Positions 1 to 64,000 of a DNA stretch of 64,000 nucleotides are shown here, in pieces. Source of the stretch: Candidatus Bathyarchaeota archaeon (GTDB lineage: Archaea; Thermoproteota; Bathyarchaeia; Bathyarchaeales; Bathycorpusculaceae). Location of the stretch: NCBI GenBank assembly GCA_963811105.1, contig CAWEPZ010000009.1, forward strand, positions 128,001 to 192,000, written 5' to 3'. The position numbers and the translations under genes are program-made. The notes under the pieces were generated by a model. That model ran no database searches and was not told the DNA's origin. It was given only the letters and a program-made list of their open reading frames with translations. Numbering within the stretch: the stretch's first letter is position 1; each line of letters starts with the position of its first letter.

Positions 1-45
1 GCTCATTGCTACGAATTTTTCTACATCAGTAATTTCAGATGGCAT
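1..45 (-). CDS. rpl38e: 5' end of probable ribosomal protein L38e (runs off window)
   Basis: Manual translation MPSEITDVEKFVAMS resembles the archaeal L38e N-terminus; only 15 codons visible. Confidence 0.55.
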   Translation of the reverse strand, partial: MPSEITDVEKFVAMS

Positions 46-200
46 ACTATATTTCCTCTAACAATTAGCCTTCATGGATACAAAGTCAAGTTTTTATTTG
101 TTTTGGTGACAAATGGTTTGAAGTATTAGAAATTCAGAATTAAGAAAAAAATGTTGCTGATTCAAACAAGAAGGGTGGAAGTCTGTGTGCCAAAGATTTT

Positions 201-401
201 CTAGGCTTTTTTTGGCCGTATCCCCAGCTTAATGTTTACTTCAACGTTATATTCTTTGTCAGCTTTTCCAACGGAGAAGTTCCAATCCTTAACTTCAACT
301 TCCATGTCTTTGAATTGACTAGCCATTGCATCTTTGTATTCTTGAGCTGTTTGGCCGATTTTCTGGAGTTTCTCAGTTATATTGATGGATGGTTCAGGCA
401 T
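201..401 (-). CDS. Hypothetical protein (66 aa)
   Basis: ORF with GGAGGTG Shine-Dalgarno upstream of ATG. Confidence 0.7.
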   Translation of the reverse strand: MPEPSINITEKLQKIGQTAQEYKDAMASQFKDMEVEVKDWNFSVGKADKEYNVEVNIKLGIRPKKA

Positions 402-567
402 GAATTACACCTCCTAAATTGCTAAGCGAAATACGAGTTTGTGACTGTTAATTGCTTTTAAGAATTTGTGACTGCGTAGCGACAACAGCAAGAGTATTTC
501 TCGCCTTACAGGTTAAGTGGAAAAGAAATTTTCAGGTTGGATCTTATGAAATTTGTTTTGTTTGGAA

Positions 568-873
568 CTAATTTGGGGCTGGGTAGTCTTCGGGGTGTGC
601 ATGAGGATGGTTAATGCCGTAATACAGTGCTACTGCGAATAGCGGCAAGAAAACTGCTTCAATTATGGCTGCGAGGATGATGTTGTTCGTGTGGCTTTCG
701 TTTGTTTGGTCGGTGATTGTGACGTTGTTTCCAGTTTGAAGTCCCTGGTTATCTTGAACAATTATTAGATTATCTAAGTCGTGGTCAGCTTGGAGAATGA
801 AAACAATGGGAGGAACAACTAAGGCAATAGCCAAAAATACACCTGCTAAAGCAAAAACGGCTTTTCTGTGCAT
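568..873 (-). CDS. Hypothetical membrane protein (2 TM)
   Basis: Two hydrophobic segments; likely start MHRKAVF at 873. Confidence 0.6.
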   Translation of the reverse strand: MHRKAVFALAGVFLAIALVVPPIVFILQADHDLDNLIIVQDNQGLQTGNNVTITDQTNESHTNNIILAAIIEAVFLPLFAVALYYGINHPHAHPEDYPAPN

Positions 874-1365
874 AAATATCAAAAAGATATTGTTTTTCAA
901 AGTAATAAGCATTAATGTTTGGTTGTTGGCATGCCAGCCGAGTTTGTCCTTGGTTAGTCTCAGGGGGTTTAGCAAACACGTCGAAGTTAATTTCTCGCAT
1001 TCTACGCTTTGTCAACCGTATTATTCTTTATATTATTGAATCCACGAGATCTAAAACAATTTTATTCAAACGATCATTTCATCGTTTATAGTAATTTCAA
1101 AATAATCTTATAAAACATCGAAAAACTCCTACTTTAACTCGAATTTTTAATAATATATTTGTTTCGGAAAGATGCTGATGAGGAATTTTTGCTTTCATTA
1201 AGAGTTCTTTCATGTTAGTATCGCGGTGGATAAATTACGTTTAAAAATCTAAGATTAAAATCCTGTCTAGATGCCCAGCGCTGAACCCTCAATAAAACGG
1301 TTTATAGACCAGCTTCCAATTAATCATTTTAGGCAAGTTAGATAGCAATTATCAGGCGATTTTTT

Positions 1366-3912
1366 CTGAATACTCAAGATAGCGAAAATCAACCTTCGTT
1401 TTGGAGCGTTCAACCTTCTGAAGTTCTTCAACAACTTCAGACGACACCGAAGGGTTTGACTGAAGATGAGGCAGAAAAAAGACTCACAAAATATGGCTCA
1501 AATCTTCTTAAGCCAAAGAAAAAATCCGACTCGCTAACGCTCCTGATAACTCAATTCAAGAGCCCACTAATCCTCATTCTTATCTTTGCAGGAGCCTTGT
1601 CATTATATCTTGACTTATCTGCGAGAACTTTGCCTACAAATGCAATAATTATCATAACGATAATTCTCATAAGCAGCCTTCTAGGGTTCTGGCAGGAAAG
1701 AGGAGCAGCAAACGCAGTAGAAAAGTTGTTGGCTATAGTTCAGACTAAAGCAACAGTGGTTCGCGATGGCAAATCACAGGAGATTCCAGTTGAAAAAATT
1801 GTGCCAGGCGATGTCATCGTTCTCAACGCTGGAGACTTAATACCTGGAGATGCCATAATTATTGAATCTAAGGATCTCTTCGTAAACGAAGCTCCCTTGA
1901 CGGGTGAAACTTTTCCAGCTGAGAAAACAGTGGGGATTCTACCGCCAGCTACAACACTTAGCAAGCGGACAAATAGTCTTTTTATGGGAACAAACGTTGT
2001 CAGCGGTAACGCAAACGCCGTCGTCGTTGGAACAGGGTTACAAACAGAGTTCGGCAAAGTCTCCGAACGCCTGAAACTTAGACCGCCTGAAACAGAGTTT
2101 GAGCACGGGGTCAAACATTTCGGGTATTTTCTAATGGAAATTACGTTGGTGCTTGTGGTCGCCACCTTAGCCATAAACGTGTATTTTGCTCGTTCAGTGC
2201 TGGATTCACTTCTCTTTTCCTTAGCGCTCGCCGTTGGATTAACCCCCCAACTGCTGCCCGCCATTATTAGCATTAACTTAGCTCATGGAGCCAAGATCAT
2301 GGCAACCCAGAAGGTGATTGTTAAACGGCTCGCATCCATCGAGAACTTCGGCAGTATGAACGTACTCTGTTCTGACAAAACAGGAACCCTAACCGAAGGC
2401 ATAATAAAAATACAGTCAGTCCTCGACTTTAATGGTAATCCGAGTCAAAAAGCACAGCTTTACGTTTACCTCAACGCTTCTTACCAGTCCGGTTTTACGA
2501 ATCCGATTGATGATGCCATCTGTGGCGCTCAAGTAGATACGTCAGGCTACACGAAGCTAGACGAGGTGCCTTACGATTTTATTCGAAAGCGACTAAGTAT
2601 CTTAGTGTCAAAAGATAACAAGAATTTGATGGTTACCAAAGGCGCCCTGCAAAACGTGCTTGACGTATGCACCTTGGTTGAAACTTCCGAAACAACAACC
2701 GTACCTATAAATGGGGTTCAAAACCAAATCCAAAAACGTTTTGAAGAACTAAGCACCAAAGGATTTCGCGTACTAGGGATAGCTTACAAAGACACGGGAT
2801 CTGACAAACTCGTCACCAAAGACAGCGAAATAGGTATGACCTTCATAGGATTCCTCGTTCTCTTTGATCCTGCAAAGCCTAAAATCGCAGAAACCATCAG
2901 CGATTTGAAGCGTCTTGGAATTTCCTTAAAGATCGTGACAGGAGATAACCGATTGGTTGCCGCAAGCATCAGTCAACAAGTTGGATTTCCAAATCCAAAA
3001 ATCCTTGCAGGTTCCGATCTTAGTATCTTAAGCGACGAAGCATTGCTCAGACAGGTAAATGAAGTAAATGTTTTCGCGGAGGTTGAACCAAACCAGAAGG
3101 AACGCATCATTCTCGCACTCAAAAAAGCTGGAAACGTAGTTGGCTACATGGGCGATGGAATCAACGATGCCTCCGCCCTTCACGCTGCCGATGTTGGTCT
3201 TTCGGTCGAAAGCGCAGTAGATGTTGCTAAAGAATCAGCCGACATTGTTTTGCTTGAAAAAGACTTAGGTGTACTAGCCAACGGAGTGAAAGAGGGCAGA
3301 AAAACCTTTGCCAACACACTAAAATACGTATTTATGGCTACAAGCGCAAATTTCGGAAACATGTTCAGCATGGCAGGCGCATCTCTGTTTTTGTCTTTTC
3401 TGCCTCTTTTGCCAGGGCAGATTTTGCTTACAAATCTGATGACTGATTTCCCAGAGACAACCATTGGGACAGATAACGTGGATAACGAAATGGTTGAACA
3501 ACCAAGACGTTGGAATGTAGCTTTCATCCGCAATTTCATGATAGTTTTCGGAATCTTAAGCTCAGTTTTTGATTATATTGCATTTGGCGTACTGATTTTT
3601 GTTCTGCACAGCCCTCAGGACCTTTTTAGGACTGGATGGTTCATAGAATCAGTTCTTTCTGCAAGTTTAATCGTGCTGGTTATTCGGAGCAGAAGACCGT
3701 TCTTTAAAAGTTTTCCAGGGAAGTATTTGCTTATAGCCACCTTAGTGATTGTTGGTGCCACGCTTATCTTCCCATTCACTCCACTTGGCAAACTATTTGG
3801 TTTCACCCAGCCGCAGCTGTTAGTTCTTGTTTTGATGACAATAATTGTTACATTCTACATAATCGCGGGCGAGGTAGTAAAAGGAATTTTCTACAAGCGG
3901 GCAAAATTCTGA
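1366..3912 (+). CDS. mgtA: Mg2+-importing P-type ATPase (MgtA-like)
   Basis: DKTGTLT, TGE, GDGIND, PYDFIRKR, SANFGNMFS motifs; N-terminal FWS...GLTEDEA extends upstream of track start 1456 to a CTG at 1366. Confidence 0.9.
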   Translation: MNTQDSENQPSFWSVQPSEVLQQLQTTPKGLTEDEAEKRLTKYGSNLLKPKKKSDSLTLLITQFKSPLILILIFAGALSLYLDLSARTLPTNAIIIITIILISSLLGFWQERGAANAVEKLLAIVQTKATVVRDGKSQEIPVEKIVPGDVIVLNAGDLIPGDAIIIESKDLFVNEAPLTGETFPAEKTVGILPPATTLSKRTNSLFMGTNVVSGNANAVVVGTGLQTEFGKVSERLKLRPPETEFEHGVKHFGYFLMEITLVLVVATLAINVYFARSVLDSLLFSLALAVGLTPQLLPAIISINLAHGAKIMATQKVIVKRLASIENFGSMNVLCSDKTGTLTEGIIKIQSVLDFNGNPSQKAQLYVYLNASYQSGFTNPIDDAICGAQVDTSGYTKLDEVPYDFIRKRLSILVSKDNKNLMVTKGALQNVLDVCTLVETSETTTVPINGVQNQIQKRFEELSTKGFRVLGIAYKDTGSDKLVTKDSEIGMTFIGFLVLFDPAKPKIAETISDLKRLGISLKIVTGDNRLVAASISQQVGFPNPKILAGSDLSILSDEALLRQVNEVNVFAEVEPNQKERIILALKKAGNVVGYMGDGINDASALHAADVGLSVESAVDVAKESADIVLLEKDLGVLANGVKEGRKTFANTLKYVFMATSANFGNMFSMAGASLFLSFLPLLPGQILLTNLMTDFPETTIGTDNVDNEMVEQPRRWNVAFIRNFMIVFGILSSVFDYIAFGVLIFVLHSPQDLFRTGWFIESVLSASLIVLVIRSRRPFFKSFPGKYLLIATLVIVGATLIFPFTPLGKLFGFTQPQLLVLVLMTIIVTFYIIAGEVVKGIFYKRAKF

Positions 3913-4034
3913 AGACTGCACAACCTGCGAATACACTTTCAGAGAGTCCATATAAATCGATATTTTCTCAATTAATTTTCTTGAATTCAGGCAATGTAAA
4001 AAACTTTATACATCAAAATCTCATTAATTAAATA

Positions 4035-4355
4035 GTGATTTTTATGAGTAAAAATAAACTTGACAAAAGCAAGGTCATTGGGACAAATTGTTATAACTGC
4101 AAATTCATAGCCGAAAAAGAAATCGCGGTAGATCCAAAAGAGTTAAACGAGGAAGGCGGAATTGACCCAAGCAACAAGGAAGAAATGGAAAGAGCCAAAA
4201 AAGCCGACTTGATAACGCTACCAGGCGGATCTAAAGCAGACGCAACAAGTAAAAAACTATGTTACAACGAACAAGTAAAAATGAACGTTACTGTCCGCAT
4301 GTGCTGCGCATACTGGGATAATGTCGGCGTTAAAAGACCATGGAAAAAGACCTGA
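4035..4355 (+). CDS. Cys-rich hypothetical protein, possibly HiPIP-like
   Basis: NCYNCKF...LC-x13-CCAYW pattern. Confidence 0.6.
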   Translation: MIFMSKNKLDKSKVIGTNCYNCKFIAEKEIAVDPKELNEEGGIDPSNKEEMERAKKADLITLPGGSKADATSKKLCYNEQVKMNVTVRMCCAYWDNVGVKRPWKKT

Positions 4356-4410
4356 GATAAGTCTGCCATAACATGGGTTCTTAAACTGCCTGCTTGATTT
4401 TTTTATAATC

Positions 4411-4974
4411 CTATTCTGTTTTGTTGTTTTCTGAAGGATAAGTGATTTTTGTTCCTTCAACTTTAATCCACGGTGTGAGTGTGTGCTTTAGACTTTTCTC
4501 ATTGTTCATTATATGTTCAACCTTGAGACCTCTGACCAAAAGAGCATCAGCTATAAGAGAACGATGGCATCGCCAAGGCAAACTTTCAGCACACATAACA
4601 GCAACCTGCTCTTTCTTCGCCGCTTCAATAAGCGTATTTAGGCTCTCCTTAAACTCTGGTGTTTGCATATAGTCAGCGTAACCCCTGAATGATGCGTTGC
4701 GCCAGCCTTTGTTGGGAGAATCAACTTTTGTATGCCTCAAACCACCCAGTCCATCAATATGCATATAGCCAATTCCAGCTGAGAGTAGACTTGTGGGAAG
4801 AGTTTCTTTGTTAAATTGAGGATTATGTCTCGACCGCGGGATTGTTCGCACGTCCACAATTTTTTCTATTTTAAATTTCTCGATAATTTTGATGAATTCT
4901 TCAAGTGTATGTGTAGAGTGCCCTATTGTAAATACAGTCAATAACGGTTTGGATTCATGTGCTACTTTTTTCAT
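4411..4974 (-). CDS. DUF488 family protein
   Basis: FTIGHS, DVRTIPRSRHNPQF, MCAESLPWRCHR. Confidence 0.9.
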   Translation of the reverse strand: MKKVAHESKPLLTVFTIGHSTHTLEEFIKIIEKFKIEKIVDVRTIPRSRHNPQFNKETLPTSLLSAGIGYMHIDGLGGLRHTKVDSPNKGWRNASFRGYADYMQTPEFKESLNTLIEAAKKEQVAVMCAESLPWRCHRSLIADALLVRGLKVEHIMNNEKSLKHTLTPWIKVEGTKITYPSENNKTE

Positions 4975-5905
4975 GCAGGTAATCCTCTTCGGTTAGACGA
5001 TTCAGTAACAAATGAAAATATATGAGGCCCCCGTAAGGTTTCCACTGTGCTACTATCTTTAGGGTTTCTTCGTAGCTCAATTTTCTGGGTGGCTTAAGCC
5101 AACGTTGAAGGTTTCGATGTCCGCCGACATCGTCAGCGGGGAAAACGTTTAGCCGCCCTAGCCCTCGCAGAAGAATGTAATCAGCTGTCCAAGGTCCAAT
5201 TCCCCTCAGTCGAAACAACTGTTCCAATGCTTCATCGTCATTCAACACTTTTATTTGCTCAAGGTTGACTTGTCCAGCAACAATTGCCTGAGCTAGCTCA
5301 ATTATGGCTCGCCCTTTTTGGTGGCTAAAGCCTAACTTTCTAAAATCCTCAGCTTTCAACTTTGACAGATCTTCGGGTCTAGGGAAAGCGTAACTAACGG
5401 TGTCCTTCCATAGTATGGATTTTCCATATGTTGAAACTAAACGGTTAAGCAGAATTATGCCAAGATTCAAAGAGATTTCTTGGCATGCTACACCATTCAC
5501 GAATGCTTCAAAAACGGTTGGGAAGCGGGGAGGTTTAAGCCCACAGAAACGGTCTGCCAGAGAATTTAACTTTTCATCTTTGGAAGCAAATTGATAAAAC
5601 TTGGAGAGGTCAGCCTTAATGCTAAGGCACTTCTCAACAGCCTCTGCAGCATCATTTTCGATTTGGGAATCTAAGCGCAATCCAGCTAAGTCTACTTTTA
5701 GGAAAATATTGCCTTTATCAAACGTCTGGGTGACCGTAGTCTCTACAGGTATCCCTCTGATAACTAACACCCTTCTCCAACTTTCGTCAACCCATCGATC
5801 AACGATATTATTCAAGCGCCGTCGCAACGCCCAAGCTGTCAAATCTAGCCGAAAAGGCACAATCGGATTCAACTTGAAAGACAAATTCTCCATTGAATTC
5901 ATCAA
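4955..5905 (-). CDS. AlkA-family DNA-3-methyladenine glycosylase (HhH-GPD)
   Basis: LRGIGPWTA HhH motif, FPADD, WKPYGG. Confidence 0.88.
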   Translation of the reverse strand: MMNSMENLSFKLNPIVPFRLDLTAWALRRRLNNIVDRWVDESWRRVLVIRGIPVETTVTQTFDKGNIFLKVDLAGLRLDSQIENDAAEAVEKCLSIKADLSKFYQFASKDEKLNSLADRFCGLKPPRFPTVFEAFVNGVACQEISLNLGIILLNRLVSTYGKSILWKDTVSYAFPRPEDLSKLKAEDFRKLGFSHQKGRAIIELAQAIVAGQVNLEQIKVLNDDEALEQLFRLRGIGPWTADYILLRGLGRLNVFPADDVGGHRNLQRWLKPPRKLSYEETLKIVAQWKPYGGLIYFHLLLNRLTEEDYLHEKSST

Positions 5906-5999
5906 TCGTCCATTATATTGAAATAGGCTTCAATTTTCGAATTATCAGTCGTCTTTTTGTTTTGCAATCTCTCCAAGAAAAAAACAGAAGAAGAAAGGT

Positions 6000-6239
6000 C
6001 TACTTAGATAGAACTCCGACGAGTTTCATTCTATCCATGACATCTTCGCCGTGAGGGGCAATTTCCATCTGTTCTGTTAGATCCTCGCCTGCTGCATGAC
6101 CCAAGTGATCACCTTCCAACCATTGGGAAGAATCGGTTACATCATAGACTTTACCTTTGTGAGCAACATATGCTGGTCGACCTTCTTTGCCATCAAATTT
6201 ACCAAGTTCGTCAAGCGTAAATTTTCGAGTAGTTTCCAT
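6000..6239 (-). CDS. Cytochrome b5-like heme/steroid-binding protein
   Basis: FTLDELGKFDG, GKVYDVT, GHAAGEDLT, APHG. Confidence 0.85.
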   Translation of the reverse strand: METTRKFTLDELGKFDGKEGRPAYVAHKGKVYDVTDSSQWLEGDHLGHAAGEDLTEQMEIAPHGEDVMDRMKLVGVLSK

Positions 6240-6372
6240 TTCAAAAAACACCACAGTTGATAGTGTCAACTCCAATTCTTAAAGCCTACTTTATGGGAGT
6301 TCGTCGCGAGGACTTTATGGCTCGACAAGAGTTATTAACAATGGCAACTGAAGTTCTATTTTGTGGTTTAGT

Positions 6373-6858
6373 ATGGATTTTGAAATTCCTAAATCAATAA
6401 AGTTGGAGCATGATGAACTCCATGAAGACCTTGAAGAAGCAACAATGGAACCTGGTTCAGTTGGAGACGCAGCAAAAGCTGTGCAAGAGGTTCTGCAGCC
6501 ACATTTTTTAAAGGAGGAAGAATTCGCATTGACGCCACTTGGATTGATATCTAAACTTTCGAACGGCCAAATAACACTAGAAATGAAAGATGCAATAGCT
6601 ATGTCAGAGAGACTACGGGCAGAACTTAACCAGATGCTCAAAGAACACAGAGAAATAGTTGCTCGCCTCAAAATATTGACAGAAGCGTCTCTGAAAGAAA
6701 ACAAGTTTGATTATGTCCAATTTGCAGAAAAATTATCATTGCATGCGCAAACCGAAGAAGAGGTGCTCTATCCAGCAGCCATTTTAGTTGGTAAGTATTT
6801 GAAACTGCAATTAAAAAATAAATTTTCATTGAAATATCATCATGACATGTTGAGTTAA
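6373..6858 (+). CDS. Hemerythrin/HHE cation-binding domain protein
   Basis: EHDELH, PHFLKEEE, EHREI, HAQTEEEVLYP. Confidence 0.8.
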   Translation: MDFEIPKSIKLEHDELHEDLEEATMEPGSVGDAAKAVQEVLQPHFLKEEEFALTPLGLISKLSNGQITLEMKDAIAMSERLRAELNQMLKEHREIVARLKILTEASLKENKFDYVQFAEKLSLHAQTEEEVLYPAAILVGKYLKLQLKNKFSLKYHHDMLS

Positions 6859-6963
6859 ACAAGATCGTGGAGCGCTAAGAGATGCCTCTGCAAAATCCCT
6901 TCTAATCCTTCCAATGATTACGGTGCGAACTTTTTCTCAAGAAAAATATTTCAGTTTTGTATT

Positions 6964-7284
6964 CTATATTTGGTCGATTTTTGATGCGAGAATGAAGTCA
7001 AGTTTGGATAATGCTCCAGTGCAAAACGTTGTTATCGTTAGTTTCACGTTATTGATGTTCCATAACACAATGTCAGGATGGTGATTTTCAGCTGAGGCAA
7101 TGTAGGCAACTTTGATAATGAAATTGATAGCTTGTTCAAAGTTGTTGAATTTGAAAGTTTTTTCTATAGTTGTGCCTTCCAACTGCCAGCCTCGAAGTAT
7201 TTTGATTGCCTCTGTTATTTCTTTTTTTGTCAAACTAACTTCTGCTTCTTTCCAGTCGATTTTTTCTGATTTCTTGATTGACAT
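6964..7284 (-). CDS. Pterin-4-alpha-carbinolamine dehydratase family
   Basis: KTFKFNNFEQA, ENHHPDI, LSKLDFILASKID. Confidence 0.85.
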   Translation of the reverse strand: MSIKKSEKIDWKEAEVSLTKKEITEAIKILRGWQLEGTTIEKTFKFNNFEQAINFIIKVAYIASAENHHPDIVLWNINNVKLTITTFCTGALSKLDFILASKIDQI

Positions 7285-7420
7285 TTTTATTCTCTTCGAA
7301 TTATTTTTTTTAGTTTGGTCTCAATGTATTCTTTTTAGGCATTAGCGTGTTTAATTTTTCTTCTTTTGAGCCAAATACAAAGATAACTAGAAGTCTTGAC
7401 GTAGGCTCTCACTTGCCTTT

Positions 7421-7639
7421 CTATTTTTTGCTTATCTTTTTGAGGGCTGAGCCTTTGTGCATGGCTAAATGTTCGGTTTTGTTGCTCTTAATCAAATATT
7501 GCGGTTCCTCCTTCGAGGCGTGAACCGTGTACCCTTTGAATTCGATTTCGGAGGTAATTTTTTTCTTTATAGTTCCCTGAACTCTGCCTGCTTCTGAATT
7601 CCACTCAACATCATCGCCTACTTTGAAATCGTTATCCAT
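7421..7639 (-). CDS. DUF2945 (Hva1 Tudor-like) protein
   Basis: FKVGDDVEWNSEAG, PQYLIKS, HKGSAL. Confidence 0.85.
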   Translation of the reverse strand: MDNDFKVGDDVEWNSEAGRVQGTIKKKITSEIEFKGYTVHASKEEPQYLIKSNKTEHLAMHKGSALKKISKK

Positions 7640-7648
7640 AAGCCAACT

Positions 7649-7978
7649 TCAATCCTCTTTTGCGAGTTTCTCTGCTAATTCAGCTCCCTTCTCTGTGAGT
7701 TCGTATTGTCGGTAGGTGTTGTGATTAGTGTTTTTGGTGTTGCCTTTGATTAAGCTGGCTTTTTCGAGCATGCATAAATCTGCTTGCTCTTTCTTTGAAT
7801 CGGCTTGTTTAGTTCCTTCAAAGGAAATTAAAACGTCGATTCCCTTAAAACCGGCAATTTTTAAGAGGAGAGATTTGTAGCGCTGAAATGCTTGCTCAAC
7901 TGCGTTTTCTTCTCGTTTATAGTTTTCTTCAGCTACTTTATTCAAAATTGTTCTTAATTCCAAAGACATACTAAACAC
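7649..7978 (-). CDS. Hypothetical protein with winged-helix-like C-terminus
   Basis: YELTEKGAELA wing motif; similar to ORF 53943..54287. Confidence 0.6.
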   Translation of the reverse strand: MFSMSLELRTILNKVAEENYKREENAVEQAFQRYKSLLLKIAGFKGIDVLISFEGTKQADSKKEQADLCMLEKASLIKGNTKNTNHNTYRQYELTEKGAELAEKLAKED

Positions 7979-8307
7979 CTAACCAAAATTTAACGATTCT
8001 TTTTTCCATTCTAACCAGAACTCTTCAAGTTATACTATGGAAACCGTTCGATTTGAACCTGCATACCTGAGGAGACATCACCCCCCTTTTTTGTCATTTC
8101 AGAACTATATTTTCTTGTTTAGTAATGTTCCAATAAATCATCATTGCATTGGTATGGACGGTGAAGGGATGAATAACTCGCGGCTTAGGACCCGTATTAA
8201 CTAAAGCTGTTTGATAAACACAAATAGAGTAATTAGTCAATTAGTTCACAATTATTAAACGCACAAATGGGAATTTTCCTCAAAATTGTGGCAAAATAAT
8301 ATAAAAA

Positions 8308-8381
8308 TGGGCCGTACCGGATTTGAACCGGTGATCTTCGCCGCGTGAGGGCGACGTCCTAGCCAGCTAGACTAACGGCCC
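8308..8381 (-). tRNA. tRNA-Val(CAC), no intron, CCA not encoded
   Basis: GGGCCGT acceptor, TCGCC-CTCACGC-GGCGA anticodon arm, GGTTCAAATCC T-arm. Confidence 0.95.
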
Positions 8382-8464
8382 AATGGTTCTGTGGATTGAA
8401 ACTACGTATTTTCCTTTCATAAAGCCTTTCCCCTTCTATGACAACTATCACAGTAGTGAATGAC

Positions 8465-8593
8465 ATGGGGCTGCGAAAAAAACTAAATGTTGAACTATCA
8501 CCTGATCAAGAAGGATTCCTACTGCTATTATGCTTCGCAGGTAGCGGCTTAATCGGATACATATTAACTCATTTGACGGGGTTCCTGCACTAA
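8465..8593 (+). CDS. Small membrane protein (42 aa)
   Basis: Manual translation MGLRKKLNVELSPDQEGFLLLLCFAGSGLIGYILTHLTGFLH. Confidence 0.45.
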   Translation: MGLRKKLNVELSPDQEGFLLLLCFAGSGLIGYILTHLTGFLH

Positions 8594-8929
8594 ATTATGG
8601 CTAAAGCTCTGGAATTTTAATTGAAGATTTTTGTTCAGAATTTGAGTTTTTGAACTTGATTATTTCTTCCAAAAAAAGCGGATTAGGTGAAAACTCTTCT
8701 TTGTGCACAAACAAGAGCAACCTTATTGGTGTACTTAGAGCAGATTTTGAATTCGACTGGGAAAAAATCTGAAGGCAACAAAGATTTTGTCTCTAATAGT
8801 TTTTTTAAAGAAACCTAATTCGTTGTTATAGTTGTGGGTGTGGGTTCACATCCACATGTGTTTAATTGCTAGAATGCCAATCAATAGGATAGCTCAAGTC
8901 ATAAGAGTACATAGGAGGGATAGAATAGT

Positions 8930-9220
8930 ATGAGAACTAGAGAATTTATAAATAGAAGTGTTTTTGCGTTGGACGAGAAAATCGGCGTAGTAAAAAGTAT
9001 AGAAGTAGATCCGGACGAATGGAAAATAACTCATCTTGAAATCGAATTGAAAAAGGAGATAGCTGAATCAGTGCTTGGCGTTAAGAAAAATGGGGTACGA
9101 AATATGTTGGCCGTTTCATCCCTGGAGAAAGGGGTTGCACGCTGGACAGACAATGGATTGCACTTAAAAGTTTCAAAAGATCAGCTTCACATGTACCTAA
9201 GGCCAGTGGTTAAGACTTAG
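8930..9220 (+). CDS. PRC-barrel-like protein
   Basis: KIGVVKSIEVDPDEWKITHL; AGGAGG SD. Confidence 0.7.
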   Translation: MRTREFINRSVFALDEKIGVVKSIEVDPDEWKITHLEIELKKEIAESVLGVKKNGVRNMLAVSSLEKGVARWTDNGLHLKVSKDQLHMYLRPVVKT

Positions 9221-9233
9221 TTAGGCGTTTGCT

Positions 9234-9391
9234 ATGAATACGTAGTTGACGATTGCTATTATTGTTGTGGTACTTTGGGCGATTGGTTCTTTGCTTTGCC
9301 AGGCGTAGGCTCACTAATACACATCTTATTAGTTATTGCCGTAGTCTTAATGGTAGTTTGGCTGTCGATCGGCAAGAAACTTTGGAAATAA
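9234..9391 (+). pseudogene. Disrupted lmo0937-like small membrane protein
   Basis: TIAIIVVVLWAIG and GSLIHILLVIAVV lie in different frames; early TAG. Confidence 0.6.
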
Positions 9392-9497
9392 TCAACACCT
9401 TTTTTTTGTTAAACGAAATCCAAACTAGAAAATTATGATAAGTAAAGCAGCTTGCTAACTTAGAAGTTTATTTAGAAGGGAGAACCTTTGATTAAAA

Positions 9498-9745
9498 TGA
9501 ATTACGTAAAATGCTCCCCAGACGTTATAATTGCCGCGTTAAACGAGGAGAAAGTGTCAGCCCTACGTTGACGGAGATTTCGCGGGAAATTAGTCCTAAC
9601 AAAGTTTTTTAGTTGATGGTCACAGTCACAACTGGACGGTAGAAATTGCCAAAGATTGGGGCGCACATTCTATTTCAAGAAGGCAAAGGGAAAGGCGATA
9701 CTATAACGAAAGCATTTGGATACATGGTTCCGATGTAGATTACAA
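9498..9745 (+). pseudogene. Glycosyltransferase family 2 N-terminal remnant
   Basis: Fragments VIIAALNEE, VDGHS, TVEIAKDWGA, QEGKGKGD across frames; truncated just before tRNA-Phe. Confidence 0.7.
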
Positions 9746-9835
9746 CTTAATATTCCTACGAAAACGTAAATAAACATCTGCAACATTGACTGTATAGCCT
9801 CTCCTTAAAAAATGGCCGAAAACATCCAAATAAGT

Positions 9836-9912
9836 GCCGAGGTAGCTCAGCCTGGGAGAGCGCTCGGCTGAAGACCGAGTCGTCGCATGTTCAAACCCTG
9901 CCCTCGGCACCA
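9836..9912 (+). tRNA. tRNA-Phe(GAA), CCA encoded; integration target
   Basis: GCCGAGG/CCTCGGC acceptor, CTCGG-CTGAAGA-CCGAG anticodon arm; one T-stem mismatch. Confidence 0.92.
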
Positions 9913-10176
9913 CCATTAACATAAAACAATCAACTTGATATGAAGTACATTAGCGTAAAGCGGGCTAAATTTAATTAATTTTGTCTATAAACAATTTTTC
10001 GAGCCTAGGCATTCCCGAAGAGCGTTTAAATCTTACAGCAAGATTCGAAAAAGTCATAAAATTATTAAAAAGACACTGTCTGAGAGAAAAACTGTTATTT
10101 CACTGAAGAAAAGCTTAAAGACGAAAGGGACGTAGTCTAACTTGAAGCAACCGCCGATCATCAAGGTGAACATGAA

Positions 10177-11058
10177 CTGCCTATTTTAGACCTAAACAAC
10201 GTTAGTTCGGGTTATAATAAGCAAACGATCTTACATGATATTAACTTCAAACTACAAGAACCCTCAATTTACGTTGTTTTGGGGCCAAACGGCGCGGGCA
10301 AGACAACTTTGTTTAGAACAATCGCCGTCATTCTGGAGCCATTTAGCGGCAATATTCTTCTTGATGGCCAAAACATAACTTACTCACGTGAAGCTAGAAA
10401 GAAACTGAGTTTCTTCTCGCAGAATGCCATGCCTGAAGAAATGACAGTATATCAGGCACTCAAGTTCTATTCCAATATGGAGGGCGGAGATCCAGACAAG
10501 GCAATTGAACTGCTCGATCTTAGTCAACTAAAAGACAAAAAGTACTCCGATCTTTCTCAAGGGCAGAAAAAAAGAGCGGCCCTCGCAAAAGTGTTTCTGT
10601 GTGAAAGAGACCTCTACCTATTAGATGAACCTACAGCAAATTTGGACCCAGTAGTTTCAAAAGAAATTCGCGATATTATATTAAAGCTGAGCAAGGACAA
10701 AATGATTCTGTACTCTTCCCATAATCTTTATGAAGCAACCGACATCGGCACTTATTTGATCCTAATCAAGAATGGTTCAGTTTCAACGTTTGATAGAATC
10801 TCAAACATCAAGCCCAAGAATTACCGCGTCGGCATCAAAACACAAACGGACATAACAAAAATTGTCGATGCCAAACGTGAGGGCGATTACTACGTCTTGA
10901 GTGTGTCCACCCCCGAGGAGGCTGGCCTTGCTCTCAAAAAAATCGTTGAAACAGGCATCTTAGTTACTGAAATGCGCCAACTAGACAATCCTTTACAAGA
11001 GCTCTTTGAGACATCCGGCGCCGAAAAAGCTACCGAAGGGTCAAAAAATGAAAAGTAA
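10177..11058 (+). CDS. ABC-2 type exporter ATP-binding protein
   Basis: GPNGAGKTT, LSQGQ, LLDEPT; N-terminus PILDLNNVSSGY upstream of track start; probable CTG start. Confidence 0.9.
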   Translation: MPILDLNNVSSGYNKQTILHDINFKLQEPSIYVVLGPNGAGKTTLFRTIAVILEPFSGNILLDGQNITYSREARKKLSFFSQNAMPEEMTVYQALKFYSNMEGGDPDKAIELLDLSQLKDKKYSDLSQGQKKRAALAKVFLCERDLYLLDEPTANLDPVVSKEIRDIILKLSKDKMILYSSHNLYEATDIGTYLILIKNGSVSTFDRISNIKPKNYRVGIKTQTDITKIVDAKREGDYYVLSVSTPEEAGLALKKIVETGILVTEMRQLDNPLQELFETSGAEKATEGSKNEK

Positions 11059-11731
11059 GTTTTTGGTTTTTGCTAAGCGTAGCCTCAACCTAAGTAAAAT
11101 ATATGCGGGAATGGGGCTGGTTCTTGCATCCTTTGGAATTTTTGTGATATACGCCCTATCTCTTCTTGCAGGAAGTTCACGTGCGGCTGTCTTTTTCCTA
11201 CCCGTGTCGTTTATGTCTCTTGGGCTTCTAATTTTTACTATTCCAGTCACATTACTCTATGTATATGACAAAAACAACGGTGTCTTGGAGTATTTGCTTT
11301 CGCTTGGTTGGAACCAAAGCGATATCTTCAAGCAATACCTGAAAGCCGCTCTCTTCCTTGCACTGATCCTCTTAACAGGGGAAGGTGCCGCAATTTTGAT
11401 CGCAGGAGCTATTTCGGGGTCAATTAGTGTTTTTCTCTTGGATTTGTTGATGCTGTTTCTTACTGCGTTTTTGGGTTTATCTGTGGTTTCTTTGGTTACT
11501 GTGGGTATGATGGCTTTTAGTTCGTTACAGAAGCAACGGGTAGGTGCTAACACTCCGCTTGGCTTTGGGCTTGGCGTTGTGTTTATCATTCCAACCTTTT
11601 ATCTTTCTTTTATTGGATTTATTCCAGAGCTCATAGTTGTCCTTTCCCTTTGTATCTTGGCAGGCGGCCTGTCAGCCGGGTTGCTCTTGCTATCGGGCAG
11701 GCTAATTAGAAGGGAAAAAATGTTGCCGTAA
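11048..11731 (+). CDS. ABC exporter permease
   Basis: About 6 TM segments, YDKNNGVLEYLLS; overlaps the ATPase stop. Confidence 0.75.
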   Translation: MKSKFLVFAKRSLNLSKIYAGMGLVLASFGIFVIYALSLLAGSSRAAVFFLPVSFMSLGLLIFTIPVTLLYVYDKNNGVLEYLLSLGWNQSDIFKQYLKAALFLALILLTGEGAAILIAGAISGSISVFLLDLLMLFLTAFLGLSVVSLVTVGMMAFSSLQKQRVGANTPLGFGLGVVFIIPTFYLSFIGFIPELIVVLSLCILAGGLSAGLLLLSGRLIRREKMLP

Positions 11732-12010
11732 ACGATACGGCTCTGAACCTATACAAGTCTGAGGCCCAGTGGATACACATTGGGCATGAAATTTAAGAAG
11801 AAGGACTTAAGCTACCACAAGTTATAAGGTCCCATACTTATCTGCGGCTAAGTCCATAGAGACCTATACCATTTTTGGTTAGAATCCAATTAATTTTGAG
11901 CCAAAACAACTTCGCTTATTTGAGGTTTAAGCGTTGTAATTCTGGAAAGGGATGAGACGAGAAAAGTTATTAGGAGAATTCTGCAAATATTCTTTTGGTG
12001 TTTTTGGTCC

Positions 12011-12391
12011 ATGAAAAAGAATTTTGAGTCAATTGATGAATACATCGCTTCTTTTCCCAAGAAAGTTCAAACTATTTTAGAGCAAATAAGGAAAGCCGTC
12101 AAGGACGCGGCTCCCAAAGCCGAAGAAGCAATTAGTTATAACATGCCAGCGTTCAAACTGAACGGCAATTTGGTCTGGTTTGGAGCATTCAAGAATCACG
12201 TAGGTTTCTATCCACGTGAGTCGGCCATCGAGGAATTCAAGGAAAAACTGTCCAGCTATGAAGTAAGCAAAGTCCAGGGCACTGTCAAATTTCCTTTGGA
12301 TAAGCCAATGCCATTAGATTTGATAAAGGAAATAGTAAAGTTCAGAGTAAAAGAAAACCTGAAAGAAACAAGCGGTTTCAGATACTCATGA
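12011..12391 (+). CDS. DUF1801/YdhG family protein
   Basis: SIDEYIASFP, ISYNMPAF, HVGFYP. Confidence 0.88.
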   Translation: MKKNFESIDEYIASFPKKVQTILEQIRKAVKDAAPKAEEAISYNMPAFKLNGNLVWFGAFKNHVGFYPRESAIEEFKEKLSSYEVSKVQGTVKFPLDKPMPLDLIKEIVKFRVKENLKETSGFRYS

Positions 12392-12401
12392 GTTGCTCAT
12401 G

Positions 12402-12575
12402 CTAAGCCTTCTTCTCGAAGTTGACTTTCACCTCTCCCAAAACCACGTTTTTGGTTATGTCGACGCCGTCTATGTAAACGTGCAAATCAGCCACTTTGCA
12501 GTTCAACCATAAGCCAAGCGCTTTGACTTGAGCCGAAGTTCGGTGGGTTGACGTTAAGATTATTTCTTCTGCCAT
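12402..12575 (-). CDS. Small hypothetical protein (57 aa)
   Basis: Manual translation MAEEIILTSTHRTSAQVKALGLWLNCKVADLHVYIDGVDITKNVVLGEVKVNFEKKA. Confidence 0.4.
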   Translation of the reverse strand: MAEEIILTSTHRTSAQVKALGLWLNCKVADLHVYIDGVDITKNVVLGEVKVNFEKKA

Positions 12576-12661
12576 AAGCGGTCACGTGAATTATTTTGAA
12601 GGCACACCATGCCAAACGATTTATAGAAATTCAGCCAGCTCCTCTATAAGCACTCAATCAA

Positions 12662-13072
12662 ATGAATGAAGAGACCCTCATGTCAACAAATTCTAAAAAT
12701 CTAAGCACAAACATGAACGCAGCTATTGCTTTACTCTACGTATTTACTGCCGCAATTATCGCAGCGTTCATAACAACCATAATTAGCGTTCCAGCAAATG
12801 TTCAGATTCTTGCAGTTGGCTTCATCACGCCACTTGTCGTTCTTAGCTTAGTTTTTATTTTCTATTGCAGGAAAGGGAAAGCTTGGAGTTTTGCTGGAGC
12901 TACTATCCTTGGAGCGATTGGTGTTCTCCTTCGAGTAATTATTAGTACTCAACCCGATATTGAGGTAGGCGGCGGACTTCCAGTTGGTGTAACTGCCCTC
13001 TACATAGTTCTTGGAGCTCTTGTCTCACTCAAAAGCTATGAATCATGGCTAGAACTAAAAGCAGGCATTTAG
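12662..13072 (+). CDS. Hypothetical membrane protein (4 TM)
   Basis: Four hydrophobic segments. Confidence 0.65.
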   Translation: MNEETLMSTNSKNLSTNMNAAIALLYVFTAAIIAAFITTIISVPANVQILAVGFITPLVVLSLVFIFYCRKGKAWSFAGATILGAIGVLLRVIISTQPDIEVGGGLPVGVTALYIVLGALVSLKSYESWLELKAGI

Positions 13073-13157
13073 CGCGCCGAGCTAAAATCACCATAACTTA
13101 TTGTGATTACGGCAAATGAACTAACTATTTAATTGGAACATGCCACTTGGAGTAAAT

Positions 13158-13853
13158 ATGCCAACTGACGAACAAGGGAAAAGGAAAGCCTACAAGGGCG
13201 TAGCAATGGAGGGTGTTATAGCCAAGCAGTATAACAGGATTCAAAAGCACATGATTGAAGAATACAAATTATGGGCTAAACTTGTAAGCGACAAAACATC
13301 TATTGGCGGAAACGTGCTTGAAGTTGCTCCCGGTCCAGGATACTTGTCAGTTGAACTCGCAAAGCTTGGCAACCATAACATAACTGGATTAGACATAAGC
13401 AAAACCTTTGTGGAAATCGCACAAAACAAGGCTACGGAAGCAGGAGTAAAGGTTGATTTTCGTCAGGGTGATGCTGCTGAAATGCCTTTTCTGGATGGAA
13501 CATTTGATTTTGTGGTCTGTACTTCTGCTTTCAAAAACTTTCCAGACCCGATTAAGGTCTTAGACGAAATATTTAGGATTTTAAAGGCAAACGGTAAGGC
13601 GCTGATTATCGATATGAATAAGGATGTTCCCAAAAACAAACTCAACGACTTTGTTGATCGCATGAAATTGAACTTGTTTGACTCTTATTTTACCAAGCAA
13701 ACTTTCAAAGGGTTAGCGAAATCGGCTTACACTCGAACCGAAATCCAAGACATCGTCAACAAATCACGATTTACGCAATGTCAGATTACAGATGAAGACA
13801 TCGGCTTTGAGGTATGGCTGGAAAAGGCAAAGGAAACAGAAAGATTAAGCTAA
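13158..13853 (+). CDS. Class I SAM-dependent methyltransferase
   Basis: VLEVAPGPG, GLDIS, GDAAEMPF, FDFVV. Confidence 0.88.
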   Translation: MPTDEQGKRKAYKGVAMEGVIAKQYNRIQKHMIEEYKLWAKLVSDKTSIGGNVLEVAPGPGYLSVELAKLGNHNITGLDISKTFVEIAQNKATEAGVKVDFRQGDAAEMPFLDGTFDFVVCTSAFKNFPDPIKVLDEIFRILKANGKALIIDMNKDVPKNKLNDFVDRMKLNLFDSYFTKQTFKGLAKSAYTRTEIQDIVNKSRFTQCQITDEDIGFEVWLEKAKETERLS

Positions 13854-14007
13854 TTTCCTCGAGCAGGATTCGCTTAATAGTTTAATTGCATTATTTCAGT
13901 TAATGATTACAGGCCAAAAATTTCTTGAAGTAACTTGTTTTGCCAATTCCCAATTCGACGAGCCGCTATTTTCTTTAAACGAGCAGACATATAGTTTATT
14001 GATTGAC

Positions 14008-15081
14008 ATGAACCTGGAAGATGTCGCCAAGCTTCGGTTGATTAATCATCAGATTGCTTATTCAGCTACCAAAGAACCCGGCGAAGTTGTCGCTTCGCTT
14101 GGCGCCATGCAGGCTCAAGATTATCAATCGGCACTCTGGGCTATTGGTCTTCGCGCCAAACAAGTAACTCTACCAGAGGTGGAATCAGCGATAAGTAACA
14201 GGGCAATTGTCCGGATTTGGCTGTTAAGAGGCACTTTGCATTTCGTAACAGCCCCTGATGTTCATTGGATGCTAAAGCTGTTAGGACCGCAAATTATTGC
14301 AGCCAGTGCTGGACGCCACCGTCAGCTGAAATTAGATGAGGCAACTTTTATGCGGGCTGAGGAACTATTTGTTGAAGCCCTCCAAAATGGTCAGTTGACT
14401 CGAGATGAAATGTTTAAGGTATTGGAAAAAGGAGGTATTTCTCATGAAGGTCAACGGGGCTACCATATTCTTTGGCGAGCAGCTCTGAAAGGGTTGATTT
14501 GTTTTGGTCCACAAAAGGGCAAAGAGCAGACTTTTGCTTTACTCAAACAATATGTACCAAAAGGCAAGAGTGTGAAACAGGCCGAAGCGTTGAGTGAACT
14601 CGCGCATCGTTACTTTTCAAGCCGAGGTCCAGCGTTGCTTGAGGATTTCGCTTGGTGGTCAGGGTTGAAGCTATCTGATGCGAAGATAGCTTTGGAAACA
14701 GCATCTTCTCGGCTCAGGTCAGAAACAATCGAAGGCAAAAGATATTGGATGCCCCACAGTACGCCCGAAAATGCAAAAGAGTTGGCAACAGCGTTTCTTT
14801 TGCCAGCTTTCGATGAGTATATCCTTGGTTACAGCGACCGAACCGCTACACTTGAACAACCTTATTTTAAGAAGGCAGTATCCAACAACGGCATCTTCTA
14901 CCCCACAATTAGCATTAATGGAAAAGTAGTGGGAACATGGAAGCGTACGTTCAAGAAAAGCAACATAGTCATTATGCTCAGCCCGTTTAAGACACTGACC
15001 CCAACACAAAGAAGTTCAATTGCTTTAGCAGCAAAACATTACAGCAGATTTATGGAAATGTCCGTATCAATCACAAAATAA
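14008..15081 (+). CDS. AlkZ/YcaQ (HTH_42) family DNA glycosylase
   Basis: MQAQD (QxQ), LRGTLH, DFAWWSGL, LLPAFDEY, GKVVGTW. Confidence 0.85.
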   Translation: MNLEDVAKLRLINHQIAYSATKEPGEVVASLGAMQAQDYQSALWAIGLRAKQVTLPEVESAISNRAIVRIWLLRGTLHFVTAPDVHWMLKLLGPQIIAASAGRHRQLKLDEATFMRAEELFVEALQNGQLTRDEMFKVLEKGGISHEGQRGYHILWRAALKGLICFGPQKGKEQTFALLKQYVPKGKSVKQAEALSELAHRYFSSRGPALLEDFAWWSGLKLSDAKIALETASSRLRSETIEGKRYWMPHSTPENAKELATAFLLPAFDEYILGYSDRTATLEQPYFKKAVSNNGIFYPTISINGKVVGTWKRTFKKSNIVIMLSPFKTLTPTQRSSIALAAKHYSRFMEMSVSITK

Positions 15082-15142
15082 GGTCACTCGGCACTTTTTA
15101 GTTCTATCAAGCAGCGGATCGTTGAGGCCTGCGCTGGTTGAT

Positions 15143-15730
15143 TTAGTTTATTCTAGCATAGCTCAATTCAACAGCACCCGAATTGAACGTCTTTGTCTCG
15201 ATTAGGTTTAGTCTCTGCCTAAAATCAAGATCTTTTAGCAAAAGTTTTCCTTTGCCTAAAATCACAGGATGAACAACAATCTGGTACTCGTCAATCAATC
15301 CCAGTTTCGCAAACGTCTGTGCTATCGTTGCACCACCCACAACGATCATGTTTTTCCCTGGTTGCTGCTTTAGTCTTTTTATTTCTTCAGCTATGTTACT
15401 ATTAATCAGCATGGAATTTTTCCATTCCACGTTGTTTAGAGTACTTGAGATTACAATTTTTTTGGTTTCATCCGCATATCGTGAAAACTTTTTGTCGTTT
15501 TCGGTGCTCTGAGGATTTTTTGCCGCTGCGGGCCAGTATTTCTCCCATATTTGATAAGTTCTTCGTCCAAGGATAGCAGTGTCCGCAAGTTTGAGGTTTT
15601 TCCACATTTCCTCATGGAGGTCTTTCCACATGGTTTCGTCATTGAAGGGCGGAAGATAATCCATTTCATCGTTTGGTCCAGTTGAAAAGCCGTCAAGTGT
15701 CATTTGCATTGACAAGATTATTTTTCTCAA
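15143..15730 (-). CDS. Dihydrofolate reductase/RibD C-terminal family
   Basis: MTLDG, LGRRTY, GGAT, LIDEY, PVILGKG. Confidence 0.88.
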   Translation of the reverse strand: MRKIILSMQMTLDGFSTGPNDEMDYLPPFNDETMWKDLHEEMWKNLKLADTAILGRRTYQIWEKYWPAAAKNPQSTENDKKFSRYADETKKIVISSTLNNVEWKNSMLINSNIAEEIKRLKQQPGKNMIVVGGATIAQTFAKLGLIDEYQIVVHPVILGKGKLLLKDLDFRQRLNLIETKTFNSGAVELSYARIN

Positions 15731-15872
15731 AAAATCACCAAATTAAACCAATCCAATAGCCTATAAAAATGTTTTTAGTTTGCCGTGGAAGCTTAAAAAA
15801 GGCATCCGCTAAACGCTTTCCGTTCTTCCTAAAAGATGAATAGATACTAATACGATTGTTAGCAATGCGGGC

Positions 15873-16115
15873 TCAATTAGTTTTTGACTTTTCTTTTTTT
15901 GCATCTGCCAATATCTTCATCTTGGCAAGCTCAGGTTTTTGTATGTATAAAATTATCGCGTTTGCGTGACCGCGTCCCAAGCCAAAGTCAGTCTTGAGCC
16001 AAGCAAGTAACTCACCATATTTTGTTAGCCCCTTCTCTTTTGCCAATGCTTGGAAATATTCAGGATCCTTGCCAGTCTTAGCCTTGATGTTGTCAATGTA
16101 TGCTTTATATGTCAT
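15873..16115 (-). CDS. DUF4287 family protein
   Basis: YIDNIKAKTGK, WLKTDFGLGRGHANA. Confidence 0.85.
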   Translation of the reverse strand: MTYKAYIDNIKAKTGKDPEYFQALAKEKGLTKYGELLAWLKTDFGLGRGHANAIILYIQKPELAKMKILADAKKEKSKTN

Positions 16116-16377
16116 AGTTTCTCAACTTGCTAATACCATTTTTCCTTTCCTAAAAGAGTTTGTCATTTAACGTGTAATTATGATATAGGCGAGCAAAGCA
16201 CTAAATAGTTTTTGGTGTGTATACATTGTAGTCCGGATCTTTCATTTATTTGGTTTCGCTTCCTTTCAGGTTCAAATTTTTAAAAGGTCCGTCCTCTGAT
16301 AATTTTTATTGGTAAATTTGGGGTTAGGATACCCAGCGCCCTAGAGAAAAAAAATCAGAAATCAAGTGTTAAGAAAA

Positions 16378-16482
16378 ATTTTGAAAACTTTTGGGTATGG
16401 GGACTTGTACCTTCAAACTTGGCCAAAATTTGCAAAGATTAGTCCTATTCAATGAGGTTGAGTTAGGGACTCACACCGTGTT
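16378..16482. repeat. Conserved right arm, copy A, 5' part (split by IS)
   Basis: Aligns with 23248-23351 (CCTATTCAATGAG...GGGACTCA-ACCGTG). Confidence 0.85.
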
Positions 16483-16571
16483 CAGACTGTGTAAAAACTT
16501 AGGATTAGAAAGAATTATACTTGACCTTCAAACTCGTCTGTAATTGATAGTTGCTTTCGTCTTGCCTTTTT

Positions 16572-18035
16572 TCATGCTTTTACTAAAGCCATTAACACGC
16601 CAACCCCAAGAATGTTGATAGCCCTTCGCATGTTGTAAGCCAACATCGTAAACCCAACCTCTCCTTTAACCTTCCTAAGCCCCTTCAAGAGCAAATAACC
16701 CTGATTGAAAGCCCGCTTCATGGATCCAAAAGGATGCTCCACTATCTCCCTTCTACGGTGCAACTTCTCTTTTCCCTCAGAAGTTCCCAACCGTGATCTG
16801 AGCCGTTCAACAGCGTCCTCGAATTCCCCCCTAAAAATAATCCTGCCACGCTTATTCCTAGTGCACTTGCTCCTAAAACCACACACCTCGCAACAAAGCG
16901 TCTTGTAAACTCTGCCTCGCTCCGGTTTACCCTTATGAAGGCACTTCCAAAACCCCAGATCCTCACCAGCAGGACAAACATAAACGTCCCTAACCGAGTC
17001 ATACACGAACCTGTCAGTATAGAATCCAGGCTCCGGCACCCCAAAACGCTTATGCGGATTCACAACTGCAGGAATGGGCATAAACACAGTTATGCCTTCA
17101 GCCTCACAATCTTTCAAATCCTTCATAACATAGAACCCTTTGTCGGTCGTTACCTCCAATCTTTCAACTCCAAGAGTCTGCTTTGCTGCTTTAGCATCGT
17201 TGACTAATTGATGGTGATCAGTTGAATTGTTTATCACGTCATAATCCACAATGAGATGCTTCTTGGCATCCACAGACGTTTGGACATTATAGCAAACATC
17301 CAGCCTTTGGCTGTCGACTCGCATCAAACGGCTATCTGGATCCACAAGCGAAACCTCCTTCTGCCCTGTCGCCTTCATCTGGTTCTGAGCATGCTCGTAC
17401 TGCTGCTTTTTCTCTTCAAGCCGGCCTATCCTTTCTTTAAGGTCATTGACTTTGAGGCTATCATTTTTGCCTGAGTCGGCTTTGTCATTCTCATCCATCA
17501 GCCTGAGGTATTCTGCTATCTTCTCCTCGGTCCGTTTAAGTCTCAACGCAACTGTGTTCTCGTTGAAATTGTTGCTCTTCGAGTTTACAGCCTTGAATTT
17601 GCTGCCATCTATGGCAATGAGCTGAGCACCATAGAGGTCGAGTGATCGGCATAGGTAGACGAATTCTTTGAATACAGGCTTTATACAGTCGACGTTGTCT
17701 TTTCTGAAGTCGGCAATGGTTTTGTGGTCTGGAGCGAGCTTCTTCATTAACCACATTACCTCGACGTTGCGGTAGCATTCTCTTTCAAATTTTCTGCTGG
17801 ACCGGATCTGGTTCAGATAGCCATATGTGTAGAGTTTTAGAAGGTCTGAAGGATTGTAAGATGGTCTTCCTGTGTCAGCAAGAATTGAGTGTTTGAAGCC
17901 GAGCTTCTCTAGATTGAGGCTGTCTATGAAGGCGTCAATGAACCTGACTGGGTTTTCTGCATCAACGTATTTGTCGAGGGTGTCTGGGAAGAGTATGGTT
18001 TGGTCTCGGTGTGTTCCGTCAACGTGTTCGCTCAT
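16572..18035 (-). CDS. IS1182-family DDE transposase
   Basis: GRPSYNP, SSRKFE, PDHKTIADFR, IDGSK, DKGF, VEHPFG. Confidence 0.93.
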   Translation of the reverse strand: MSEHVDGTHRDQTILFPDTLDKYVDAENPVRFIDAFIDSLNLEKLGFKHSILADTGRPSYNPSDLLKLYTYGYLNQIRSSRKFERECYRNVEVMWLMKKLAPDHKTIADFRKDNVDCIKPVFKEFVYLCRSLDLYGAQLIAIDGSKFKAVNSKSNNFNENTVALRLKRTEEKIAEYLRLMDENDKADSGKNDSLKVNDLKERIGRLEEKKQQYEHAQNQMKATGQKEVSLVDPDSRLMRVDSQRLDVCYNVQTSVDAKKHLIVDYDVINNSTDHHQLVNDAKAAKQTLGVERLEVTTDKGFYVMKDLKDCEAEGITVFMPIPAVVNPHKRFGVPEPGFYTDRFVYDSVRDVYVCPAGEDLGFWKCLHKGKPERGRVYKTLCCEVCGFRSKCTRNKRGRIIFRGEFEDAVERLRSRLGTSEGKEKLHRRREIVEHPFGSMKRAFNQGYLLLKGLRKVKGEVGFTMLAYNMRRAINILGVGVLMALVKA

Positions 18036-18217
18036 TGCTGTTCGTCTCCTTCGGCAGGTTCATCTACTATGACTATGTAGACTGTTTTGCCGAGGTATTC
18101 TTTTGGGCAGGTGACTTTGGCGCCTGTTCCGTAGGCTGTTACTTTTCTTTTTAGGAAGCCTATTATTCCGGTGACTTTGATTTCTGTTGCTGGCTCAAAA
18201 ACTATTTTCTTAGGCAT
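18032..18217 (-). CDS. DUF2080-like transposon-associated small protein
   Basis: KVTAYGTGAKVTCPKEYLGKTVYIVI; inside the IS, overlapping the transposase start. Confidence 0.8.
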   Translation of the reverse strand: MPKKIVFEPATEIKVTGIIGFLKRKVTAYGTGAKVTCPKEYLGKTVYIVIVDEPAEGDEQQ

Positions 18218-18298
18218 ATATAGCTAATATCACTCAATTATACATATAAAACTATCATTCTATCGAAAACCTAACATAGTTTTCACACAGTCTGTGTT

Positions 18299-18462
18299 GG
18301 GGTTAAGTCCGGTCCGACCTAACCTTTTTTTGGATTTTGTTGTAACGAGGGTTTAAACGACGGTGTCAAGCTAGCCCTCGGCACCAAATAACCTTAATTT
18401 GAGGTTATTTTGCAATATTGGGGATAAATTATAACTTTATGGCTGTTCTCCAAGGAGGGGTA
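18299..18462. repeat. Junction A: rest of right arm, tRNA-Phe 3' copy (18374-18386), left arm
   Basis: Closely matches 23352-23516. Confidence 0.9.
18386..18411 (+). terminator. Palindrome plus T-run directly after the att copy (possible terminator or binding site)
   Basis: AAATAACCT-n7-AGGTTATTT; variant at 23441-23465. Confidence 0.45.
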
Positions 18463-18535
18463 ACAAACAAACGGCAGATGGGAATCCACGCGTGCGAAGA
18501 TCCAAAAAAAGATTTGAGCGCGCAGTTGTTTACGC

Positions 18536-18970
18536 TCAATTTTTCTTACGGTAATTGACTGCTACTACTGCGCTGACGGCAATTACAGTTGCGAGCAAGG
18601 CGATTCCTAAGATAGTTAATGTATTGTCCGGTTGGGGTGCAGGAGCGATAAGTGGCGCGTTTTCATCGTTTAGGCTATCTTGAGTAGTGTAGAGTGTGGC
18701 GTTGTCATCGGGTGAAGCTGTACTATTGTCTTGGGCTCTATCTAAGGTTGAATTGTCGTCTGTTGCTGCGGTACTGTCGTCTTGAGCAGTATACAGGGTT
18801 GGATTTTCACTAATTAATCCACCGCCATTGTCGGTTGACGTTGAATCGGGAATTCGAGTTGGATCGATTTGAGCACTTGCACTCGAAATTGCAGTTGCAG
18901 ATAACAAGAACAATGTTAATACCGCAACGGTTAAGAATTTATTTTTCTTGATTTGTGATTTATTTTCCAT
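18536..18970 (-). CDS. Secreted, C-terminally anchored Asp/Thr-rich repeat protein
   Basis: Signal peptide, 17-aa repeats TLxxAQDxSTAxxDDN, C-terminal TM plus RKKN. Confidence 0.7.
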   Translation of the reverse strand: MENKSQIKKNKFLTVAVLTLFLLSATAISSASAQIDPTRIPDSTSTDNGGGLISENPTLYTAQDDSTAATDDNSTLDRAQDNSTASPDDNATLYTTQDSLNDENAPLIAPAPQPDNTLTILGIALLATVIAVSAVVAVNYRKKN

Positions 18971-19022
18971 TTTTAACCGCCTATTCATCTAAGTGGAAGA
19001 ATGTTGAATTTAGCACCATGCA

Positions 19023-19073
19023 TTAGAACACAACATCATAATTTTTGGAACGGGGTGTTCTAAACAATAGAAC
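19023..19073. promoter_or_regulatory. Putative operator between divergent genes
   Basis: TRGAAC at 19024, 19046 and 19068 (22-bp period); TTGGAAC-n5-GTTCTAA palindrome. Confidence 0.5.
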
Positions 19074-19189
19074 GGAGAATTGCTCATTCATCGTATCTTT
19101 TGACTTCCGAAAATGGACATTCGTCAACAAAAGTGAAAAATATTAAATACTCAATCAAAACATAAAAAAAGTCAAAGAGAAAAGTCAAA

Positions 19190-19885
19190 ATGGATTATTA
19201 CAGAAAGCTCGCAATAATTGCGGGAGTATTATTTATCATTTATACAAGTGGAGATATCCTAAGCTTCTTATTTACGGGACCTGTGTCGGCTCCGGATTAT
19301 CTTGTTAGTGTTTCTGCAAATAGAGGTCTAGTAGGAACAGGAGCCCTTCTTTTGTTCAACGGTGGTCTTTGCGCTTCTGGTATTGCAATTGCGCTATATC
19401 CAGTGCTAAAAAAATTCAATGCAGGGTTAGCTCTTGGAGCTGTTGGTTTCAGGATTTCTGAGGGAGTATTACGTTTTGTTACTGTGTCTGCCCTACTATT
19501 ACTAATAATATTAAGCCAGCAATTTGTACAAGCTGGAGCTCCTGATTCATCGTTTTTCCAAACCTTAGGCGTATTGCTAGTAGCAGGTTTTGAAAGCGGT
19601 TTTGGGTCGATACTGGCTTTTTCCATAGGTGCTCTGCTATATTATATCATATTTTATCGAACAAAACTAGTTCCTCGATGGATATCGGTCTGGGGTCTTG
19701 CTGCTGCCATATTGACCATATTATCATTCGTGTTAGCTACGGTCGGCCTCATCGCTCCTGGCAGTACGGAAGAAACCGTTTTGGCTCTTCCAATGCTCCC
19801 GCAAGAAATGGTTCTTGCGGTATGGCTGATAGCTAAAGGATTCAATCCATCTGTAATTGCTTCCAAGTCTCCTCAAGTGGAATAG
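19190..19885 (+). CDS. DUF4386 family membrane protein
   Basis: LYPVLKK, LVPRWISVWG, EMVLAVWLIAKGF. Confidence 0.85.
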   Translation: MDYYRKLAIIAGVLFIIYTSGDILSFLFTGPVSAPDYLVSVSANRGLVGTGALLLFNGGLCASGIAIALYPVLKKFNAGLALGAVGFRISEGVLRFVTVSALLLLIILSQQFVQAGAPDSSFFQTLGVLLVAGFESGFGSILAFSIGALLYYIIFYRTKLVPRWISVWGLAAAILTILSFVLATVGLIAPGSTEETVLALPMLPQEMVLAVWLIAKGFNPSVIASKSPQVE

Positions 19886-19997
19886 TTGAATAACCATGGA
19901 AACCCCAGCGTACCAGGAGTCATCTTGTTTTTATGATGAGGGGCGCACGCGCTCGGCGACAAGTGTTAAATAAAGGAAAAAGACATAAAGGCAAGTC

Positions 19998-20411
19998 ATG
20001 GGCGCCAAAACTTCAAAGCCAAATTATGCTAGCTTAATTACCAAAATTCTGATAGTTCTGGTCATACTCAACATTGCTGGGGACGTTTTAGCTGCGGCGT
20101 TTTTTCTGTGGGACCCTTCCTTAGGAGAGTTGTCAGTATACGGCGGTTTGATTGCAAGTTTTGCGGGAAAAAATGGTGCCGTTATGATAACAAGCGCCAT
20201 TCTTTTAGGCTACGCGGTGGTTTACGCTGTTTCTGTCTTTGGGTTGTTAAGTAAATTAAAGTGGGCACCGCCTCTGGTTATTGCCGTTTCGGTAGTGAAT
20301 CGCGCGCTTGCTCTGGGGGTTATTTTTGAGCCAAACGTTGCTTGGCTAATCTGGTCAGCGTGGAAACTCGTCATAATAGCTTTAGCTGGGTATCTTTGGC
20401 GCAAAATGTAA
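19998..20411 (+). CDS. Hypothetical membrane protein
   Basis: Four hydrophobic segments. Confidence 0.65.
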   Translation: MGAKTSKPNYASLITKILIVLVILNIAGDVLAAAFFLWDPSLGELSVYGGLIASFAGKNGAVMITSAILLGYAVVYAVSVFGLLSKLKWAPPLVIAVSVVNRALALGVIFEPNVAWLIWSAWKLVIIALAGYLWRKM

Positions 20412-20489
20412 TTTAACTTTTGGAGGCGCTCCCTGTTTGGGGAGAGTATCTAAACCGCATCTTAGTTGACCATTTCACCAATCATTCGA

Positions 20490-21428
20490 CTAAGCGGGCA
20501 AGCTATGCTGCAAAGTTATGACGACGTTTCCTTTTTTGTGCCCCGTTTCTACATAGCGGTGGGCTTCGACAATCTGCTCCAAAGGATACGTCCTATCGAT
20601 GACTGCTTTTAGTTTGCCTGCTTCAATTAGACCGCTAAGTGTTGACAAATCATTTGGCTCCATGCCCCCGTTCCCCCAAGTGGAGAGAAAAACGCCGTAT
20701 TCTGTCAGCGATCCCTTCGCCTTTGAACGCGAAATTTTGCCTACTGCGTCAAAAACCAAGTCATACCTCTGACCATTTTTGGCGAAATCTTCTTTGGCGT
20801 AATCAATCACAACATCCGCCCCTAAAGATTTGACTAACTCCAAATTAGCGGCGCTGCATACGCCGGTAACTTGTGCCCCGTAATTTTTAGCAAGCTGAAC
20901 GGCGTAAGTGCCAACGCTTCCCGACGCGCCATAAACAAGAATTTTCTGCCCGTTCTTGACGTTTGCTTTCCTAAGAAAAGCCAGCGCAGTCATACCGCCA
21001 ATGGGAACAGCAGCAGCTTCCTCAAAAGTCAAATTTGCCGGTTTCTTTGCGACCTCGATAACTACTCTTCCCACCACGTCTGTATCTGGAAGACAAATAT
21101 ATTCGGCATATCCCCCACCAAAACCGGTTGCAGCAAAGACTTCATCACCAACCCTAAATTTTTCTACACCTTTGCCAATTGTCTCGACTACCCCAGACAC
21201 TTCCATCCCAAGGACTTTATTTTTTGGCCCTGTTAAACCTAAAGCAAACCGGGCAGGGAGCCAAAAATGGGCTGGCACTTTGAAGCCTCGCATTCTTATG
21301 TCTCCTGCAGTCACGGTTGTGGCATTTATTTTCACCAGTACTTCATTGTCTTTTGGAACTGGTTTTTCTATTTCCTTGAGGTGAAGAACCTCTGGGGAGC
21401 CATATTTTTCGTATATTGCTGCTTTCAT
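20490..21428 (-). CDS. NAD(P)-dependent MDR-family oxidoreductase (quinone reductase-like)
   Basis: [29 protein letters not shown]. Confidence 0.9.
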
Positions 21429-21483
21429 TTCGATTACCCTTTATTGAAAGTTGATTTTTAACTTTAAAAGAAGAAGGAGAAGG

Positions 21484-21885
21484 CTAACCTTCCTGTTTAG
21501 GCCACTTCCATGCATACCAAACAATTAGTGCAATAAACACAACTTCTAAAATCTCATAAAATACATAATAAGCCCAAGTCTCTCCTGGTGCAAGCAGTGC
21601 AGGGACCAAAACACCAGCATAGACTATACCCGCAATGATGTTTACCCGGCGATTCACTTTAGCCGGCAATGCTAGAGACAAGAAAATCATAAAAATCGGA
21701 ATAGCCATTAATATTGCAGCTCCAACCAAAAATACTTGATTAAGCGCTTTTTCTCCTGATAGTACTTTCTCTACCATATCTTGCCTATAGGATCCGAAAA
21801 CATCGTTATATAAATAAAGAAACATTAAAGCTACCCATAATGTTGAAAGCTTTATCTTCACATTTATCTTCACATCTTCTAACAT
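21484..21885 (-). CDS. DUF6326 family membrane protein
   Basis: KLSTLWVALMFLYLYND, IVWYAWKWP. Confidence 0.8.
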   Translation of the reverse strand: MLEDVKINVKIKLSTLWVALMFLYLYNDVFGSYRQDMVEKVLSGEKALNQVFLVGAAILMAIPIFMIFLSLALPAKVNRRVNIIAGIVYAGVLVPALLAPGETWAYYVFYEILEVVFIALIVWYAWKWPKQEG

Positions 21886-22093
21886 TGACTTATCTCTCTC
21901 CCCACATTGACAGTTAGGGGGGTATCTGTCGATTTGGATTTAAGACTTGTGTTTGAATACACTAAGAAAGGAAAGAAACTCTTCCCAGAAAATGTCAAGT
22001 AACTGCTTTTACTTACGCGTGTGAAAAAATTTCTGATTTACTTTTGAGGCAAAATACTATTATCCTTTAAAGTAATTATTCCTACATATCAAA

Positions 22094-23074
22094 ATGAAAG
22101 CGATTGTCCACACAAAATACGGTTCTTCTGATGTTCTTCGAACCAAAGAGGTAGAGAGACCTACTCCCAAGGATAATGAAGTACTGATTAAGGTTCAGGC
22201 GGTATCCGTTAATAGATCTGACTGGGAGGGATTGACAGGCTCACCTTTGTATGCCCGCTTTGGGGGTCTTCTTAAACCACGGTACCAGATACTCGGATCG
22301 GATATAGCCGGGCGAGTTGAGATGGTTGGCAGAAACGTCTCGCGATTTCAAACAGGGGATGAGGTCTTCGGAGATACCTCGTTTCGTATGGGTGGTTTTG
22401 CAGAGTATGCCTGCGCTCTTGAAGAAACCTTAGCGCTGAAACCAACCAGTATGACATTCGAGGAGGCAGCGACAATCCCACAAGGAGCTGTGATCGCTTT
22501 ACAGGGGATTCGAGATAAAGGACAAATCCAGCCAGGTCAAAAGGTTTTAATTAATGGCGCTGGCGGCGGCGCAGGTATGTTTGCAGTGCAGCTTGCTAAG
22601 TTATACGGGGCTGAGGTGACTGGAGTGGATAACACCGACAAGCTGGATTTTATGCATTCGCTTGGTGCTGACCATGTCATTGATTACATTAAAGAAGACT
22701 TTACCAAAAATGGACAGCAGTATGATCTGATACTTGATGTAGTAGCTAATCGTTCGGTCTTCGCCTATAAGCGGGCGCTAAGGCTCAATGGAAGCTATTT
22801 TGCTGTCGGAGGTTCTGCAGCTAGACTTTTCCAGATTTTGCTCCTGGGACCATGGATTAGAAGAACATCAGGCAAGAAAATACGGATCCTGGCGGTTCAA
22901 CCAAATCTAAAAGATTTGGTTTATATAACGGAGCTTTGTGAAGCCGGCAAAATCATCCCATTTATTGATAAACGGTATTCGTTAAATGAGGTTCCTGAAG
23001 CGCTTCAGTATCTTGGTGAAGGACGTGTCAAAGGAAAAGTTGTCATAATTGTTAAGCTTAACCTTGATCCGTAG
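22094..23074 (+). CDS. NAD(P)-dependent MDR-family oxidoreductase
   Basis: GSDIAG, NGAGGGAG, GRVKGKVVI. Confidence 0.9.
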   Translation: MKAIVHTKYGSSDVLRTKEVERPTPKDNEVLIKVQAVSVNRSDWEGLTGSPLYARFGGLLKPRYQILGSDIAGRVEMVGRNVSRFQTGDEVFGDTSFRMGGFAEYACALEETLALKPTSMTFEEAATIPQGAVIALQGIRDKGQIQPGQKVLINGAGGGAGMFAVQLAKLYGAEVTGVDNTDKLDFMHSLGADHVIDYIKEDFTKNGQQYDLILDVVANRSVFAYKRALRLNGSYFAVGGSAARLFQILLLGPWIRRTSGKKIRILAVQPNLKDLVYITELCEAGKIIPFIDKRYSLNEVPEALQYLGEGRVKGKVVIIVKLNLDP

Positions 23075-23247
23075 CTTTGTTGCCTTAGTCTTTATCGAAG
23101 TCCTTTCAACTTTTGGCAATCCAAGCAACTCCTATGTCTACCTTCTGATCGACACAGTAATGAACATTCCAAGGATCCTTAGCTCCTGGAATAGTTATTG
23201 GCTAACTATACACAAGGGCGTACGGACAAACCTAATTTTGGTCTGCG

Positions 23248-23516
23248 TTTTGAACCAGTTCGGGCATGGTGACGGGCAGCTTCAAACCTTGGTCAAAACT
23301 TAGGAAAATAGCCCTATTCAATGAGTCTCACCCCTGGGACTCATACCGTGTAGGGGGTAAGCCGGTACGACCTGCCCATGTTTTTTAGATAATGTAGTAA
23401 CGACGGCTTAAACGACGGTGTCAATCTAGCCCTCGGCACCAAATACCCTTAATTTGAGGTTATTTTGCAATATTGGGCATAAATTACAACATTATGTGCG
23501 CTCTGCAAGGAGGGTA
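23248..23516. repeat. Junction B: intact right arm, tRNA-Phe 3' copy (23429-23441), left arm
   Basis: Homologous to junctions A and C. Confidence 0.9.
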
Positions 23517-23659
23517 ATGAGATATGAAAGAAGGAACGTTTCTGCTCATAGATTTTGTCGGAAAAGCAAAATAATGGTTGAAGCAAACAATATTGTTTGA
23601 CGATTGGAGGTAGCAGGTTGATTTCGGGGACAAGGGGCCTCCAAATATTTTTCTAAATG

Positions 23660-23929
23660 TTAGAGCATTTTTGAAAAGTCATCGTACACTTTGCTTCTAT
23701 GGCCGACAAAAAGAATGACTACTTGGTTTTTGTTTTGGTCTATTTCATAGATGACGCGGTAGTCGCCTACTCGTAGACTCCAGAAATCTGATTGTTTTAG
23801 GGGTTTTCCTATTTTGTCGGGGTTTTCACGTAGTTGTTTTGCGCTATCGATTATTCTGGTTCGGATGTGTTCTTCAGTTTTTTGGAGTTCTTTTGCTGCT
23901 TTAGGATGCAGAAGTACTTTGAAAGTCAC
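23660..23929 (-). CDS. RelE/ParE family type II toxin
   Basis: HPKAAKEL, GKPLK, LRVGDYRVIY, VGHRSKVY. Confidence 0.9.
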   Translation of the reverse strand: MTFKVLLHPKAAKELQKTEEHIRTRIIDSAKQLRENPDKIGKPLKQSDFWSLRVGDYRVIYEIDQNKNQVVILFVGHRSKVYDDFSKML

Positions 23930-24147
23930 TCTAGTTCCTCTATAGGAATGAGGGATTCTGGGTGTTGTTTTGCTTCTTCGCTTCGTTCCATGAGTGTGTT
24001 AAAGAAGTTGCATGTTTTTTCGCGTTCTTGGTAGTACGTGATGATTGATTTTATGGCGTCGCTTCGGTTTTTGAAGCGGCCTTCTGCTACCCATCCATCT
24101 ATTTCCTCGAGGGTTTTTTGTGGAAGACGTAGTTGTACTTGAGCCAA
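23926..24147 (-). CDS. Ribbon-helix-helix antitoxin
   Basis: VQLRLP..LEEID..GRFKNRSDAI; 4-bp overlap with toxin. Confidence 0.85.
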   Translation of the reverse strand: MAQVQLRLPQKTLEEIDGWVAEGRFKNRSDAIKSIITYYQEREKTCNFFNTLMERSEEAKQHPESLIPIEELE

Positions 24148-24157
24148 ATATGTCGCC

Positions 24158-24175
24158 GTAAACAGTACTGTTTAC
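24158..24175. promoter_or_regulatory. Putative TA autoregulatory operator
   Basis: Perfect 18-bp palindrome GTAAACAGTACTGTTTAC 10 bp upstream of the antitoxin start. Confidence 0.7.
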
Positions 24176-24435
24176 AACTCACTTAAACGTTTCCTAAACA
24201 ACCATCCGAATCAGTCTTCTTAGCCCTTGAGATGCCTTCAACTGAGGTTCCATAGGAACTTTCAAGGATAACACAGAAACAAGAAATGGAGACATGGAGT
24301 TTTCTAACTATATTAGTCTTAGCTATAGTTTTGTCAGTGATTGCTATTGCGACAGTTGTAGTTATCTATAAAAAATTGAAACTCATGGAAGAGACCACTT
24401 TTTGCCTAATAATTAAGAAAACTATGATCTAAAAT

Positions 24436-24576
24436 TAGGAAATAGCCTTATTCGGTAAGTCTTAGCATAGGGACTCATACCGTGTAGAGGATAAGCCCAG
24501 TATGACCTGCCCCTGTTTTTTAGATAATGTTGTAACGACGGCTTAAACGACGGTTTCAAGCTAGCCCTCGGCGCCA
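24436..24576. repeat. Junction C: right arm plus terminal att copy
   Basis: GGGACTCATACCGTG...AACGACGGCTTAAACGACGG...CTAGCCCTCGGCGCCA; no left arm follows. Confidence 0.9.
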
Positions 24577-24647
24577 TAACTTCTTCTGTTTCTGAGACGT
24601 TCACATTTATTTCTTCAATTTCACAAATCTGATAGAGAGGAATATGA

Positions 24648-25201
24648 ATGGAACTTAATTAGTGCATTAAAGGTGGAAGAAGCATTAGAGCTTATACGGC
24701 TGAACCAGTTTCGAAAGAACAAATTAACGCTACCTTGGAAGCAGGCATATGGGTGCCCAAAGCGATGAATAGACAGCCGTGGAAGTTCATAATCATAGAA
24801 GACAAGAAACTACTCAAGCTCATATCTGAGAAACTAAGATTTTAGTCAAGCAAATGATGCCTCGGTTAGCTAAAAATTTTTGCACTGAAGCGGATATTGT
24901 CTGTTACAACGCACCCGTGATCATATTAGTTTGCACAGAGAAGGATGAACAATGGATAACTTAGACGTCATCGACAGTGTTCTTGCTGCACAAAACATGT
25001 TCTTAAAGGTTTATGAGTTGGGGCTTGGAACATGCTAAATGGGCTTAGTTAACTTCCTAAAACCCAAACCTGACATTCTCAAAAAAAATTGGCGTTCCGG
25101 AGAATTATCAAATGATGGTACCTTTCATTTTAGGTCACCCAAAAACCAAACAAGGCACGGGAAAAAGGAAGAAACCAGAAATCAAAGAATGGCTGACGTA
25201 A
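24648..25201 (+). pseudogene. Nitroreductase family pseudogene
   Basis: RSIRAY, MNRQPWKF, YNAPVII, AAQNMFL, LGLGTC with in-frame stops and frameshifts. Confidence 0.85.
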
Positions 25202-25266
25202 AATCACCGCAAAAAATAGAGTCAGACAACGAAAGACTCGCATAAAATTCAATAATCGGAAGCCGT

Positions 25267-25860
25267 TCACTTTTTCTTTTCACCTTTCGGCATTACAATT
25301 CCATTACAAGGATCACCGTAAACAACTGCTTCGCCCTCCAAAAACAGTCTTCCAACATACGCACATGTAACTGCGTCAAGTTCATGATCGCTCATCGGGC
25401 TGTTTACCCCCTTAATTCCCAGGTTTTCTAAGCCTGCCCTAAGATTCTCAAGTCCTTTTTGTTTTCTCGGAATCCCTAAAACATCCTGTGCGCCTCCAGG
25501 ATAAACCTTCAGTGCAATCAAGTTTAGCTCTTCTAGAATATGCCGTAAATGCATTCCTCTTTTGGTTAGCTGTCTCATTGGACCCAAGGTGATCGGAAAG
25601 AACTTTATGCCTCTCTTGAGAAGCTCCCTATCGCATTCTCTTAGGTGGATACTTGTTCTTTCTTCTAGAGATTTTCTTCCAGGTGGCAGGCTTAAAGGGG
25701 CATCGATAGCAATTACTCTAGGTTTGATTTCTTTAATTTTTGAGAATATTTCCTTGTCTTCGTAGACCAAGCAAACTTCAGCTTTCATGTCTGTCAATTT
25801 ACAGAAACCTGTAGGTCTATTTTCGACACCGGCCAAATCCACACCAACAATTGAAACTAC
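25267..25860 (-). CDS. DUF429 family (RNase H-fold) protein
   Basis: IVGVDLAG, IAIDAPL, DHELDAV; start uncertain. Confidence 0.85.
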   Translation of the reverse strand, partial: VVSIVGVDLAGVENRPTGFCKLTDMKAEVCLVYEDKEIFSKIKEIKPRVIAIDAPLSLPPGRKSLEERTSIHLRECDRELLKRGIKFFPITLGPMRQLTKRGMHLRHILEELNLIALKVYPGGAQDVLGIPRKQKGLENLRAGLENLGIKGVNSPMSDHELDAVTCAYVGRLFLEGEAVVYGDPCNGIVMPKGEKKK

Positions 25861-26180
25861 AAAAACCTCTTTTAAATTAATGAAAGCGGTCCAATAGCTG
25901 AATATTAAACAGTTTTCGTTTAGATTATTTAATATATCATCCTTTTATTTGGCTCTGCCATTTTGGCTTGGACAAAGTTGTTATTAATGTTTAAAAACTA
26001 ACGCATTTAATCAATGTTGGCTCACCGCAATTTGGCATCTTTGAGCTTCATTAGAGGCTGAAAATAATGGTTTTCATCATATGTTGCGTTAAAAAAGCGC
26101 TTTTCTATTCCTTTTAGAAGCAAGCTATAGAAAACGTTTTATGTTGATACATACGATAACATTCATTCAAAGGGATAATT

Positions 26181-26345
26181 ATGGCAAAATGCCCCACTTG
26201 TGGAAAAGAAGTTAAAACAGCAAAGAAAACTTGGAAAATGGCAGGTAAACCTGACAAAAAAGGAAAACGGACCCAGCTTACCATAGCACTCTACGATTGC
26301 TGCGGTAAAACTTTCCGTGAAGTCCTAGATAAGAAAAAGATCTAA
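26181..26345 (+). CDS. Cren7-like chromatin protein with Cys ligands (54 aa)
   Basis: MAKCPTCGKEVKTAKKTWKMAGKPDKKGKRTQLTIALYDCCGKTFREVLDKKKI; below track length cutoff. Confidence 0.75.
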   Translation: MAKCPTCGKEVKTAKKTWKMAGKPDKKGKRTQLTIALYDCCGKTFREVLDKKKI

Positions 26346-26434
26346 GCACAACAAGCATACTTTCCGATTTTCTTTTTCTATTTTTTCTCCTATTAACCAA
26401 AGTCTTTTGGATGGCAATGAAACGTTATTGTTTG

Positions 26435-27103
26435 TTAAGTTATTAATGTGCAAACGGTTTCTTGCTTGTTTAAAATAGCCTCGACCCTTTCGGGATACAA
26501 ACCGTTAACCACAAAACATTCAATTTGAAACTGCAAAAGCAGTCTAGCCAAAACCTTGTCGACACTTGTTCGTTTTTCCATAGTTAACAATTCCTTGGCG
26601 AATATTCTTTTAAACAATTTAGCATCCGAACATTTTTTAGGGTCACAGGTAAAGATTCCATCAACATCAGTTACTAGAACAACTTTTCTCACGCTCAATT
26701 GGCGTGCAATGCAAATAGTAATAGAGTCAGAAGTAACATCCCACGAGTTTGCCAAAGGGTCTGAATTAAGCATAAAATCAGAGGGTAAAAAGACGGGCAA
26801 TTTACTCAATTCTAAAAGCTTCTGAACTTTTTCAAGCTTGTTTACAAGACAAGAATTTGAAATTAAGTCTGATACCACAAGACCATATTGATCCATGCCT
26901 AAAATTGCCATTCTATGGGAAGCTTTGCACGATAAGTTAAAACGTTTATCATAGTCCCTTGCTAAGTCAGCGAATTCTCCGCCTCCCGGTACCACAATCA
27001 GCTTATGCGTCTTACTTAATTCACTTAACTTTGTACATAATTCTCTTAGCTTTTCAGGGTATAACGCTAAGCTACCACCTATTTTTACTGCAATGGCGTC
27101 CAT
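26435..27103 (-). CDS. mfnE: Amino-acid-kinase family, methanofuran pathway kinase
   Basis: VKIGGSL, VPGGGEFAD, SWDVTSDS, TDVDG; operon context. Confidence 0.78.
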   Translation of the reverse strand: MDAIAVKIGGSLALYPEKLRELCTKLSELSKTHKLIVVPGGGEFADLARDYDKRFNLSCKASHRMAILGMDQYGLVVSDLISNSCLVNKLEKVQKLLELSKLPVFLPSDFMLNSDPLANSWDVTSDSITICIARQLSVRKVVLVTDVDGIFTCDPKKCSDAKLFKRIFAKELLTMEKRTSVDKVLARLLLQFQIECFVVNGLYPERVEAILNKQETVCTLIT

Positions 27104-28161
27104 TTGATGATTTCTCCTTCGAGTTTGCTAGCAACCATCAAGGCAACAGCAAACGCAGGAGTCGCTAAGGTAGCATCGTTTTGAATTAATGTTCCCAAAT
27201 CAACTATGGTTTTAATATTAATTTGCTGGGCAGCTCTCCTTGCGATAAAATCTTTGCCAAGACCTGTAACAACCACAGGTACTTTAGTTGAGGTCAGCTT
27301 TTCGGTGTAAGCGATAACTTTGGTTAAGCCTTCTGCAACCTGCATGATTTGTTGGGATTGAATGTATTTTGCAATGCTGATAATTTCTCGTTGAGTCAAC
27401 ATTTCTCTATCCGCGCAAACTACCCTTGCTATCCTAGCTAAAGCTTCAGGTAAAGTTTTTCCTCTTCCATCAGCAGTCTCGCAGCAATACTGTTTCTCCA
27501 GTATGTTGCCTAATACTAAATGAACGTCAGCAGACAACGCAAAAAGTTCAGAAGCAACACCCGCAATGCCCATTTTGACTGGCACAGAATGCACAATGGC
27601 CGCAACATTAGTCCTTAAACTTCCCGTGTAAACTAGTTCTCCGCAGATAAGCTTCTCCAAATCTGTCATGCCCTTCGCCACAACTTGCCCATTTACGATG
27701 GGAATTATGCTAGCGCTTGTGCTTCCAACATCCATCACCACACAGTCCTTAACAACCTCTGAAACCAACCAACCTGTTGCAGCCCAATTAGCTGCCGCAA
27801 CCGTAAGCGGCTGCTCTTCAGCCAATCTAAGAGGCACAATTTCGGAGTTTGTGGTTAAAACGTATACCGTCTCATTTGGAAAAGCTTCTTTAATACAGTT
27901 TAGAATTTTGTGTACGCCTTCTCGTTTCGTAGCGAACGCGTCAGATAATTCAGCTGTCATGGTTACGCCCAAGGCATCAAGTCTGTTGGTGCCCAAGCTT
28001 TTCTTTAGTGCTAAGAGGATATTGACGAGTTTTTCTGGCTCTTTCCAAATTGGAAAGTACTCAATTGCCTCCTTAATGTCCTCTATTTTGCCGTCTTTTG
28101 TGGTTATTACGGCAGCTTTGGTATTAGCGCCCCCAACATCGTAACCTAACACGCATACCAA
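27085..28161 (-). CDS. mfnF: Hydantoinase/oxoprolinase-family methanofuran synthesis protein
   Basis: DVGGANTK, MTAELSD, AAANWAA, DVGSTS, ELVYTG. Confidence 0.82.
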   Translation of the reverse strand: MVCVLGYDVGGANTKAAVITTKDGKIEDIKEAIEYFPIWKEPEKLVNILLALKKSLGTNRLDALGVTMTAELSDAFATKREGVHKILNCIKEAFPNETVYVLTTNSEIVPLRLAEEQPLTVAAANWAATGWLVSEVVKDCVVMDVGSTSASIIPIVNGQVVAKGMTDLEKLICGELVYTGSLRTNVAAIVHSVPVKMGIAGVASELFALSADVHLVLGNILEKQYCCETADGRGKTLPEALARIARVVCADREMLTQREIISIAKYIQSQQIMQVAEGLTKVIAYTEKLTSTKVPVVVTGLGKDFIARRAAQQINIKTIVDLGTLIQNDATLATPAFAVALMVASKLEGEIIKWTPLQ

Positions 28162-28162
28162 G

Positions 28163-29395
28163 CTATTTTCCTCTGCTAACAATATTCAGTAAACGGTTTT
28201 TGGCTTCTTCTAATCGCAAGCTTGCTTTCTCTAAAGAGTTGCCTTCGCCAGTAACCAAAGAGATGGCTTTTTTCCTGTTGTCTAAAGTAAATGGAGGGGA
28301 AACAACTTCTTTCATTTCTGCCGATTCATGGAAAGCGCTGGTTGTCGGTTTGATTGTTTCTACTTTCGAAAAAAATGCAAAACCGCTGATCTGATTTTGG
28401 ACTGGAAGATCATGTTTCAAAACTGCGTCAATTATTGCTTGAGCAATGTTGAAATTGACTGTTTTGTTTACTCCTATGTAGGAGGTTGTTAACCGTGGAT
28501 TTACATCCACTACAAAGGGTTGTTTCTCTGCCAAAATAAAGTCAACCCCGACATATCCTCTTAAGCCTGGAAAACATCCAACAACTTTTTCTGCTATCTG
28601 GAATGCTTCTTTCTTTTGCGGGTTTTCAAAGGGAACAACGCCGCCCTCATAACTTGAAAACTGATTTGGTGGGGCAAGTCTGATGCTTTGTTTGTTCAAG
28701 CTAATGGGCAAGATTTTACCTTCTGCCACAAGTAAGCTGACGCTTACCGCTTCGCCCTCAATAAATTCTTGAACAATAAAACTTTTACATGTAGATTGAT
28801 CTATGATCTTTGCGAGGGCTTTCTCGATTTGCGTGTCATTTCTAACGATGCTTAAGCCGCCGCAACATACTCCATCTATAGGCTTGAAAACTATTGGATA
28901 AACAAATTTTCTTCTGATGGCTCGCTTAATTACAGCTATGTCATCTGTAACATTAAGTACGAGACTTTTAGGTATGAGTAAACGATCTTTTCTCAAAGTT
29001 TCATATAGAACAGCTTTGTCTGCAACCTTCTGAATAGAGTTGGATGAACAGTTAAGCGAAATTTTACCTGTCTTCTCGATGAGAGCTACCAGCGATTGCA
29101 GGGTTCCCCCTGTTTCAGGTGCAATGATGTAGGCAGCATCATTAATTTGAGCGATGTCTCGGAGAAATGTTTTTGACTCTTCGGGATAAAAGACAGGAAC
29201 TGTGCAGTCAACATTCATGGGTGGATTAAGTTTTGAAAGTCGGGCATCAAGCAAAACCGTTACTTCGTGACCTGCTTCTTTGAAATCAGCCGCTACCGTA
29301 CGAAGCATTGCAAAGCCTTCAGCTAAAACGCTTGGTGGAATTGGTTGCCCTGCATATCCACCGCCTGAAACGTGCTCGTAAACGATAATCCTCAA
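28163..29395 (-). CDS. mfnD: ATP-grasp tyramine-L-glutamate ligase
   Basis: EGFAML, IIAPE, KPIDG, GYVGVD, NPRLTTSY. Confidence 0.82.
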   Translation of the reverse strand: MRIIVYEHVSGGGYAGQPIPPSVLAEGFAMLRTVAADFKEAGHEVTVLLDARLSKLNPPMNVDCTVPVFYPEESKTFLRDIAQINDAAYIIAPETGGTLQSLVALIEKTGKISLNCSSNSIQKVADKAVLYETLRKDRLLIPKSLVLNVTDDIAVIKRAIRRKFVYPIVFKPIDGVCCGGLSIVRNDTQIEKALAKIIDQSTCKSFIVQEFIEGEAVSVSLLVAEGKILPISLNKQSIRLAPPNQFSSYEGGVVPFENPQKKEAFQIAEKVVGCFPGLRGYVGVDFILAEKQPFVVDVNPRLTTSYIGVNKTVNFNIAQAIIDAVLKHDLPVQNQISGFAFFSKVETIKPTTSAFHESAEMKEVVSPPFTLDNRKKAISLVTGEGNSLEKASLRLEEAKNRLLNIVSRGK

Positions 29396-29435
29396 ACTTT
29401 CCCTTCAAGAATCGAGGAAAAGCAGCAAGACGTGT

Positions 29436-30572
29436 TTAAAGCTTTTGGGTTTCGTTGACCTCTTTCAGAAAAGCCAAAACATGCCGCCTCTTCACGTGAG
29501 GCATCAAGACAAGTCGGATGCAATCATAACGTGGCACGTAAGAGACAAACCAGCCTTTCTGCCATAGGTTTTCAGCTAAACGTTTTGTATTTTGAGTTCG
29601 GAAAGCTACGATATTCAAAGGTGGCTCTGTGACAAGTTGAAAACCAGAATTTACGAGTCCATCAGCTAAGAGCTTGGAGTTTATCATGCATTTGCCAACG
29701 ATTTTTTTAAAACCCACAACGCCAAGGTGATTAAGGACTGCCCATGCCGAAGCTGCTGAACCTCCTGATCTTGTTCCTGCAATCGTGTATTGAAATCGGT
29801 CAGTTAGGTATGTTGTTTCAGTTTTTATTGAATCTAAAGTTTTGTTATTTCTGAAAATGATTCCTCCAGCGGGGATTGCTGCCATGCCCATCTTGTGTGG
29901 ATCAACGGTTATAGATTGAACTGTGGGCAAATTGAAATCAAAATCTATTTTGACATTTGCTAAGAAAGGAATTACTAAGCCGCCGAAGGCAGCATCAACA
30001 TGAAAATACAAGTTATGCTCTTTTGCGATGCGGGACAACTTCTCCATTGGGTCAACTACGCCTAACTCAGCTGTTCCAGCTGTGCCAACAATGGCGACTG
30101 TGTTCTTGCTAATGCATTTTTTAACTGATGAGGGGTCAACCCTGAAAGAGCCATCTAAACTAGCGTAAACAGGCTTAGTATTTAGCATCTTGCAAATTTT
30201 CGTGAAGGAAAAATGAGCTGACTCTGGCAAAACCACTTCAGGCTGATCAACACGCGCCATGTTTCTTGCAGCCAAAAGCGCCATCAAATTTGCTTCTGTT
30301 CCGCCTGAAACAATGAAGCCACTGCATTTTTTGCCATGAAGAAGTGTTGCCAGTTGATTTATGACTTCTTTTTCAAGCTTTACGCTTCCCGGAAATAATC
30401 CTGGGTCGCCAAGGTTGGAGTTGAGGAACATTTCGTATGCTTTTTGGGCTATAGGATGAGGTTTTGTGCACATGGAGCATAGTATTCTGCCGTTGTCATA
30501 CATTTGGTCTTGCTTTCGGATTTGTTTTAGCTTATCCGATACGGATTTTTTGCTTGCCCCCTCAATATTCAA
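29436..30572 (-). CDS. mfnA: L-tyrosine/L-aspartate decarboxylase
   Basis: SMCTKPH, NLGDPGLFPG, SGGTEAN, HVDAAFGG, DPHK. Confidence 0.92.
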   Translation of the reverse strand: MNIEGASKKSVSDKLKQIRKQDQMYDNGRILCSMCTKPHPIAQKAYEMFLNSNLGDPGLFPGSVKLEKEVINQLATLLHGKKCSGFIVSGGTEANLMALLAARNMARVDQPEVVLPESAHFSFTKICKMLNTKPVYASLDGSFRVDPSSVKKCISKNTVAIVGTAGTAELGVVDPMEKLSRIAKEHNLYFHVDAAFGGLVIPFLANVKIDFDFNLPTVQSITVDPHKMGMAAIPAGGIIFRNNKTLDSIKTETTYLTDRFQYTIAGTRSGGSAASAWAVLNHLGVVGFKKIVGKCMINSKLLADGLVNSGFQLVTEPPLNIVAFRTQNTKRLAENLWQKGWFVSYVPRYDCIRLVLMPHVKRRHVLAFLKEVNETQKL

Positions 30573-30575
30573 AGC

Positions 30576-31304
30576 CTAAGTCCTCTTCTTTTCTGCTTGC
30601 TTAAGAATATCCACTAATTCACGGACTAAGTCCTTTTTCAGTTGGCCAGTTACTCGATTACTATTTGTACATGCGGCTCCACGTAGACCCGCAACATCAG
30701 CACCTAAACCATAAACTACTGACAAATCTTGCTTACGCAACGAACCAGCCAACGCAGCCTCCAAGCCAAAATCATGTGCAGAATCTACAAATTTTGCAAG
30801 TTGCTTCTCAGTTAAGAAACTGAAAAGGGTTTTGTCATCTTTAATTGCTGTATCAATCATAGCTACGTCCACATGAGCATTGAATGCTATTTCAGGAATT
30901 AACATTGGGTTTAGGGCATCGATTCGTTCTGCGTCAGCGTAACCTGCGGCTACAATTTTGATTTTAGGGTAATATTCTTTGACTGCTTGGCTAACGTTTT
31001 GTAACAGATAAATTGCTTGTTGAGAAGTTTTTAATCCAAATAGTCCCACTTTAACATAATCGACACCTAAAGATGCAGCTCCTAGTGCAGCCAAAGATAT
31101 GGAACCTGGCAAGTTGGGAATCTCACCCAGCGTGCAACTGACCTCGATGTTTTTCGGAGTTATCTCTTTTATTTTTTTGATGACCCATGGAAAATTGGCG
31201 CCTAACGCTCCTTCCTGCGGGTTTTTTACGTCAATTATGTCTGCGCCTCCAGCGATGGCTTCAGAGGCTTCTTGCTCGTTAATGGGACTTATCAATAGTT
31301 TCAA
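30576..31304 (-). CDS. mfnB: (5-formylfuran-3-yl)methyl phosphate synthase
   Basis: LLISP, DIIDVKNPQEGALGA, DYVKVG, LAGSL, GLRGAAC. Confidence 0.92.
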   Translation of the reverse strand: MKLLISPINEQEASEAIAGGADIIDVKNPQEGALGANFPWVIKKIKEITPKNIEVSCTLGEIPNLPGSISLAALGAASLGVDYVKVGLFGLKTSQQAIYLLQNVSQAVKEYYPKIKIVAAGYADAERIDALNPMLIPEIAFNAHVDVAMIDTAIKDDKTLFSFLTEKQLAKFVDSAHDFGLEAALAGSLRKQDLSVVYGLGADVAGLRGAACTNSNRVTGQLKKDLVRELVDILKQAEKKRT

Positions 31305-31409
31305 CTTAGCATCCTATTCATGCGAATTCACAGTTGCTTTAAAAGTTTTGCTGTAATGATGACTATCTTTTTCTATTTGTTAGGAATCAATTCAGTGATA
31401 GTGAACATC

Positions 31410-32141
31410 GTGAAGGTCATACCCGTAATAGATATTTTAAATGGCGTAGTGGTTCATGCGGTTAAAGGCAAAAGGCAAGAGTACAAACCGATTCAAAGCG
31501 TTCTAACTCAGTCGGTTGATCCTTTGGCAATTGCATGGATATTCAAAAAGAGTGGTTTCACTGATTTGTATATCGCTGATTTAGATGCGATAATTGATTG
31601 TTCAACAGATTTCCATGCAATCAAGCGAATTGTCGATGAAACTGGGCTTAAGTTGATCGTTGATGCAGGAGTAACCGACCTTGAAAGGGCACAGAAGCTT
31701 CTTGACAGCGGAATTTCAAAACTTGTAATTGGCACCGAAACGTTAACAACCAAAACTTTCGTCGCTGATGCGATAGAACGTTTTGGGCGCGACCGGATTA
31801 TTGTTAGTCTAGATCTAAAAGGTAATGAAATCTTTGCCAAACTGGCGTTTGATGGCTGCCTGAACCCATTGTGTCTATTAAATGACTTTAAGACGATGAG
31901 TCTTTCAAGTGTGATTGTTTTGGATTTGACTCGTGTTGGTAGCGGTGAAGGAGTAAATATTGATTTCCTAAGAAAAGTGCTTGAGATAGGCGGCATGGAT
32001 GTTTATGTAGGTGGTGGGGTTCGGGACATTACGGATTTATTAGAACTCGAGAGTCTAGGCGTTTCAGGCGTTTTGGTGGCATCCACTTTGCATTCTGGCA
32101 AAATAACACTTGAAGCGTTAAGCAAAGCAAAACTGTCATAG
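31410..32141 (+). CDS. HisA/HisF-related TIM-barrel protein (C1-cluster associated)
   Basis: VIPVIDILNGVVVHA, LYIADLDAI, RVGSGEG, GGGVRD; divergent from mfnB. Confidence 0.82.
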   Translation: MKVIPVIDILNGVVVHAVKGKRQEYKPIQSVLTQSVDPLAIAWIFKKSGFTDLYIADLDAIIDCSTDFHAIKRIVDETGLKLIVDAGVTDLERAQKLLDSGISKLVIGTETLTTKTFVADAIERFGRDRIIVSLDLKGNEIFAKLAFDGCLNPLCLLNDFKTMSLSSVIVLDLTRVGSGEGVNIDFLRKVLEIGGMDVYVGGGVRDITDLLELESLGVSGVLVASTLHSGKITLEALSKAKLS

Positions 32142-32717
32142 TTGCTCGTCTTCAGTTTTAACAGCTTTCTTGAACTTGATAACAAGAAAAACCACCGCAA
32201 TCAGTACCGCAACAAATGCTAACCAGCAAATACCCCATAACTAAAAAATTATTTGTCAATCTATGAAAGCAGTTGAAATGCTGCCAAGAAAATTGCAGAG
32301 ACAAGGTCCAGTTTGCTTCGAACAAATTCGTTGAGCTCGTCTATTATTTTTTGGCGGTCCTGTAAATGAGAAGCAGCACTGAAAAGAATAAAAGCAAAAC
32401 TATCAGAACAGCCATGTTAACTCGCTCCTATAATTGCCAAATGTCAGAAGCAATCGGACCTAATCAACTATCAGCTCCGCCTACTCCGTAAAGAATGGAT
32501 GCGGCAATGTTGATTTCTTTGTTATTGTAGATTATGCCCAACCAGCCTCTTAAAGCAAGGAGAACAATTTCAAACCAGAAGTGATGAATGTGAAGCCTTC
32601 CGGCTATTAAGATCTGGCTGGATAAAAAGTAGTAAAGGTTTTTGCAATAACATACGCCAATATGAATGAGATTAGAGCCACGGCTGCAAGGTGAACTCTT
32701 TGCTCAAAGTTGTTCAT
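32138..32717 (-). pseudogene. Disrupted membrane protein (HIHHFW motif)
   Basis: Hydrophobic fragments including HIHHFWF and ILYGVGG spread over frames. Confidence 0.55.
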
Positions 32718-32793
32718 GAAACGTCGCAAACAAACCAATCATTAAGAAAAACGGGTTGCACAAAATATCTTGCTAAACTTAATCCTGTTCTTG

Positions 32794-33534
32794 CTATTGT
32801 ATTTTTGCCAAACAAACAATTCCGCCGAGTTGAGTAAGACGTTTGCCTGCATTTGATTCAGCATTTATCACTCTTGTTTTAACCCCGTTTTTCGCAGCAA
32901 TCTGCATCAACCGATTCACTCTGTTCTTATTACGGCTACCCCCAAGATAATCGTTGGTCAGCAAGAGGTATTCTGGCTGCGGTTTTCCTGGTGATTGTTG
33001 GTTAAGAATCATATTTTCGGCTTCTTGCAGCGAAAAGAGCACCAAGTTATCAGTTTTGTTGAGACGTTTCTCGAGGATTTCAAGGAGGTTCTCAGTTTCC
33101 TCAGTAGCGTTTTCTTGGATTAACTGCTTGAAGGTTGATGTCTTTGTAAGGGCTGCAACTTGAGGTGACGTATTTATACTGCCAGTTATCATAGAGAAAG
33201 TTGTTTTGTTTGTTCCTTGAAAAAGCCATGCATGATGCCCCTTTAGGTGGTTGAGAAATTCTTGTGCAAAGTTAGTTCTGGGTGGTGAAGCAACAACTAT
33301 GCTTCTTACGCCTTCTTTGAGTGTCGGTCTAAGAGCGTTAACGATTATTTCGTGAAAGTTGTAGGTTGCTTTAGAGTCTTTTCTTTCACCGTTTAAGTCT
33401 ATGGTTTGTTGGTGTTTGACGACTTGGCTGAAAATCTGCCATAGAGTAACGTGTTCCTGTTCAATTCCTACAAGGATTGCAACTGGGTACCCGCGTCTGT
33501 AAGCTTTCGGAGCCATTTTTATTCCCATATTCAT
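32794..33534 (-). CDS. Truncated pelota/aRF1 paralogue (domain 2-3-like only)
   Basis: IVVASP and ESNAGKRLTQLGGIVCL resemble eRF1 domains 2 and 3; no N-domain. Confidence 0.65.
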   Translation of the reverse strand: MNMGIKMAPKAYRRGYPVAILVGIEQEHVTLWQIFSQVVKHQQTIDLNGERKDSKATYNFHEIIVNALRPTLKEGVRSIVVASPPRTNFAQEFLNHLKGHHAWLFQGTNKTTFSMITGSINTSPQVAALTKTSTFKQLIQENATEETENLLEILEKRLNKTDNLVLFSLQEAENMILNQQSPGKPQPEYLLLTNDYLGGSRNKNRVNRLMQIAAKNGVKTRVINAESNAGKRLTQLGGIVCLAKIQ

Positions 33535-33642
33535 CTGACGTTTACGGTATTTAGGTTGTTGCTTAACTTTTTAGTTTCTTGCTTAGAAGATTAGAAACGA
33601 CATGTTTATGAATGGCGCAAAACCGATTTTAATTGATATATT

Positions 33643-33972
33643 ATGATTACAGTTGACAAAAAAGAAGATTTGGATACATTGCTATCCAAAAATGAAACAG
33701 TGCTGGCTTTGTTTTATGGTTCATGGTGCCCCTATTGCATAAACTTTGTTCCAGCATTCGACCAAAAAACCGCTAATTTCGCTTTTGGAAAAGTTTTACA
33801 CGTTCTCCTAGATGACAATGACAATTCCTTATGGGATGATTATTCAATTGAAGCGGTTCCAACCGTAATATTTTTTGAAAATGGCCACGTTAACAAACGG
33901 TTGGATGGAAAAATTGGCAGAGGCTTAAACGAAAAACAACTTGACATCTGGCTGCAAAACTTTAAGGTTTAG
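33643..33972 (+). CDS. Thioredoxin family protein
   Basis: WCPYC, IEAVPT. Confidence 0.88.
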   Translation: MITVDKKEDLDTLLSKNETVLALFYGSWCPYCINFVPAFDQKTANFAFGKVLHVLLDDNDNSLWDDYSIEAVPTVIFFENGHVNKRLDGKIGRGLNEKQLDIWLQNFKV

Positions 33973-34045
33973 TAGTTCAAAACAATAAAGAATGGATATC
34001 AAAAGGATTCTCGACTTTAAAAAAAGAAAAAGGGAAAGGAACTTT

Positions 34046-34576
34046 TTAACTTGGCGGCGGTGGTGGCGGCGGTGGCGTTGAATATAAAGGCTCGTTTAAT
34101 GAGATTGGTGCTTTTCCCGCTTGGACGACCGTAGTTCCTGCCCAGCGGTCTGTCAGTTTTTGGCGTTTGTCAGGTCCAGCAGTCAAAATTGCTATTAACC
34201 AGTCTAGAAACACTAAGAGTGGGTTAATTTTGCTGATATTTCGGATGAATGATTGGCCATATGCTATTCTAGCGCCTTTCACTGTTTGAACTTGTAAGCC
34301 CATGACTCTTTTCCCTATCGTTGCACCCCAAATAACGTCTAATACAATGAAGTACAGTATCGAAAGCAGTCCAAAAAGTCCAAAAGTAAGCCAAATTCCA
34401 CCGTAGAAAAACAAGCCGCCTGAAGCAATCACTGATACAGCAGCTATTATCGCTACTATAATGCCTAGTATGACTGTTGCTACAAAGATTATTACGCCAT
34501 CAATGATGTATGCGATTAGCCTTATTAGCCAAAGTGAGAAATCAAGCTGTCCACTGCTACTACTATTGGATGTCAT
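34046..34576 (-). CDS. RDD family membrane protein
   Basis: RLIAYIID, TIGKRVMGL, DRWAGTTV. Confidence 0.88.
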   Translation of the reverse strand: MTSNSSSSGQLDFSLWLIRLIAYIIDGVIIFVATVILGIIVAIIAAVSVIASGGLFFYGGIWLTFGLFGLLSILYFIVLDVIWGATIGKRVMGLQVQTVKGARIAYGQSFIRNISKINPLLVFLDWLIAILTAGPDKRQKLTDRWAGTTVVQAGKAPISLNEPLYSTPPPPPPPPS

Positions 34577-34660
34577 TCTGTAAAACCTCTAATAAAATGA
34601 TGCAGGAGGCATTATTATCGTTTTCTATCAAGCAATAGAGCGGAAGAATGGTAGAGCGAA

Positions 34661-35311
34661 TTAGGGTTTAAAACCGACAAGAAGTGCTATCTCCAGCCAT
34701 TTCCAATAGCAATCTACATCGATGAAGCCTATTTGTCTTAGCCACTTTAGCTGCGTTTCAACATCCAAAAGCTTATTCGAAGGATCTTCTGTCTGCGGAG
34801 TAAAACCCGTCACCGCCAAAAACTTGAGATGAACATTCTGTGTGGGCGAAGAAACATGTTCGAGATTGCAGAAGACGCCCTTGGGATTCAACAGGCTGAA
34901 AACTTCTTTGTATAACTGTTTCTTTCGCAGATGCGTCAGATGATGAATAGCCAAGCTTGAAACAACAGCATCAAAACATCCTAGTCGCTTTGCTGGCAAC
35001 GGAAAATTAAAATCATGTTCTACCACCTGTACATATTTGTCATTTGCAAATCGTTTTCGGGCATGCTCAAGCATAATCTTCGAAAAATCCAGCGCAACTC
35101 CTTCAGCATCCGGCTTGTTTAGTTTAACCAGCGACAACAGTCTCCCATCGCCTGTTCCCAAGTCCAAAATCCGCTTTGCATGTACTGGAATTTGATCCAA
35201 TAGAACTCGCTCGCCTTCGGTTCTATGTGGAAGTTTATCTGCTCTTGCTAAATATGCCAATGCATGGTCAATTGTTTGCCATTCGCTTAGCGGTTCACCG
35301 TTTTGATACAA
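34661..35311 (-). CDS. Class I SAM-dependent methyltransferase
   Basis: [17 protein letters not shown]. Confidence 0.88.
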
Positions 35312-35453
35312 TATTCATCCTCTTTTGCTTTTATTGGAATTAGTGTGTTAATGAACTTTTTTACGTTAAAACTGGAATTTGTTGAAATTATTAAATAACA
35401 CTTATATCTTTATATCGGCTTTCATTGAAGAAATAAAACGAGGATTCTAATTT

Positions 35454-35795
35454 ATGGAATTTTGTCCAGAGTGCGGTTGTCGTCTTGAACCTAAAAAAAA
35501 TAAGGACGCCGTTATGCTCGCTTGTTCAAAATGTAGTTATACTAAGCAGGCTCCAAGCAATAGGTCTCAGGCTAAGGTAGTTAGGTTTATTCAGCCTACG
35601 TCACAGCCATTTATGACAATTATTTCTGAAGACGAACAAAAAATCAAGACGATGCCAACCATTCGCATGAAATGTGAGAAATGCGAAAACAACATGGTTT
35701 ATGTTTGGCAGGTGCAGACCCGCGGTGGCGATGAAGCTTCGACGCAATTTATGCGATGTACAAAATGCGGTCATACCTTTAGAGAGTATTCTTAG
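35454..35795 (+). CDS. tfs: Transcription factor S (TFS)
   Basis: Two Zn ribbons; QTRGGDE acidic hairpin. Confidence 0.88.
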   Translation: MEFCPECGCRLEPKKNKDAVMLACSKCSYTKQAPSNRSQAKVVRFIQPTSQPFMTIISEDEQKIKTMPTIRMKCEKCENNMVYVWQVQTRGGDEASTQFMRCTKCGHTFREYS

Positions 35796-35937
35796 CAAGA
35801 ATTAAGCAGTTTGTTTTAAAGGTCTCTTTTTTCCCATAAGCGCTAAATTTTAGAGAGACCCTTTTATTGGAAAGTCTTTAATATAAAAAAATAACACATG
35901 TTAGAACCATTTCATATGACTTAAGGAGAAAGAAAAA

Positions 35938-38682
35938 ATGCAAATTTCGGGAAAAAATATTTTCGCAACCGCTCTTATTATGTTGATGTTTTCTTCTGTA
36001 ATCATTGGATTACAAGGACCTTTAGTGAATGCAGCAGCAACTTATCCGCCGCAACAAAGTGGTTCAATTGACCTTCCTTCAGGTGTAACACCAGACATGA
36101 CTGTTCAACCGACACTGGGTTTAAGCTTTAGACCAAACCCTGTAGGTTTAGGACAAACTATACTAGTCAACATGTGGATGGAACCGCCAGTATCAGTAAC
36201 ACGATTTATCACTAAATACTTAGTCACCTTCCAAAAACCGGACGGCACCACAGACACGAAAACCGTCGCATCCTATCAGGGAGACAGCACTGCATGGCTC
36301 GAATATGTAGTTGATCAACTTGGTGTATGGAGAATTAAGTTTGACTTGCCAGGCGCCTACTTCCCAGCAGGGAACTATACAGTCGGTACGGGATCAAGCC
36401 AAACTGGATACAGCGAAGTCTTCACCAAATCTTTCTATTACGCACCAGCGACAACGGGCTGGCAAAACCTGACCGTGCAAAGTGATCCAATACTCTCCTG
36501 GCCGCCAGCAGCATTGCCAACAAGTGATTACTGGACAAGACCCGTAATGTACGAAAATAGAGAATGGGCTACAATCGCAGGCGATTTTCCATGGCGAGGA
36601 CCAGCATCAGGCTTCACAACAGGAACACAACATTACCCACCATTACCATACTTCCCAGCTAACACAAATCCATATTGGAACACAGCATATCAATTAACTC
36701 CGTATGTTCAAGGACCAAATACTGCACACATAGCCTGGGAACGAGTCGGCGCAATCTCTGGCTTAATCGGCAGCGACTATGGAATTCAGGCTACAACTGG
36801 CGCTGGAGGCGGACCTAACATTGTCTACCAAGGCAGAGCTTACCAAAGTGTCTCAGGCGTGAGTCAAACCGGTACAGGGAGCCAAAACTACTGGCAATGC
36901 TACGATATACGAACGGGATCAATTTACTGGCAAAGACCAATTTACACAGGCGAATCAGCACCGGCACAAATTGAATACTATCAGGGTTCTCCATCGGTTC
37001 CAGGCGAAACTGATACAGCATGGACAGTTTCTCTTGTTGCTATAAATACTGGATCTTCTAGTGCAGGTGGAACGCTTGTCAAATATTCACCGCTCACAGG
37101 AGCAGTCACAACTAACGTTAGCATACCATACTTCCTTTCAAGCACTTACATTATGAACTGCTATGTCTTGAGCATTCAACAAGTTAATACCACAGGGGGC
37201 GTTGACAAAACTGATCCATACATGGCGGGCCAATATTGCTTGATCAATTGGACAACCGGCGGAAGCAGCACAAACTTTGCATCCAGAATAATGAGCAACA
37301 TTACATGGCCAAGGGCTGATCTATCAGGAACAGGCGGTGGACAAGGAACCGCTTATGACCTTCAAACAAGTATGACCTTCATTATTAGAGAAGCAAACTT
37401 CTTTGACTTAGCCAATATGGGTTATCCGTACGTTGACGTTGCAAACACAAACACAAATTTCACTGTGTCATATCCAGCAACATCTGATAATGCTTCTGGA
37501 ATTAGGCTTGGAACGCGAATAATGGCAATCAATCTGGTTACAGGCAAGATTGCTTGGGACAAGACGCTGTATGACAATAATGATCCTAAATCAGTTACTA
37601 TGTACAGTGGAGTCGATGATGTTGCAGATCATGGAAAACTAGCTGTATTAATGAGAGATGGAACCTTTGACATCTTTGACCAAGCCACAGGAAACATGCT
37701 ATTCAAAACATCGCCTCCAATGGGCTATCCATGGGACTCATTTGGATTTGGAGCATATGCTATAGCCTCAGGTTACGGATTGCTCTATCGATTCGGCTAC
37801 GGCGGCATCTACGCATTCGACTGGAACACAGGCAAAACAGTCTGGGAATACACTGCTCCAGCAAGAGCAGGATATGAAAGCGCCTATTCAGATGCAAACG
37901 GTACTAGCGTGTATTCATGGAACGGTGGTGGCATTCTAGCCGATGGAAAACTCTACATCTACAACACAGAACACACCCCAACACCACCAATCACAAGAGG
38001 ATGGTCAGTACATTGTATTAACGCCACAACAGGACAGGGCATATGGAACATAACAACCCCAGGCGGAATTAGTGCAGTTGCAGACGGCTATATCTCTGTG
38101 TCAGCCACTGATGGAATTCAATATGTTTTCGGGAAAGGCTTAAGCAAGACAACAGTGACAGCCCCAGAAACTTCTGTGCCAACCGGATCCGGCGTTCTAA
38201 TACAGGGTACAGTTCTCGATCAATCTCCAGCACAGCCAGGAACACCATGCGTCTCAGCAGGTTCAATGCGAACATGGATGGAATATCTCCACAAAGCTCA
38301 GCCAATTGACGGAATATGGCACAATGAAACCGTAACTGGAGTACCAGTGAAGATATTAGCCTTAGATCCAAACGGGAATGTTGAAGACTTAGGTACCGTG
38401 ACAAGCGACATGAGCGGCAAATACCAACTATCGTTCACTCCACCAGTATCAGGAACATACAAGATAACAGCTACCTTTGCCGGCGATGGCTCATACGGCA
38501 GCTCGTGGGATGAAACAGGATTAATCGTAAGTGCAGCCTCAGCTTCTTCACCGACACCAATAACGAACATAAATATGGGTGACTTCACAGCCCCAGTTGC
38601 AACATATATTGCATTAGGCGTAGTTGCAATCATAATTGCAATCGCAATAGTTGGCTTACTACTCCTTAGAAAGCGAGCTTAA
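35938..38682 (+). CDS. Large secreted PQQ-like beta-propeller surface protein with C-terminal anchor
   Basis: Signal peptide, repeated (D/N)xxTGxxxW motifs, C-terminal TM plus RKR. Confidence 0.8.
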   Translation: MQISGKNIFATALIMLMFSSVIIGLQGPLVNAAATYPPQQSGSIDLPSGVTPDMTVQPTLGLSFRPNPVGLGQTILVNMWMEPPVSVTRFITKYLVTFQKPDGTTDTKTVASYQGDSTAWLEYVVDQLGVWRIKFDLPGAYFPAGNYTVGTGSSQTGYSEVFTKSFYYAPATTGWQNLTVQSDPILSWPPAALPTSDYWTRPVMYENREWATIAGDFPWRGPASGFTTGTQHYPPLPYFPANTNPYWNTAYQLTPYVQGPNTAHIAWERVGAISGLIGSDYGIQATTGAGGGPNIVYQGRAYQSVSGVSQTGTGSQNYWQCYDIRTGSIYWQRPIYTGESAPAQIEYYQGSPSVPGETDTAWTVSLVAINTGSSSAGGTLVKYSPLTGAVTTNVSIPYFLSSTYIMNCYVLSIQQVNTTGGVDKTDPYMAGQYCLINWTTGGSSTNFASRIMSNITWPRADLSGTGGGQGTAYDLQTSMTFIIREANFFDLANMGYPYVDVANTNTNFTVSYPATSDNASGIRLGTRIMAINLVTGKIAWDKTLYDNNDPKSVTMYSGVDDVADHGKLAVLMRDGTFDIFDQATGNMLFKTSPPMGYPWDSFGFGAYAIASGYGLLYRFGYGGIYAFDWNTGKTVWEYTAPARAGYESAYSDANGTSVYSWNGGGILADGKLYIYNTEHTPTPPITRGWSVHCINATTGQGIWNITTPGGISAVADGYISVSATDGIQYVFGKGLSKTTVTAPETSVPTGSGVLIQGTVLDQSPAQPGTPCVSAGSMRTWMEYLHKAQPIDGIWHNETVTGVPVKILALDPNGNVEDLGTVTSDMSGKYQLSFTPPVSGTYKITATFAGDGSYGSSWDETGLIVSAASASSPTPITNINMGDFTAPVATYIALGVVAIIIAIAIVGLLLLRKRA

Positions 38683-38828
38683 ACCACTGAAGCGAAAAAA
38701 CAATCTTCCTTTTTCTATTTTTTCTTCAAGCTTCCCAAATGGAATTAATATTTTCAGTCAACTTACAGTTGCTTATTCGAAAGTTATTAAAGCTATGATA
38801 ACTATAGATTAAACCTCGGAGAATAATA

Positions 38829-38921
38829 ATGCCGAAAAAAGAAAAACCATTAACCAAAAAAGAAAGAGACGAGAAAAGAAAAGCAAAAAAGCAAAAGCAG
38901 AGCAAAACACAGACCTCTTAA
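38829..38921 (+). CDS. Small Lys-rich peptide (30 aa)
   Basis: MPKKEKPLTKKERDEKRKAKKQKQSKTQTS; GGAGA SD and TATA-like sequence upstream. Confidence 0.45.
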   Translation: MPKKEKPLTKKERDEKRKAKKQKQSKTQTS

Positions 38922-39126
38922 AATTTTAGAGCCTATCTTGCTCCTGCTTCACCCTTTATAGTTTTTTCAGCTTTTTTATCTTACACTAAACAAATAATGA
39001 GTTTTAAGAAACATGCGCTTAGAAAAAATAACTAAAATATTTGTTATTTAGAATTGAATTTAAAAAAGTTTAAGAGAAAAAATTGAAACAAAAAATTTTG
39101 GATTAAAAAAATAGAATTGGACGAAT

Positions 39127-41061
39127 TTAGGGAATATTGATTGTTCTTGTGTTGTAGTTTCTCAGGTAGGCTTGGTGTTCGGCGTCGTAGGGGTAGCTTT
39201 CCTTTGAGGGATATGGGAAGCTTGTCATTGCTTGAAACGGAAGAGGATTAACTGTTAAAGGCACGTAAGGCAGACCATTTCCTTTGAAGACGCAGTTTGC
39301 CACTAAGAAGTAGTCTCGCACCCAGCCGTTTGGAACAGGTTTTTGGTCTGCTGGAAACTTCAATGTAACAAAGTCTCCTTCTCGCCCTATAACGAATTTA
39401 TCATCCGCATTCTGCAATAGAGTTGTTACGTCTCCATATTTTGTGAAAGCTCCACTAGAATTTGAGTCAGATGTGAATGCTTGTTGTAAGTCTGCGGAAG
39501 ATGGCTGTACTGTTTGAACAATCACGTTTTGCTGCGGTGTGGTGTCTACTCCTATATAATCAAATTGAATGTTTTGGTAAGTGTTGATTCTTATTTCGTA
39601 GTCATTGGTTTTGAACAAACCTGTTAAGTTGACCACAAATGTGTTATCCGTTACATCAGGCAGAGGAAATTGTCGATCATTGGGTACTCGAATCCAGCTG
39701 CCATTCTGTGCTTTGACTTCCATGTATGGCGGCGGAGAAGGCATAACTCCAGGTTGACTGGCGTACTTCAAAAAGTTGTTACCACCAGCTTTGGTGGTTG
39801 GCCAGGTTATTTTGCCTTCAACTACTAAGTTGATTTCTTTCGCACCCGATAGGTTGCCAAGATCAAGCGTTATGTTGTTCCATGACCAAGTTGATCCGGT
39901 TGTGAAGAGTCCATCAGGTTTGGAAATTTGTGACAAAACGTTTTGTCCTTTTCCATCTACCGCTGATATAGGTGTGTATGGATTTTTACTTACTGTGTAA
40001 ATTGTGCCTTGACCTGTGAGGTTATACAGGAATGTGCTTGTTGTTGAAAATACATCTGTATTTGCAGGGTGATCTACAGCGATTATTTTGGCTGAGTCAA
40101 GGTAGAAAATTTCGTTTGCGATTTCATCGATTTTTATGGAGTACATGCCGTTTACGGGTTGAAGCTGAGTTGAGTCCATTTTTATGTAATCGTATGGGTA
40201 ATTGTAAGAGTAAACTGCTGTACCGTCAGGATTAAAATATTCTAGGTACCCAAGCCACCCTGAGCCATCTGACACATCTGCGACGTAGCCGTAGCCTGTT
40301 CCGTTCCAACTGTATAGTGACGGGCATGAGCCCATGTGAGTGTAAGTTGCAACCAGATAAATCTCAGACTGCACATCTACGACTTTATTAGGGTTAGTGC
40401 TTCCATCGCTCCAGCTAACAAAGTCGAATGGAGCAAGAACCCGCCCCGGCATGAGAAGATTAATTGTGCTGGGAGTCTGAACGTTATGTGTACCAATATC
40501 AACAAGTTCTGAGTATGGTGAAAGGTGAGAGACCCCATCTAATGTGAACGATATTCCAGCTTCATTAGAAAGGTAGTGTAACGTGTGTTTACCTGTTTGA
40601 ACAATTTTGATATCCTCGGATAACCCACCGACAGAAACTGAATAAGTTCCAATATTAGTTTCAGTAATTGTTGCAGTCACTTTTTCAGAAGCGCCGATTG
40701 CAAGCTGTACTAGAACACTTTGGATAACTTCGCTGTTTACTTCGACTGGCAGTGAATAGCTGATGTTTTCACTTCCAGTGTTCCTCGCAATGACTGAAAC
40801 GTTGATTAGTTGTCCGGACCAGGCTTCCAACGGGTCTATGAAAATTTGAGATAAACTTAACGCAGTTGGCAAGGGAGGGGGTATTCCTGATGATGAAGGT
40901 GAAGGAGTCACCGAAGGTGTAGGCGTTGGATTTGGTTGGGTCGGTGCGTATGAGCCATAATAATAGCTAATGAAAGCTATAGATGAGATAATTATTACAA
41001 TTAAAATGATGATAGTTTGCATCTTGCTAATTGCAGTGCGCGAAAAAAATAATTTGTACAT
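39127..41061 (-). CDS. Membrane-anchored extracellular protein (CARDB-like plus GSCP-domain)
   Basis: N-terminal TM, PT linker, Ig-like segment, GSCPSLYSWNG. Confidence 0.7.
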   Translation of the reverse strand: MYKLFFSRTAISKMQTIIILIVIIISSIAFISYYYGSYAPTQPNPTPTPSVTPSPSSSGIPPPLPTALSLSQIFIDPLEAWSGQLINVSVIARNTGSENISYSLPVEVNSEVIQSVLVQLAIGASEKVTATITETNIGTYSVSVGGLSEDIKIVQTGKHTLHYLSNEAGISFTLDGVSHLSPYSELVDIGTHNVQTPSTINLLMPGRVLAPFDFVSWSDGSTNPNKVVDVQSEIYLVATYTHMGSCPSLYSWNGTGYGYVADVSDGSGWLGYLEYFNPDGTAVYSYNYPYDYIKMDSTQLQPVNGMYSIKIDEIANEIFYLDSAKIIAVDHPANTDVFSTTSTFLYNLTGQGTIYTVSKNPYTPISAVDGKGQNVLSQISKPDGLFTTGSTWSWNNITLDLGNLSGAKEINLVVEGKITWPTTKAGGNNFLKYASQPGVMPSPPPYMEVKAQNGSWIRVPNDRQFPLPDVTDNTFVVNLTGLFKTNDYEIRINTYQNIQFDYIGVDTTPQQNVIVQTVQPSSADLQQAFTSDSNSSGAFTKYGDVTTLLQNADDKFVIGREGDFVTLKFPADQKPVPNGWVRDYFLVANCVFKGNGLPYVPLTVNPLPFQAMTSFPYPSKESYPYDAEHQAYLRNYNTRTINIP

Positions 41062-41354
41062 TGCTTAATGATGAATGAATATTCTTTTAAACCCTACTAT
41101 TTTTAGTCAAAATTGTTATTGCTGCCGCAAAAGGCAGTTGAATCATCTGGCATTTGTGCGTAGGGTTATTATCTTGCTAGGAAATTTAGTTTTTTGAAAG
41201 TGCACTGTAATGCGCCGATGATGACAATTGCACGAAAGTATTGGAGTTTCAGGTTATCTGTCTCCGAAAGTGACTGAAAACACAATTCGGTATTTCTGAG
41301 GCGCTAATCACCTTCATCTGATGATAATGTTAATTAAGAATCAACCAGACCGTA

Positions 41355-41675
41355 TTGCCTCAGGTTGTTATGTCTAAGACTGCTCCATTCTGGTTTATTC
41401 GAGACGGCGAAAAACTTATTCAATGTACCAAAGAAGCTTTTGATAAAGCGATAGTTGAAGGAAAAAGCATAAAATACCGCGGTTACCAAAATAAGAAAGC
41501 TGAACGCATAGCGGATGAGTTGGAAACGTCAAGAATGACATTTCTTGCCGACCCTAATTTATCTCCGAAATTTCGGGTGGTTATAACAAATCCCAGAAAT
41601 GTTGTTGAGGTTCAGGTTGTTTTGGTTGATGATCCACAGTTTTGGATAAGAGAATCCAAGCGACCAAAATATTAG
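41355..41675 (+). CDS. Hypothetical protein
   Basis: ORF only. Confidence 0.5.
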   Translation: MPQVVMSKTAPFWFIRDGEKLIQCTKEAFDKAIVEGKSIKYRGYQNKKAERIADELETSRMTFLADPNLSPKFRVVITNPRNVVEVQVVLVDDPQFWIRESKRPKY

Positions 41676-41799
41676 AAGCGGCAAAAGTTTTCTTGGGTAG
41701 ATTTAGCATTCATTTTGAGCATTGTAAATTGTCTACCCAGTCGAGTATTAATTCAGAGCCTATTTAAAGCTCGTAGCAGAATTAAACAAGACCAACTCC

Positions 41800-42489
41800 A
41801 TGTATAAACCCTATCTAAGCATAGCGACGCAAGCGGTTTTTGGTTTAGCATTCCTTGCAATTTTATTGTGGCTTGCGCTGTTTTTGCCAGCTTGGACGCT
41901 GAATTATTGGCAAGCATGGATTTACTGGCTGGTTTTCTTGGTATGTATATTGGCAATCAGCACCTATTTTTTAAAAAAAGACCTTGGTCTTATTATGAGT
42001 CGGCTGAAGGTAGGGCCTGTTTCGGAAAAAGAGAATAGCCAAAAAATTACACAGGCGTTTGTGAGCATTTTTTTCATTTTGCTGCTTTTAGTTCCATCCA
42101 TTGATCATCACTTTCAATGGTCAAATGTCCCAATTTACTTGGTCTTAACAGGAGACATTTTTGTGGCACTTGGACTTCTAACTATTTTTCTCGTTTTTAA
42201 GGAAAACAGTTATACCTCGGTTCTTATTGAGGTGAACGAGGGTCAAAAAGTAATTTCGACAGGCCCTTACGGAGTAGTCCGCCACCCAATGTATTCAGGC
42301 GCTTTGCTTATGCTGCTCTTCACCCCTCTTGCTCTGGGTTCATTTTGGGGATTGCTCGCTTTTCCGCCCTTGTTGGCTGTAATTGCCGCGAGACTTCTTG
42401 AAGAAGAGAAGTTCCTCGCCAGAAAATTGTCAGGATATTCTGAATATTGCCAGAGGGTTCGTTACCGTTTAGTGCCCTTTTTGTGGTAG
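41800..42489 (+). CDS. Isoprenylcysteine carboxyl methyltransferase family
   Basis: STGPYGVVRHPMY, EEKFL, YRLVP. Confidence 0.9.
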   Translation: MYKPYLSIATQAVFGLAFLAILLWLALFLPAWTLNYWQAWIYWLVFLVCILAISTYFLKKDLGLIMSRLKVGPVSEKENSQKITQAFVSIFFILLLLVPSIDHHFQWSNVPIYLVLTGDIFVALGLLTIFLVFKENSYTSVLIEVNEGQKVISTGPYGVVRHPMYSGALLMLLFTPLALGSFWGLLAFPPLLAVIAARLLEEEKFLARKLSGYSEYCQRVRYRLVPFLW

Positions 42490-42780
42490 ATTCATTCGCC
42501 TCTCGTGTCGTTTCTGCAACATTCCGATTTTGGTCTATACTCTATTTTTTTGGTTCGTTGCTTATGATGCTTTTCACATTCCTTTATTCGTACAAGCATC
42601 CATTCATTTTCTTCGTAAACGCATCCGCAAACTAAAGTTTTGGTCGTCAAAACTGCTCCCTTCAAACAACGTTATCACTGCTTTAAGAGTTAGTCATAGA
42701 ACCTCATAATGATTCCTCTCGCTATATTTGCTTTTTCATCACACAACCTAAATAAGCCATTTTCCCTATCCAGATTCACC

Positions 42781-43314
42781 TTGAACATTGAGAACGTTGT
42801 CTTTCCCAATTCTGTGGGCTTTCGATGCAAAAATTGCGGAGCTTGCTGCCGTACCCAGCCACCCGACGTAAGTAAAACAGAGCAAAAGCGCATCGAAGAA
42901 AAAGGATTCAAAGATTTCTTAGAGTCTCCAGATGAAAATGGAATTCGTTGGCTCCGCAGAAAGAAAGAGGGCGGTTGCTGGTTTCTGACAAAAGAAAACA
43001 AATGTGCAATATACGCTTTGAGGCCACAAGTTTGCAGGATTGAGCCATTCACCATTACCGACTTTGATTATAACCAAAACAGGATTGAGGTAGACCTGAA
43101 CTTTCCTTTTGCATGTTGCTGCTTGGGAACCTATGACGAAACCTCAATATTGCCAATCGAAGAAATCGCAAGAGCAGCTCAAATTCTTGTTCAAAAAATT
43201 CTAGCTATTACGGCTAACGACCTAAATCTTCCTATAACTGACAAGAGAGTTCGTGCTGAGACACGGTCAAGGCTGCTTCGCAGATTAGTGGAAATGGCAA
43301 ATCTAAGATTGTAG
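42781..43314 (+). CDS. YkgJ-family (CxxCxxCC) cysteine-cluster protein
   Basis: CKNCGACC, CWFL, CAIYALRPQVC. Confidence 0.85.
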   Translation: MNIENVVFPNSVGFRCKNCGACCRTQPPDVSKTEQKRIEEKGFKDFLESPDENGIRWLRRKKEGGCWFLTKENKCAIYALRPQVCRIEPFTITDFDYNQNRIEVDLNFPFACCCLGTYDETSILPIEEIARAAQILVQKILAITANDLNLPITDKRVRAETRSRLLRRLVEMANLRL

Positions 43315-43446
43315 CCGATTAGGGTTGAGGCCCTTGAAATGCCAGTATTTTTCTTTAATTGTTCAACTTCAATTAATTATCATCGTCAACTAAAAATAAA
43401 AAAATAAGAAAAATTGTTAAACTAATAAAGATGTTAGCTTAATAGC

Positions 43447-43590
43447 TTAATATCTTCTTGGTGGTCGTCTTTTTGCGTAGCATTCTCGGCAATAAACTGG
43501 CCTGCTTCCGTCTGGCTTGAAAGGAACATCACATTCTTTTCCGCAGTCTGCGCAGGTTGCCTTATGCATCTCTTTGTTTCCAAATGACAT
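43447..43590 (-). CDS. CxxC-x17-CxxC zinc-ribbon protein (47 aa)
   Basis: MHKATCADCGKECDVPFKPDGSRPVYCRECY. Confidence 0.88.
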   Translation of the reverse strand: MSFGNKEMHKATCADCGKECDVPFKPDGSRPVYCRECYAKRRPPRRY

Positions 43591-43880
43591 ATCTATTTTT
43601 CACTTCCTCTTTCACTTTTGCAAATCCTTTTGCAGGTTTGTTTAATGACGTGGTTACTCTAAAGCTTATCCTTTGGACTAAAATAAACCACCATCATTGC
43701 TGGAAGATAGACATATAGCACTAGTTGTAAATCAACTCTGGGTAGTGAAGCACTCTTAATCCGTAGCTTCCAATTGTCGCTGAATAATAGTAAGCTTTTT
43801 GAGGTTATCGCGACCCAACCAACTAATTACAACTCATAATTGACAAGCTTTTTAAAACTGTAATATAAGCAATTAAAAAC

Positions 43881-44387
43881 ATGACAGATGTAAAGCGTAA
43901 AATCTTACTTATCCTGTTATCTCTAACAATTATTGGCGAAATATTATCAATAATTATATGGGCAAATGTCCCTAGGGAACGTTTTACTCTTGCGGCAAGT
44001 TGGGAAATTGCAGTTCTAAACGCAGTTATTATGATACCTATTAATCTGATGGCGCTGTTTTGGATTATAAAACGTCACAAGACAGCCTTAATTTTCTTGA
44101 TCGCTATTTCAATTGCGAACAGGACAATATCGCAATTCATTTTCAATGGCGGTATACATTTAGTATTCGTAACCTGGACCGCGCTGTTAGTAGTCTTCGC
44201 TTATTTAGAATATAGACAGCCCAACACCCTTGAAGCTTTCTTTCTAACTGGAGGAGTCATTTTCGCGTTTATAGCGTCCATTTTGATTTTTGCTTTTACA
44301 GGCAATACATTTTTTGGCATTGCTGCTTACACTCTTGTGCTAGTCTTCATGATAGGAGTCTTGATAGCAATCAAAAAAATTCGATAG
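43881..44387 (+). CDS. Hypothetical membrane protein
   Basis: Multiple TM segments. Confidence 0.65.
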   Translation: MTDVKRKILLILLSLTIIGEILSIIIWANVPRERFTLAASWEIAVLNAVIMIPINLMALFWIIKRHKTALIFLIAISIANRTISQFIFNGGIHLVFVTWTALLVVFAYLEYRQPNTLEAFFLTGGVIFAFIASILIFAFTGNTFFGIAAYTLVLVFMIGVLIAIKKIR

Positions 44388-44550
44388 CTTTTTTGTTTAA
44401 GTGAAAGGGTTCGATGTTGTTTGTCGTACTATGAAGTCTCAGTCTCTTCAATCTTAAGGTTAGTCACTGATTTAGAAAAATGCCGCAAAATTATGTATTC
44501 TAAAACAGCTAACTGTGTATGATCTATTTTATGGTTGTTGCTCGATTAGC

Positions 44551-44646
44551 CAATTTTTTTTCAAAACTGAAAAACGCGAAAAGAGCTGCGGATGTGGAGC
44601 AACACGCGAAAACGGAGCGACGTAAGGCTAATTCGTTTAAGTTCGC
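44551..44646. repeat. Intergenic repeat copy 1
   Basis: GAGCAACACGCGAAAACGGAGCGA...TTCGTTTAA resembles 45626-45715. Confidence 0.55.
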
Positions 44647-44868
44647 TTATGGGTGTTTTCTCTTATTTGATACAAATTCAAGAACAAATAGGAGGAGTAA
44701 AATAATTCCAACAACCGCTAATCCTACCCCAATATAGGCTACCAAGCTACTTTCTATGTGGTTGGTCTTTGCTGAAGACCTTAATTTACCAACTAATATG
44801 ATAACTATTCCAGTAAGTAGCAAAATAATGCCTACTCTACCAACAATTATTCCATACTCTTTGGACAT
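44647..44868 (-). CDS. Small 2-TM membrane protein
   Basis: Two hydrophobic segments. Confidence 0.6.
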   Translation of the reverse strand: MSKEYGIIVGRVGIILLLTGIVIILVGKLRSSAKTNHIESSLVAYIGVGLAVVGIILLLLFVLEFVSNKRKHP

Positions 44869-45073
44869 TTCTTTTTCCCCTTGATAATAATTGAGTAGGA
44901 TGCTCCTGAAATAGTCTAAAGATCCACGAAAGCAGAAAGCGGAAAATACAAAGGGCGAAAATGCCCAACGTCCTTAAAGTTTAAGGAGTTTGCACTATAA
45001 GAAAAAGACGTATAAAAGAGTCAATGACTTGTCACATGTAACAACCCGATAGACAACGTTGATGTAGGTAGTA

Positions 45074-45421
45074 ATGAACCCTAAAATTAAATCGGTAAAA
45101 ACTATTTCAAACAAGATCCTTGGAAATGTTTGGAAGAGGATTTCGGACAAGCCGTTACCCGATGTTTTGGCTTACACTTTGACCGATAAGGCTTTCATTT
45201 CCAACATAAAATTATTGCAGAAAAACGGGGGCGAAATTGATACTAGATTTAAGGAGTATGGAACGGATTTCAATGTCGAGTTTATTGAGGCATGTACTTT
45301 TGAGTTTGAAGGGCACTTGATTGTTTTTGTAAGGGAATCTGTGCCTTTGGTTAATGCGTTAGAGCATGAGTTAAAGCATGTGGCTAAATGGAAACATTTG
45401 GATATGCATGGCGACTCTTAG
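45074..45421 (+). CDS. Hypothetical protein with HExxH motif
   Basis: ALEHELKHV. Confidence 0.55.
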   Translation: MNPKIKSVKTISNKILGNVWKRISDKPLPDVLAYTLTDKAFISNIKLLQKNGGEIDTRFKEYGTDFNVEFIEACTFEFEGHLIVFVRESVPLVNALEHELKHVAKWKHLDMHGDS

Positions 45422-45625
45422 GTTATCATCCACCAAATTAATTTTTTTGGCAAAATAATGCAAAAATAAGGTAGACAAGGTATTGGACTAAGGACTTGAT
45501 TTTCTTAGCAGTATCTTTTGATTCTCAAAGTGTTCTACGCCCCTCGAAGCTTCCAGATCTTGTTTAAGTGGCGTGAATCTATGCAAGATGTGGGGATACA
45601 AGAAGATGAAGATGACTCAGATTTA

Positions 45626-45715
45626 CAATTTCTTTCCAAGTTTCTTTTTGAAAGAAAGGAAAGCGAGCGACCCGCGAAAGCGGAAGCGAAGCGGCAAGTG
45701 AATCGTTTGAATTTT
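45626..45715. repeat. Intergenic repeat copy 2
   Basis: GAGCGACCCGCGAAAGCGGAAGCGA...ATCGTTTGAA. Confidence 0.55.
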
Positions 45716-45741
45716 GGTCTATCTGAAAGGGATTCTAACGA

Positions 45742-46041
45742 TTAGGTTGTGTAAGCCTGTTCACTTTTCTTGTTGCTTGTGCTTTGAGTTGGCATAGGCG
45801 GCGCAGGAGCAAGATACGTCTTGTCCTTTGTTTCTATCTCAACTCTTGGGTTCAACGCGAAGTTGTAAATAGGTGTCCCATCAGGGGCTTTTCTATCTAC
45901 TGCCACGCCAATTCTTCCAATGTCTACATGAACTTTTAGAAGGTTACCATCTTCTAACCGGAAATTTACTACGTTACTTCCAACAAGCTTTGCTGTAATT
46001 TGCCTATATTTTATTTGTTCCTGAGTCAAAGATAACACCAT
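45742..46041 (-). CDS. Hypothetical protein
   Basis: ORF; FRLEDGNLLKV...PDGTPIY. Confidence 0.6.
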   Translation of the reverse strand: MVLSLTQEQIKYRQITAKLVGSNVVNFRLEDGNLLKVHVDIGRIGVAVDRKAPDGTPIYNFALNPRVEIETKDKTYLAPAPPMPTQSTSNKKSEQAYTT

Positions 46042-46889
46042 TTTCTCATAGAGTCAGATATGTAATATGTCTAGGAATTTAAGATTTATTTTCAAATTTT
46101 GAGTAAATACAAGCAGAATTATTATCCACCCTGAAAGCAAGGATTAGCTATAACTAATAAAAATAATTTAAGTAAATTAGTTTTCCGCGAGTTAAACGCA
46201 TTTGGTTTAAAACAATTCCTTCTGAAAACTAATTATTTGCGTTTTTTGAATATCTGTATTCCTTCGATTGTTGTAACTCATTGAAAGCCTTTTTCTATGC
46301 AAGCACTAATTGATCTCCTGATTTCTTTTTTTGCCTTTTTAAATCAGACTGTTGTTTTCTTAGGGCTGCCTTGGCATCGCCTAGTGTAACAACTTCAATG
46401 GTGTTTCCAGCGATAACAACTTTAAAAGCTACCATTTCTAACCCCGTTTTTATTCACCTACCGTGCTTGTAGGACTATCGACATATGTCCGCTCAAGTGC
46501 AGCCCATTCGTTAATCCTGACATTTGTTTTCTTAAAATTATTTTTTTTGCATTGCGAAGGTTCTGCAAGACCCGATTTTGTCATATTTGGTAAGCTGCAC
46601 ATGATTCGCCATTGGGAGCTGTATTCTATTATGTTTTATGAATTACTAATCCACATGGAGATAATTAATGCCGCTTGTTTGTTCTTGCACGTTTTTCCTT
46701 GAAAGTGGATTGCTGTATATTTGAATGTCCTTTTTTCTCTAGCAACTTCTCCGTAGCATGCTTTTTTTCTGTGCGAAGGGAAGGAACGTAGTTGCTTGTC
46801 TAGTTTGATTACTGTCTTTGGTATTAGTTGTAGAGGAAAAAAGAGGTATTTGTGTTTCCTGAATCTACTGCTGTCTACAACAAAGATTT

Positions 46890-47202
46890 GGGCTGGTGTA
46901 TTGGCAGTAACCCGCCTTCTGTTATTGTGGCATTCGGCTAATCGGGCTACCCGCGCCTTCTGGTAGAGACTTCATCGGCGGCTGTTTGCCCTTTCCACTT
47001 GCAGGACGGCCGTTTCACCGCTTCCAAACTGGCGCACTCTACATCACAAATGTGTCATCGCCCAGTCCAGTTGGACGTTTCGTTTCTGCTCCGTTGCCAA
47101 GGTTCTCACCCTGTCCAGGGGACTGCAATTCTACATGTGGGCGGAGTTTCCTCAGACCCAGCATTTTTCGGGTCCGACAGCCACACACCAACTCGCCAGC
47201 CC
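46890..47202 (-). ncRNA. rnpB: Archaeal RNase P RNA
   Basis: P4 signatures GAGGAAACTCCGCCC and AACAGAAGGCGGGTTAC; terminal P1 pairing; ends approximate. Confidence 0.92.
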
Positions 47203-47259
47203 ACACCACTATGCATAATCGGAAGCAATAAGAATTTCTAATCTTATCTGTAACTAATC

Positions 47260-47844
47260 ATGAAAAAACGCGTTATCCTCATTACAGGCACTCCCGCCAC
47301 AGGCAAAACAACCACAGCAAAACAACTAGCAACAAAACTTGACGCAGAATACATTAACCTCACCGACTACGCCAAAACCCACAAATTAACACTTAGAGAA
47401 GACAAAGAAAGAAAAACCACCATAATAAACGAAGAAGAAATGCCTAAAAAACTCACGGAAACCATAAACTCCTCAACTAAAGCCAACATTATAATAGACG
47501 GACACTATGCCAGCGCTGTAACACCAACCGAGCTTGTCACAAAAGTTTTTGTATTGCGGCGAAACCCCAAAGAACTAAAAAAATTCATGGAGAAATGCGG
47601 TTTTGAAGGCGCCAAGCTTTGGGAGAACCTGTCTGCAGAAATCCTTGATGTATGCTTAATTGAAGCGTTGCAGATGCAGGAAGGCAAGGTTTGCGAGTTA
47701 GACATTACCGGAAAAACAGTTGATGAAGCAGTAGCAAATATTATGGATATTTTGGATCAGGGCAAGAAATGTTTTGTTGGTGTTGTGGATTGGCTAGGAA
47801 TGCTGGAACATGAAGGCTTAACTGATCAATACCTCAAAGCTTGA
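47260..47844 (+). CDS. Adenylate kinase 6 (Fap7/hCINAP-like)
   Basis: ITGTPATGKTT, IIDGH, ENLSAEILD. Confidence 0.85.
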   Translation: MKKRVILITGTPATGKTTTAKQLATKLDAEYINLTDYAKTHKLTLREDKERKTTIINEEEMPKKLTETINSSTKANIIIDGHYASAVTPTELVTKVFVLRRNPKELKKFMEKCGFEGAKLWENLSAEILDVCLIEALQMQEGKVCELDITGKTVDEAVANIMDILDQGKKCFVGVVDWLGMLEHEGLTDQYLKA

Positions 47845-47846
47845 GG

Positions 47847-48209
47847 TTAAATGAAGCTACTTATTTTCTGCTTTGTCAGCAAAGTAATTTTGCGTCTGTT
47901 TGCGTATGATTTGGCGTGGTCACTAAATTTTTCAGCAATCATAATTGGACTGCCCAAATCCACGTCTTCCGAAGATGTATCCAGATGGATAATTAGGTTT
48001 ACGCCCACGGTTCTGTTCCAATCTCGGATCCAAACACCCTGCTCAACACGGCCTTTCTGGACGATAAGGTCAAAATGCCTAGATACCCCACTGTGCCCTT
48101 CAAGCACTGCATTTTCACTGTTAAGTCTGTAGCCTTCCTTCTTGAAGTATACAACTGCTAAGTCCATTAAACGAGACCTAGCTTTAGGCTGGTCTTCTTC
48201 AATACTCAT
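47847..48209 (-). CDS. Restriction endonuclease-like (Mrr_cat-type) fold protein
   Basis: GHSGVSRHFDL, FSDHAKSYA. Confidence 0.65.
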   Translation of the reverse strand: MSIEEDQPKARSRLMDLAVVYFKKEGYRLNSENAVLEGHSGVSRHFDLIVQKGRVEQGVWIRDWNRTVGVNLIIHLDTSSEDVDLGSPIMIAEKFSDHAKSYANRRKITLLTKQKISSFI

Positions 48210-48303
48210 ACGCTCGGTCTTCCCTGCTAACCCTTATGAACTTGTATGTGGAAAAGCCTTTCTATTGACTTTTCCATGTTGAAATATTCTTTCTACTAAC
48301 TTT

Positions 48304-49262
48304 TTAAACCACATAATTGCTGAACCTCTTAGGCTTCTTGAAACAGTGGTGTTCAACGTCGTTGATTTTTATGACGGAGTATTCTGTCCAGCCTTCCATG
48401 CCTAGCTTGAGTATGTCCTCAACGGTTGTTGCGCTTGTCGTGTCAAATTCGATGTCTTTGAACTGTATTCTGCCGATGTACTTCATTGTGTTTTTGATTT
48501 GTTTGTGACCTAATAGCTTCTTAACAGTTAACACGTTGCCGTTAGTATGGTGGGCAATCATTGTTCCTGCCCATGTTCTGAAAGCTGTGAAGTCAATCGC
48601 TAATAGCCTGGGGTTTTTCTGGTTTTCAGCAGCTCTTTTACGATAAGTTACAAAGCTTTTTAGCATCGCATCGTAATTTTTTGCGAAAATTCTTTCGTCT
48701 TTTCTTGGGTAGTGCATCAATCATTGCTAACAGCTTGTTTGATACTTGGAGTGTTCTTGTAAGGTGGTTTTTTACAGGATAACGTATGCTATTGCTTTGT
48801 TTGCGTTGTCGACGTCTAACCATTTGATTCTAAGAACTTCTCCTGGATCTCCGAATGTTTCTTTTAGGCATTGTAGAAAAGTAGATAATCGCTTAGATTT
48901 TGTTGTAGCGTTAATTAATGCCGTCTAATTCGGTTTCATCAGGTACAACGGGGCCAAAATCTTCTGGCTGTAGGTGGGCATTTCCCATTGAAGCTTAAGC
49001 ATTTTAGCTAAGGCATCGCAAGCGTAGCAGTAGAAGAGTTTAGTTCCGTTTTTATTTTTTTCTCCGTTTTTGGGCCTCATTTGCCCAATAACAGTTTTAA
49101 CGTTTTCAGGATCTCTTAAGTTAGCTCCGAGATAAGCAAGATGTTTAACTTTCAACGTAGTCGCTTTCAGATGAATAACCTTCTTTTTCTAGATAAGCGT
49201 AGAGCTGCGTTAGCCTCGTCCATTGCGAGAAGCTAGTAAAAACCCAATTTTTCTCCCGCATA
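48304..49262 (-). pseudogene. Frameshifted tyrosine recombinase/integrase
   Basis: Fragments in several frames: LGANLRDPENVK, IRYPVKNHLTR, FRTWAGT...LLGHKQIKNTMKY. Confidence 0.85.
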
Positions 49263-49359
49263 TTGAGCAAGGACATCCCAGTCCTCAATAATATTTACCA
49301 CTTTTTTGTCACCTTGACTTTTCGAGCGCGCCTGAGTTTAAGAACAATCTGGCGCCTTC

Positions 49360-49417
49360 AAGGAAACTCCTTGTGACCCCCTTCACGGGGTTTCCTTGTG
49401 AGGGGTCTCACGGAAAC
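49360..49417. other. Overlapping double inverted repeat upstream of integrase remnant
   Basis: AAGGAAAC..GTGA/TCAC..GTTTCCTT and GTTTCC..GTGAG/CTCAC-GGAAAC. Confidence 0.55.
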
Positions 49418-49469
49418 TACCCAAAACTTTTAATCAACTTTTAATACGTGAGACGATCACTAATAAAAC

Positions 49470-49697
49470 ATGGACATCACTCTTTTTGCGATAGGCGTAT
49501 TCTGCATTATCTGGGGTTTGCCATTTTGTTTCCCATGCCAAGTTATTACGCTTTGGGAAAAAATGTCAAAAGATAAAACAAGCCAAACAAATCAAGAGCC
49601 ATACCAACACGTAAAAAGCGTTAGGACTTTTGGTTTGGCATTCATTGCTATTGGTGTTATTCTAATACTTCTCAGCTTTACAGGTTTTGTGAAGTGA
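49470..49697 (+). CDS. Small 2-TM membrane protein
   Basis: Hydrophobic N- and C-termini. Confidence 0.55.
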   Translation: MDITLFAIGVFCIIWGLPFCFPCQVITLWEKMSKDKTSQTNQEPYQHVKSVRTFGLAFIAIGVILILLSFTGFVK

Positions 49698-50085
49698 AGA
49701 CATCAATCTTCTTGTTTTCGTCCTTGAATTGAATCACCGGCCACGCAAAAAACTGCAATCAACACAGAAAGGCAACTTTTAATTTGCCCCCGATTCGATT
49801 TGCAGTAATGCCCTCTTGCTTATCATCTCAAGCTCGTGATAGTCGGCATTAAAGTTTAAGGACATACCAACGAGGAACATACGCAGCATAATGGCTGTCG
49901 CTTCTATCTCTTTTTGCTTCAAGAAATAATCCTCCAGATAAATCCAGAACCCTTACCAAATTGAGAATTTTTAGAAAACAGAAAAAAAAATTGGGTTAAC
50001 TTTGGTCTAGAAAAGACAAAAGTTATATTTTGCGGGAGACGCGAAAAGGTGAACAGATGAAAAGCTTTTCGGAAACAAACAAGAA

Positions 50086-50328
50086 ATGAAACCTACACTC
50101 ATAGTAAAATGCCCACAATGCGGCGGTTTAATGTTGATCACAAAAGGACAAAAAACAAAAATCTGCCCCTACTGCGGCGCACTCGTAATCCTATTGAAAG
50201 CCCAAAAAATAGCGTGTGCAAGCAACGCCTTCGAAGCTTCGGAGCTCCTTCGGAAACTAAAGAGAGAACAAGGGTTTGGTCCCAAAGCTTTAACGCACGA
50301 AACGCAGCATTTCGCAGCTCTTGCATAG
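50086..50328 (+). CDS. DUF1922-like zinc-ribbon protein
   Basis: CPQCG...CPYCG. Confidence 0.7.
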   Translation: MKPTLIVKCPQCGGLMLITKGQKTKICPYCGALVILLKAQKIACASNAFEASELLRKLKREQGFGPKALTHETQHFAALA

Positions 50329-51229
50329 ATCAGCTGCAGATGGCTCGCCACACTCAATACAGGTTTTATATTTTTCTCGCTTTGCTGTTTCTTCTAACGC
50401 TGGCCTCAAACGTTCTATGGCTTTGAAAACAGTGAATTTGGTTCCAGCATGCTTGGCTTCCATATGGTTAAGCATATCGCGAACATCGTTGCGTAAGGCT
50501 TCCGAAGCGTAGGGGCAAGGTGTATCTTGAAACTTTATGTTTTTAATATATGCATAAAGTGCGCTTTCGTTTTCGGGAATTTCACAGAAAGGCTTAATCT
50601 TCTGCACAAAAAGCGAATGCACCTCGCTGGTTACCGGTTTTTCTTTTGCCAACCTCATTACATCGCCATGAAAAATATTCATAAGAACCGTTTGGACCTC
50701 GTCATCTAGAGTATGAGCGGTGGCAACTTTAGTTGCGTTGACTTGCCGTGCTCCAGCGTTTATGGCTTTGCGTCGAAGTACCCCGCAGTACGCGCAGGCT
50801 GTAAGTTGGGTTTCGCCTTTTCCTCGAACTTTAGCCACAATTTCATCAAGAGTGAAGCCGTAAAGCTCTTTGAAGGATACAACATGGTGGGGGATTTCAA
50901 GAAGTTTACAGTTTGCTGCTGCAATTTCTAAAGCTTCATCCCTGTAGCCAGCGATACCTTCATCTACAGTAACTGCGGTTAAGGTGGTTTTTGGGCGGTT
51001 TCGTTTCTGTTTGGCCAAGATGTGCAGCAGGCTTAGGCTGTCTTTGCCGCCTGAAACTGCAACAGCTAAATGATCATTAAAACTGAGCATACGATAGCGG
51101 GTAATCGTGGCTCTTACTTTAGCTTCGATGGATTGGCTAAAGCATTTTTTGCAGAGCGTTTCACCTGAATACTGTCTATGAAAGAACGCTTCCTTGGTTT
51201 TGCAGGCACTGGCAGACGGGTGCATTCAT
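50290..51229 (-). CDS. tRNA 2-thiolation protein (TtuA/Ncs6, TIGR00269); apparent 1-nt insertion near start
   Basis: SGGKDS PP-loop, CAYC, CPY, terminal CxxC pairs. Confidence 0.88.
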
Positions 51230-51309
51230 GGCGATTCACGATTAAAGATTTGATTGATTGTTAAACTAAATAAACCATGCCACTAACAGACTAATATGGC
51301 AGGAACAAA

Positions 51310-52014
51310 ATGGCGGTTAAACCAACAAAATCCTCAGATTACAATGAAGTAACATACAATGGCCTACGTTGGCAACTACTTAGCGATCTCAGAGGCAAAG
51401 CGTCAGTAGTCATGGCTGCTCTGGAAGTGTTTCATTTGCAGTCGGTTGTGCATGGCAGCGTTGCCAGAGGTGATGTACACAAGAATAGTGATATCGACGT
51501 TTTCATTGCGGAAATGCAAAATAGTTTTCTAGTAGAAACTGCCTTGGAAAAGGCAGCCATACCCATCGGCGCCCGATTGATTGTTCAAGCCACCCCAACA
51601 TACGCAATGAAGGCACACATAGAAATCACTGAAAAAATCTCTGTTACTTTTCCATTGATGCAAATGCGCAGGGTAGAGAGGGAATTTTACGGGTTCGGTG
51701 GAGAAGCAAAACTAAGCCAACTTCAAGTTGGCAACCGTGTGCCGGGGGTGGATAAGCGACTTATGCTTATTGAACCGACAGAAAAAGGACACATAGAAAG
51801 CAGCGTTATAGGTAAAGAGGAGTCTGCAGCTAAGATTTTGGGAATTTCATCTGAAACTGTTTTGGATAGAGTCCATACACTTTTGAAACGTGATACGGTG
51901 GGGAGAACAGGAGTTTTCATCAAGAAAGAGTTAATGCCTGACGAAACTTTTGAGTTGGCGCTTAAAAAGCTCTCTGAATTAAATCCTGCAGTTCGTAGAC
52001 GAATGAAAAAATAG
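51310..52014 (+). CDS. Archaeal predicted nucleotidyltransferase
   Basis: HGSVARGD..SDIDV, RVPGVDKRL, GRTGVF. Confidence 0.85.
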   Translation: MAVKPTKSSDYNEVTYNGLRWQLLSDLRGKASVVMAALEVFHLQSVVHGSVARGDVHKNSDIDVFIAEMQNSFLVETALEKAAIPIGARLIVQATPTYAMKAHIEITEKISVTFPLMQMRRVEREFYGFGGEAKLSQLQVGNRVPGVDKRLMLIEPTEKGHIESSVIGKEESAAKILGISSETVLDRVHTLLKRDTVGRTGVFIKKELMPDETFELALKKLSELNPAVRRRMKK

Positions 52015-52016
52015 GT

Positions 52017-52592
52017 TTAAGGGGTAGCTGGAGCTGGGTAGTAGATGAGTTCTTTCTCTTCCAATAGCGCCTGTATTTTGTCAACTGCTTCGTAAACTTG
52101 CTCTTCTTTCTTGGCTCCAACACAGACAAGTTTTCCTGCTGAAAAGATTAGGAAAACAACTTTAGGTTCATCCATTCGGTAAACTGCACCTGGAAACTGC
52201 TCAGGTTCATACATGACTTTGCTAAGCTTATACACTAAGCTTTCAAGGTCAATTTCACCGCCTAGTTCCGCAGAAGCAACAATATTTTGAATCATTACGA
52301 CTGGTTTTTCTGTTATTTGGATCCCTTCGCTTCGAAGCTCTTTAACCACTTTCTCCACTGCGCTGCGTGATTCTTTTTCAGATTTAGCGCCTGTGCAAAC
52401 CATTTTGCCTGTGCCGAAAATTAAGGTTGCTGTTTTTGGTTTTTTGAGTCTGAAAACTAAACCTGGAAATACGCTTGGGTTGTATTCGGTTTGCGGGAAT
52501 TTCTCCACGATTTTTTGCAGGTCAATTTTCTGATTAAGTGAGACAGAAGCTACAATGTTTTGTATGTTAATGATTGGTTTTCTTTTACTCAT
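52017..52592 (-). CDS. tbp: TATA-box binding protein
   Basis: Two repeats QNIVAS...YxPxxFPG...IFxxGK. Confidence 0.97.
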   Translation of the reverse strand: MSKRKPIINIQNIVASVSLNQKIDLQKIVEKFPQTEYNPSVFPGLVFRLKKPKTATLIFGTGKMVCTGAKSEKESRSAVEKVVKELRSEGIQITEKPVVMIQNIVASAELGGEIDLESLVYKLSKVMYEPEQFPGAVYRMDEPKVVFLIFSAGKLVCVGAKKEEQVYEAVDKIQALLEEKELIYYPAPATP

Positions 52593-52711
52593 GTAAATTC
52601 ACGCGCTTGAGTATTTAAATAGCACAGGGGGTATATAAAGCATCTATATAAAGGACACCCAACCGCTAACCCAACAAGTGGACAGGTTTTCTGGAAAGAT
52701 AACCCAAAAAA

Positions 52712-53812
52712 TTATTTCGTAGTGATATCCCGATAAATTGGAAACCTTAGCAAAGCAGCAATCCCGCTTAAAGCTAACAGTTTTGATCCAGCTTCATGCT
52801 CGGTGCTGATTACAGTTACGGTTGCACGCCGTTTCTCCACGTCATGCATAAGTCTCTCGAGTTTCAGCCGCTGCTCTTCATCAGCATCTCGAAGTGCGGT
52901 ATCTGCTACTACCAATTTCTCAATAGCGCCGATGTTAGCGGCATTTTCCACGGCATCTAAACCATAGGTAACTGTACCTTCTCCTTTTCCAAGCCGCTTC
53001 AGAACTTCCTCAACGATTTCTGTTTCATCAACAACGCGAAGTTGATGAGTAGCTTTGAGCAAAACACCTGAACGCAACGCTTCATAAATTCCTGCGGTTC
53101 CTCCGTTGTTAACGCTTTTCACATCCGCAACGGATTTGGACATTTCCTGCGCTTCCTCAGAGAGATATCTTGCAAAATCGTTCTTGATAAAACCTGCACC
53201 AATAACTATGATTGGATTGTGGTTTTGAGACCACAGTTGTAGAAGGCTGTTGACTGCACGTCGAAAATACGCTTTTGTTCCTTCCACACGTTTATCGGCT
53301 TCGTGCTTGCCTGGCAGTTTGGTTCGTTCTTCAACTTTGATTTCCACACCATACTGTTTGGTTTCCGCTACGGCAAAGCCTTCATCATCTATAGAGATTA
53401 TCAGCATAGGTTTTTCGGTTTCGCTTGCCTTTGTAAGCCTGTCCAATAAATGAGTGGGCCATTTTTTCTTCACAATCGTTACCTGCTGATTTAACGCTAT
53501 GCTAAGTGTATGATGCGCCCCAGTTGGGATAATATCTGGTGCGTGACAAATCAAGCCGTGAACCCTCAGTTTACCCAAGAACTTGTCCCAGCTGACAGAA
53601 ATTACTTTTACCCCCATGAAGGCAGAAACGCGCTCGCCGCTTTTGGGACGGGAGGCTTCAGTGTCATTTTTTATCGCTCTTGAGCTGTAAGCGTAAACCT
53701 CATCGCCTTGATAGATGACGTTATATAAGTGCCAAAGGTCATCCGGCGTGTCAGGAACTACTTTAACGAAATCTTGCTCTATGTTTTTCTCAACAATCTT
53801 CACAATTTGCAC
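52712..53812 (-). CDS. pelA: mRNA surveillance protein Pelota
   Basis: DDLWHL, LRVHG, HHTL, EHEAG..L..LSGIAALLRF. Confidence 0.93.
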   Translation of the reverse strand: MQIVKIVEKNIEQDFVKVVPDTPDDLWHLYNVIYQGDEVYAYSSRAIKNDTEASRPKSGERVSAFMGVKVISVSWDKFLGKLRVHGLICHAPDIIPTGAHHTLSIALNQQVTIVKKKWPTHLLDRLTKASETEKPMLIISIDDEGFAVAETKQYGVEIKVEERTKLPGKHEADKRVEGTKAYFRRAVNSLLQLWSQNHNPIIVIGAGFIKNDFARYLSEEAQEMSKSVADVKSVNNGGTAGIYEALRSGVLLKATHQLRVVDETEIVEEVLKRLGKGEGTVTYGLDAVENAANIGAIEKLVVADTALRDADEEQRLKLERLMHDVEKRRATVTVISTEHEAGSKLLALSGIAALLRFPIYRDITTK

Positions 53813-53942
53813 TTCTCTTAGCTATCTGCGTAAACAAAGAAATAAAAACATACTATAACACAAAAATAATACAATCAAGAATTAACCAAAATTGGTGAAA
53901 TACTAACAATCTTTAAATTTATTCAGACGATTATTAACAATC

Positions 53943-54287
53943 ATGTCAGCCAAGTTTGAAAGCCTCCTCACAGATTATCTCAAAACCCGCCTAGGCACCT
54001 ACAAAAAATATTTGTTAGCAGCCCTAGACAACAAAGATGGATGCCTATGGTATATTGAATACAGCGAAGGAATGAAACAGCCTAATTCTGATCTTAAAAA
54101 CTGCGAGCTACTACGAGACGCACTATTTTTCCGTGAAGATACCCGAATGGCCCGCAATGGACGAACTACCTATAAGATTTACTGTTTAACAGATGTAGGC
54201 AAGAAGACAGCACAAGAATTAAGGGATGAAAGCATAATTAGCGAAGACGACAAGCTTTTGAACCCAATAACCTTCCTCGCTCAATAA
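53943..54287 (+). CDS. Hypothetical protein with winged-helix-like C-terminus
   Basis: YCLTDVGKKTA; similar to 7649..7978. Confidence 0.6.
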   Translation: MSAKFESLLTDYLKTRLGTYKKYLLAALDNKDGCLWYIEYSEGMKQPNSDLKNCELLRDALFFREDTRMARNGRTTYKIYCLTDVGKKTAQELRDESIISEDDKLLNPITFLAQ

Positions 54288-54349
54288 TCTTTCTTTTTAA
54301 AAATATTTATTGTGTTTGCGCAAAATGTGGAAAATAGAAGAAAGGCTGC

Positions 54350-56524
54350 TTAAATCAAATGCAGCAGATTAAGGAACAGCGGAATAAACACAATTGAAAG
54401 AGTGCTTAGAAGTTTTATCAGTACGTGCAAGCTTGGTCCAGCTGTATCCTTCATTGGATCTCCAACAGTATCGCCGACCACTGCTGCTTGATGTGCTTGA
54501 GAGTTTTTGCCGCCTAAATTACCAGCCTCAATGTATTTCTTAGCGTTATCCCAGGCGCCGCCTCCCGTGTTCATCAGCAACGCTAATGGCACAGCGGTCA
54601 AAGTGCAGCCAATTACTAATGCTCCTACAGCTATAGGTCCAAGCAGAACACCGACAACCAAAGGTACAACGAGAACAACCACTCCCGGAAGCACCATTCC
54701 CTTCAATGCCGCTTTTGTGCTAATGTCTACAGCTTTATCGTATTCAGGTTTGGCTGTGCCTTCAAAGATTCCCGGAATCTCTCTGAATTGTCTTCGAACT
54801 TCATCAACCATTTCGCTTGCTGCTTTCCCAACAGCGCTGATTGCTTGAGCAGAGAACAGGAAAGGCAACATGCCACCGATAAAAGCAGCTACTAACACGG
54901 CAGGATTGGAAATGTCAACCGCTAAGCTCGTGGGCAACTTAAAGTGCAATGTTGCCTCTTGAGAGTACGTTTGAAACAGCAGTTGAGCAGCCAACAATGC
55001 TGAGCCCAACGCGAACCCTTTGGTTAAGGCTTTTGTGGTGTTTCCAACGGCATCTAAGGCTTCCATGGTTTCTTCTGCGCCTTTTTCTCCTGACATTTCA
55101 GCTATTCCTGCAGCGTTGTCAGCGATTGGGCCGAAGCCGTCGAGAGCTAAAACCATGCCCATGACAGCTAGCATGCCCATGGTGGCTAATGTTGTGCCGT
55201 AGATTCCTCCAATGAACTGTGGAATTTGTTGCGATGCGATTGGATGCACGCTGTTCCATGAAATCGCAAATTGCGTACCGAAGAAATAAGATAATATTAG
55301 TGCAACACCTAGCGAAATTATGGGGAGAGCGGTCGTTTCTAAGCCAACTGCGAAACCCGTAATTATGTTGGTCGCGCTTCCTGTTTGACTTGCAACAGCT
55401 ATTCGTTTTACTGGACCTCTATCTCTACCTGTATAGTAATCAGTAATGTAATCGATACTTACGCTTGCTGCCAAACCGGTAAGTAAACAATAGAACAGGT
55501 AAATATTACCAAAGAAAACCAATGATACAATGAAGAACAAAATACCTGAAACAATAGTGGTAACCATTAAACCTTTACGCAAAGCTTTCATCGGGTTCTT
55601 AGCTTCCTTCGCATTTAACTTAACGAAAGGCATTCCAACAAGTGTTGAAAAAATTCCCAACGCCCGCGCAATAAGCGGGAAAATCAGAAAAAGAAGGTTT
55701 CCAGTTGCAACACTTATTAATCCGCCGATAATCATGCCACCGATGTTCTCGCCAGTGGCAGACTCAAACAAATCTGCGCCTCTTCCAGCAGAATCACCGA
55801 CATTATCTCCCACGTTGTCTGCAATACATGCTGGGTTTCTTGGGTCATCCTCAGGAATACCAGCTTCAACCTTACCAACAATGTCTGCACCAATGTCTGC
55901 TGCTTTAGTGAAAATTCCGCCGCCAAGCTGAGCAAACAAAGCAATCAAAGAGGCACCAAAACCCATGCCGACAATTCCGCTGGCAGCTTTAATTCCGAGA
56001 TTAGCATCAGGAGTCCCTCCAAACAGAGCACCAAATCCACCATAAATGAGAAACAGGAAACTCACACCTAAAAGGGATAAACCAACTACGGCCATACCCA
56101 TTGTGGCTCCACCGTAAAACGCTGTTTTCAATGCTTTTTCGGCGCTTTCTTTTGCTGCCGCCACGGTTCGCACGTTTGCTTTTGTAGCGTTGTCCATAGC
56201 GATGTAGCCTGCAGCCAGTGAGGCAACTGCACCTACCAAGAAGGCTACGCCAGTGCCTAAACCGAGTGCTAACGAAAGCAAAACGAAGACTACCGCTGTA
56301 ATAATTGCGATAGTTTTATACTGCCTTTTTAGAAAAGCGTAGGCGCCAACACGAATTGCATCGGCAACTTCCACCGCCTTGGGGGAACCTGGGCTCATTC
56401 TCCCTATTTTACGCATAAGAAAAAGTGAAGCGGCAATGGCAATGATGCCAGCTATCGGTGCAATCCAAAAGACAACTGGAGAATCAAACGTAAATGCAAT
56501 TAAAGCCTGCAAATGTAGTAGCAT
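54350..56524 (-). CDS. hppA: Membrane-integral pyrophosphatase, K+-independent H+-pumping type
   Basis: GGGIFTKAADIGADIVGKVE, DNVGDNVGD, GDTVGDPMKD; GNTTKA Lys signature. Confidence 0.93.
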   Translation of the reverse strand: MLLHLQALIAFTFDSPVVFWIAPIAGIIAIAASLFLMRKIGRMSPGSPKAVEVADAIRVGAYAFLKRQYKTIAIITAVVFVLLSLALGLGTGVAFLVGAVASLAAGYIAMDNATKANVRTVAAAKESAEKALKTAFYGGATMGMAVVGLSLLGVSFLFLIYGGFGALFGGTPDANLGIKAASGIVGMGFGASLIALFAQLGGGIFTKAADIGADIVGKVEAGIPEDDPRNPACIADNVGDNVGDSAGRGADLFESATGENIGGMIIGGLISVATGNLLFLIFPLIARALGIFSTLVGMPFVKLNAKEAKNPMKALRKGLMVTTIVSGILFFIVSLVFFGNIYLFYCLLTGLAASVSIDYITDYYTGRDRGPVKRIAVASQTGSATNIITGFAVGLETTALPIISLGVALILSYFFGTQFAISWNSVHPIASQQIPQFIGGIYGTTLATMGMLAVMGMVLALDGFGPIADNAAGIAEMSGEKGAEETMEALDAVGNTTKALTKGFALGSALLAAQLLFQTYSQEATLHFKLPTSLAVDISNPAVLVAAFIGGMLPFLFSAQAISAVGKAASEMVDEVRRQFREIPGIFEGTAKPEYDKAVDISTKAALKGMVLPGVVVLVVPLVVGVLLGPIAVGALVIGCTLTAVPLALLMNTGGGAWDNAKKYIEAGNLGGKNSQAHQAAVVGDTVGDPMKDTAGPSLHVLIKLLSTLSIVFIPLFLNLLHLI

Positions 56525-56695
56525 GTTGCAAAACCCAATACCTTACTGCTTATATATTTTTCCCGAATTTTTAACAGTATTCTAAATAAAATGTATCCAA
56601 TATGAATTACCTAAACTTTGCGCTAGCCAAGTTTGGTTGTATTTTTAAGCAAGGCAAATATAACTCAATAAGTCTGTGCTAAAAGTGATCAAGCG

Positions 56696-57820
56696 ATGCC
56701 TTCAAGATTAATTGTTGTTAAGGTTGGGACCAGCGGCATAACAACCGGTCAAGGACACCTTGACGAAAAAGAAATGCAAAAGTTAACCAGCCAAATAGCT
56801 GCAGCAATCAAACAGGAAAACAAAGTAGTTCTTGTAACTTCAGGGGCAATTGCAGCTGGAATCGCCGAACTAGGTATCCCCCCTAAACCTAATGATGTGG
56901 TGTTCCAACAAGCTGCCGCTGCGACCGGTCAAAGTGTGTTGATGGCGAAGTATCGTGAATTATTCAAAAAGCACGGATTAAAAGTTGCTCAAATTCTACT
57001 TACGGCCGAAGACCTTTCTAATCGGGCATCTTATGTACACACCTGCAACGTCTTAATGATGCTTCTTAAAACAGGCGTTATTCCCATAATCAACGAAAAC
57101 GATGTAACATCCGTTGATGAGCTTCGACAGAAAGAAGGATACAAAGTAAATTTCAGCGATAACGATATTCTTTCAGTTTTAGTTGCGAGTGCAATAGGTG
57201 CAGATTTGGAGATAATATTGTCAGATGTTGACGGTTTGTTTACAGCTGACCCCCAAGAACCTGGAGCCCAATTAATAAGAAATGTAGAATCAATAACACC
57301 TGAATTGAAAAACTCACTTAATGGAAAAAACAAATTAGGCAGAGGCGGAATCCGAAGCAAAATAAAAGCTGCCGAAATCGCCAGTTCATGCGGCATCCCA
57401 GTGATAATAGCTAACAGTCGAAGGGAAAACGTGCTATTAGATATTCTTGCAGGAAAAGATGTTGGCACCTTTTTTAAACCTCAGAATCCAATGTCTGCAG
57501 TGAAACGTTGGATTGCATATGGCGCCGCAGTAAAAGGCCAAATTCACGTAAATGAAGGCGCAAAAAAAGCCATTACCGACGGCTCAAGCTTGCTACCTGT
57601 TGGAGTAACACATGTCGTAGGCAACTTTAACGCAGGCGACGTGGTAAGCCTTGTTGACCAAAACAAAGTTGAGTTCGCTAAAGGCAACCCCAATTACACA
57701 AGTGGCGAGCTAAACTTAGTTAAAGGATTACAAATAACTGATGCCCAAAAGAAGCTTGGCAACGATAAACCTAAAGAAGTTATCGAGCACAGAAATATAC
57801 ATCTAATTGAGGAAGAATAA
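56696..57820 (+). CDS. proB: Glutamate 5-kinase with PUA domain
   Basis: VVKVGTS, INENDV, SDND. Confidence 0.95.
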   Translation: MPSRLIVVKVGTSGITTGQGHLDEKEMQKLTSQIAAAIKQENKVVLVTSGAIAAGIAELGIPPKPNDVVFQQAAAATGQSVLMAKYRELFKKHGLKVAQILLTAEDLSNRASYVHTCNVLMMLLKTGVIPIINENDVTSVDELRQKEGYKVNFSDNDILSVLVASAIGADLEIILSDVDGLFTADPQEPGAQLIRNVESITPELKNSLNGKNKLGRGGIRSKIKAAEIASSCGIPVIIANSRRENVLLDILAGKDVGTFFKPQNPMSAVKRWIAYGAAVKGQIHVNEGAKKAITDGSSLLPVGVTHVVGNFNAGDVVSLVDQNKVEFAKGNPNYTSGELNLVKGLQITDAQKKLGNDKPKEVIEHRNIHLIEEE

Positions 57821-59061
57821 TGATAACAGAAATATGCAGAAAGGCAAAAGCAGCTTCAGTTGAAATGGCAAAGCTCACAGCAGACGCAAAAAACACTGCA
57901 CTCTGCAAAATGGCAAATGCCCTTGAAGTGAACATACAGACGATTTTAGCGGCAAACCAAAAAGACGTTGAAGCTGCCAAATCAAAAGGGCTCAAAACCG
58001 CGCTGCTTGACCGATTGGCGTTGGATCAAAAGAAAATTCGAGGTATGGCCAACGACATACGGGAGGTTTCAGCCCTAGCTGATCCCATAGGCACAATCAT
58101 AAGCAGTTGGACGCGCCCTAACGGCTTGATAATCAGCCAAGTCCGTGTGCCATTAGGCGTGGTTGGAGTAATTTACGAGTCCCGACCCAACGTAACCTCT
58201 GATTCGGCTGCAATCTGTATCAAATCAGGAAACGCAGTAATTCTTCGCGGAGGCTCAGACGCCTTAAACTCAAATGTAGTTATAGGCGAAATGTTACGAA
58301 AAGCTCTATCGGAGACAATTGTTCCTGTAGACGCAATCCAAGTAGTGAATTCTCCTGACCGCAAAGTCGCAGAAGAACTAATGCGAATGCGCCAATACAT
58401 TGACGTACTCATTCCACGGGGTGGCACAGACTTAATCAAAACGGTAATAGAAACTTCTCGCATTCCAGTAATAGAAACGGGTACAGGTAATTGCCATATT
58501 TACGTTGAAGAAGACGCTGATTTAGAAAAAGCTACGCCTATAGTCATAAACGCTAAATGCCAAAGACCTGGAACATGTAATGCAGCTGAGAAACTTTTGG
58601 TTCACAGTAAAATAGCAAAACGTTACCTCCCAGTGGTGATTGGTGAGCTTCGAAAGCAGGGTGTTGAAGTTAGAGGCGACGAAGAAACACGAAAGATTGT
58701 TCCTGACGTTAAAGCTGCTACAGAACAAGACTGGTACACTGAATATCTAGATCTAATCATGGGCGTTAAAGTTGTGAAGAACCTAGACGAAGCCATAGCA
58801 CACATCAATAAGTATGGCACTCATCACTCAGATGCTATTCTCACAGTAGACTTCGATAAAGCCATGAAATTCGTCAAAGAAACAGATTCAGCCGCTGTCT
58901 ATTGGAACGCATCCACGCGATTCACAGACGGAAACCAGTTCGGCTTAGGCGCAGAAATAGGCATCAGTACTCAGAAACTCCATGCAAGAGGGCCCATGAG
59001 TCTTCAGCACTTAACTACAACAAAATACATTATTTTGGGTAGCGGACAAATCCGAAAATAA
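57820..59061 (+). CDS. proA: Gamma-glutamyl phosphate reductase
   Basis: YESRPNV, IPRGG, CNAAE, NASTRFTDG, KLHARGP. Confidence 0.96.
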   Translation: MITEICRKAKAASVEMAKLTADAKNTALCKMANALEVNIQTILAANQKDVEAAKSKGLKTALLDRLALDQKKIRGMANDIREVSALADPIGTIISSWTRPNGLIISQVRVPLGVVGVIYESRPNVTSDSAAICIKSGNAVILRGGSDALNSNVVIGEMLRKALSETIVPVDAIQVVNSPDRKVAEELMRMRQYIDVLIPRGGTDLIKTVIETSRIPVIETGTGNCHIYVEEDADLEKATPIVINAKCQRPGTCNAAEKLLVHSKIAKRYLPVVIGELRKQGVEVRGDEETRKIVPDVKAATEQDWYTEYLDLIMGVKVVKNLDEAIAHINKYGTHHSDAILTVDFDKAMKFVKETDSAAVYWNASTRFTDGNQFGLGAEIGISTQKLHARGPMSLQHLTTTKYIILGSGQIRK

Positions 59062-59397
59062 AGGGAAATTCAAACGCTTTCATAGCACTTAATTTTAACT
59101 TACATCATGTAGCCCATCAAACTCAAAGACTTAACTCAATAATAATTTTGATAAAGCGCATGGATTATTCAAAAATAAGACGGCGCTGCCATACAGTTAA
59201 AGTAGAAGTCTAATAACTAAATTTCCACAGTTTTCCTTGAATCTCAGCAAGAAAAGACTCCCAGCCACTCAATAGTTTAGAAAGAAAATTAAAAATCAGG
59301 TTTCTATGTAACTGGGTTTTAACTTATCGTTTCAAACACTCTTTTATATTTTATTTCCCAAGTTCAAAATAGTGAGTGATATTAGGAGAATATTAAC

Positions 59398-60051
59398 TTG
59401 GGTAACCGATTTCTTAACAAATGGAAAGAAAGAGAACCGCAGCCATCTATATCATCGAAGATTAAAAAAATAGTCAAACCTTCCGAAAGCGTGAAAGAAC
59501 AAATCGGGATGGTAACTAAACGCATTGATATGCAAACCCAAAGTTTGGACATGGCGGTAAAACGTTTTGAGAACCGTGATTCTGACCTCTTCAAATGTGT
59601 CGTGAAAGCTATCACTGATAGAGATAAGGCACGAGCGAACATTCTAGCAGGTGAACTCTGGGAAATACGCAAAGTTGAGAAAATGCTGTCTCATGCATCG
59701 CTTGCTTTAGAAAGCGTCTCAATGCGTCTTAAGACAGTTTCAGAAGTTGGAGATTTAGTTGCAATCTTGACGCCAGCAGCAAGTGAACTGAACAGAATAC
59801 GCACAGGAATGTCTACTGTTTTGCCGGAAGCAGGCCGAGAACTCGAAAATATTGGAAGCCTGCTATCAGACATAGTGACCACAACCAATCAATCCTCAGA
59901 AACACCTGTGAATATTGGGATCACAGCAAACCCTGAAGCCGAAAAAATCTTGGAAGAAGCAGAATTCGCTGTAGAGTCAAGGCTTAGAGAACAATTACCA
60001 GAAGTAGCTGCTGGAGTTACTCTGAGCAAAAAAACAGAATTAGAAGTATAA
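59398..60051 (+). CDS. Snf7/CdvB (ESCRT-III) family protein
   Basis: Helical; RANILAGELWEIRK, LALESVSMRLKTV, EAEKILEEA, LPEV. Confidence 0.85.
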   Translation: MGNRFLNKWKEREPQPSISSKIKKIVKPSESVKEQIGMVTKRIDMQTQSLDMAVKRFENRDSDLFKCVVKAITDRDKARANILAGELWEIRKVEKMLSHASLALESVSMRLKTVSEVGDLVAILTPAASELNRIRTGMSTVLPEAGRELENIGSLLSDIVTTTNQSSETPVNIGITANPEAEKILEEAEFAVESRLREQLPEVAAGVTLSKKTELEV

Positions 60052-60222
60052 CAAAGAATAAATATTTGCAAATCGCGGCAAGTTATTTTTTTTCTTTTTG
60101 TGTAATCTCAATTCTCACTAGAGTCTTCATAAGAAAAATTTGAATATTGGCTAATTACGATTTTCTGCAGTTGTCAAAAAAAATTTTGAAGATAGATCTT
60201 GTGGTTTAAAGAAGCTGCCTTT

Positions 60223-61722
60223 TTAGCCAAAACCTGGCAAAGAGTGCAGTTGATTTACCACAGGCTGGAGCCAGTTGAACACAATTTGGGGATACAGCCC
60301 AAGGACTATGATTGCACCTACAAGTATGAATATTGGAATAAGTAGGCGCTTAGATTCTCTTATTACTGTTTCATCTTTAGGTTTCCTGGCGTACATGTAA
60401 TTAACTAGTCTAAACAAGTACGCAGTTTGAATAACACTCGTCAATACACCTATAACAGCTAGCCATGCTAGATTTGCTTGGATAGCTGAGGTGAATACTA
60501 GGTATTTTGCCATGAATCCTCCGAATGGTGGAACTCCTGCAAATGATAACCCGGCCATAACCAATGCTAAGCTTACAAGCGGCATTTTTTTGCCTATTCC
60601 TGAGAAGTCTTCTAAGCTTTTGAATCCATGTCTGTTCATGATTCCCACTGCCATAAAAGCGAGTGCTGTTGTTATACCGCCGATAAGGAAGAAGTATAGG
60701 TTGCCTACGACTCCAAGTTGGGAGGTTCCGCTTGCTATTGCCACAAGGTTGTAGCCTACGTCTGCGACGCAGATGTTGGCGATTAAGCGTTTGACATCGG
60801 TTTGTATTAACGCGAATAAGTTGCCTACTATCATGGTTAATGCTGCCATTATAGCGAGCATTATTGTCCAATTTAGCGCTCCCGGTGGTGTTAAGATGAA
60901 AACTAATACTCTGATTAGAATGTAGTAGCTGCCCTGGTCAACGAGAGCCGATAAGAATGCTGAAGATGGTGCTGGAGCCGCAGTGTAGGCGTCAGGTAAC
61001 CAGAAGTGGAAAGGCACAACTGCAGTTTCAATTGCGTAGCCTGCAGCTATGAATACAAAAGCAATAATTAGTAATCGCTTATCTGTTAGAGATGCTAAAG
61101 CCTCGCGAACTGCCCAGAAGTTCAGGCTGCCAGTTAACCCGTAAACGATAGATAACCCAAAAACGATGAAAGCTGAAGCAATAATTATCATAACCAGATA
61201 CTTCAAAGTGGAGTTCAAAGTTAACGCATTTTTCCTGTACAACATTAGAAAGCCCGCGCCTGCTGCGGCTGCCTCCCAGAATATGAATAGAGTCAGAAGG
61301 TCTCCCGAAAGTACAGCGCCCAGCAATGCGCCTGTTAACATGAACATAATTGCAAAGTATCGCTCTGAAGGCCTTTCTTCACAACCAACAAAAAAGAGGG
61401 AATAAACCATTACTATTGCGGAGACTGCCACGATGATTACTGCCATGTAAACTGAGATTGCATCTATCATAAAACCGCTTGAAATCGACGGTGACCCACC
61501 GGTTACAGTTACGTTAACAAACGGTGACGACGCAGAAACAGCATTATATTTAGACACCAAATTTGCAACTGTTGCGGCAGCAACTATAAAAACAGCAATA
61601 ATCCAGCTGAGAGATAGAGCGGTTTTGTAATTGGTTTTTCTGATAGTCTTGAAAATTGGAATTGTCAGCAACGCTGCAACAATTAAGGTGAATATTGGTA
61701 ATATAATATCTATAATTTCCAT
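60223..61722 (-). CDS. nuoN: Complex I-like antiporter subunit N
   Basis: PFHFWLPDAY, KRLIA, AGVPPFGGF; order L-M-N. Confidence 0.78.
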   Translation of the reverse strand: MEIIDIILPIFTLIVAALLTIPIFKTIRKTNYKTALSLSWIIAVFIVAAATVANLVSKYNAVSASSPFVNVTVTGGSPSISSGFMIDAISVYMAVIIVAVSAIVMVYSLFFVGCEERPSERYFAIMFMLTGALLGAVLSGDLLTLFIFWEAAAAGAGFLMLYRKNALTLNSTLKYLVMIIIASAFIVFGLSIVYGLTGSLNFWAVREALASLTDKRLLIIAFVFIAAGYAIETAVVPFHFWLPDAYTAAPAPSSAFLSALVDQGSYYILIRVLVFILTPPGALNWTIMLAIMAALTMIVGNLFALIQTDVKRLIANICVADVGYNLVAIASGTSQLGVVGNLYFFLIGGITTALAFMAVGIMNRHGFKSLEDFSGIGKKMPLVSLALVMAGLSFAGVPPFGGFMAKYLVFTSAIQANLAWLAVIGVLTSVIQTAYLFRLVNYMYARKPKDETVIRESKRLLIPIFILVGAIIVLGLYPQIVFNWLQPVVNQLHSLPGFG

Positions 61723-61743
61723 TTAGAGTTCACCCTGCTGTTT

Positions 61744-63288
61744 TTATCCAGTTTGTCCAAATTGCACCGTTTGTATTAGGTTTAGGAAGAAGGTTGGGTA
61801 TATCCCTATTATTATTACCATAACTACGAGGATTGCAAGTGACAATTTCATGTAGTTTGGAATATCAAAGACTTTCTTTTCAGTCCCAATTTCGGTCTTA
61901 GGTTGACCCATGAAGACTTTTGAAATAAACCGAAGTGAATATGCAAGCGAAAGTACGGTCGCTATAAGCATAAAGGCAGTCGGTATGAGGTAAAAGCCAT
62001 CAACCTTTATTATTTCGAAGGCTCCGACGAAAATAAGAAACTCACTTATGAAACAAGCAAACGGCGGCGCTCCAGCTATACTTAATGCTGCGGTAACTGT
62101 TGAAAGTGTTGTAAACGGCATCTTACTAGCAAGTCCGCCCATATCACGAATATCTCTTTTTTCAGTTTGATGCATTACCGCTCCCGCGGAAAGGAAGAAG
62201 AGACCTTTACTTGCGGCGTGGCTTATGATGTGAAGAATAGTTCCCGTTATTGCAGTTGCTGAAGCAAGTATTACTACTGATCCTGCAAGTGCCGATGCTG
62301 GAAACAGGGAAATACCAAACAGTATGTACCCCATATGGGCAATGCTAGAATAAGCGATAACTCGTTTTATATCAGTTTCCACAAGTGCAATTAATGAGCC
62401 GAAGAAGGCTGAAATTATGCCGAAAATTGCCAAGGTATGCAGAAAGTCTAATCCAAAAGCTGGAGTGTTAGCCATGACTGCTGGAAAGACAACGCCTATG
62501 GATAAGCGTATAACTGCGTAAGCTCCTGCACTAATAATAACTCCACTAAGGAGTGCAGACATTGTTGCTGGAGCTTCAGAATGCGCATCAGGTAGCCACA
62601 TGTGTACCGGCACAATTGCCATTTTAACGGCGAACCCAGCAGTAAGCGCTACGAGAATCCACCGAACAATATCTGTGCTATTACTCATCAATGCGGCTTG
62701 TACTTGGAACATATCGGTGTAACCCGTAACCATATACATTGCACCTATGCCGAGCAGCACAAAGACAGCGCCTGCATGAGTGAATATGAATAGTTTGAAT
62801 GCTGCTTTGTACGAATCGCGATAACCCCAACTTCCCACAATAAAGTAGGCTGGAACAAGCATTAATTCCCAACAGAAGTAAAACAGAAGCAGATTGGATG
62901 TCAAGAATACGCCAACGAGACCAACGGATAATAGGGTAAGAAGGGCGTAATAAGCTGGAAGGTTCTTCTTACCCTCCATATAGTTTATGGAGAATAGAGC
63001 TGCTGCAATAATTAGAATGAGGCTGATTATTGCTATTGAAACGCTAATTCCATCAACGAATAGATTAAACTTTGCTTGAAGTATTTCGATCCATTGGTAA
63101 GTTTCAACATACCGGTGTGTTGAACTATTAAGAACCTCGGGAATAGTTGTAGCAATTAAAGCCAAATTAATTAGAGCTATTAAAGCAACGAAGATACCCG
63201 CAAATTTAGCTGATTTCTTTCCAACAAAATATACGAATGGTATGCTGATAGTAGGTATTATGAAGACTGAGAGTAATGCAAAGCCCAT
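61744..63288 (-). CDS. nuoM: Complex I-like antiporter subunit M
   Basis: WELMLVP, HMWLPDAHSEAP, IAYSSIAHMG. Confidence 0.88.
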   Translation of the reverse strand: MGFALLSVFIIPTISIPFVYFVGKKSAKFAGIFVALIALINLALIATTIPEVLNSSTHRYVETYQWIEILQAKFNLFVDGISVSIAIISLILIIAAALFSINYMEGKKNLPAYYALLTLLSVGLVGVFLTSNLLLFYFCWELMLVPAYFIVGSWGYRDSYKAAFKLFIFTHAGAVFVLLGIGAMYMVTGYTDMFQVQAALMSNSTDIVRWILVALTAGFAVKMAIVPVHMWLPDAHSEAPATMSALLSGVIISAGAYAVIRLSIGVVFPAVMANTPAFGLDFLHTLAIFGIISAFFGSLIALVETDIKRVIAYSSIAHMGYILFGISLFPASALAGSVVILASATAITGTILHIISHAASKGLFFLSAGAVMHQTEKRDIRDMGGLASKMPFTTLSTVTAALSIAGAPPFACFISEFLIFVGAFEIIKVDGFYLIPTAFMLIATVLSLAYSLRFISKVFMGQPKTEIGTEKKVFDIPNYMKLSLAILVVMVIIIGIYPTFFLNLIQTVQFGQTG

Positions 63289-63292
63289 TTTT

Positions 63293-64000
63293 TTACACTC
63301 CTATAGTTAATATTATTAGTATTACGATTAGGATGAAACCAAGTACTGCAGCTGCAATATAATGTTGCAGAGATGTTGAAGGTGTCTTCTGCAATTTTGA
63401 AGCTCCTTTTAACGATTTATTTCCTAAGAGGCTTAAGAATTTATCCAATAAAGAGTCAAATTTCTGTATCTCTCCTGCACCTTCCACCGATCTACGAGCG
63501 ACTACATTTAAGAATTGATCAACTAAAACATCAAAGTAAGTATGCACTCCACCTGCAAACCGAGTAACGCCCCAAGCTACTGCTTGTGGGAAGCCACTGA
63601 AAGAATCTTCAAACCGTCCTAAACCCTCTGACAAACCCGCTATTCCTTTTACAACTGCCCCGTAAAAGTCATCAAAGAAATAAGCGTGGTTTAGCAGAGA
63701 CGAAATTGGGTTTTTGCTTGATGCAAGGCTTTTGAGTGTTTGGTTGTTCTTATAGTAAAATAGGTAAACAGCGAAACCTGTTGGGACTAAGAGCGCCAGA
63801 AAAATTGGCGTTTCTAAACTAATGAATGAGCCTAAGAGTGTGACGCCGATGTCTATATGCATAAAGGTCATTACCAAAGGTTCGGCTAAACCCCAAACAA
63901 TGCATAATCCTGCTAGTATCATAGCTGGGTACAGCATAACTTTTGGAGCTTCATGTGGGTGCTGCTTAACTAAGTGCTCTGACTCATTTCCCATGAAAAC
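63293..64000 (-). CDS. nuoL: Complex I-like subunit L, C-terminal part (runs off window)
   Basis: PHEAPKVMLYP, YFFDDFY, long amphipathic helix. Confidence 0.8.
   Translation of the reverse strand, partial: VFMGNESEHLVKQHPHEAPKVMLYPAMILAGLCIVWGLAEPLVMTFMHIDIGVTLLGSFISLETPIFLALLVPTGFAVYLFYYKNNQTLKSLASSKNPISSLLNHAYFFDDFYGAVVKGIAGLSEGLGRFEDSFSGFPQAVAWGVTRFAGGVHTYFDVLVDQFLNVVARRSVEGAGEIQKFDSLLDKFLSLLGNKSLKGASKLQKTPSTSLQHYIAAAVLGFILIVILIILTIGV

Follow-up and report, generated by a model that had tools for sequence, protein, structure and literature searches.

A probable tandem array of integrase-less, att-flanked gene units at an archaeal tRNA-Phe gene

Introduction

In integrons, cassettes that carry no recombinase of their own form arrays at one attachment site, with accessory and toxin-antitoxin genes as cargo and with an order and number that vary between relatives; the recombination sites of integrons are in turn the specific insertion targets of IS1111-attC elements. 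In lambda-type attP sites and tRNA-targeting islands, a short core identical to the tRNA 3' end has on one side a long P arm, which contains direct repeats, and on the other a shorter P' arm. IMEXs exploit the host Xer recombinase at dif. Arrays at dif are cited for these elements (PMC6563490), and archaeal mobile genetic elements are described as reusing one tRNA site and forming arrays there, some of the integrated ones having lost their integrase (PMC8371274, PMC6563490). In bacteria, CIMEs are without integration and transfer genes, keep attL and attR and stack in tandem by accretion (PMC5704250), and the ssrA-specific genomic islands of Dehalococcoides integrate site-specifically at one small RNA gene (PMC3146451). 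Here we describe a locus in a Bathyarchaeota genome (G000) that shares features with these systems.

Results

Within the window (the whole stretch of DNA analysed, 64,000 nt), a 14.7-kb array (9913-24576) lies between the 3' end of the genome's sole tRNA-Phe gene and the spacer before a nitroreductase gene (Table 1). The last 13 bases of the tRNA recur in the array, all in direct orientation. The copies that the initial annotation had placed at 18374, 23429 and 24564, and the units of 8474, 5055 and 1135 bp given by the core-to-core spacing, were confirmed by sequence matching and by shuffling: four matches at up to two mismatches compare with 0.46 expected, and none of 100 shuffles reached four. 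Each unit runs in the same order, from core through P' arm (R or R2), cargo and P arm (L) to the next core. L closes all three units, R opens units 2 and 3, and R2 opens unit 1.

Table 1. Coordinates of the features of the array and its downstream flank, in window positions
Feature	Position	Strand	Basis
tRNA-Phe(GAA), attachment gene	9836-9912	+	ARAGORN; Rfam tRNA, 56 bits
Core 0, last 13 bases of tRNA-Phe	9900-9912	+
R2 arm, 160-nt right (P') arm, opens unit 1	9913-10072	+	conserved in relatives
Unit 1 cargo span	10279-16115		Pfam scan, ORF list
Unit 1: ABC ATPase	10279-11058
Unit 1: membrane protein	11006-11731
Unit 1: DUF1801	12011-12391
Unit 1: membrane protein	12662-13072
Unit 1: SAM methyltransferase	13140-13853
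Unit 1: AlkZ-like glycosylase	13903-15081
Unit 1: RibD_C/DHFR-like	15143-15730	-
Unit 1: DUF4287	15873-16115	-
Unit 1 L arm, distal half, severed by IS	16379-16482	+	72% identical to 23248-23351; nhmmer C9:144410-144482
1813-bp IS in unit 1 L arm	16483-18295	-	terminal inverted repeats, 4-5-bp target duplication
IS DDE transposase	16572-18035		Pfam
IS DUF2080 gene	18032-18217		Pfam
Unit 1 L arm, proximal half	18296-18373	+	repeat comparison, nhmmer
Core A, exact 13-nt tRNA-tail copy	18374-18386	+
R arm (P'), opens unit 2	18387-18460	+	repeat comparison, nhmmer
Unit 2 cargo span	18536-23074		Pfam
Unit 2: Ser/Thr-rich anchored protein	18536-18988	-
Unit 2: DUF4386	19190-19885
Unit 2: membrane protein	19998-20411
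Unit 2: Zn-ADH-type oxidoreductase	20490-21428	-
Unit 2: DUF6326	21484-21885	-
Unit 2: second Zn-ADH-type oxidoreductase	22094-23074
Unit 2 L arm, uninterrupted	23248-23428	+	nhmmer model positions 2-167; alignment
Core B, exact 13-nt tRNA-tail copy	23429-23441	+
R arm, opens unit 3	23442-23516	+	repeat comparison, nhmmer
Unit 3 cargo span	23660-24147	-	Pfam
Unit 3: ParE toxin	23660-23929	-
Unit 3: RHH antitoxin	23926-24147	-
Unit 3 L arm	24419-24563	+	repeat comparison, nhmmer, alignment
Core C, one mismatch; outer attR core	24564-24576	+
Original downstream flank (B'): 71-nt spacer and frameshifted nitroreductase gene	24577-25195	+
Frameshifted nitroreductase gene	24648-25195	+	tblastn matches in two frames; about 68 nt past the tRNA in empty-site relatives

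Repeat comparison agreed with the proposal that an arm of about 75 bp follows the two internal copies and not the last: the 75-nt R is present after cores A and B and absent after C. An arm of about 140-190 bp had also been described before each copy. L does precede all of them, but at core A only about 78 nt (18296-18373) touches the core, and the stretch 18190-18295, counted as arm, is the end of an insertion sequence (IS). Nor is the stretch behind the tRNA gene armless, since it holds R2 (9913-10072), which had been missed and has counterparts of 79-94% identity at 14 loci in relatives, with overlaps among several of these loci. Left arm, core and right arm together form a 134-nt repeat (18326-18459 versus 23381-23514, 88% identity). 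An 80-nt family abuts the internal cores at 68%, 100% and 91% identity, a 58-nt repeat connects 23306-23363 with 24440-24497 (81%), and a perfect 8-bp hairpin stands at the start of R in unit 2. By tblastn with five integrases the arms are not decayed integrase genes, nor are they a high-copy MITE.

Among 18 diverse copies of L, with a mean column identity of 71%, the invariant columns are concentrated in the last ~45 nt before the core. This segment contains an 8-mer repeated in direct orientation and, immediately before the core, a fixed decamer; we take both to be putative recombinase-binding sites. R stands directly 3' of an intact tRNA-Phe in nine loci of relatives (L059, L061, L063, L064, L069, L071, L072, L073, L074) and is also found after internal L-core junctions; it is therefore brought by the element.

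The IS that severs the unit 1 L arm is 100% identical to C11:523111-524923. Its DDE transposase and DUF2080 genes, identified by Pfam, were left out of the cargo list of the initial annotation. A related transposase lies beside the same part of L on C11 of G000 and in four other genomes.

Empty sites were sought in 20 relatives chosen because the genus search gave no arm match in them. In six (L199, L205, L210, L211, L212, L213) the nitroreductase gene begins 66-83 nt past tRNA-Phe, with DUF429 beyond; it begins at 264 nt in L194, and in L209 DUF429 begins at 143 nt. L199 has the full empty order of tRNA, nitroreductase, DUF429, amino-acid kinase, hydantoinase and ATP-grasp. The insertion point coincides with the tRNA 3' end to the base.

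The junction was matched in 41 of the 101 genomes of the genus, G000 included, and the same architecture recurs at 70 metagenome loci and, among 21 named MAG isolates, at 30 loci. The contigs that contain the arrays are hundreds of kb long, and the flanks are syntenic. The comparison of tRNA-Phe loci that had been suggested showed that unit number, order and content vary and that empty sites exist. Measured from tRNA-Phe, the outermost L-core junction lies at about 1.2 kb (G067), 7.4 kb (G063), 20 kb (G091) or 22 kb (G092), and the cargo of these arrays differs. Five other genomes match unit 3 DNA at 93-95% identity over 688-1003 bp (its toxin-antitoxin proteins, 92-99% in amino acids), and G010, G043 and G063 share segments of unit 2 at 92-96% DNA identity, against 65-72% for the right flank in those same loci. 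At the protein level, cargo is 92-99% identical versus 51-72% for the flank. This variation, the gap in identity between cassettes and flank, and the empty sites together point to the blocks, which have no recombinase of their own, being mobile cassettes that would need a borrowed integrase.

The complete unit of R, toxin-antitoxin genes and L recurs in G047 with other neighbours. Contigs at least 90% alike from four unrelated metagenomes cover parts of units 2 and 3; one metagenome contig crosses from the end of the tRNA into the very start of R, and in another the tRNA T-arm precedes the core at 18374. The largest share of the sampled words of the stretch in any sequencing run was 0.30, and no polymorphism within a population was seen. 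Neither an excised circle nor a circularly permuted contig was found, no cognate integrase was seen, and none of the 70 metagenome loci has window cargo on both sides of a junction. The cargo of the units forms a mosaic whose pieces are arranged differently in different species, with no internal junctions visible, so other processes also move genes at the array. The identity of arms across species could stem in part from recent shared descent of whole segments rather than from selection on the arms.

L is not confined to tRNA-Phe. It abuts 13-nt cores matching the tails of tRNA-Phe, two tRNA-Leu types and tRNA-Ser, as well as further acceptor-like tails, and was found with at least six core types and many unrelated cargos. 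The cores of the 70 metagenome loci are of the Phe type in 25, a one-base variant in 11 and the Leu type in 6, the rest being others. In G000, L with a Ser core lies 0.9 kb behind tRNA-Ser(GCT), and L with a Leu core 2.4 kb behind tRNA-Leu(GAG). G078 has an R2...L unit at tRNA-Leu with Leu cores at both ends, and one of the 14 R2 loci follows a tRNA-Leu in that genome (L122 12338-12496). Phe-type junctions distant from tRNA-Phe occur in G000, G001 and G087. At other G000 islands, the duplicated tRNA tails extend into the T-arm.

The array was said to hold no integrase, replication or transfer gene, and every search agreed: Pfam found no such domain in 24 window ORFs, PF00589 had no match within 9836-24576, and tblastn with five integrases of relatives detected no integrase fragment in that interval. 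PF00589 likewise matched none of 144 representative ORFs from 21 array loci. In a whole-genome scan of 20 array-bearing relatives, no match fell inside a mapped array (the nearest was 13 kb off), and G067, which is 96% complete and has an array, gave none genome-wide. An integrase lies no more than 2 kb away at just 2 of the 70 metagenome loci.

Intact integrases of 375-391 aa, convergent with tRNA-Phe, are present in 4 of 20 relatives examined (PF00589, 2.4e-16 for L200). The elements bearing them differ in their left arm and repeats, match the tRNA over about 21 nt, and are not evidently the helpers of the array. The best matches in G000 to these integrases are 38-45% identical, with no close orthologue. 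In G068 a homologue of 460 aa is located behind an L-core(Leu) junction. In G063 one of 435 aa lies beside tRNA-Leu, and behind it come 28 kb of accessory genes and then a truncated L arm; G063, the single case linking an integrase to L, is a composite region with a deleted junction. Many integrase fragments lie beside other tRNAs in G000, and 45-nt-flank stubs of the integrase-bearing elements follow the last L-core junction in several arrays.

Discussion

We consider it reasonably likely that the locus is a tandem array of three non-autonomous att-flanked units, resembling CIMEs and mobilized by a tyrosine integrase that acts in trans. The initial proposal of non-autonomous units with a common att architecture is supported. 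The anatomy, the exact insertion point, the empty sites, the variation between species, the excess of cassette over flank identity and the absence of integrases are observed; catalysis by a tyrosine integrase, action in trans and present mobility are what we infer. The units would have been inserted into the tRNA-Phe 3' end by site-specific recombination, and the attP of an excised circle would consist of L, the 13-nt core and R, about 260 bp in the layout of a lambda-type tyrosine-integrase attP. Since the units encode no recombinase, the integrase for excision and insertion would be supplied in trans, most likely by a Zn-ribbon tyrosine-integrase family present beside tRNA genes throughout the lineage and presumably encoded by an element that is either resident or incoming. 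Further units would be added directly at the tRNA or at a core already in place, which would let arrays grow by accretion, and cargo is reshuffled between units.

It is possible, if rather unlikely, that the array is instead a fossil of tRNA-Phe islands that lost their integrase and no longer move, with cross-species identity reflecting transfer of larger segments or homologous replacement. Archaeal elements are known to integrate in tandem and to lose their integrase once integrated (PMC8371274), and bacterial CIMEs are thought to originate likewise (PMC5704250). This explanation is also favored by the presence of elements with an integrase at this very site in 4 of 20 relatives, by the stubs of these elements behind several arrays and by the many G000 integrase fragments beside other tRNAs. 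However, 9836-24576 is free of any integrase fragment, and L, R and R2 are unlike the arms of those elements. A 1.1-kb unit of toxin-antitoxin genes alone, at 93-95% identity in five other genomes against 65-72% for the flanks, speaks against a fossil array, as do the conservation of L, highest beside the core, and its occurrence next to at least six types of core and alongside many unrelated cargos.

We regard it as improbable that the arms are mainly substrates of homologous recombination that swaps cargo between arrays and incoming DNA, with no dedicated site-specific recombinase in the present spread. The arms, 75-170 nt long and 80-95% identical across units and species, would suit this role, modules are reshuffled between units with different right arms, and Phe-type junctions off tRNA-Phe (G000, G001, G087) are what rearrangement between repeats predicts; module exchange by homologous recombination between tandem elements is proposed in a review of archaeal recombinases (PMC8371274). 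Yet this leaves unexplained the exact 13-nt tRNA tail at every junction, the match of the core to the local tRNA at Leu and Ser sites, and insertion exactly at the tRNA 3' end. Chimeric joining of strains at the repeated arms is very improbable, even with all genomes being metagenome assemblies and G000 contamination estimated at 4.3%, given the recurrence of the architecture across the genomes and metagenome loci counted above, the long contigs with syntenic flanks, and differences of 9-32% between arm copies within one array, which are thus not collapsed repeats.

Compared with known systems, the trans-mobilized array that we favor resembles integrons in its recombinase-less cassettes at one site, its accessory and toxin-antitoxin cargo and its varying order and number, and an IS inserted specifically into a recombination site recalls IS1111-attC elements. 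The array is not an integron, and the label "integron-like" given to it holds only as an analogy: its site is a tRNA 3' end with no integrase gene adjoining, the arms give no consensus attC-like fold, and its cassettes are multi-gene, in both orientations, with no common promoter evident. As in lambda-type attP, the core is flanked by a P arm of ~170 nt with direct repeats and a P' arm of 75-160 nt, and, as in tRNA-targeting islands, there are attL/attR direct repeats and a tRNA restored by the element. Unlike in these, the units are without an integrase, the arm-type sites are putative, and the identity segment is only 13 nt, versus ~21 nt in the integrase-bearing Phe elements. IMEXs share the absence of an integrase, a recombinase encoded elsewhere and tandem arrangement at a site, but this array is targeted to a tRNA tail instead of dif, and nothing ties its arms to XerA. 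The Dehalococcoides ssrA islands also use a single small RNA gene, but are bacterial and lie at a tmRNA gene (PMC3146451).

The archaeal tandem elements of PMC8371274 and PMC6563490 are proviruses and plasmids defined by their integrases, unlike these cassettes; as far as these accounts treat tandem elements, they describe no dedicated integrase-less family with conserved arms of its own, and we found no archaeal cassette family of this kind in the published literature. The initial annotation went too far in recognizing no described element, since tandem units with attL and attR and without an integrase correspond to CIMEs and accretion (PMC5704250). In common with the Streptococcus ICESt1/ICESt3 model of CIMEs, the units have no integration or transfer genes, keep attL and attR, occupy the 3' end of a tRNA or other gene and stack in tandem through site-specific recombination (PMC5704250). 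In contrast to CIMEs, the host is archaeal with no known conjugative partner, the arms differ from those of integrase-bearing elements at the same tRNA, one arm pairs with the tails of several tRNAs, and units down to 1.1 kb in size occur across species.

Results

Anatomy of the tRNA-Phe array

The assembly to which the window belongs (G000; 3.49 Mb, 15 contigs, window at C9:128001-192000) was compared with relatives (other G-numbers; L-numbers are loci taken from genomes), which are metagenome-assembled genomes (MAGs) labelled Bathyarchaeota or Bathyarchaeia and recovered from bog, fen, peat and soil. The last 13 bases of the tRNA-Phe gene (core 0) recur downstream as direct repeats, exactly at cores A and B and with one mismatch at core C. 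These four matches compare with a chance expectation of 0.46, and a count of four was reached in none of 100 shuffles. The core coordinates bear out the unit sizes of 8474, 5055 and 1135 bp proposed in the initial annotation. Repeat finding and reading of the sequence also recovered the two arms it had described, a common non-coding left arm (L) before every internal core and a 75-nt right arm (R) after cores A and B, the latter opening with a perfect 8-bp hairpin. The L arm of unit 1 is split by an 1813-bp insertion sequence (IS) that was left out of its cargo list. It had also noted no arm behind the real tRNA, where we found a second conserved right arm, R2 (160 nt), with 79-94% identity across 14 loci of relatives, several of them mutually overlapping.

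The units carry two to eight genes each, on both strands. The GC content of the array (0.41-0.43) scarcely differs from that of its flanks (0.38-0.41), too close for base composition to be informative.

Features of the array and of related loci. Positions are those of the window unless a contig or locus is named.
Feature	Position	Content or remark	Source
Array	9836-24576	tRNA-Phe and units 1 to 3	
tRNA-Phe(GAA)	9836-9912		ARAGORN
R2 arm	9913-10072	160 nt	
Unit 1 cargo		ABC ATPase + membrane partner, DUF1801, methyltransferase, AlkZ-like glycosylase, RibD_C protein, DUF4287, IS	Pfam
Unit 1 L arm, distal piece	16379-16482		
IS	16483-18295	1813 bp; DDE transposase + DUF2080 gene	Pfam
Core A	18374	exact	
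Unit 2 cargo		DUF4386, DUF6326, two Zn-ADH-type oxidoreductases, small membrane proteins	Pfam
Core B	23429	exact	
Unit 3 cargo		ParE/RHH pair	Pfam
Core C	24564	one mismatch	
Nitroreductase gene	24648-25195	frameshift near 24830-24842	
Decayed tyrosine-integrase gene	48364-49215 (-)	three stop codons	
L-like copy with short IS derivative	G000:C9:98.9-99.2 kb	same IS end	
tRNA-Gly(TCC) 3' copies (outside window)	G000:C9:218763 and 223285	1.5 and 6 kb behind tRNA-Gly(GCC)	
Third full IS copy	G000:C11:523111-524923	not in L arm	
Composite locus L025	G000:C11:558400-568340		
IS in L arm on C11	G000:C11:566345-568156	same arm point as in window	
Intact integrase genes upstream of tRNAs	G000:C14:12917-14400; C6:37253-38838; C8:83178-84652; L083:17475-18777		
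L arm with tandem repeats, L070 (G078:C6)	5487-5590		
tRNA-Phe halves, L072 (G061:C13)	15915-16021	matches 30 nt apart	
R and R2-like segment, L075 (G085:C33)	2280-2841		
Primase-helicase and integrase genes, L082 (G087:C5)	9256-14558		

Insertion point and empty sites

Core C is followed by 71 nt and then by a frameshifted nitroreductase gene, beyond which lie DUF429, amino-acid kinase, hydantoinase-like and ATP-grasp genes. A tRNA-Phe gene was found in 73 of the 101 genomes of the genus (G000 counted), and 20 without a junction-arm match were examined for empty sites. At L199 (G073) the tRNA is followed by 68 nt and the nitroreductase, DUF429, kinase, hydantoinase-like and ATP-grasp genes in the order seen in the window, which constitutes an empty site; L194 and L209 come close to this layout, and at L205, L210, L211, L212 and L213 the nitroreductase gene lies immediately behind tRNA-Phe. 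Since the initial bases past core C resemble the post-tRNA flank of the empty-site genomes, the 14.7-kb array is an insertion precisely at the tRNA-Phe 3' end. All array boundaries, the far one included, carry the 13-nt direct repeat of the tRNA tail. A 207-aa gene that precedes the nitroreductase in some relatives is absent from the window.

Variation and spread among relatives

The junction was matched in 41 of the 101 genomes of the genus (G000 counted). The outermost L-core junction lay about 1.2 kb from tRNA-Phe in G067, 7.4 kb in G063, 14.7 kb in G000, about 20 kb in G091 and about 22 kb in G092, and the cargo differs between these genomes. Array cargo in relatives includes heliorhodopsin, Kdp ATPase subunits, a CAP12/Pycsar-type TIR domain and a beta-lactamase-fold protein, as well as GNATs, SnoaL, PQQ-repeat proteins and a CheB/CheR fusion with a kinase.

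Between species, unit 3 DNA is 93-95% identical (688-1003 bp, five other genomes) and unit 2 segments are 92-96% identical, whereas right-flank DNA at the same loci is 65-72% identical; for proteins the corresponding values are 92-99% for cargo and 51-72% for the flanks. This gap between cassette and flank is the decisive contrast. A complete R-TA-L unit (TA, toxin-antitoxin pair) is also found in G047 between other neighbours, and cargo forms a mosaic between species: unit 2 modules are reordered in G043, G063 holds them inside an R2-type unit, and internal junctions are not recognisable. Taken together, the architecture of the array, its exact insertion point, the existence of empty sites, the variation among relatives and the contrast in identity show the cassettes to be discrete units that were inserted by site-specific recombination and recently moved between species.

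Contigs at least 90% alike from four unrelated metagenomes span parts of units 2 and 3; one metagenome contig runs from the tRNA end into the first bases of R, and another has the T-arm of the tRNA directly before core A. In the same four runs, at 90% likeness, the interior of unit 1 and the sequence beyond 24.9 kb were nearly uncovered, which carries no weight as absence; at most 0.30 of the sampled words of the stretch occurred in any single sequencing run.

All 30 loci matching the exact L-end pattern in a species-representative collection belong to Bathyarchaeota or Bathyarchaeia MAGs. A class-wide sample of 300 relatives, with few candidates scored per genome, yielded the arm in 3 of 48 genomes from the family of G000, representing two genera, and in none of 252 from the other 33 families. 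The pattern had no match in a viral contig collection, and a viral origin is not supported.

Roles of the arms

R lies directly behind an intact tRNA-Phe in 9 loci of relatives and also behind internal L-core junctions, so R is the element-borne P' arm and L the P arm. A unit consists of core, R or R2, cargo, L and core, and an excised circle would carry an L-core-R joint of ~260 bp. Four kinds of sequence follow the cores: R, R2, a T-rich arm whose sequence takes the place of the core's final two bases, and a 45-nt flank, R3, which in other genomes is the spacer separating tRNA-Phe from a convergent integrase gene. At L075, R is followed after ~180 nt by an R2-like segment, such that both right arms may stand in series.

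Among 18 diverse L copies, invariant columns are concentrated in the final ~45 nt before the core, a stretch containing a direct 8-mer repeat that is nearly invariant across the copies; in the L arm at L070, a 12-nt unit holding this 8-mer occurs in at least five tandem copies. RNAalifold on the 18 arms gave no consensus fold (-4.19 kcal/mol, covariation term +0.7, 1 of 16 pairs compensatory), and Rfam over 8000-26000 matched two tRNAs only and neither arm, so the arms were rejected as structured RNA. Because fold and Rfam match are both lacking and the conserved columns cluster near the core, L is read as a putative protein-binding DNA site.

One arm behind several tRNA genes

An nhmmer profile of L gave 19 full or partial matches in G000. 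One copy, 0.9 kb behind tRNA-Ser(GCT), ends in the last 13 bases of that tRNA; another, 2.4 kb behind tRNA-Leu(GAG), ends in the tRNA-Leu tail. Contig C2 holds a degenerate L-core-R, and C11 a complete L-core(Phe)-R distant from tRNA-Phe, its L bearing the same IS as the window. Across relatives and metagenomes the L end adjoins at least six different acceptor-like 13-mers, and the cores in 70 metagenome loci comprise 25 of Phe type, 11 of a one-base variant and 6 of Leu type, with others making up the rest. In G078 an R2...L unit sits at tRNA-Leu with Leu-type cores at both ends and encodes an oxidoreductase 87% identical to that of the window.

That the arms might be a dispersed MITE unrelated to tRNA-Phe had been named as a check on the original claim. 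Given the few L copies in G000 (19 matches, and 7 for a profile built from one dispersed copy) and a proximal arm that always adjoins a tRNA tail, a MITE or dispersed repeat was rejected.

The C11 copy belongs to a composite locus (L025) that reads, in order, L(IS)-core(Phe)-R, methyltransferase cargo, a 13-mer of the tRNA-Arg(GCG) tail, tRNA-Ser(GCT) and L with core(Ser). Its methyltransferase gene and the one in unit 1 share 91% DNA identity, and the locus suggests that array fragments were moved by rearrangement. Orphan Phe junctions comparable to that of L025 also occur in G001 and G087. A second class of att scars in G000 lacks the L arm and consists of long tRNA-tail duplicates: two of tRNA-Gly(TCC), with identity extending into the T-arm, others behind tRNA-Pro(GGG) and tRNA-Thr(GGT), and a duplicate from tRNA-Glu(TTC) elsewhere on C11. 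At L072 the spacing of the two tRNA-Phe halves suggests that the gene of G061 may contain an intron.

The IS ends in inverted repeats and is bordered by a 4-5-bp target duplication. In the window and on C11 it is inserted into L at one and the same position; since the target duplications differ, these two copies point to independent insertions. The third full copy is 100% identical to that of the window. Four other genomes (L061, L062, L076, L103) have a related transposase next to this part of L, in either orientation.

Integrases

No integrase, replication or transfer domain was found by Pfam in the 24 window ORFs, none of the 18 PF00589 matches in G000 falls inside the array, and tblastn with five integrases of relatives returned nothing there, in agreement with the initial annotation. 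A decayed integrase gene, the PF00589 match nearest to the array in the window, is about 30% identical to tRNA-associated integrases and has no tRNA nearby. In relatives, 144 ORFs chosen to represent 21 array loci contained no PF00589 match, and a whole-genome scan of 20 array-bearing relatives gave no match within the mapped arrays; G067 has an array and no PF00589 match anywhere in its genome. An SSV-type 'suicidal' integrase element was rejected: integrase similarity is absent at every junction, and stops close all frames across the junctions.

Among 68 further ORFs near L ends there were three integrases, only one of them adjacent. G068 encodes a 460-aa integrase with an N-terminal Zn ribbon immediately after an L-core(Leu) junction. 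Integrases of its family are often found next to tRNAs: in G000 a pseudogene lies at tRNA-Leu(TAG) and fragments follow tRNA-Pro and tRNA-Ala, and intact members of 375-391 aa are convergent with tRNA-Phe in 4 of 20 arm-less relatives. The integrase-bearing tRNA-Phe elements end in another arm with ~21 nt of tRNA identity and, judged by these features, form a class separate from the cassettes. Only one case connects an integrase to L, and it is a lead. In G063 the sequence behind tRNA-Leu runs through a gene for a 435-aa integrase and 28 kb of accessory genes to a truncated L arm, beyond which another unit closes with L-core(Leu). A resident helper in G000 was rejected, since that genome has no close orthologue of the tRNA-Phe integrases, no serine recombinase match and one SSV-type integrase, outside the array, with no L arm near it (nhmmer).

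Four intact integrase genes of this family lie directly upstream of complete tRNA genes in the same orientation (Asp, Gly-CCC and Ile in G000; His in G096, L083), and no repeats of at least 14 nt of these tRNAs occur within 60 kb. When tRNA-Phe loci were searched with an integrase query, only G067 had an upstream integrase fragment, and a layout resembling that of integrons, in which the integrase precedes the tRNA, was therefore rejected as a general arrangement. L082 combines a D5_N/DUF5906 primase-helicase gene with a 386-aa integrase ~17 kb from an orphan L-core junction, and L065 has primase-like and Rad51-like genes; together these look like a plasmid- or virus-derived element nearby.

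Discussion

Mechanism and significance

Units no larger than a TA pair carry both arms and no recombinase, so an integrase acting in trans is the most economical mechanism: supplied in this way, it would integrate and excise the units, and arrays would grow by accretion. The main rival, that the cassettes are dead remnants of ordinary islands, seems to us less likely; it accords with the fact that neither an excision product (window cargo lay on both junction sides in 0 of 70 metagenome loci) nor a cognate integrase was seen.

A broader reading of mobilisation in trans is tenable, if somewhat doubtful. One family of Bathyarchaeia may run a multi-site cassette economy, in which a single conserved ~170-nt arm combined with interchangeable 13-nt tRNA tails would let recombinase-less cassettes enter behind at least six tRNA genes by means of trans-acting integrases, cassettes and modules would move between sites and species, and the arm would have its own site-specific IS parasite. 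Such a system would serve archaea as a functional equivalent of the integron, with tRNA genes in the role of attI and attC.

Bathyarchaeia are abundant, uncultured archaea of sediment and peat, and little is known of how their accessory genes move. If mobilised in trans, the cassettes would offer transporters, oxidoreductases and TA pairs, as well as the rhodopsins and defence domains carried in relatives, a route between species without any mobility gene, and surveys starting from integrases or virus genes would overlook them. A conserved arm with exchangeable tRNA tails is also a simple system for studying arm versus core recognition by archaeal integrases.

Comparison with known systems

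In the literature searched, we found no account of cassettes like these from Bathyarchaeia or any other archaea; tandem integration and integrase loss are already described for archaea (PMC8371274). MITEs, with their high copy number, terminal inverted repeats, target duplications and lack of relation to tRNAs, do not fit the L arm. IMEX elements integrate at dif through host Xer, whereas the cassettes sit at the tRNA-Phe 3' end. The integron-like platform originally proposed shares none of the defining features we tested: integrons have intI beside the primary attachment site, whereas no integrase lies beside tRNA-Phe in G000; the folding, imperfect inverted repeats of attC type were not found in the L arms; and integron cassettes are mostly single promoterless ORFs in one orientation, unlike the multigene units here. 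With tRNA-targeting tyrosine-integrase islands the array shares a far boundary marked by a direct copy of the tRNA 3' end, but the integrase that such islands carry beside their att site is absent from the array and from relatives' arrays. The 8-mer repeat of L is a candidate counterpart of the arm-type integrase-binding repeats in the attP of such islands. The predicted circle joint is arranged like a lambda-type attP.

The closest likeness is to cis-mobilizable elements (CIMEs), described in PMC5704250 as integrase-less bacterial elements that keep attL and attR. Flanks of attL and attR from site-specific integration and an interior free of integration and transfer genes are present in the window array as well, and by sequence the cassettes match the definition of bacterial CIMEs. 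As to a possible origin by decay from an integrase-bearing element with the same att sites, as for CIMEs, the integrase elements at tRNA-Phe carry other arms, and in G063 a truncated L closes the integrase-bearing region behind tRNA-Leu. The cassettes differ from CIMEs in their archaeal host, in having arms of their own, in the use of one arm for several tRNA targets, and in an IS found twice at the same arm point in G000, with four other genomes having a related transposase next to the arm.

Follow-up and report, generated by a model that had tools for sequence, protein, structure and literature searches.

Segment 23248–23441 is very probably the right-hand end of a mobile cassette joined to a 13-nt copy of tRNA-Phe, in an island where such cassettes would have been stacked by repeated tRNA-directed integration; recombination is deduced here entirely from comparative anatomy. 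The segment belongs to a stretch of 64,000 nucleotides (hereafter, the window) from the genome of a Candidatus Bathyarchaeota archaeon, which we designate G000, the other G numbers denoting the genomes of relatives. Its identity appears more ordinary than the initial annotation proposed, since it looks like an attR/attP-type end of tRNA-targeting tyrosine-integrase elements and of integrase-less cassette derivatives. Genome islands of this kind are already known. What is new is the host group, a portable end-signal (END) that crosses genera and is re-used with several tRNA ends, and a minus-strand hairpin module together with the insertion sequence (IS) that inserts there.

Bathyarchaeia are abundant and almost uncultured, and the movement of their accessory genes has barely been described; a literature search on the subject yielded provirus surveys and work on archaeal integrons, but no description of tRNA-anchored cassette arrays in this group. 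Three things come from the analysis: a short searchable END with which the borders of cassettes can be located beside several tRNA genes, a family of candidate integrases, and direct evidence of recent exchange. Together they make the flexible genome of Bathyarchaeia mappable. The strand-specific hairpin module and its IS offer concrete handles for experiments.

Probable stacking of cassettes downstream of tRNA-Phe

The repeat is present in the window in three co-oriented copies at about 18.3, 23.4 and 24.5 kb (A, B and C; Table 1), and the left edge of the repeat unit, at approximately 23243–23249, is where the initial annotation had put it. All three copies terminate in GCCCTCGGCACCA, the 13-base 3′ end of the tRNA-Phe gene on the same strand. 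This gene is the only one for tRNA-Phe in the window, and copies A, B and C lie 8.4, 13.5 and 14.6 kb downstream of it. The TCAA-n4-GCCCTCGG string, which had been described as an echo of the tRNA T-loop, was found in 3/3 copies and could be traced to tRNA-Phe. The initial annotation connected the repeats neither with the tRNA-Phe gene, 13 kb upstream, nor with an integrase, and it did not relate them to the IS by which copy A is split.

Table 1. Features of the tRNA-Phe island and its borders in the window
Feature	Position	Strand	Details
tRNA-Phe(GAA) gene, putative attachment target	9836–9912	+	last 13 nt GCCCTCGGCACCA equal the repeated core
Island of putatively stacked cassettes, from tRNA-Phe to the syntenic chromosomal flank	9913–24576	+	
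Island accessory genes			ABC ATPase, DUF1801, methyltransferase, AlkZ-like, RibD_C, DUF4287, DUF4386, DUF6326, ParE/RHH
Island ADH-family genes (n = 3)	20490–21428, 22094–23074 and neighbours		
Copy A arm module, left half	16379–16482	+	hairpin arm TCACACCG 16471–16478
IS in the hairpin loop of copy A	16483–18294	−	DDE transposase 16572–18035, DUF2080 18032–18217; inverted ends CAGACTGTGT.../...ACACAGTCTG; TGTT duplication 16479–16482 and 18295–18298
Copy A, right half	18295–18386	+	hairpin arm CGGTCCGA 18310–18317, T-run, END 18342–18386, core 18374–18386
P′ (left end) of the cassette after copy A	18387–18459	+	AAATAACCTTAATTTGAGGTTATTTTGC...
Copy B arm module	23248–23378	−	strand-biased 13-bp hairpin; B-specific alternative stem 23322–23345
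Copy B T6 run	23381–23386	+	upstream of END
Copy B END proper, predicted P arm beside the crossover	23397–23428	+	AACGACGG 23399–23406, CTTAAAC 23407–23413
Copy B END, continued		+	second AACGACGG 23411–23418; T-loop-like GTCAATCTA 23420–23428
Copy B core, tRNA-Phe acceptor 3′ strand plus ACCA	23429–23441	+	predicted crossover region
P′ left end of the ParE/RHH cassette	23442–23514	+	
ParE toxin (23660–23929) and RHH antitoxin (23926–24147)	23660–24147	−	cassette cargo
Copy C, putative terminal junction	24419–24576	+	arm with hairpin, END 24532–24576, core 24564–24576 (GCCCTCGGCGCCA)
Nitroreductase-family gene	24645–25245	+	split into short frames; first gene of the conserved chromosomal flank

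The sequence 3′ of copy A, which starts with AAATAACCTTAATTTGAGGTTATTTTGC and extends over about 73–75 nt, is common to copy B and to a fourth copy on another contig of the same genome (G000:C11:566173-566342), and constitutes a shared P′ type that resembles the flank 3′ of tRNA-Phe in other genera. The tRNA-Phe gene of the window is itself followed by ATTAACATAAAACAATC, another P′ type, which three other assemblies likewise have behind ENDs. In G038, a "native-like" flank follows the tRNA and a different sequence follows the END, so the assignment of chromosomal flank versus P′ does not hold firmly everywhere.

Copy C gives way to unique chromosomal DNA, where the nitroreductase gene is succeeded by DUF429, amino-acid kinase and hydantoinase-like genes. 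The nitroreductase–DUF429–amino-acid kinase trio recurs in G334 and, beside an END, in G214, and the interval from tRNA-Phe to nitroreductase is filled differently in G000, G334 and G214. With tRNA-Phe on one side and the syntenic flank on the other, the island is thus bounded and its content differs between genomes. Beside the END, the cargo also varies by genome: toxin-antitoxin genes (PIN, AbiE), a nuclease of the OLD family, dehydrogenases (ADH), regulators and unknowns all occur. The ParE/RHH module (23525–24212) is 94.3% identical to its counterpart in G334 over 688 nt and, together with part of the arm, 94.9% identical to that in G214 over 885 nt, whereas adjacent core genes of the same genomes share only 66–70% identity, thus indicating that the cassette was exchanged recently. 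Neither excised circles nor empty sites nor reads across a junction were observed, and the aligned contigs gave no informative joint at the cores.

A conserved arm at the ends of several tRNA genes

The arm preceding the core (the END, about 45–62 bases) consists of a T-run, AACGACGG, TTTAAAC and a T-loop-like TCAAGCTA, and is kept across genera of Bathyarchaeia. When copy B was compared by BLAST with 150 other genomes of the family, matches were obtained in 13 of them and in 11 of 70 genera, including the genus of G000, and nearly all were limited to the last 45 nt, GTAACGACGGYTTAAACG-N8-AAGCTAGCCCTCGGCAC, which is the END. An exact-pattern scan of 185,579 species, one genome per species, yielded 42 loci in 28 named assemblies, all of them titled Bathyarchaeota or Bathyarchaeia, and among IMG/VR viral contigs the pattern gave three loci, all chance matches that lacked the core. 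A further pattern scan of 332 family genomes served solely to supply loci and never as a count, its tally of 225 including many two-mismatch chance matches, with the reversed-pattern control matching too.

Information content within the END peaks at GACGGTTTAAACG and AAGCTAGCCC, and GTTTAAAC is its most conserved block. The initial annotation had described an 8-bp direct repeat, AACGACGG-YTTA-AACGACGG, at 18344 (one mismatch), 23399 and 24534. These three matches are genuine (three at up to two mismatches in the window against none expected from 100 shuffles), but the pairing of two units is not kept in other genera, where AACGCTCC, AACGACCC or a further variant takes the place of the second unit, and only the first unit and TTTAAACG are conserved. 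The direct repeat is therefore a trait of this genus and its close kin rather than of the family. The END has no inverted repeat; its repeats are direct, non-palindromic and conserved in sequence. Most likely, the 30 nt to the left of the core, with AACGACGG, GTTTAAAC and the T-loop-like TCAAGCTA, serve as a binding site for the integrase or an accessory protein. A T-run precedes the END wherever the latter is present, and in copy B the T6 run probably acts as a stop for plus-strand transcription coming from the cargo.

The END and its core were found downstream of tRNA-Phe, in the same orientation and 1.7 to 15 kb away, in G000 and in eight further genomes, i.e., G139 (three ENDs), G084, G038, G094, G159, G186, G193 (where ARAGORN calls the tRNA-Phe only with a 1433-nt intron) and G334. 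The recurrence of the END at this place and the equality of its core with the tRNA-Phe 3′ end bear out the earlier suggestion that the arm is part of a site-specific recombination site. Other tRNAs are involved as well. Among 78 distinct END instances, 39 bear the exact Phe core (near variants uncounted), 12 bear the tRNA-Leu(TAG) core ACCCCCTGCAC, six bear GCCCGCAGCAC, and other ends occur in single cases. In G000, the end of tRNA-Leu(TAG) reads ACCCCCTGCACCA, an END with ACCCTCCGCAC is located 2.4 kb downstream of tRNA-Leu(GAG), and tRNA-Ser(GCT) has an END with ACATCCCGCGCCA at a distance of 1 kb downstream. Because the same arm is attached to Phe, Leu(TAG), Leu(GAG) and Ser(GCT) ends, each time downstream of the respective tRNA, these sites are best regarded as attR-type or attP-like junctions of stacked cassettes.

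Whatever the tRNA type, identity with the tRNA starts at the last base of the T-stem and extends through the acceptor 3′ strand, and the bases immediately before the core (GTGTCAAGCTA) are merely T-loop-like. Since identity to the cognate tRNA begins there in every type seen, we place the crossover at the boundary of the T-stem and the acceptor strand, presumably within the acceptor-strand block. At tRNA genes with no encoded CCA, the END joins the gene's own flank (GCACTT...) instead of CCA, which means that the copy was made from DNA and not from mature tRNA; copying from mature tRNA, by reverse transcription from a primer-binding site, was ruled out on this ground. We also considered the END or the arm as a tRNA or tRNA half and rejected this reading, as on inspection the stems do not fit a cloverleaf and ARAGORN calls no tRNA there.

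No integrase was found in or beside the island of the window (9913–24576), nor in the arrays of G139, G084, G016, G038 and G094. In relatives, the integrase gene is convergent and is placed either directly behind the tRNA or beyond the final END. Contig C7 of G190 contains, in order, tRNA-Leu(TAG), 9 kb, END, 9 kb, END, 5 kb and END, and then a convergent intact gene for a tyrosine integrase of 468 aa (PF00589, E 3e-22) whose N-terminus has a zinc-ribbon-like CxxC pair, the stop codon being situated 60 nt past the last core. The same tRNA-Leu(TAG), flank and integrase (a pseudogene in two overlapping frames) are present in G000 with nothing in between, so that the interval which is empty in G000 holds three cassettes, about 23 kb, in G190. 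In G334, a convergent frameshifted integrase gene (three frames) lies 40 nt beyond tRNA-Phe and is succeeded by a few genes, ParE/RHH and an END with core, beyond which come a second module, a partial tRNA-Phe and the nitroreductase, DUF429 and amino-acid kinase genes. G332 carries an integrase remnant after its END-Phe and an intact integrase of the same family convergent on tRNA-Pro, and copies and fragments of this family lie beside several other tRNA genes in G000, whose contig C14 has two intact copies. A 238-aa protein encoded beside the END in G038, G094 and G139 was examined as a candidate integrase; it belongs to no Pfam family and tblastn was negative, and it was therefore treated as cargo. 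A split integrase of the SSV type running through the core was likewise rejected: a short minus-strand frame does cross copies B and C, but the cross-genus conservation is at the DNA level, is confined to 45 nt and affects all codon positions, and no frame is conserved across the END.

Most probably, the 3′ end of tRNA-Phe underwent recombination with circular elements composed of P′, a core and a P arm, a tRNA-targeting tyrosine integrase being the presumed catalyst. Every arrival would have restored the tRNA and displaced the older elements outward, the newest being nearest the gene. This would produce the order tRNA-Phe, cassette, END and core (A), cassette, END and core (B), ParE/RHH cassette, END and core (C), chromosome, in which copies A and B would be internal junctions (P-core-P′, attP-like) and copy C the terminal attR. 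The island in the window would have lost its integrase or never possessed one, such that its cassettes, in the manner of cis-mobilizable elements, could be mobile only with a related integrase supplied in trans. In the repeat unit, the left 150 nt are a separate, dispersed non-coding module and not the crossover site. Several observations count against this scheme: one and the same arm occurs with differing cores and acceptor strands, which a simple overlap rule for tyrosine recombinases fails to explain; the fourth copy, on C11, is not beside a tRNA-Phe gene; and the missing integrase, the failure to find circles or junction reads and the ambiguous flanks of G038 weigh on the same side.

Strand bias of the hairpin module and rival explanations

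The initial annotation had described a stem that pairs better on the minus strand, TCATACCG/CGGTACGA in copy B with equivalents in C and A, and this bias was upheld in a set of 16 sequences. In the plus-strand letters of copy B, GGGAC (23336–23340) and TCATACCG (23341–23348) pair with CGGTACGA (23363–23370) and GCCCA (23374–23378). The alignment comprised the intact hairpins of B, C and 14 loci taken from named MAG records and genome handles, some of the handles possibly being the same assemblies as some of the MAG records. RNAalifold gave a 13-bp consensus helix on the minus strand, GGGGC-AGG-TCGTACCG...CGGTATGA-GTCCC, and energies of −12.5 for the minus versus −5.0 for the plus strand (16 arms). 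Over the 201 cells of this helix, 91.0% are paired on the minus strand vs. 68.7% on the plus strand, and strand-specific G·U cells are 49 minus-only vs. four plus-only; of the 16 sequences, 15 show better pairing on the minus strand and one is a tie. The minus-strand bias is thus large and consistent. Pairing drops to 48% when the partner is slid by one column, and four helix pairs are changed on both sides (e.g., U-A to G-C in four sequences), the sequences being related. In shuffle controls, the two cell-based measures were reached in 1/500 and 3/500 and the pair count in 90/500, figures that overstate the support because the sequences are related, and that are not probabilities.

Copy A has both arms of the stem, but these are not contiguous: they are 1.8 kb apart because an IS, whose transposase bears DUF772/DDE_Tnp_1_6 domains, sits in the loop. 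The identical position of the C11 copy is also occupied by this IS, and the left 150-nt module is a preferred IS target. The overlapping alternative stem that had been proposed (ATGAGTC/GACTCAT) does pair at 7/7 positions in copy B, but it is not conserved, pairing at 6/7 positions in copy C and at loci L115 and L106, and at 2–5/7 in the other 12 sequences.

The hairpin is located 55–95 nt from the core, that is, from the point where tRNA identity begins. At no fewer than seven places in G000 the hairpin module lacks an END and continues as ...GACTCACTTTGCCGAAGAG, and the left 150-nt module has about ten partial copies in that genome. Many ENDs in other genera have a different sequence at the hairpin position; in one END subfamily it is GGTTTGAACCC-loop-GGGTTCAAATCCCGCCCGACCCACC, which has the look of a T-arm with the acceptor end from a different tRNA. 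A hairpin so distant from the core, often absent or different beside the END and present without it, is not the recombination site. Nor is it a guide to the target: we considered that the loop might specify the target tRNA as a guide RNA and rejected this, since identical loops occur with Phe and Leu cores, so that the loop does not track the core type. The module is a strand-specifically folded element that could act as RNA or as single-stranded DNA.

We weighed an unlikely reading in which the arm is a small structured RNA of the minus strand, started at the TTTAAAC box within the END or, where a convergent integrase gene comes after the END, read through from that gene, so that the repeats would be copies of an RNA gene instead of, or besides, being a recombination arm. 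The RNAalifold energies, the minus-strand pairing with its excess of G·U cells and four two-sided changes, the occurrence of the module without the END, and the rank of GTTTAAAC as the most conserved END block all speak for such an RNA. The global fold of the 150-nt module, on the other hand, revealed nothing convincing besides the single hairpin (plus −6.8, minus −10.6; seven sequences), and no Rfam family was matched: at gathering scores the whole window gave only RNase P and two tRNAs, and with E values of up to 10 allowed, 23100–23650 gave nothing but a match to Ocean-VII by chance (E 5.3). No BRE-like purine run adjoins the box on either strand, and kinship of the sequences inflates the shuffle support, the pair count being one that shuffled sequences reached readily. 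The small RNA driven by a TTTAAR box that the initial annotation had proposed thereby stays hypothetical. RNA contigs of metatranscriptome runs X18, X19 and X20 cover ParE/RHH and the ADH gene and barely touch the arm; their depth over 23242–23509 is 0 to 1.5, compared with 6.5 to 38 for DNA run X1, a difference that is no evidence of absence because assembled contigs cannot show small RNAs, strand or ends. A small RNA also leaves the tRNA-derived core and the place downstream of the cognate tRNA unexplained.

The same hairpin can be read as single-stranded DNA, and the initial annotation had offered an attC-like folded strand as its other option; cassettes would then be captured single-stranded by a recombinase that reads the hairpin, as in an integron-like system. 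Strand-specific pairing would suit this, G·T being tolerated in DNA also, as would the co-oriented arrays with each cassette ending in a conserved site, the toxin-antitoxin cargo and an IS that targets the hairpin, for some IS and introns target attC. We nevertheless hold it to be highly improbable, as the hairpin is off the crossover by 55–95 nt, occurs without the END and is missing from many ENDs in other genera, and what is kept in attC is the structure, but in the END, a non-palindromic direct repeat, it is the sequence; the integrase, moreover, stands at the far end of the array and not beside the insertion point. It would be far-fetched to see in the repeats plain segmental duplications or a dispersed MITE/REP-like repeat devoid of any recombination role, with the tRNA-like end a coincidence. 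The partial copies of the left 150 nt and its being a preferred IS target agree with a dispersed repeat, but the END-core part already contradicts such a view: the 13-nt core agrees with its cognate tRNA every time and switches to Leu and Ser ends at Leu and Ser loci, the END is kept across genera beside unrelated cargo, always downstream of the tRNA and co-oriented with it, and cassette content varies among genomes that share flanks.

Relation to known integrative systems

The preferred reading, a cassette end joined to a tRNA-Phe copy, has precedents. CIMEs accompany ICESt1/ICESt3 in Streptococcus, where integrative elements and their integrase-less derivatives accrete in tandem at one att site. 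Tandem accretion at a single att site is also described for the ssrA islands of Dehalococcoides (PMC3146451). In the features that these accounts set out, the likeness is close: the island is split into modules by direct repeats, all in one orientation, that derive from the 3′ end of a small-RNA gene, newer arrivals lie beside the gene, and some modules have no integrase and would depend on one in trans. What differs here is the archaeal host, the very short target identity of about 13 nt, and the 45–62 nt arm that is kept across genera and re-used with at least four tRNA ends; mobility in the present case is deduced from sequence comparison. In Prochlorococcus, tycheposons are tyrosine-recombinase elements with cargo that integrate at tRNA genes, repeated integrations displacing older elements deeper into the island, in which partial tRNAs and broken integrases are scattered, and their activity was shown by PCR (bioRxiv 10.1101/2020.12.28.424599). 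Integration at a tRNA gene, stacking, partial tRNAs and broken integrases are shared with the Bathyarchaeia island. Tycheposons, as portrayed in the available part of that source, in most cases bring along an integrase and replication modules of their own, unlike the Bathyarchaeia cassettes, most of which are cargo only, and no conserved hairpin module is described there of the sort that the Bathyarchaeia arms have.

In archaeal chromosomes, elements accumulate at tRNA genes and are bounded by tRNA-derived direct repeats, and She et al. (2001) reportedly described how integrative elements of archaea, with integrases of the SSV and pNOB8 types, capture genes at tRNA genes. In the SSV type, integration splits the integrase gene, the att core being inside it. 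Here, by contrast, the integrase gene is whole or decayed in place and is convergent, 40–60 nt after the core, and in other genera no open frame is conserved across the END. The 3′ tRNA direct repeat was found downstream of an intact tRNA gene and co-oriented with it in the window and in eight genomes, and occupied and unoccupied sites between conserved flanks were seen at the tRNA-Leu(TAG) and tRNA-Phe intervals, both of which are marks of tRNA att sites.

Archaeal integrons and CALINs consist of co-oriented cassette arrays that end in recombination sites, many of them having no adjacent integrase (PMC9668308). As far as that account extends, the Bathyarchaeia arrays resemble them in the co-oriented cassettes, terminal sites, frequent absence of the integrase and toxin-antitoxin cargo. 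They differ in that the site is conserved in sequence and has no palindrome across the crossover, docking occurs at a tRNA 3′ end and not at attI, the integrase is at the distal end, and each cassette contains several genes in both orientations. An IntI-type integrase beside attI and reading away from the array, the hallmark of an integron, was not found beside the tRNA-Phe of the window, and in relatives the integrase is convergent or distal; the END likewise has no inverted repeat R″-L″...L′-R′ spanning the crossover, which defines attC. As a tentative idea, possible but not the one we would expect to prevail, Bathyarchaeia may run an integron-like economy of integrase-free cassettes, in which a portable signal roughly 60 nt long at the cassette end (T-run, AACGACGG, GTTTAAAC and T-loop mimic) would permit the docking of any cassette by resident tRNA-adjacent integrases at several tRNA 3′ ends, and the minus-strand-folded module would take part, as single-stranded RNA or DNA, in the control or processing of cassettes.

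Elsewhere in the window, the archaeal RNase P RNA was located by Rfam at 46896–47196.

Insertion sequences in the arm hairpin

Members of one IS family were found at the identical spot of the hairpin loop in six arms (right cassette ends) in different genomes. In this loop, the IS end (...ACACAGTCTG) is positioned 4 nt ahead of GGGGTTAAG or GGGTTCAAATCC, and in the genome of the window (G000) 10 of the 24 matches to the IS end are followed by N4 and then GGG or CGG. This suggests that the IS targets a CCC-N4-GGG palindrome, with a 4-bp duplication. In a metagenome contig, the IS end is joined to an arm resembling copy B at 23362.

The common start of the next cassette (P′) carries a 9-bp hairpin, AAATAACCT-TAATTTG-AGGTTATTTT, followed by T residues, which looks like the native terminator region downstream of tRNA-Phe in other genera.

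Coordinates of the IS copies, hairpins and integrases (C, contigs of G000; L, loci from relatives)
Feature	Location	Neighboring gene
IS in arm hairpin loop	window 16483-18294	
IS in arm hairpin loop	G000:C11:566363-568150	
IS in arm hairpin loop	L122, L129, L092, L096	
P′ hairpin	window 23442-23470	
P′ hairpin	window 18387-18415	
Intact integrase	G000:C14:12917-14236	upstream of tRNA-Asp 14323-14400, same strand
Intact integrase	G000:C6:37352-38605	upstream of tRNA-Gly 38764-38838, same strand
Intact integrase	G000:C8:83501-84652	upstream of tRNA-Ile 83178-83255, same strand
Decayed integrase	window 48364-49215 (-)	1.2 kb from RNase P RNA gene (46896-47196); no tRNA close by

The tRNA-Phe gene and its elements

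The end of the island in another Bathyarchaeia genome, G334, is a 35-nt partial tRNA-Phe (L162:8520-8554), which comprises the T-arm and the acceptor strand without the END arm, and differs in kind from the END-type repeat. At least two element types therefore use tRNA-Phe.

ARAGORN detected a single tRNA-Phe in G000 (96.65% complete). Its T-stem (9880-9900) reads GCATG/CCTGC, with one T·C mismatch; that of relatives is GCCGG/CCGGC or GCAGG/CCTGC. In several genera (L041, L044, L051, L052), an insert of 20-30 nt precedes the anticodon loop of the tRNA-Phe gene, at a site that is not canonical for introns; the gene in the window has no such insert. At L103 (2853-4378), the tRNA-Phe called by ARAGORN includes an “intron” of 1433 nt. 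A DNA methylase ORF (2985-3986) lies in this stretch, which may be an insertion within the tRNA gene; an END lies 0.8 kb downstream of this tRNA-Phe.

Other integrases and the chromosomal flank

The same-strand upstream layout at tRNA-Asp, tRNA-Gly and tRNA-Ile of G000 is the reverse of the convergent layout at tRNA-Phe, tRNA-Leu and tRNA-Pro, and integrases so placed may represent a second integration geometry. The decayed integrase, of the same family as the tRNA-adjacent ones, has three stops in its PF00589 match.

Directly after copy C, a nitroreductase-family gene (24645-25245) is split into several short frames; it is unbroken in G334 (183 aa) and in a further Bathyarchaeia genome, G214 (239 aa).
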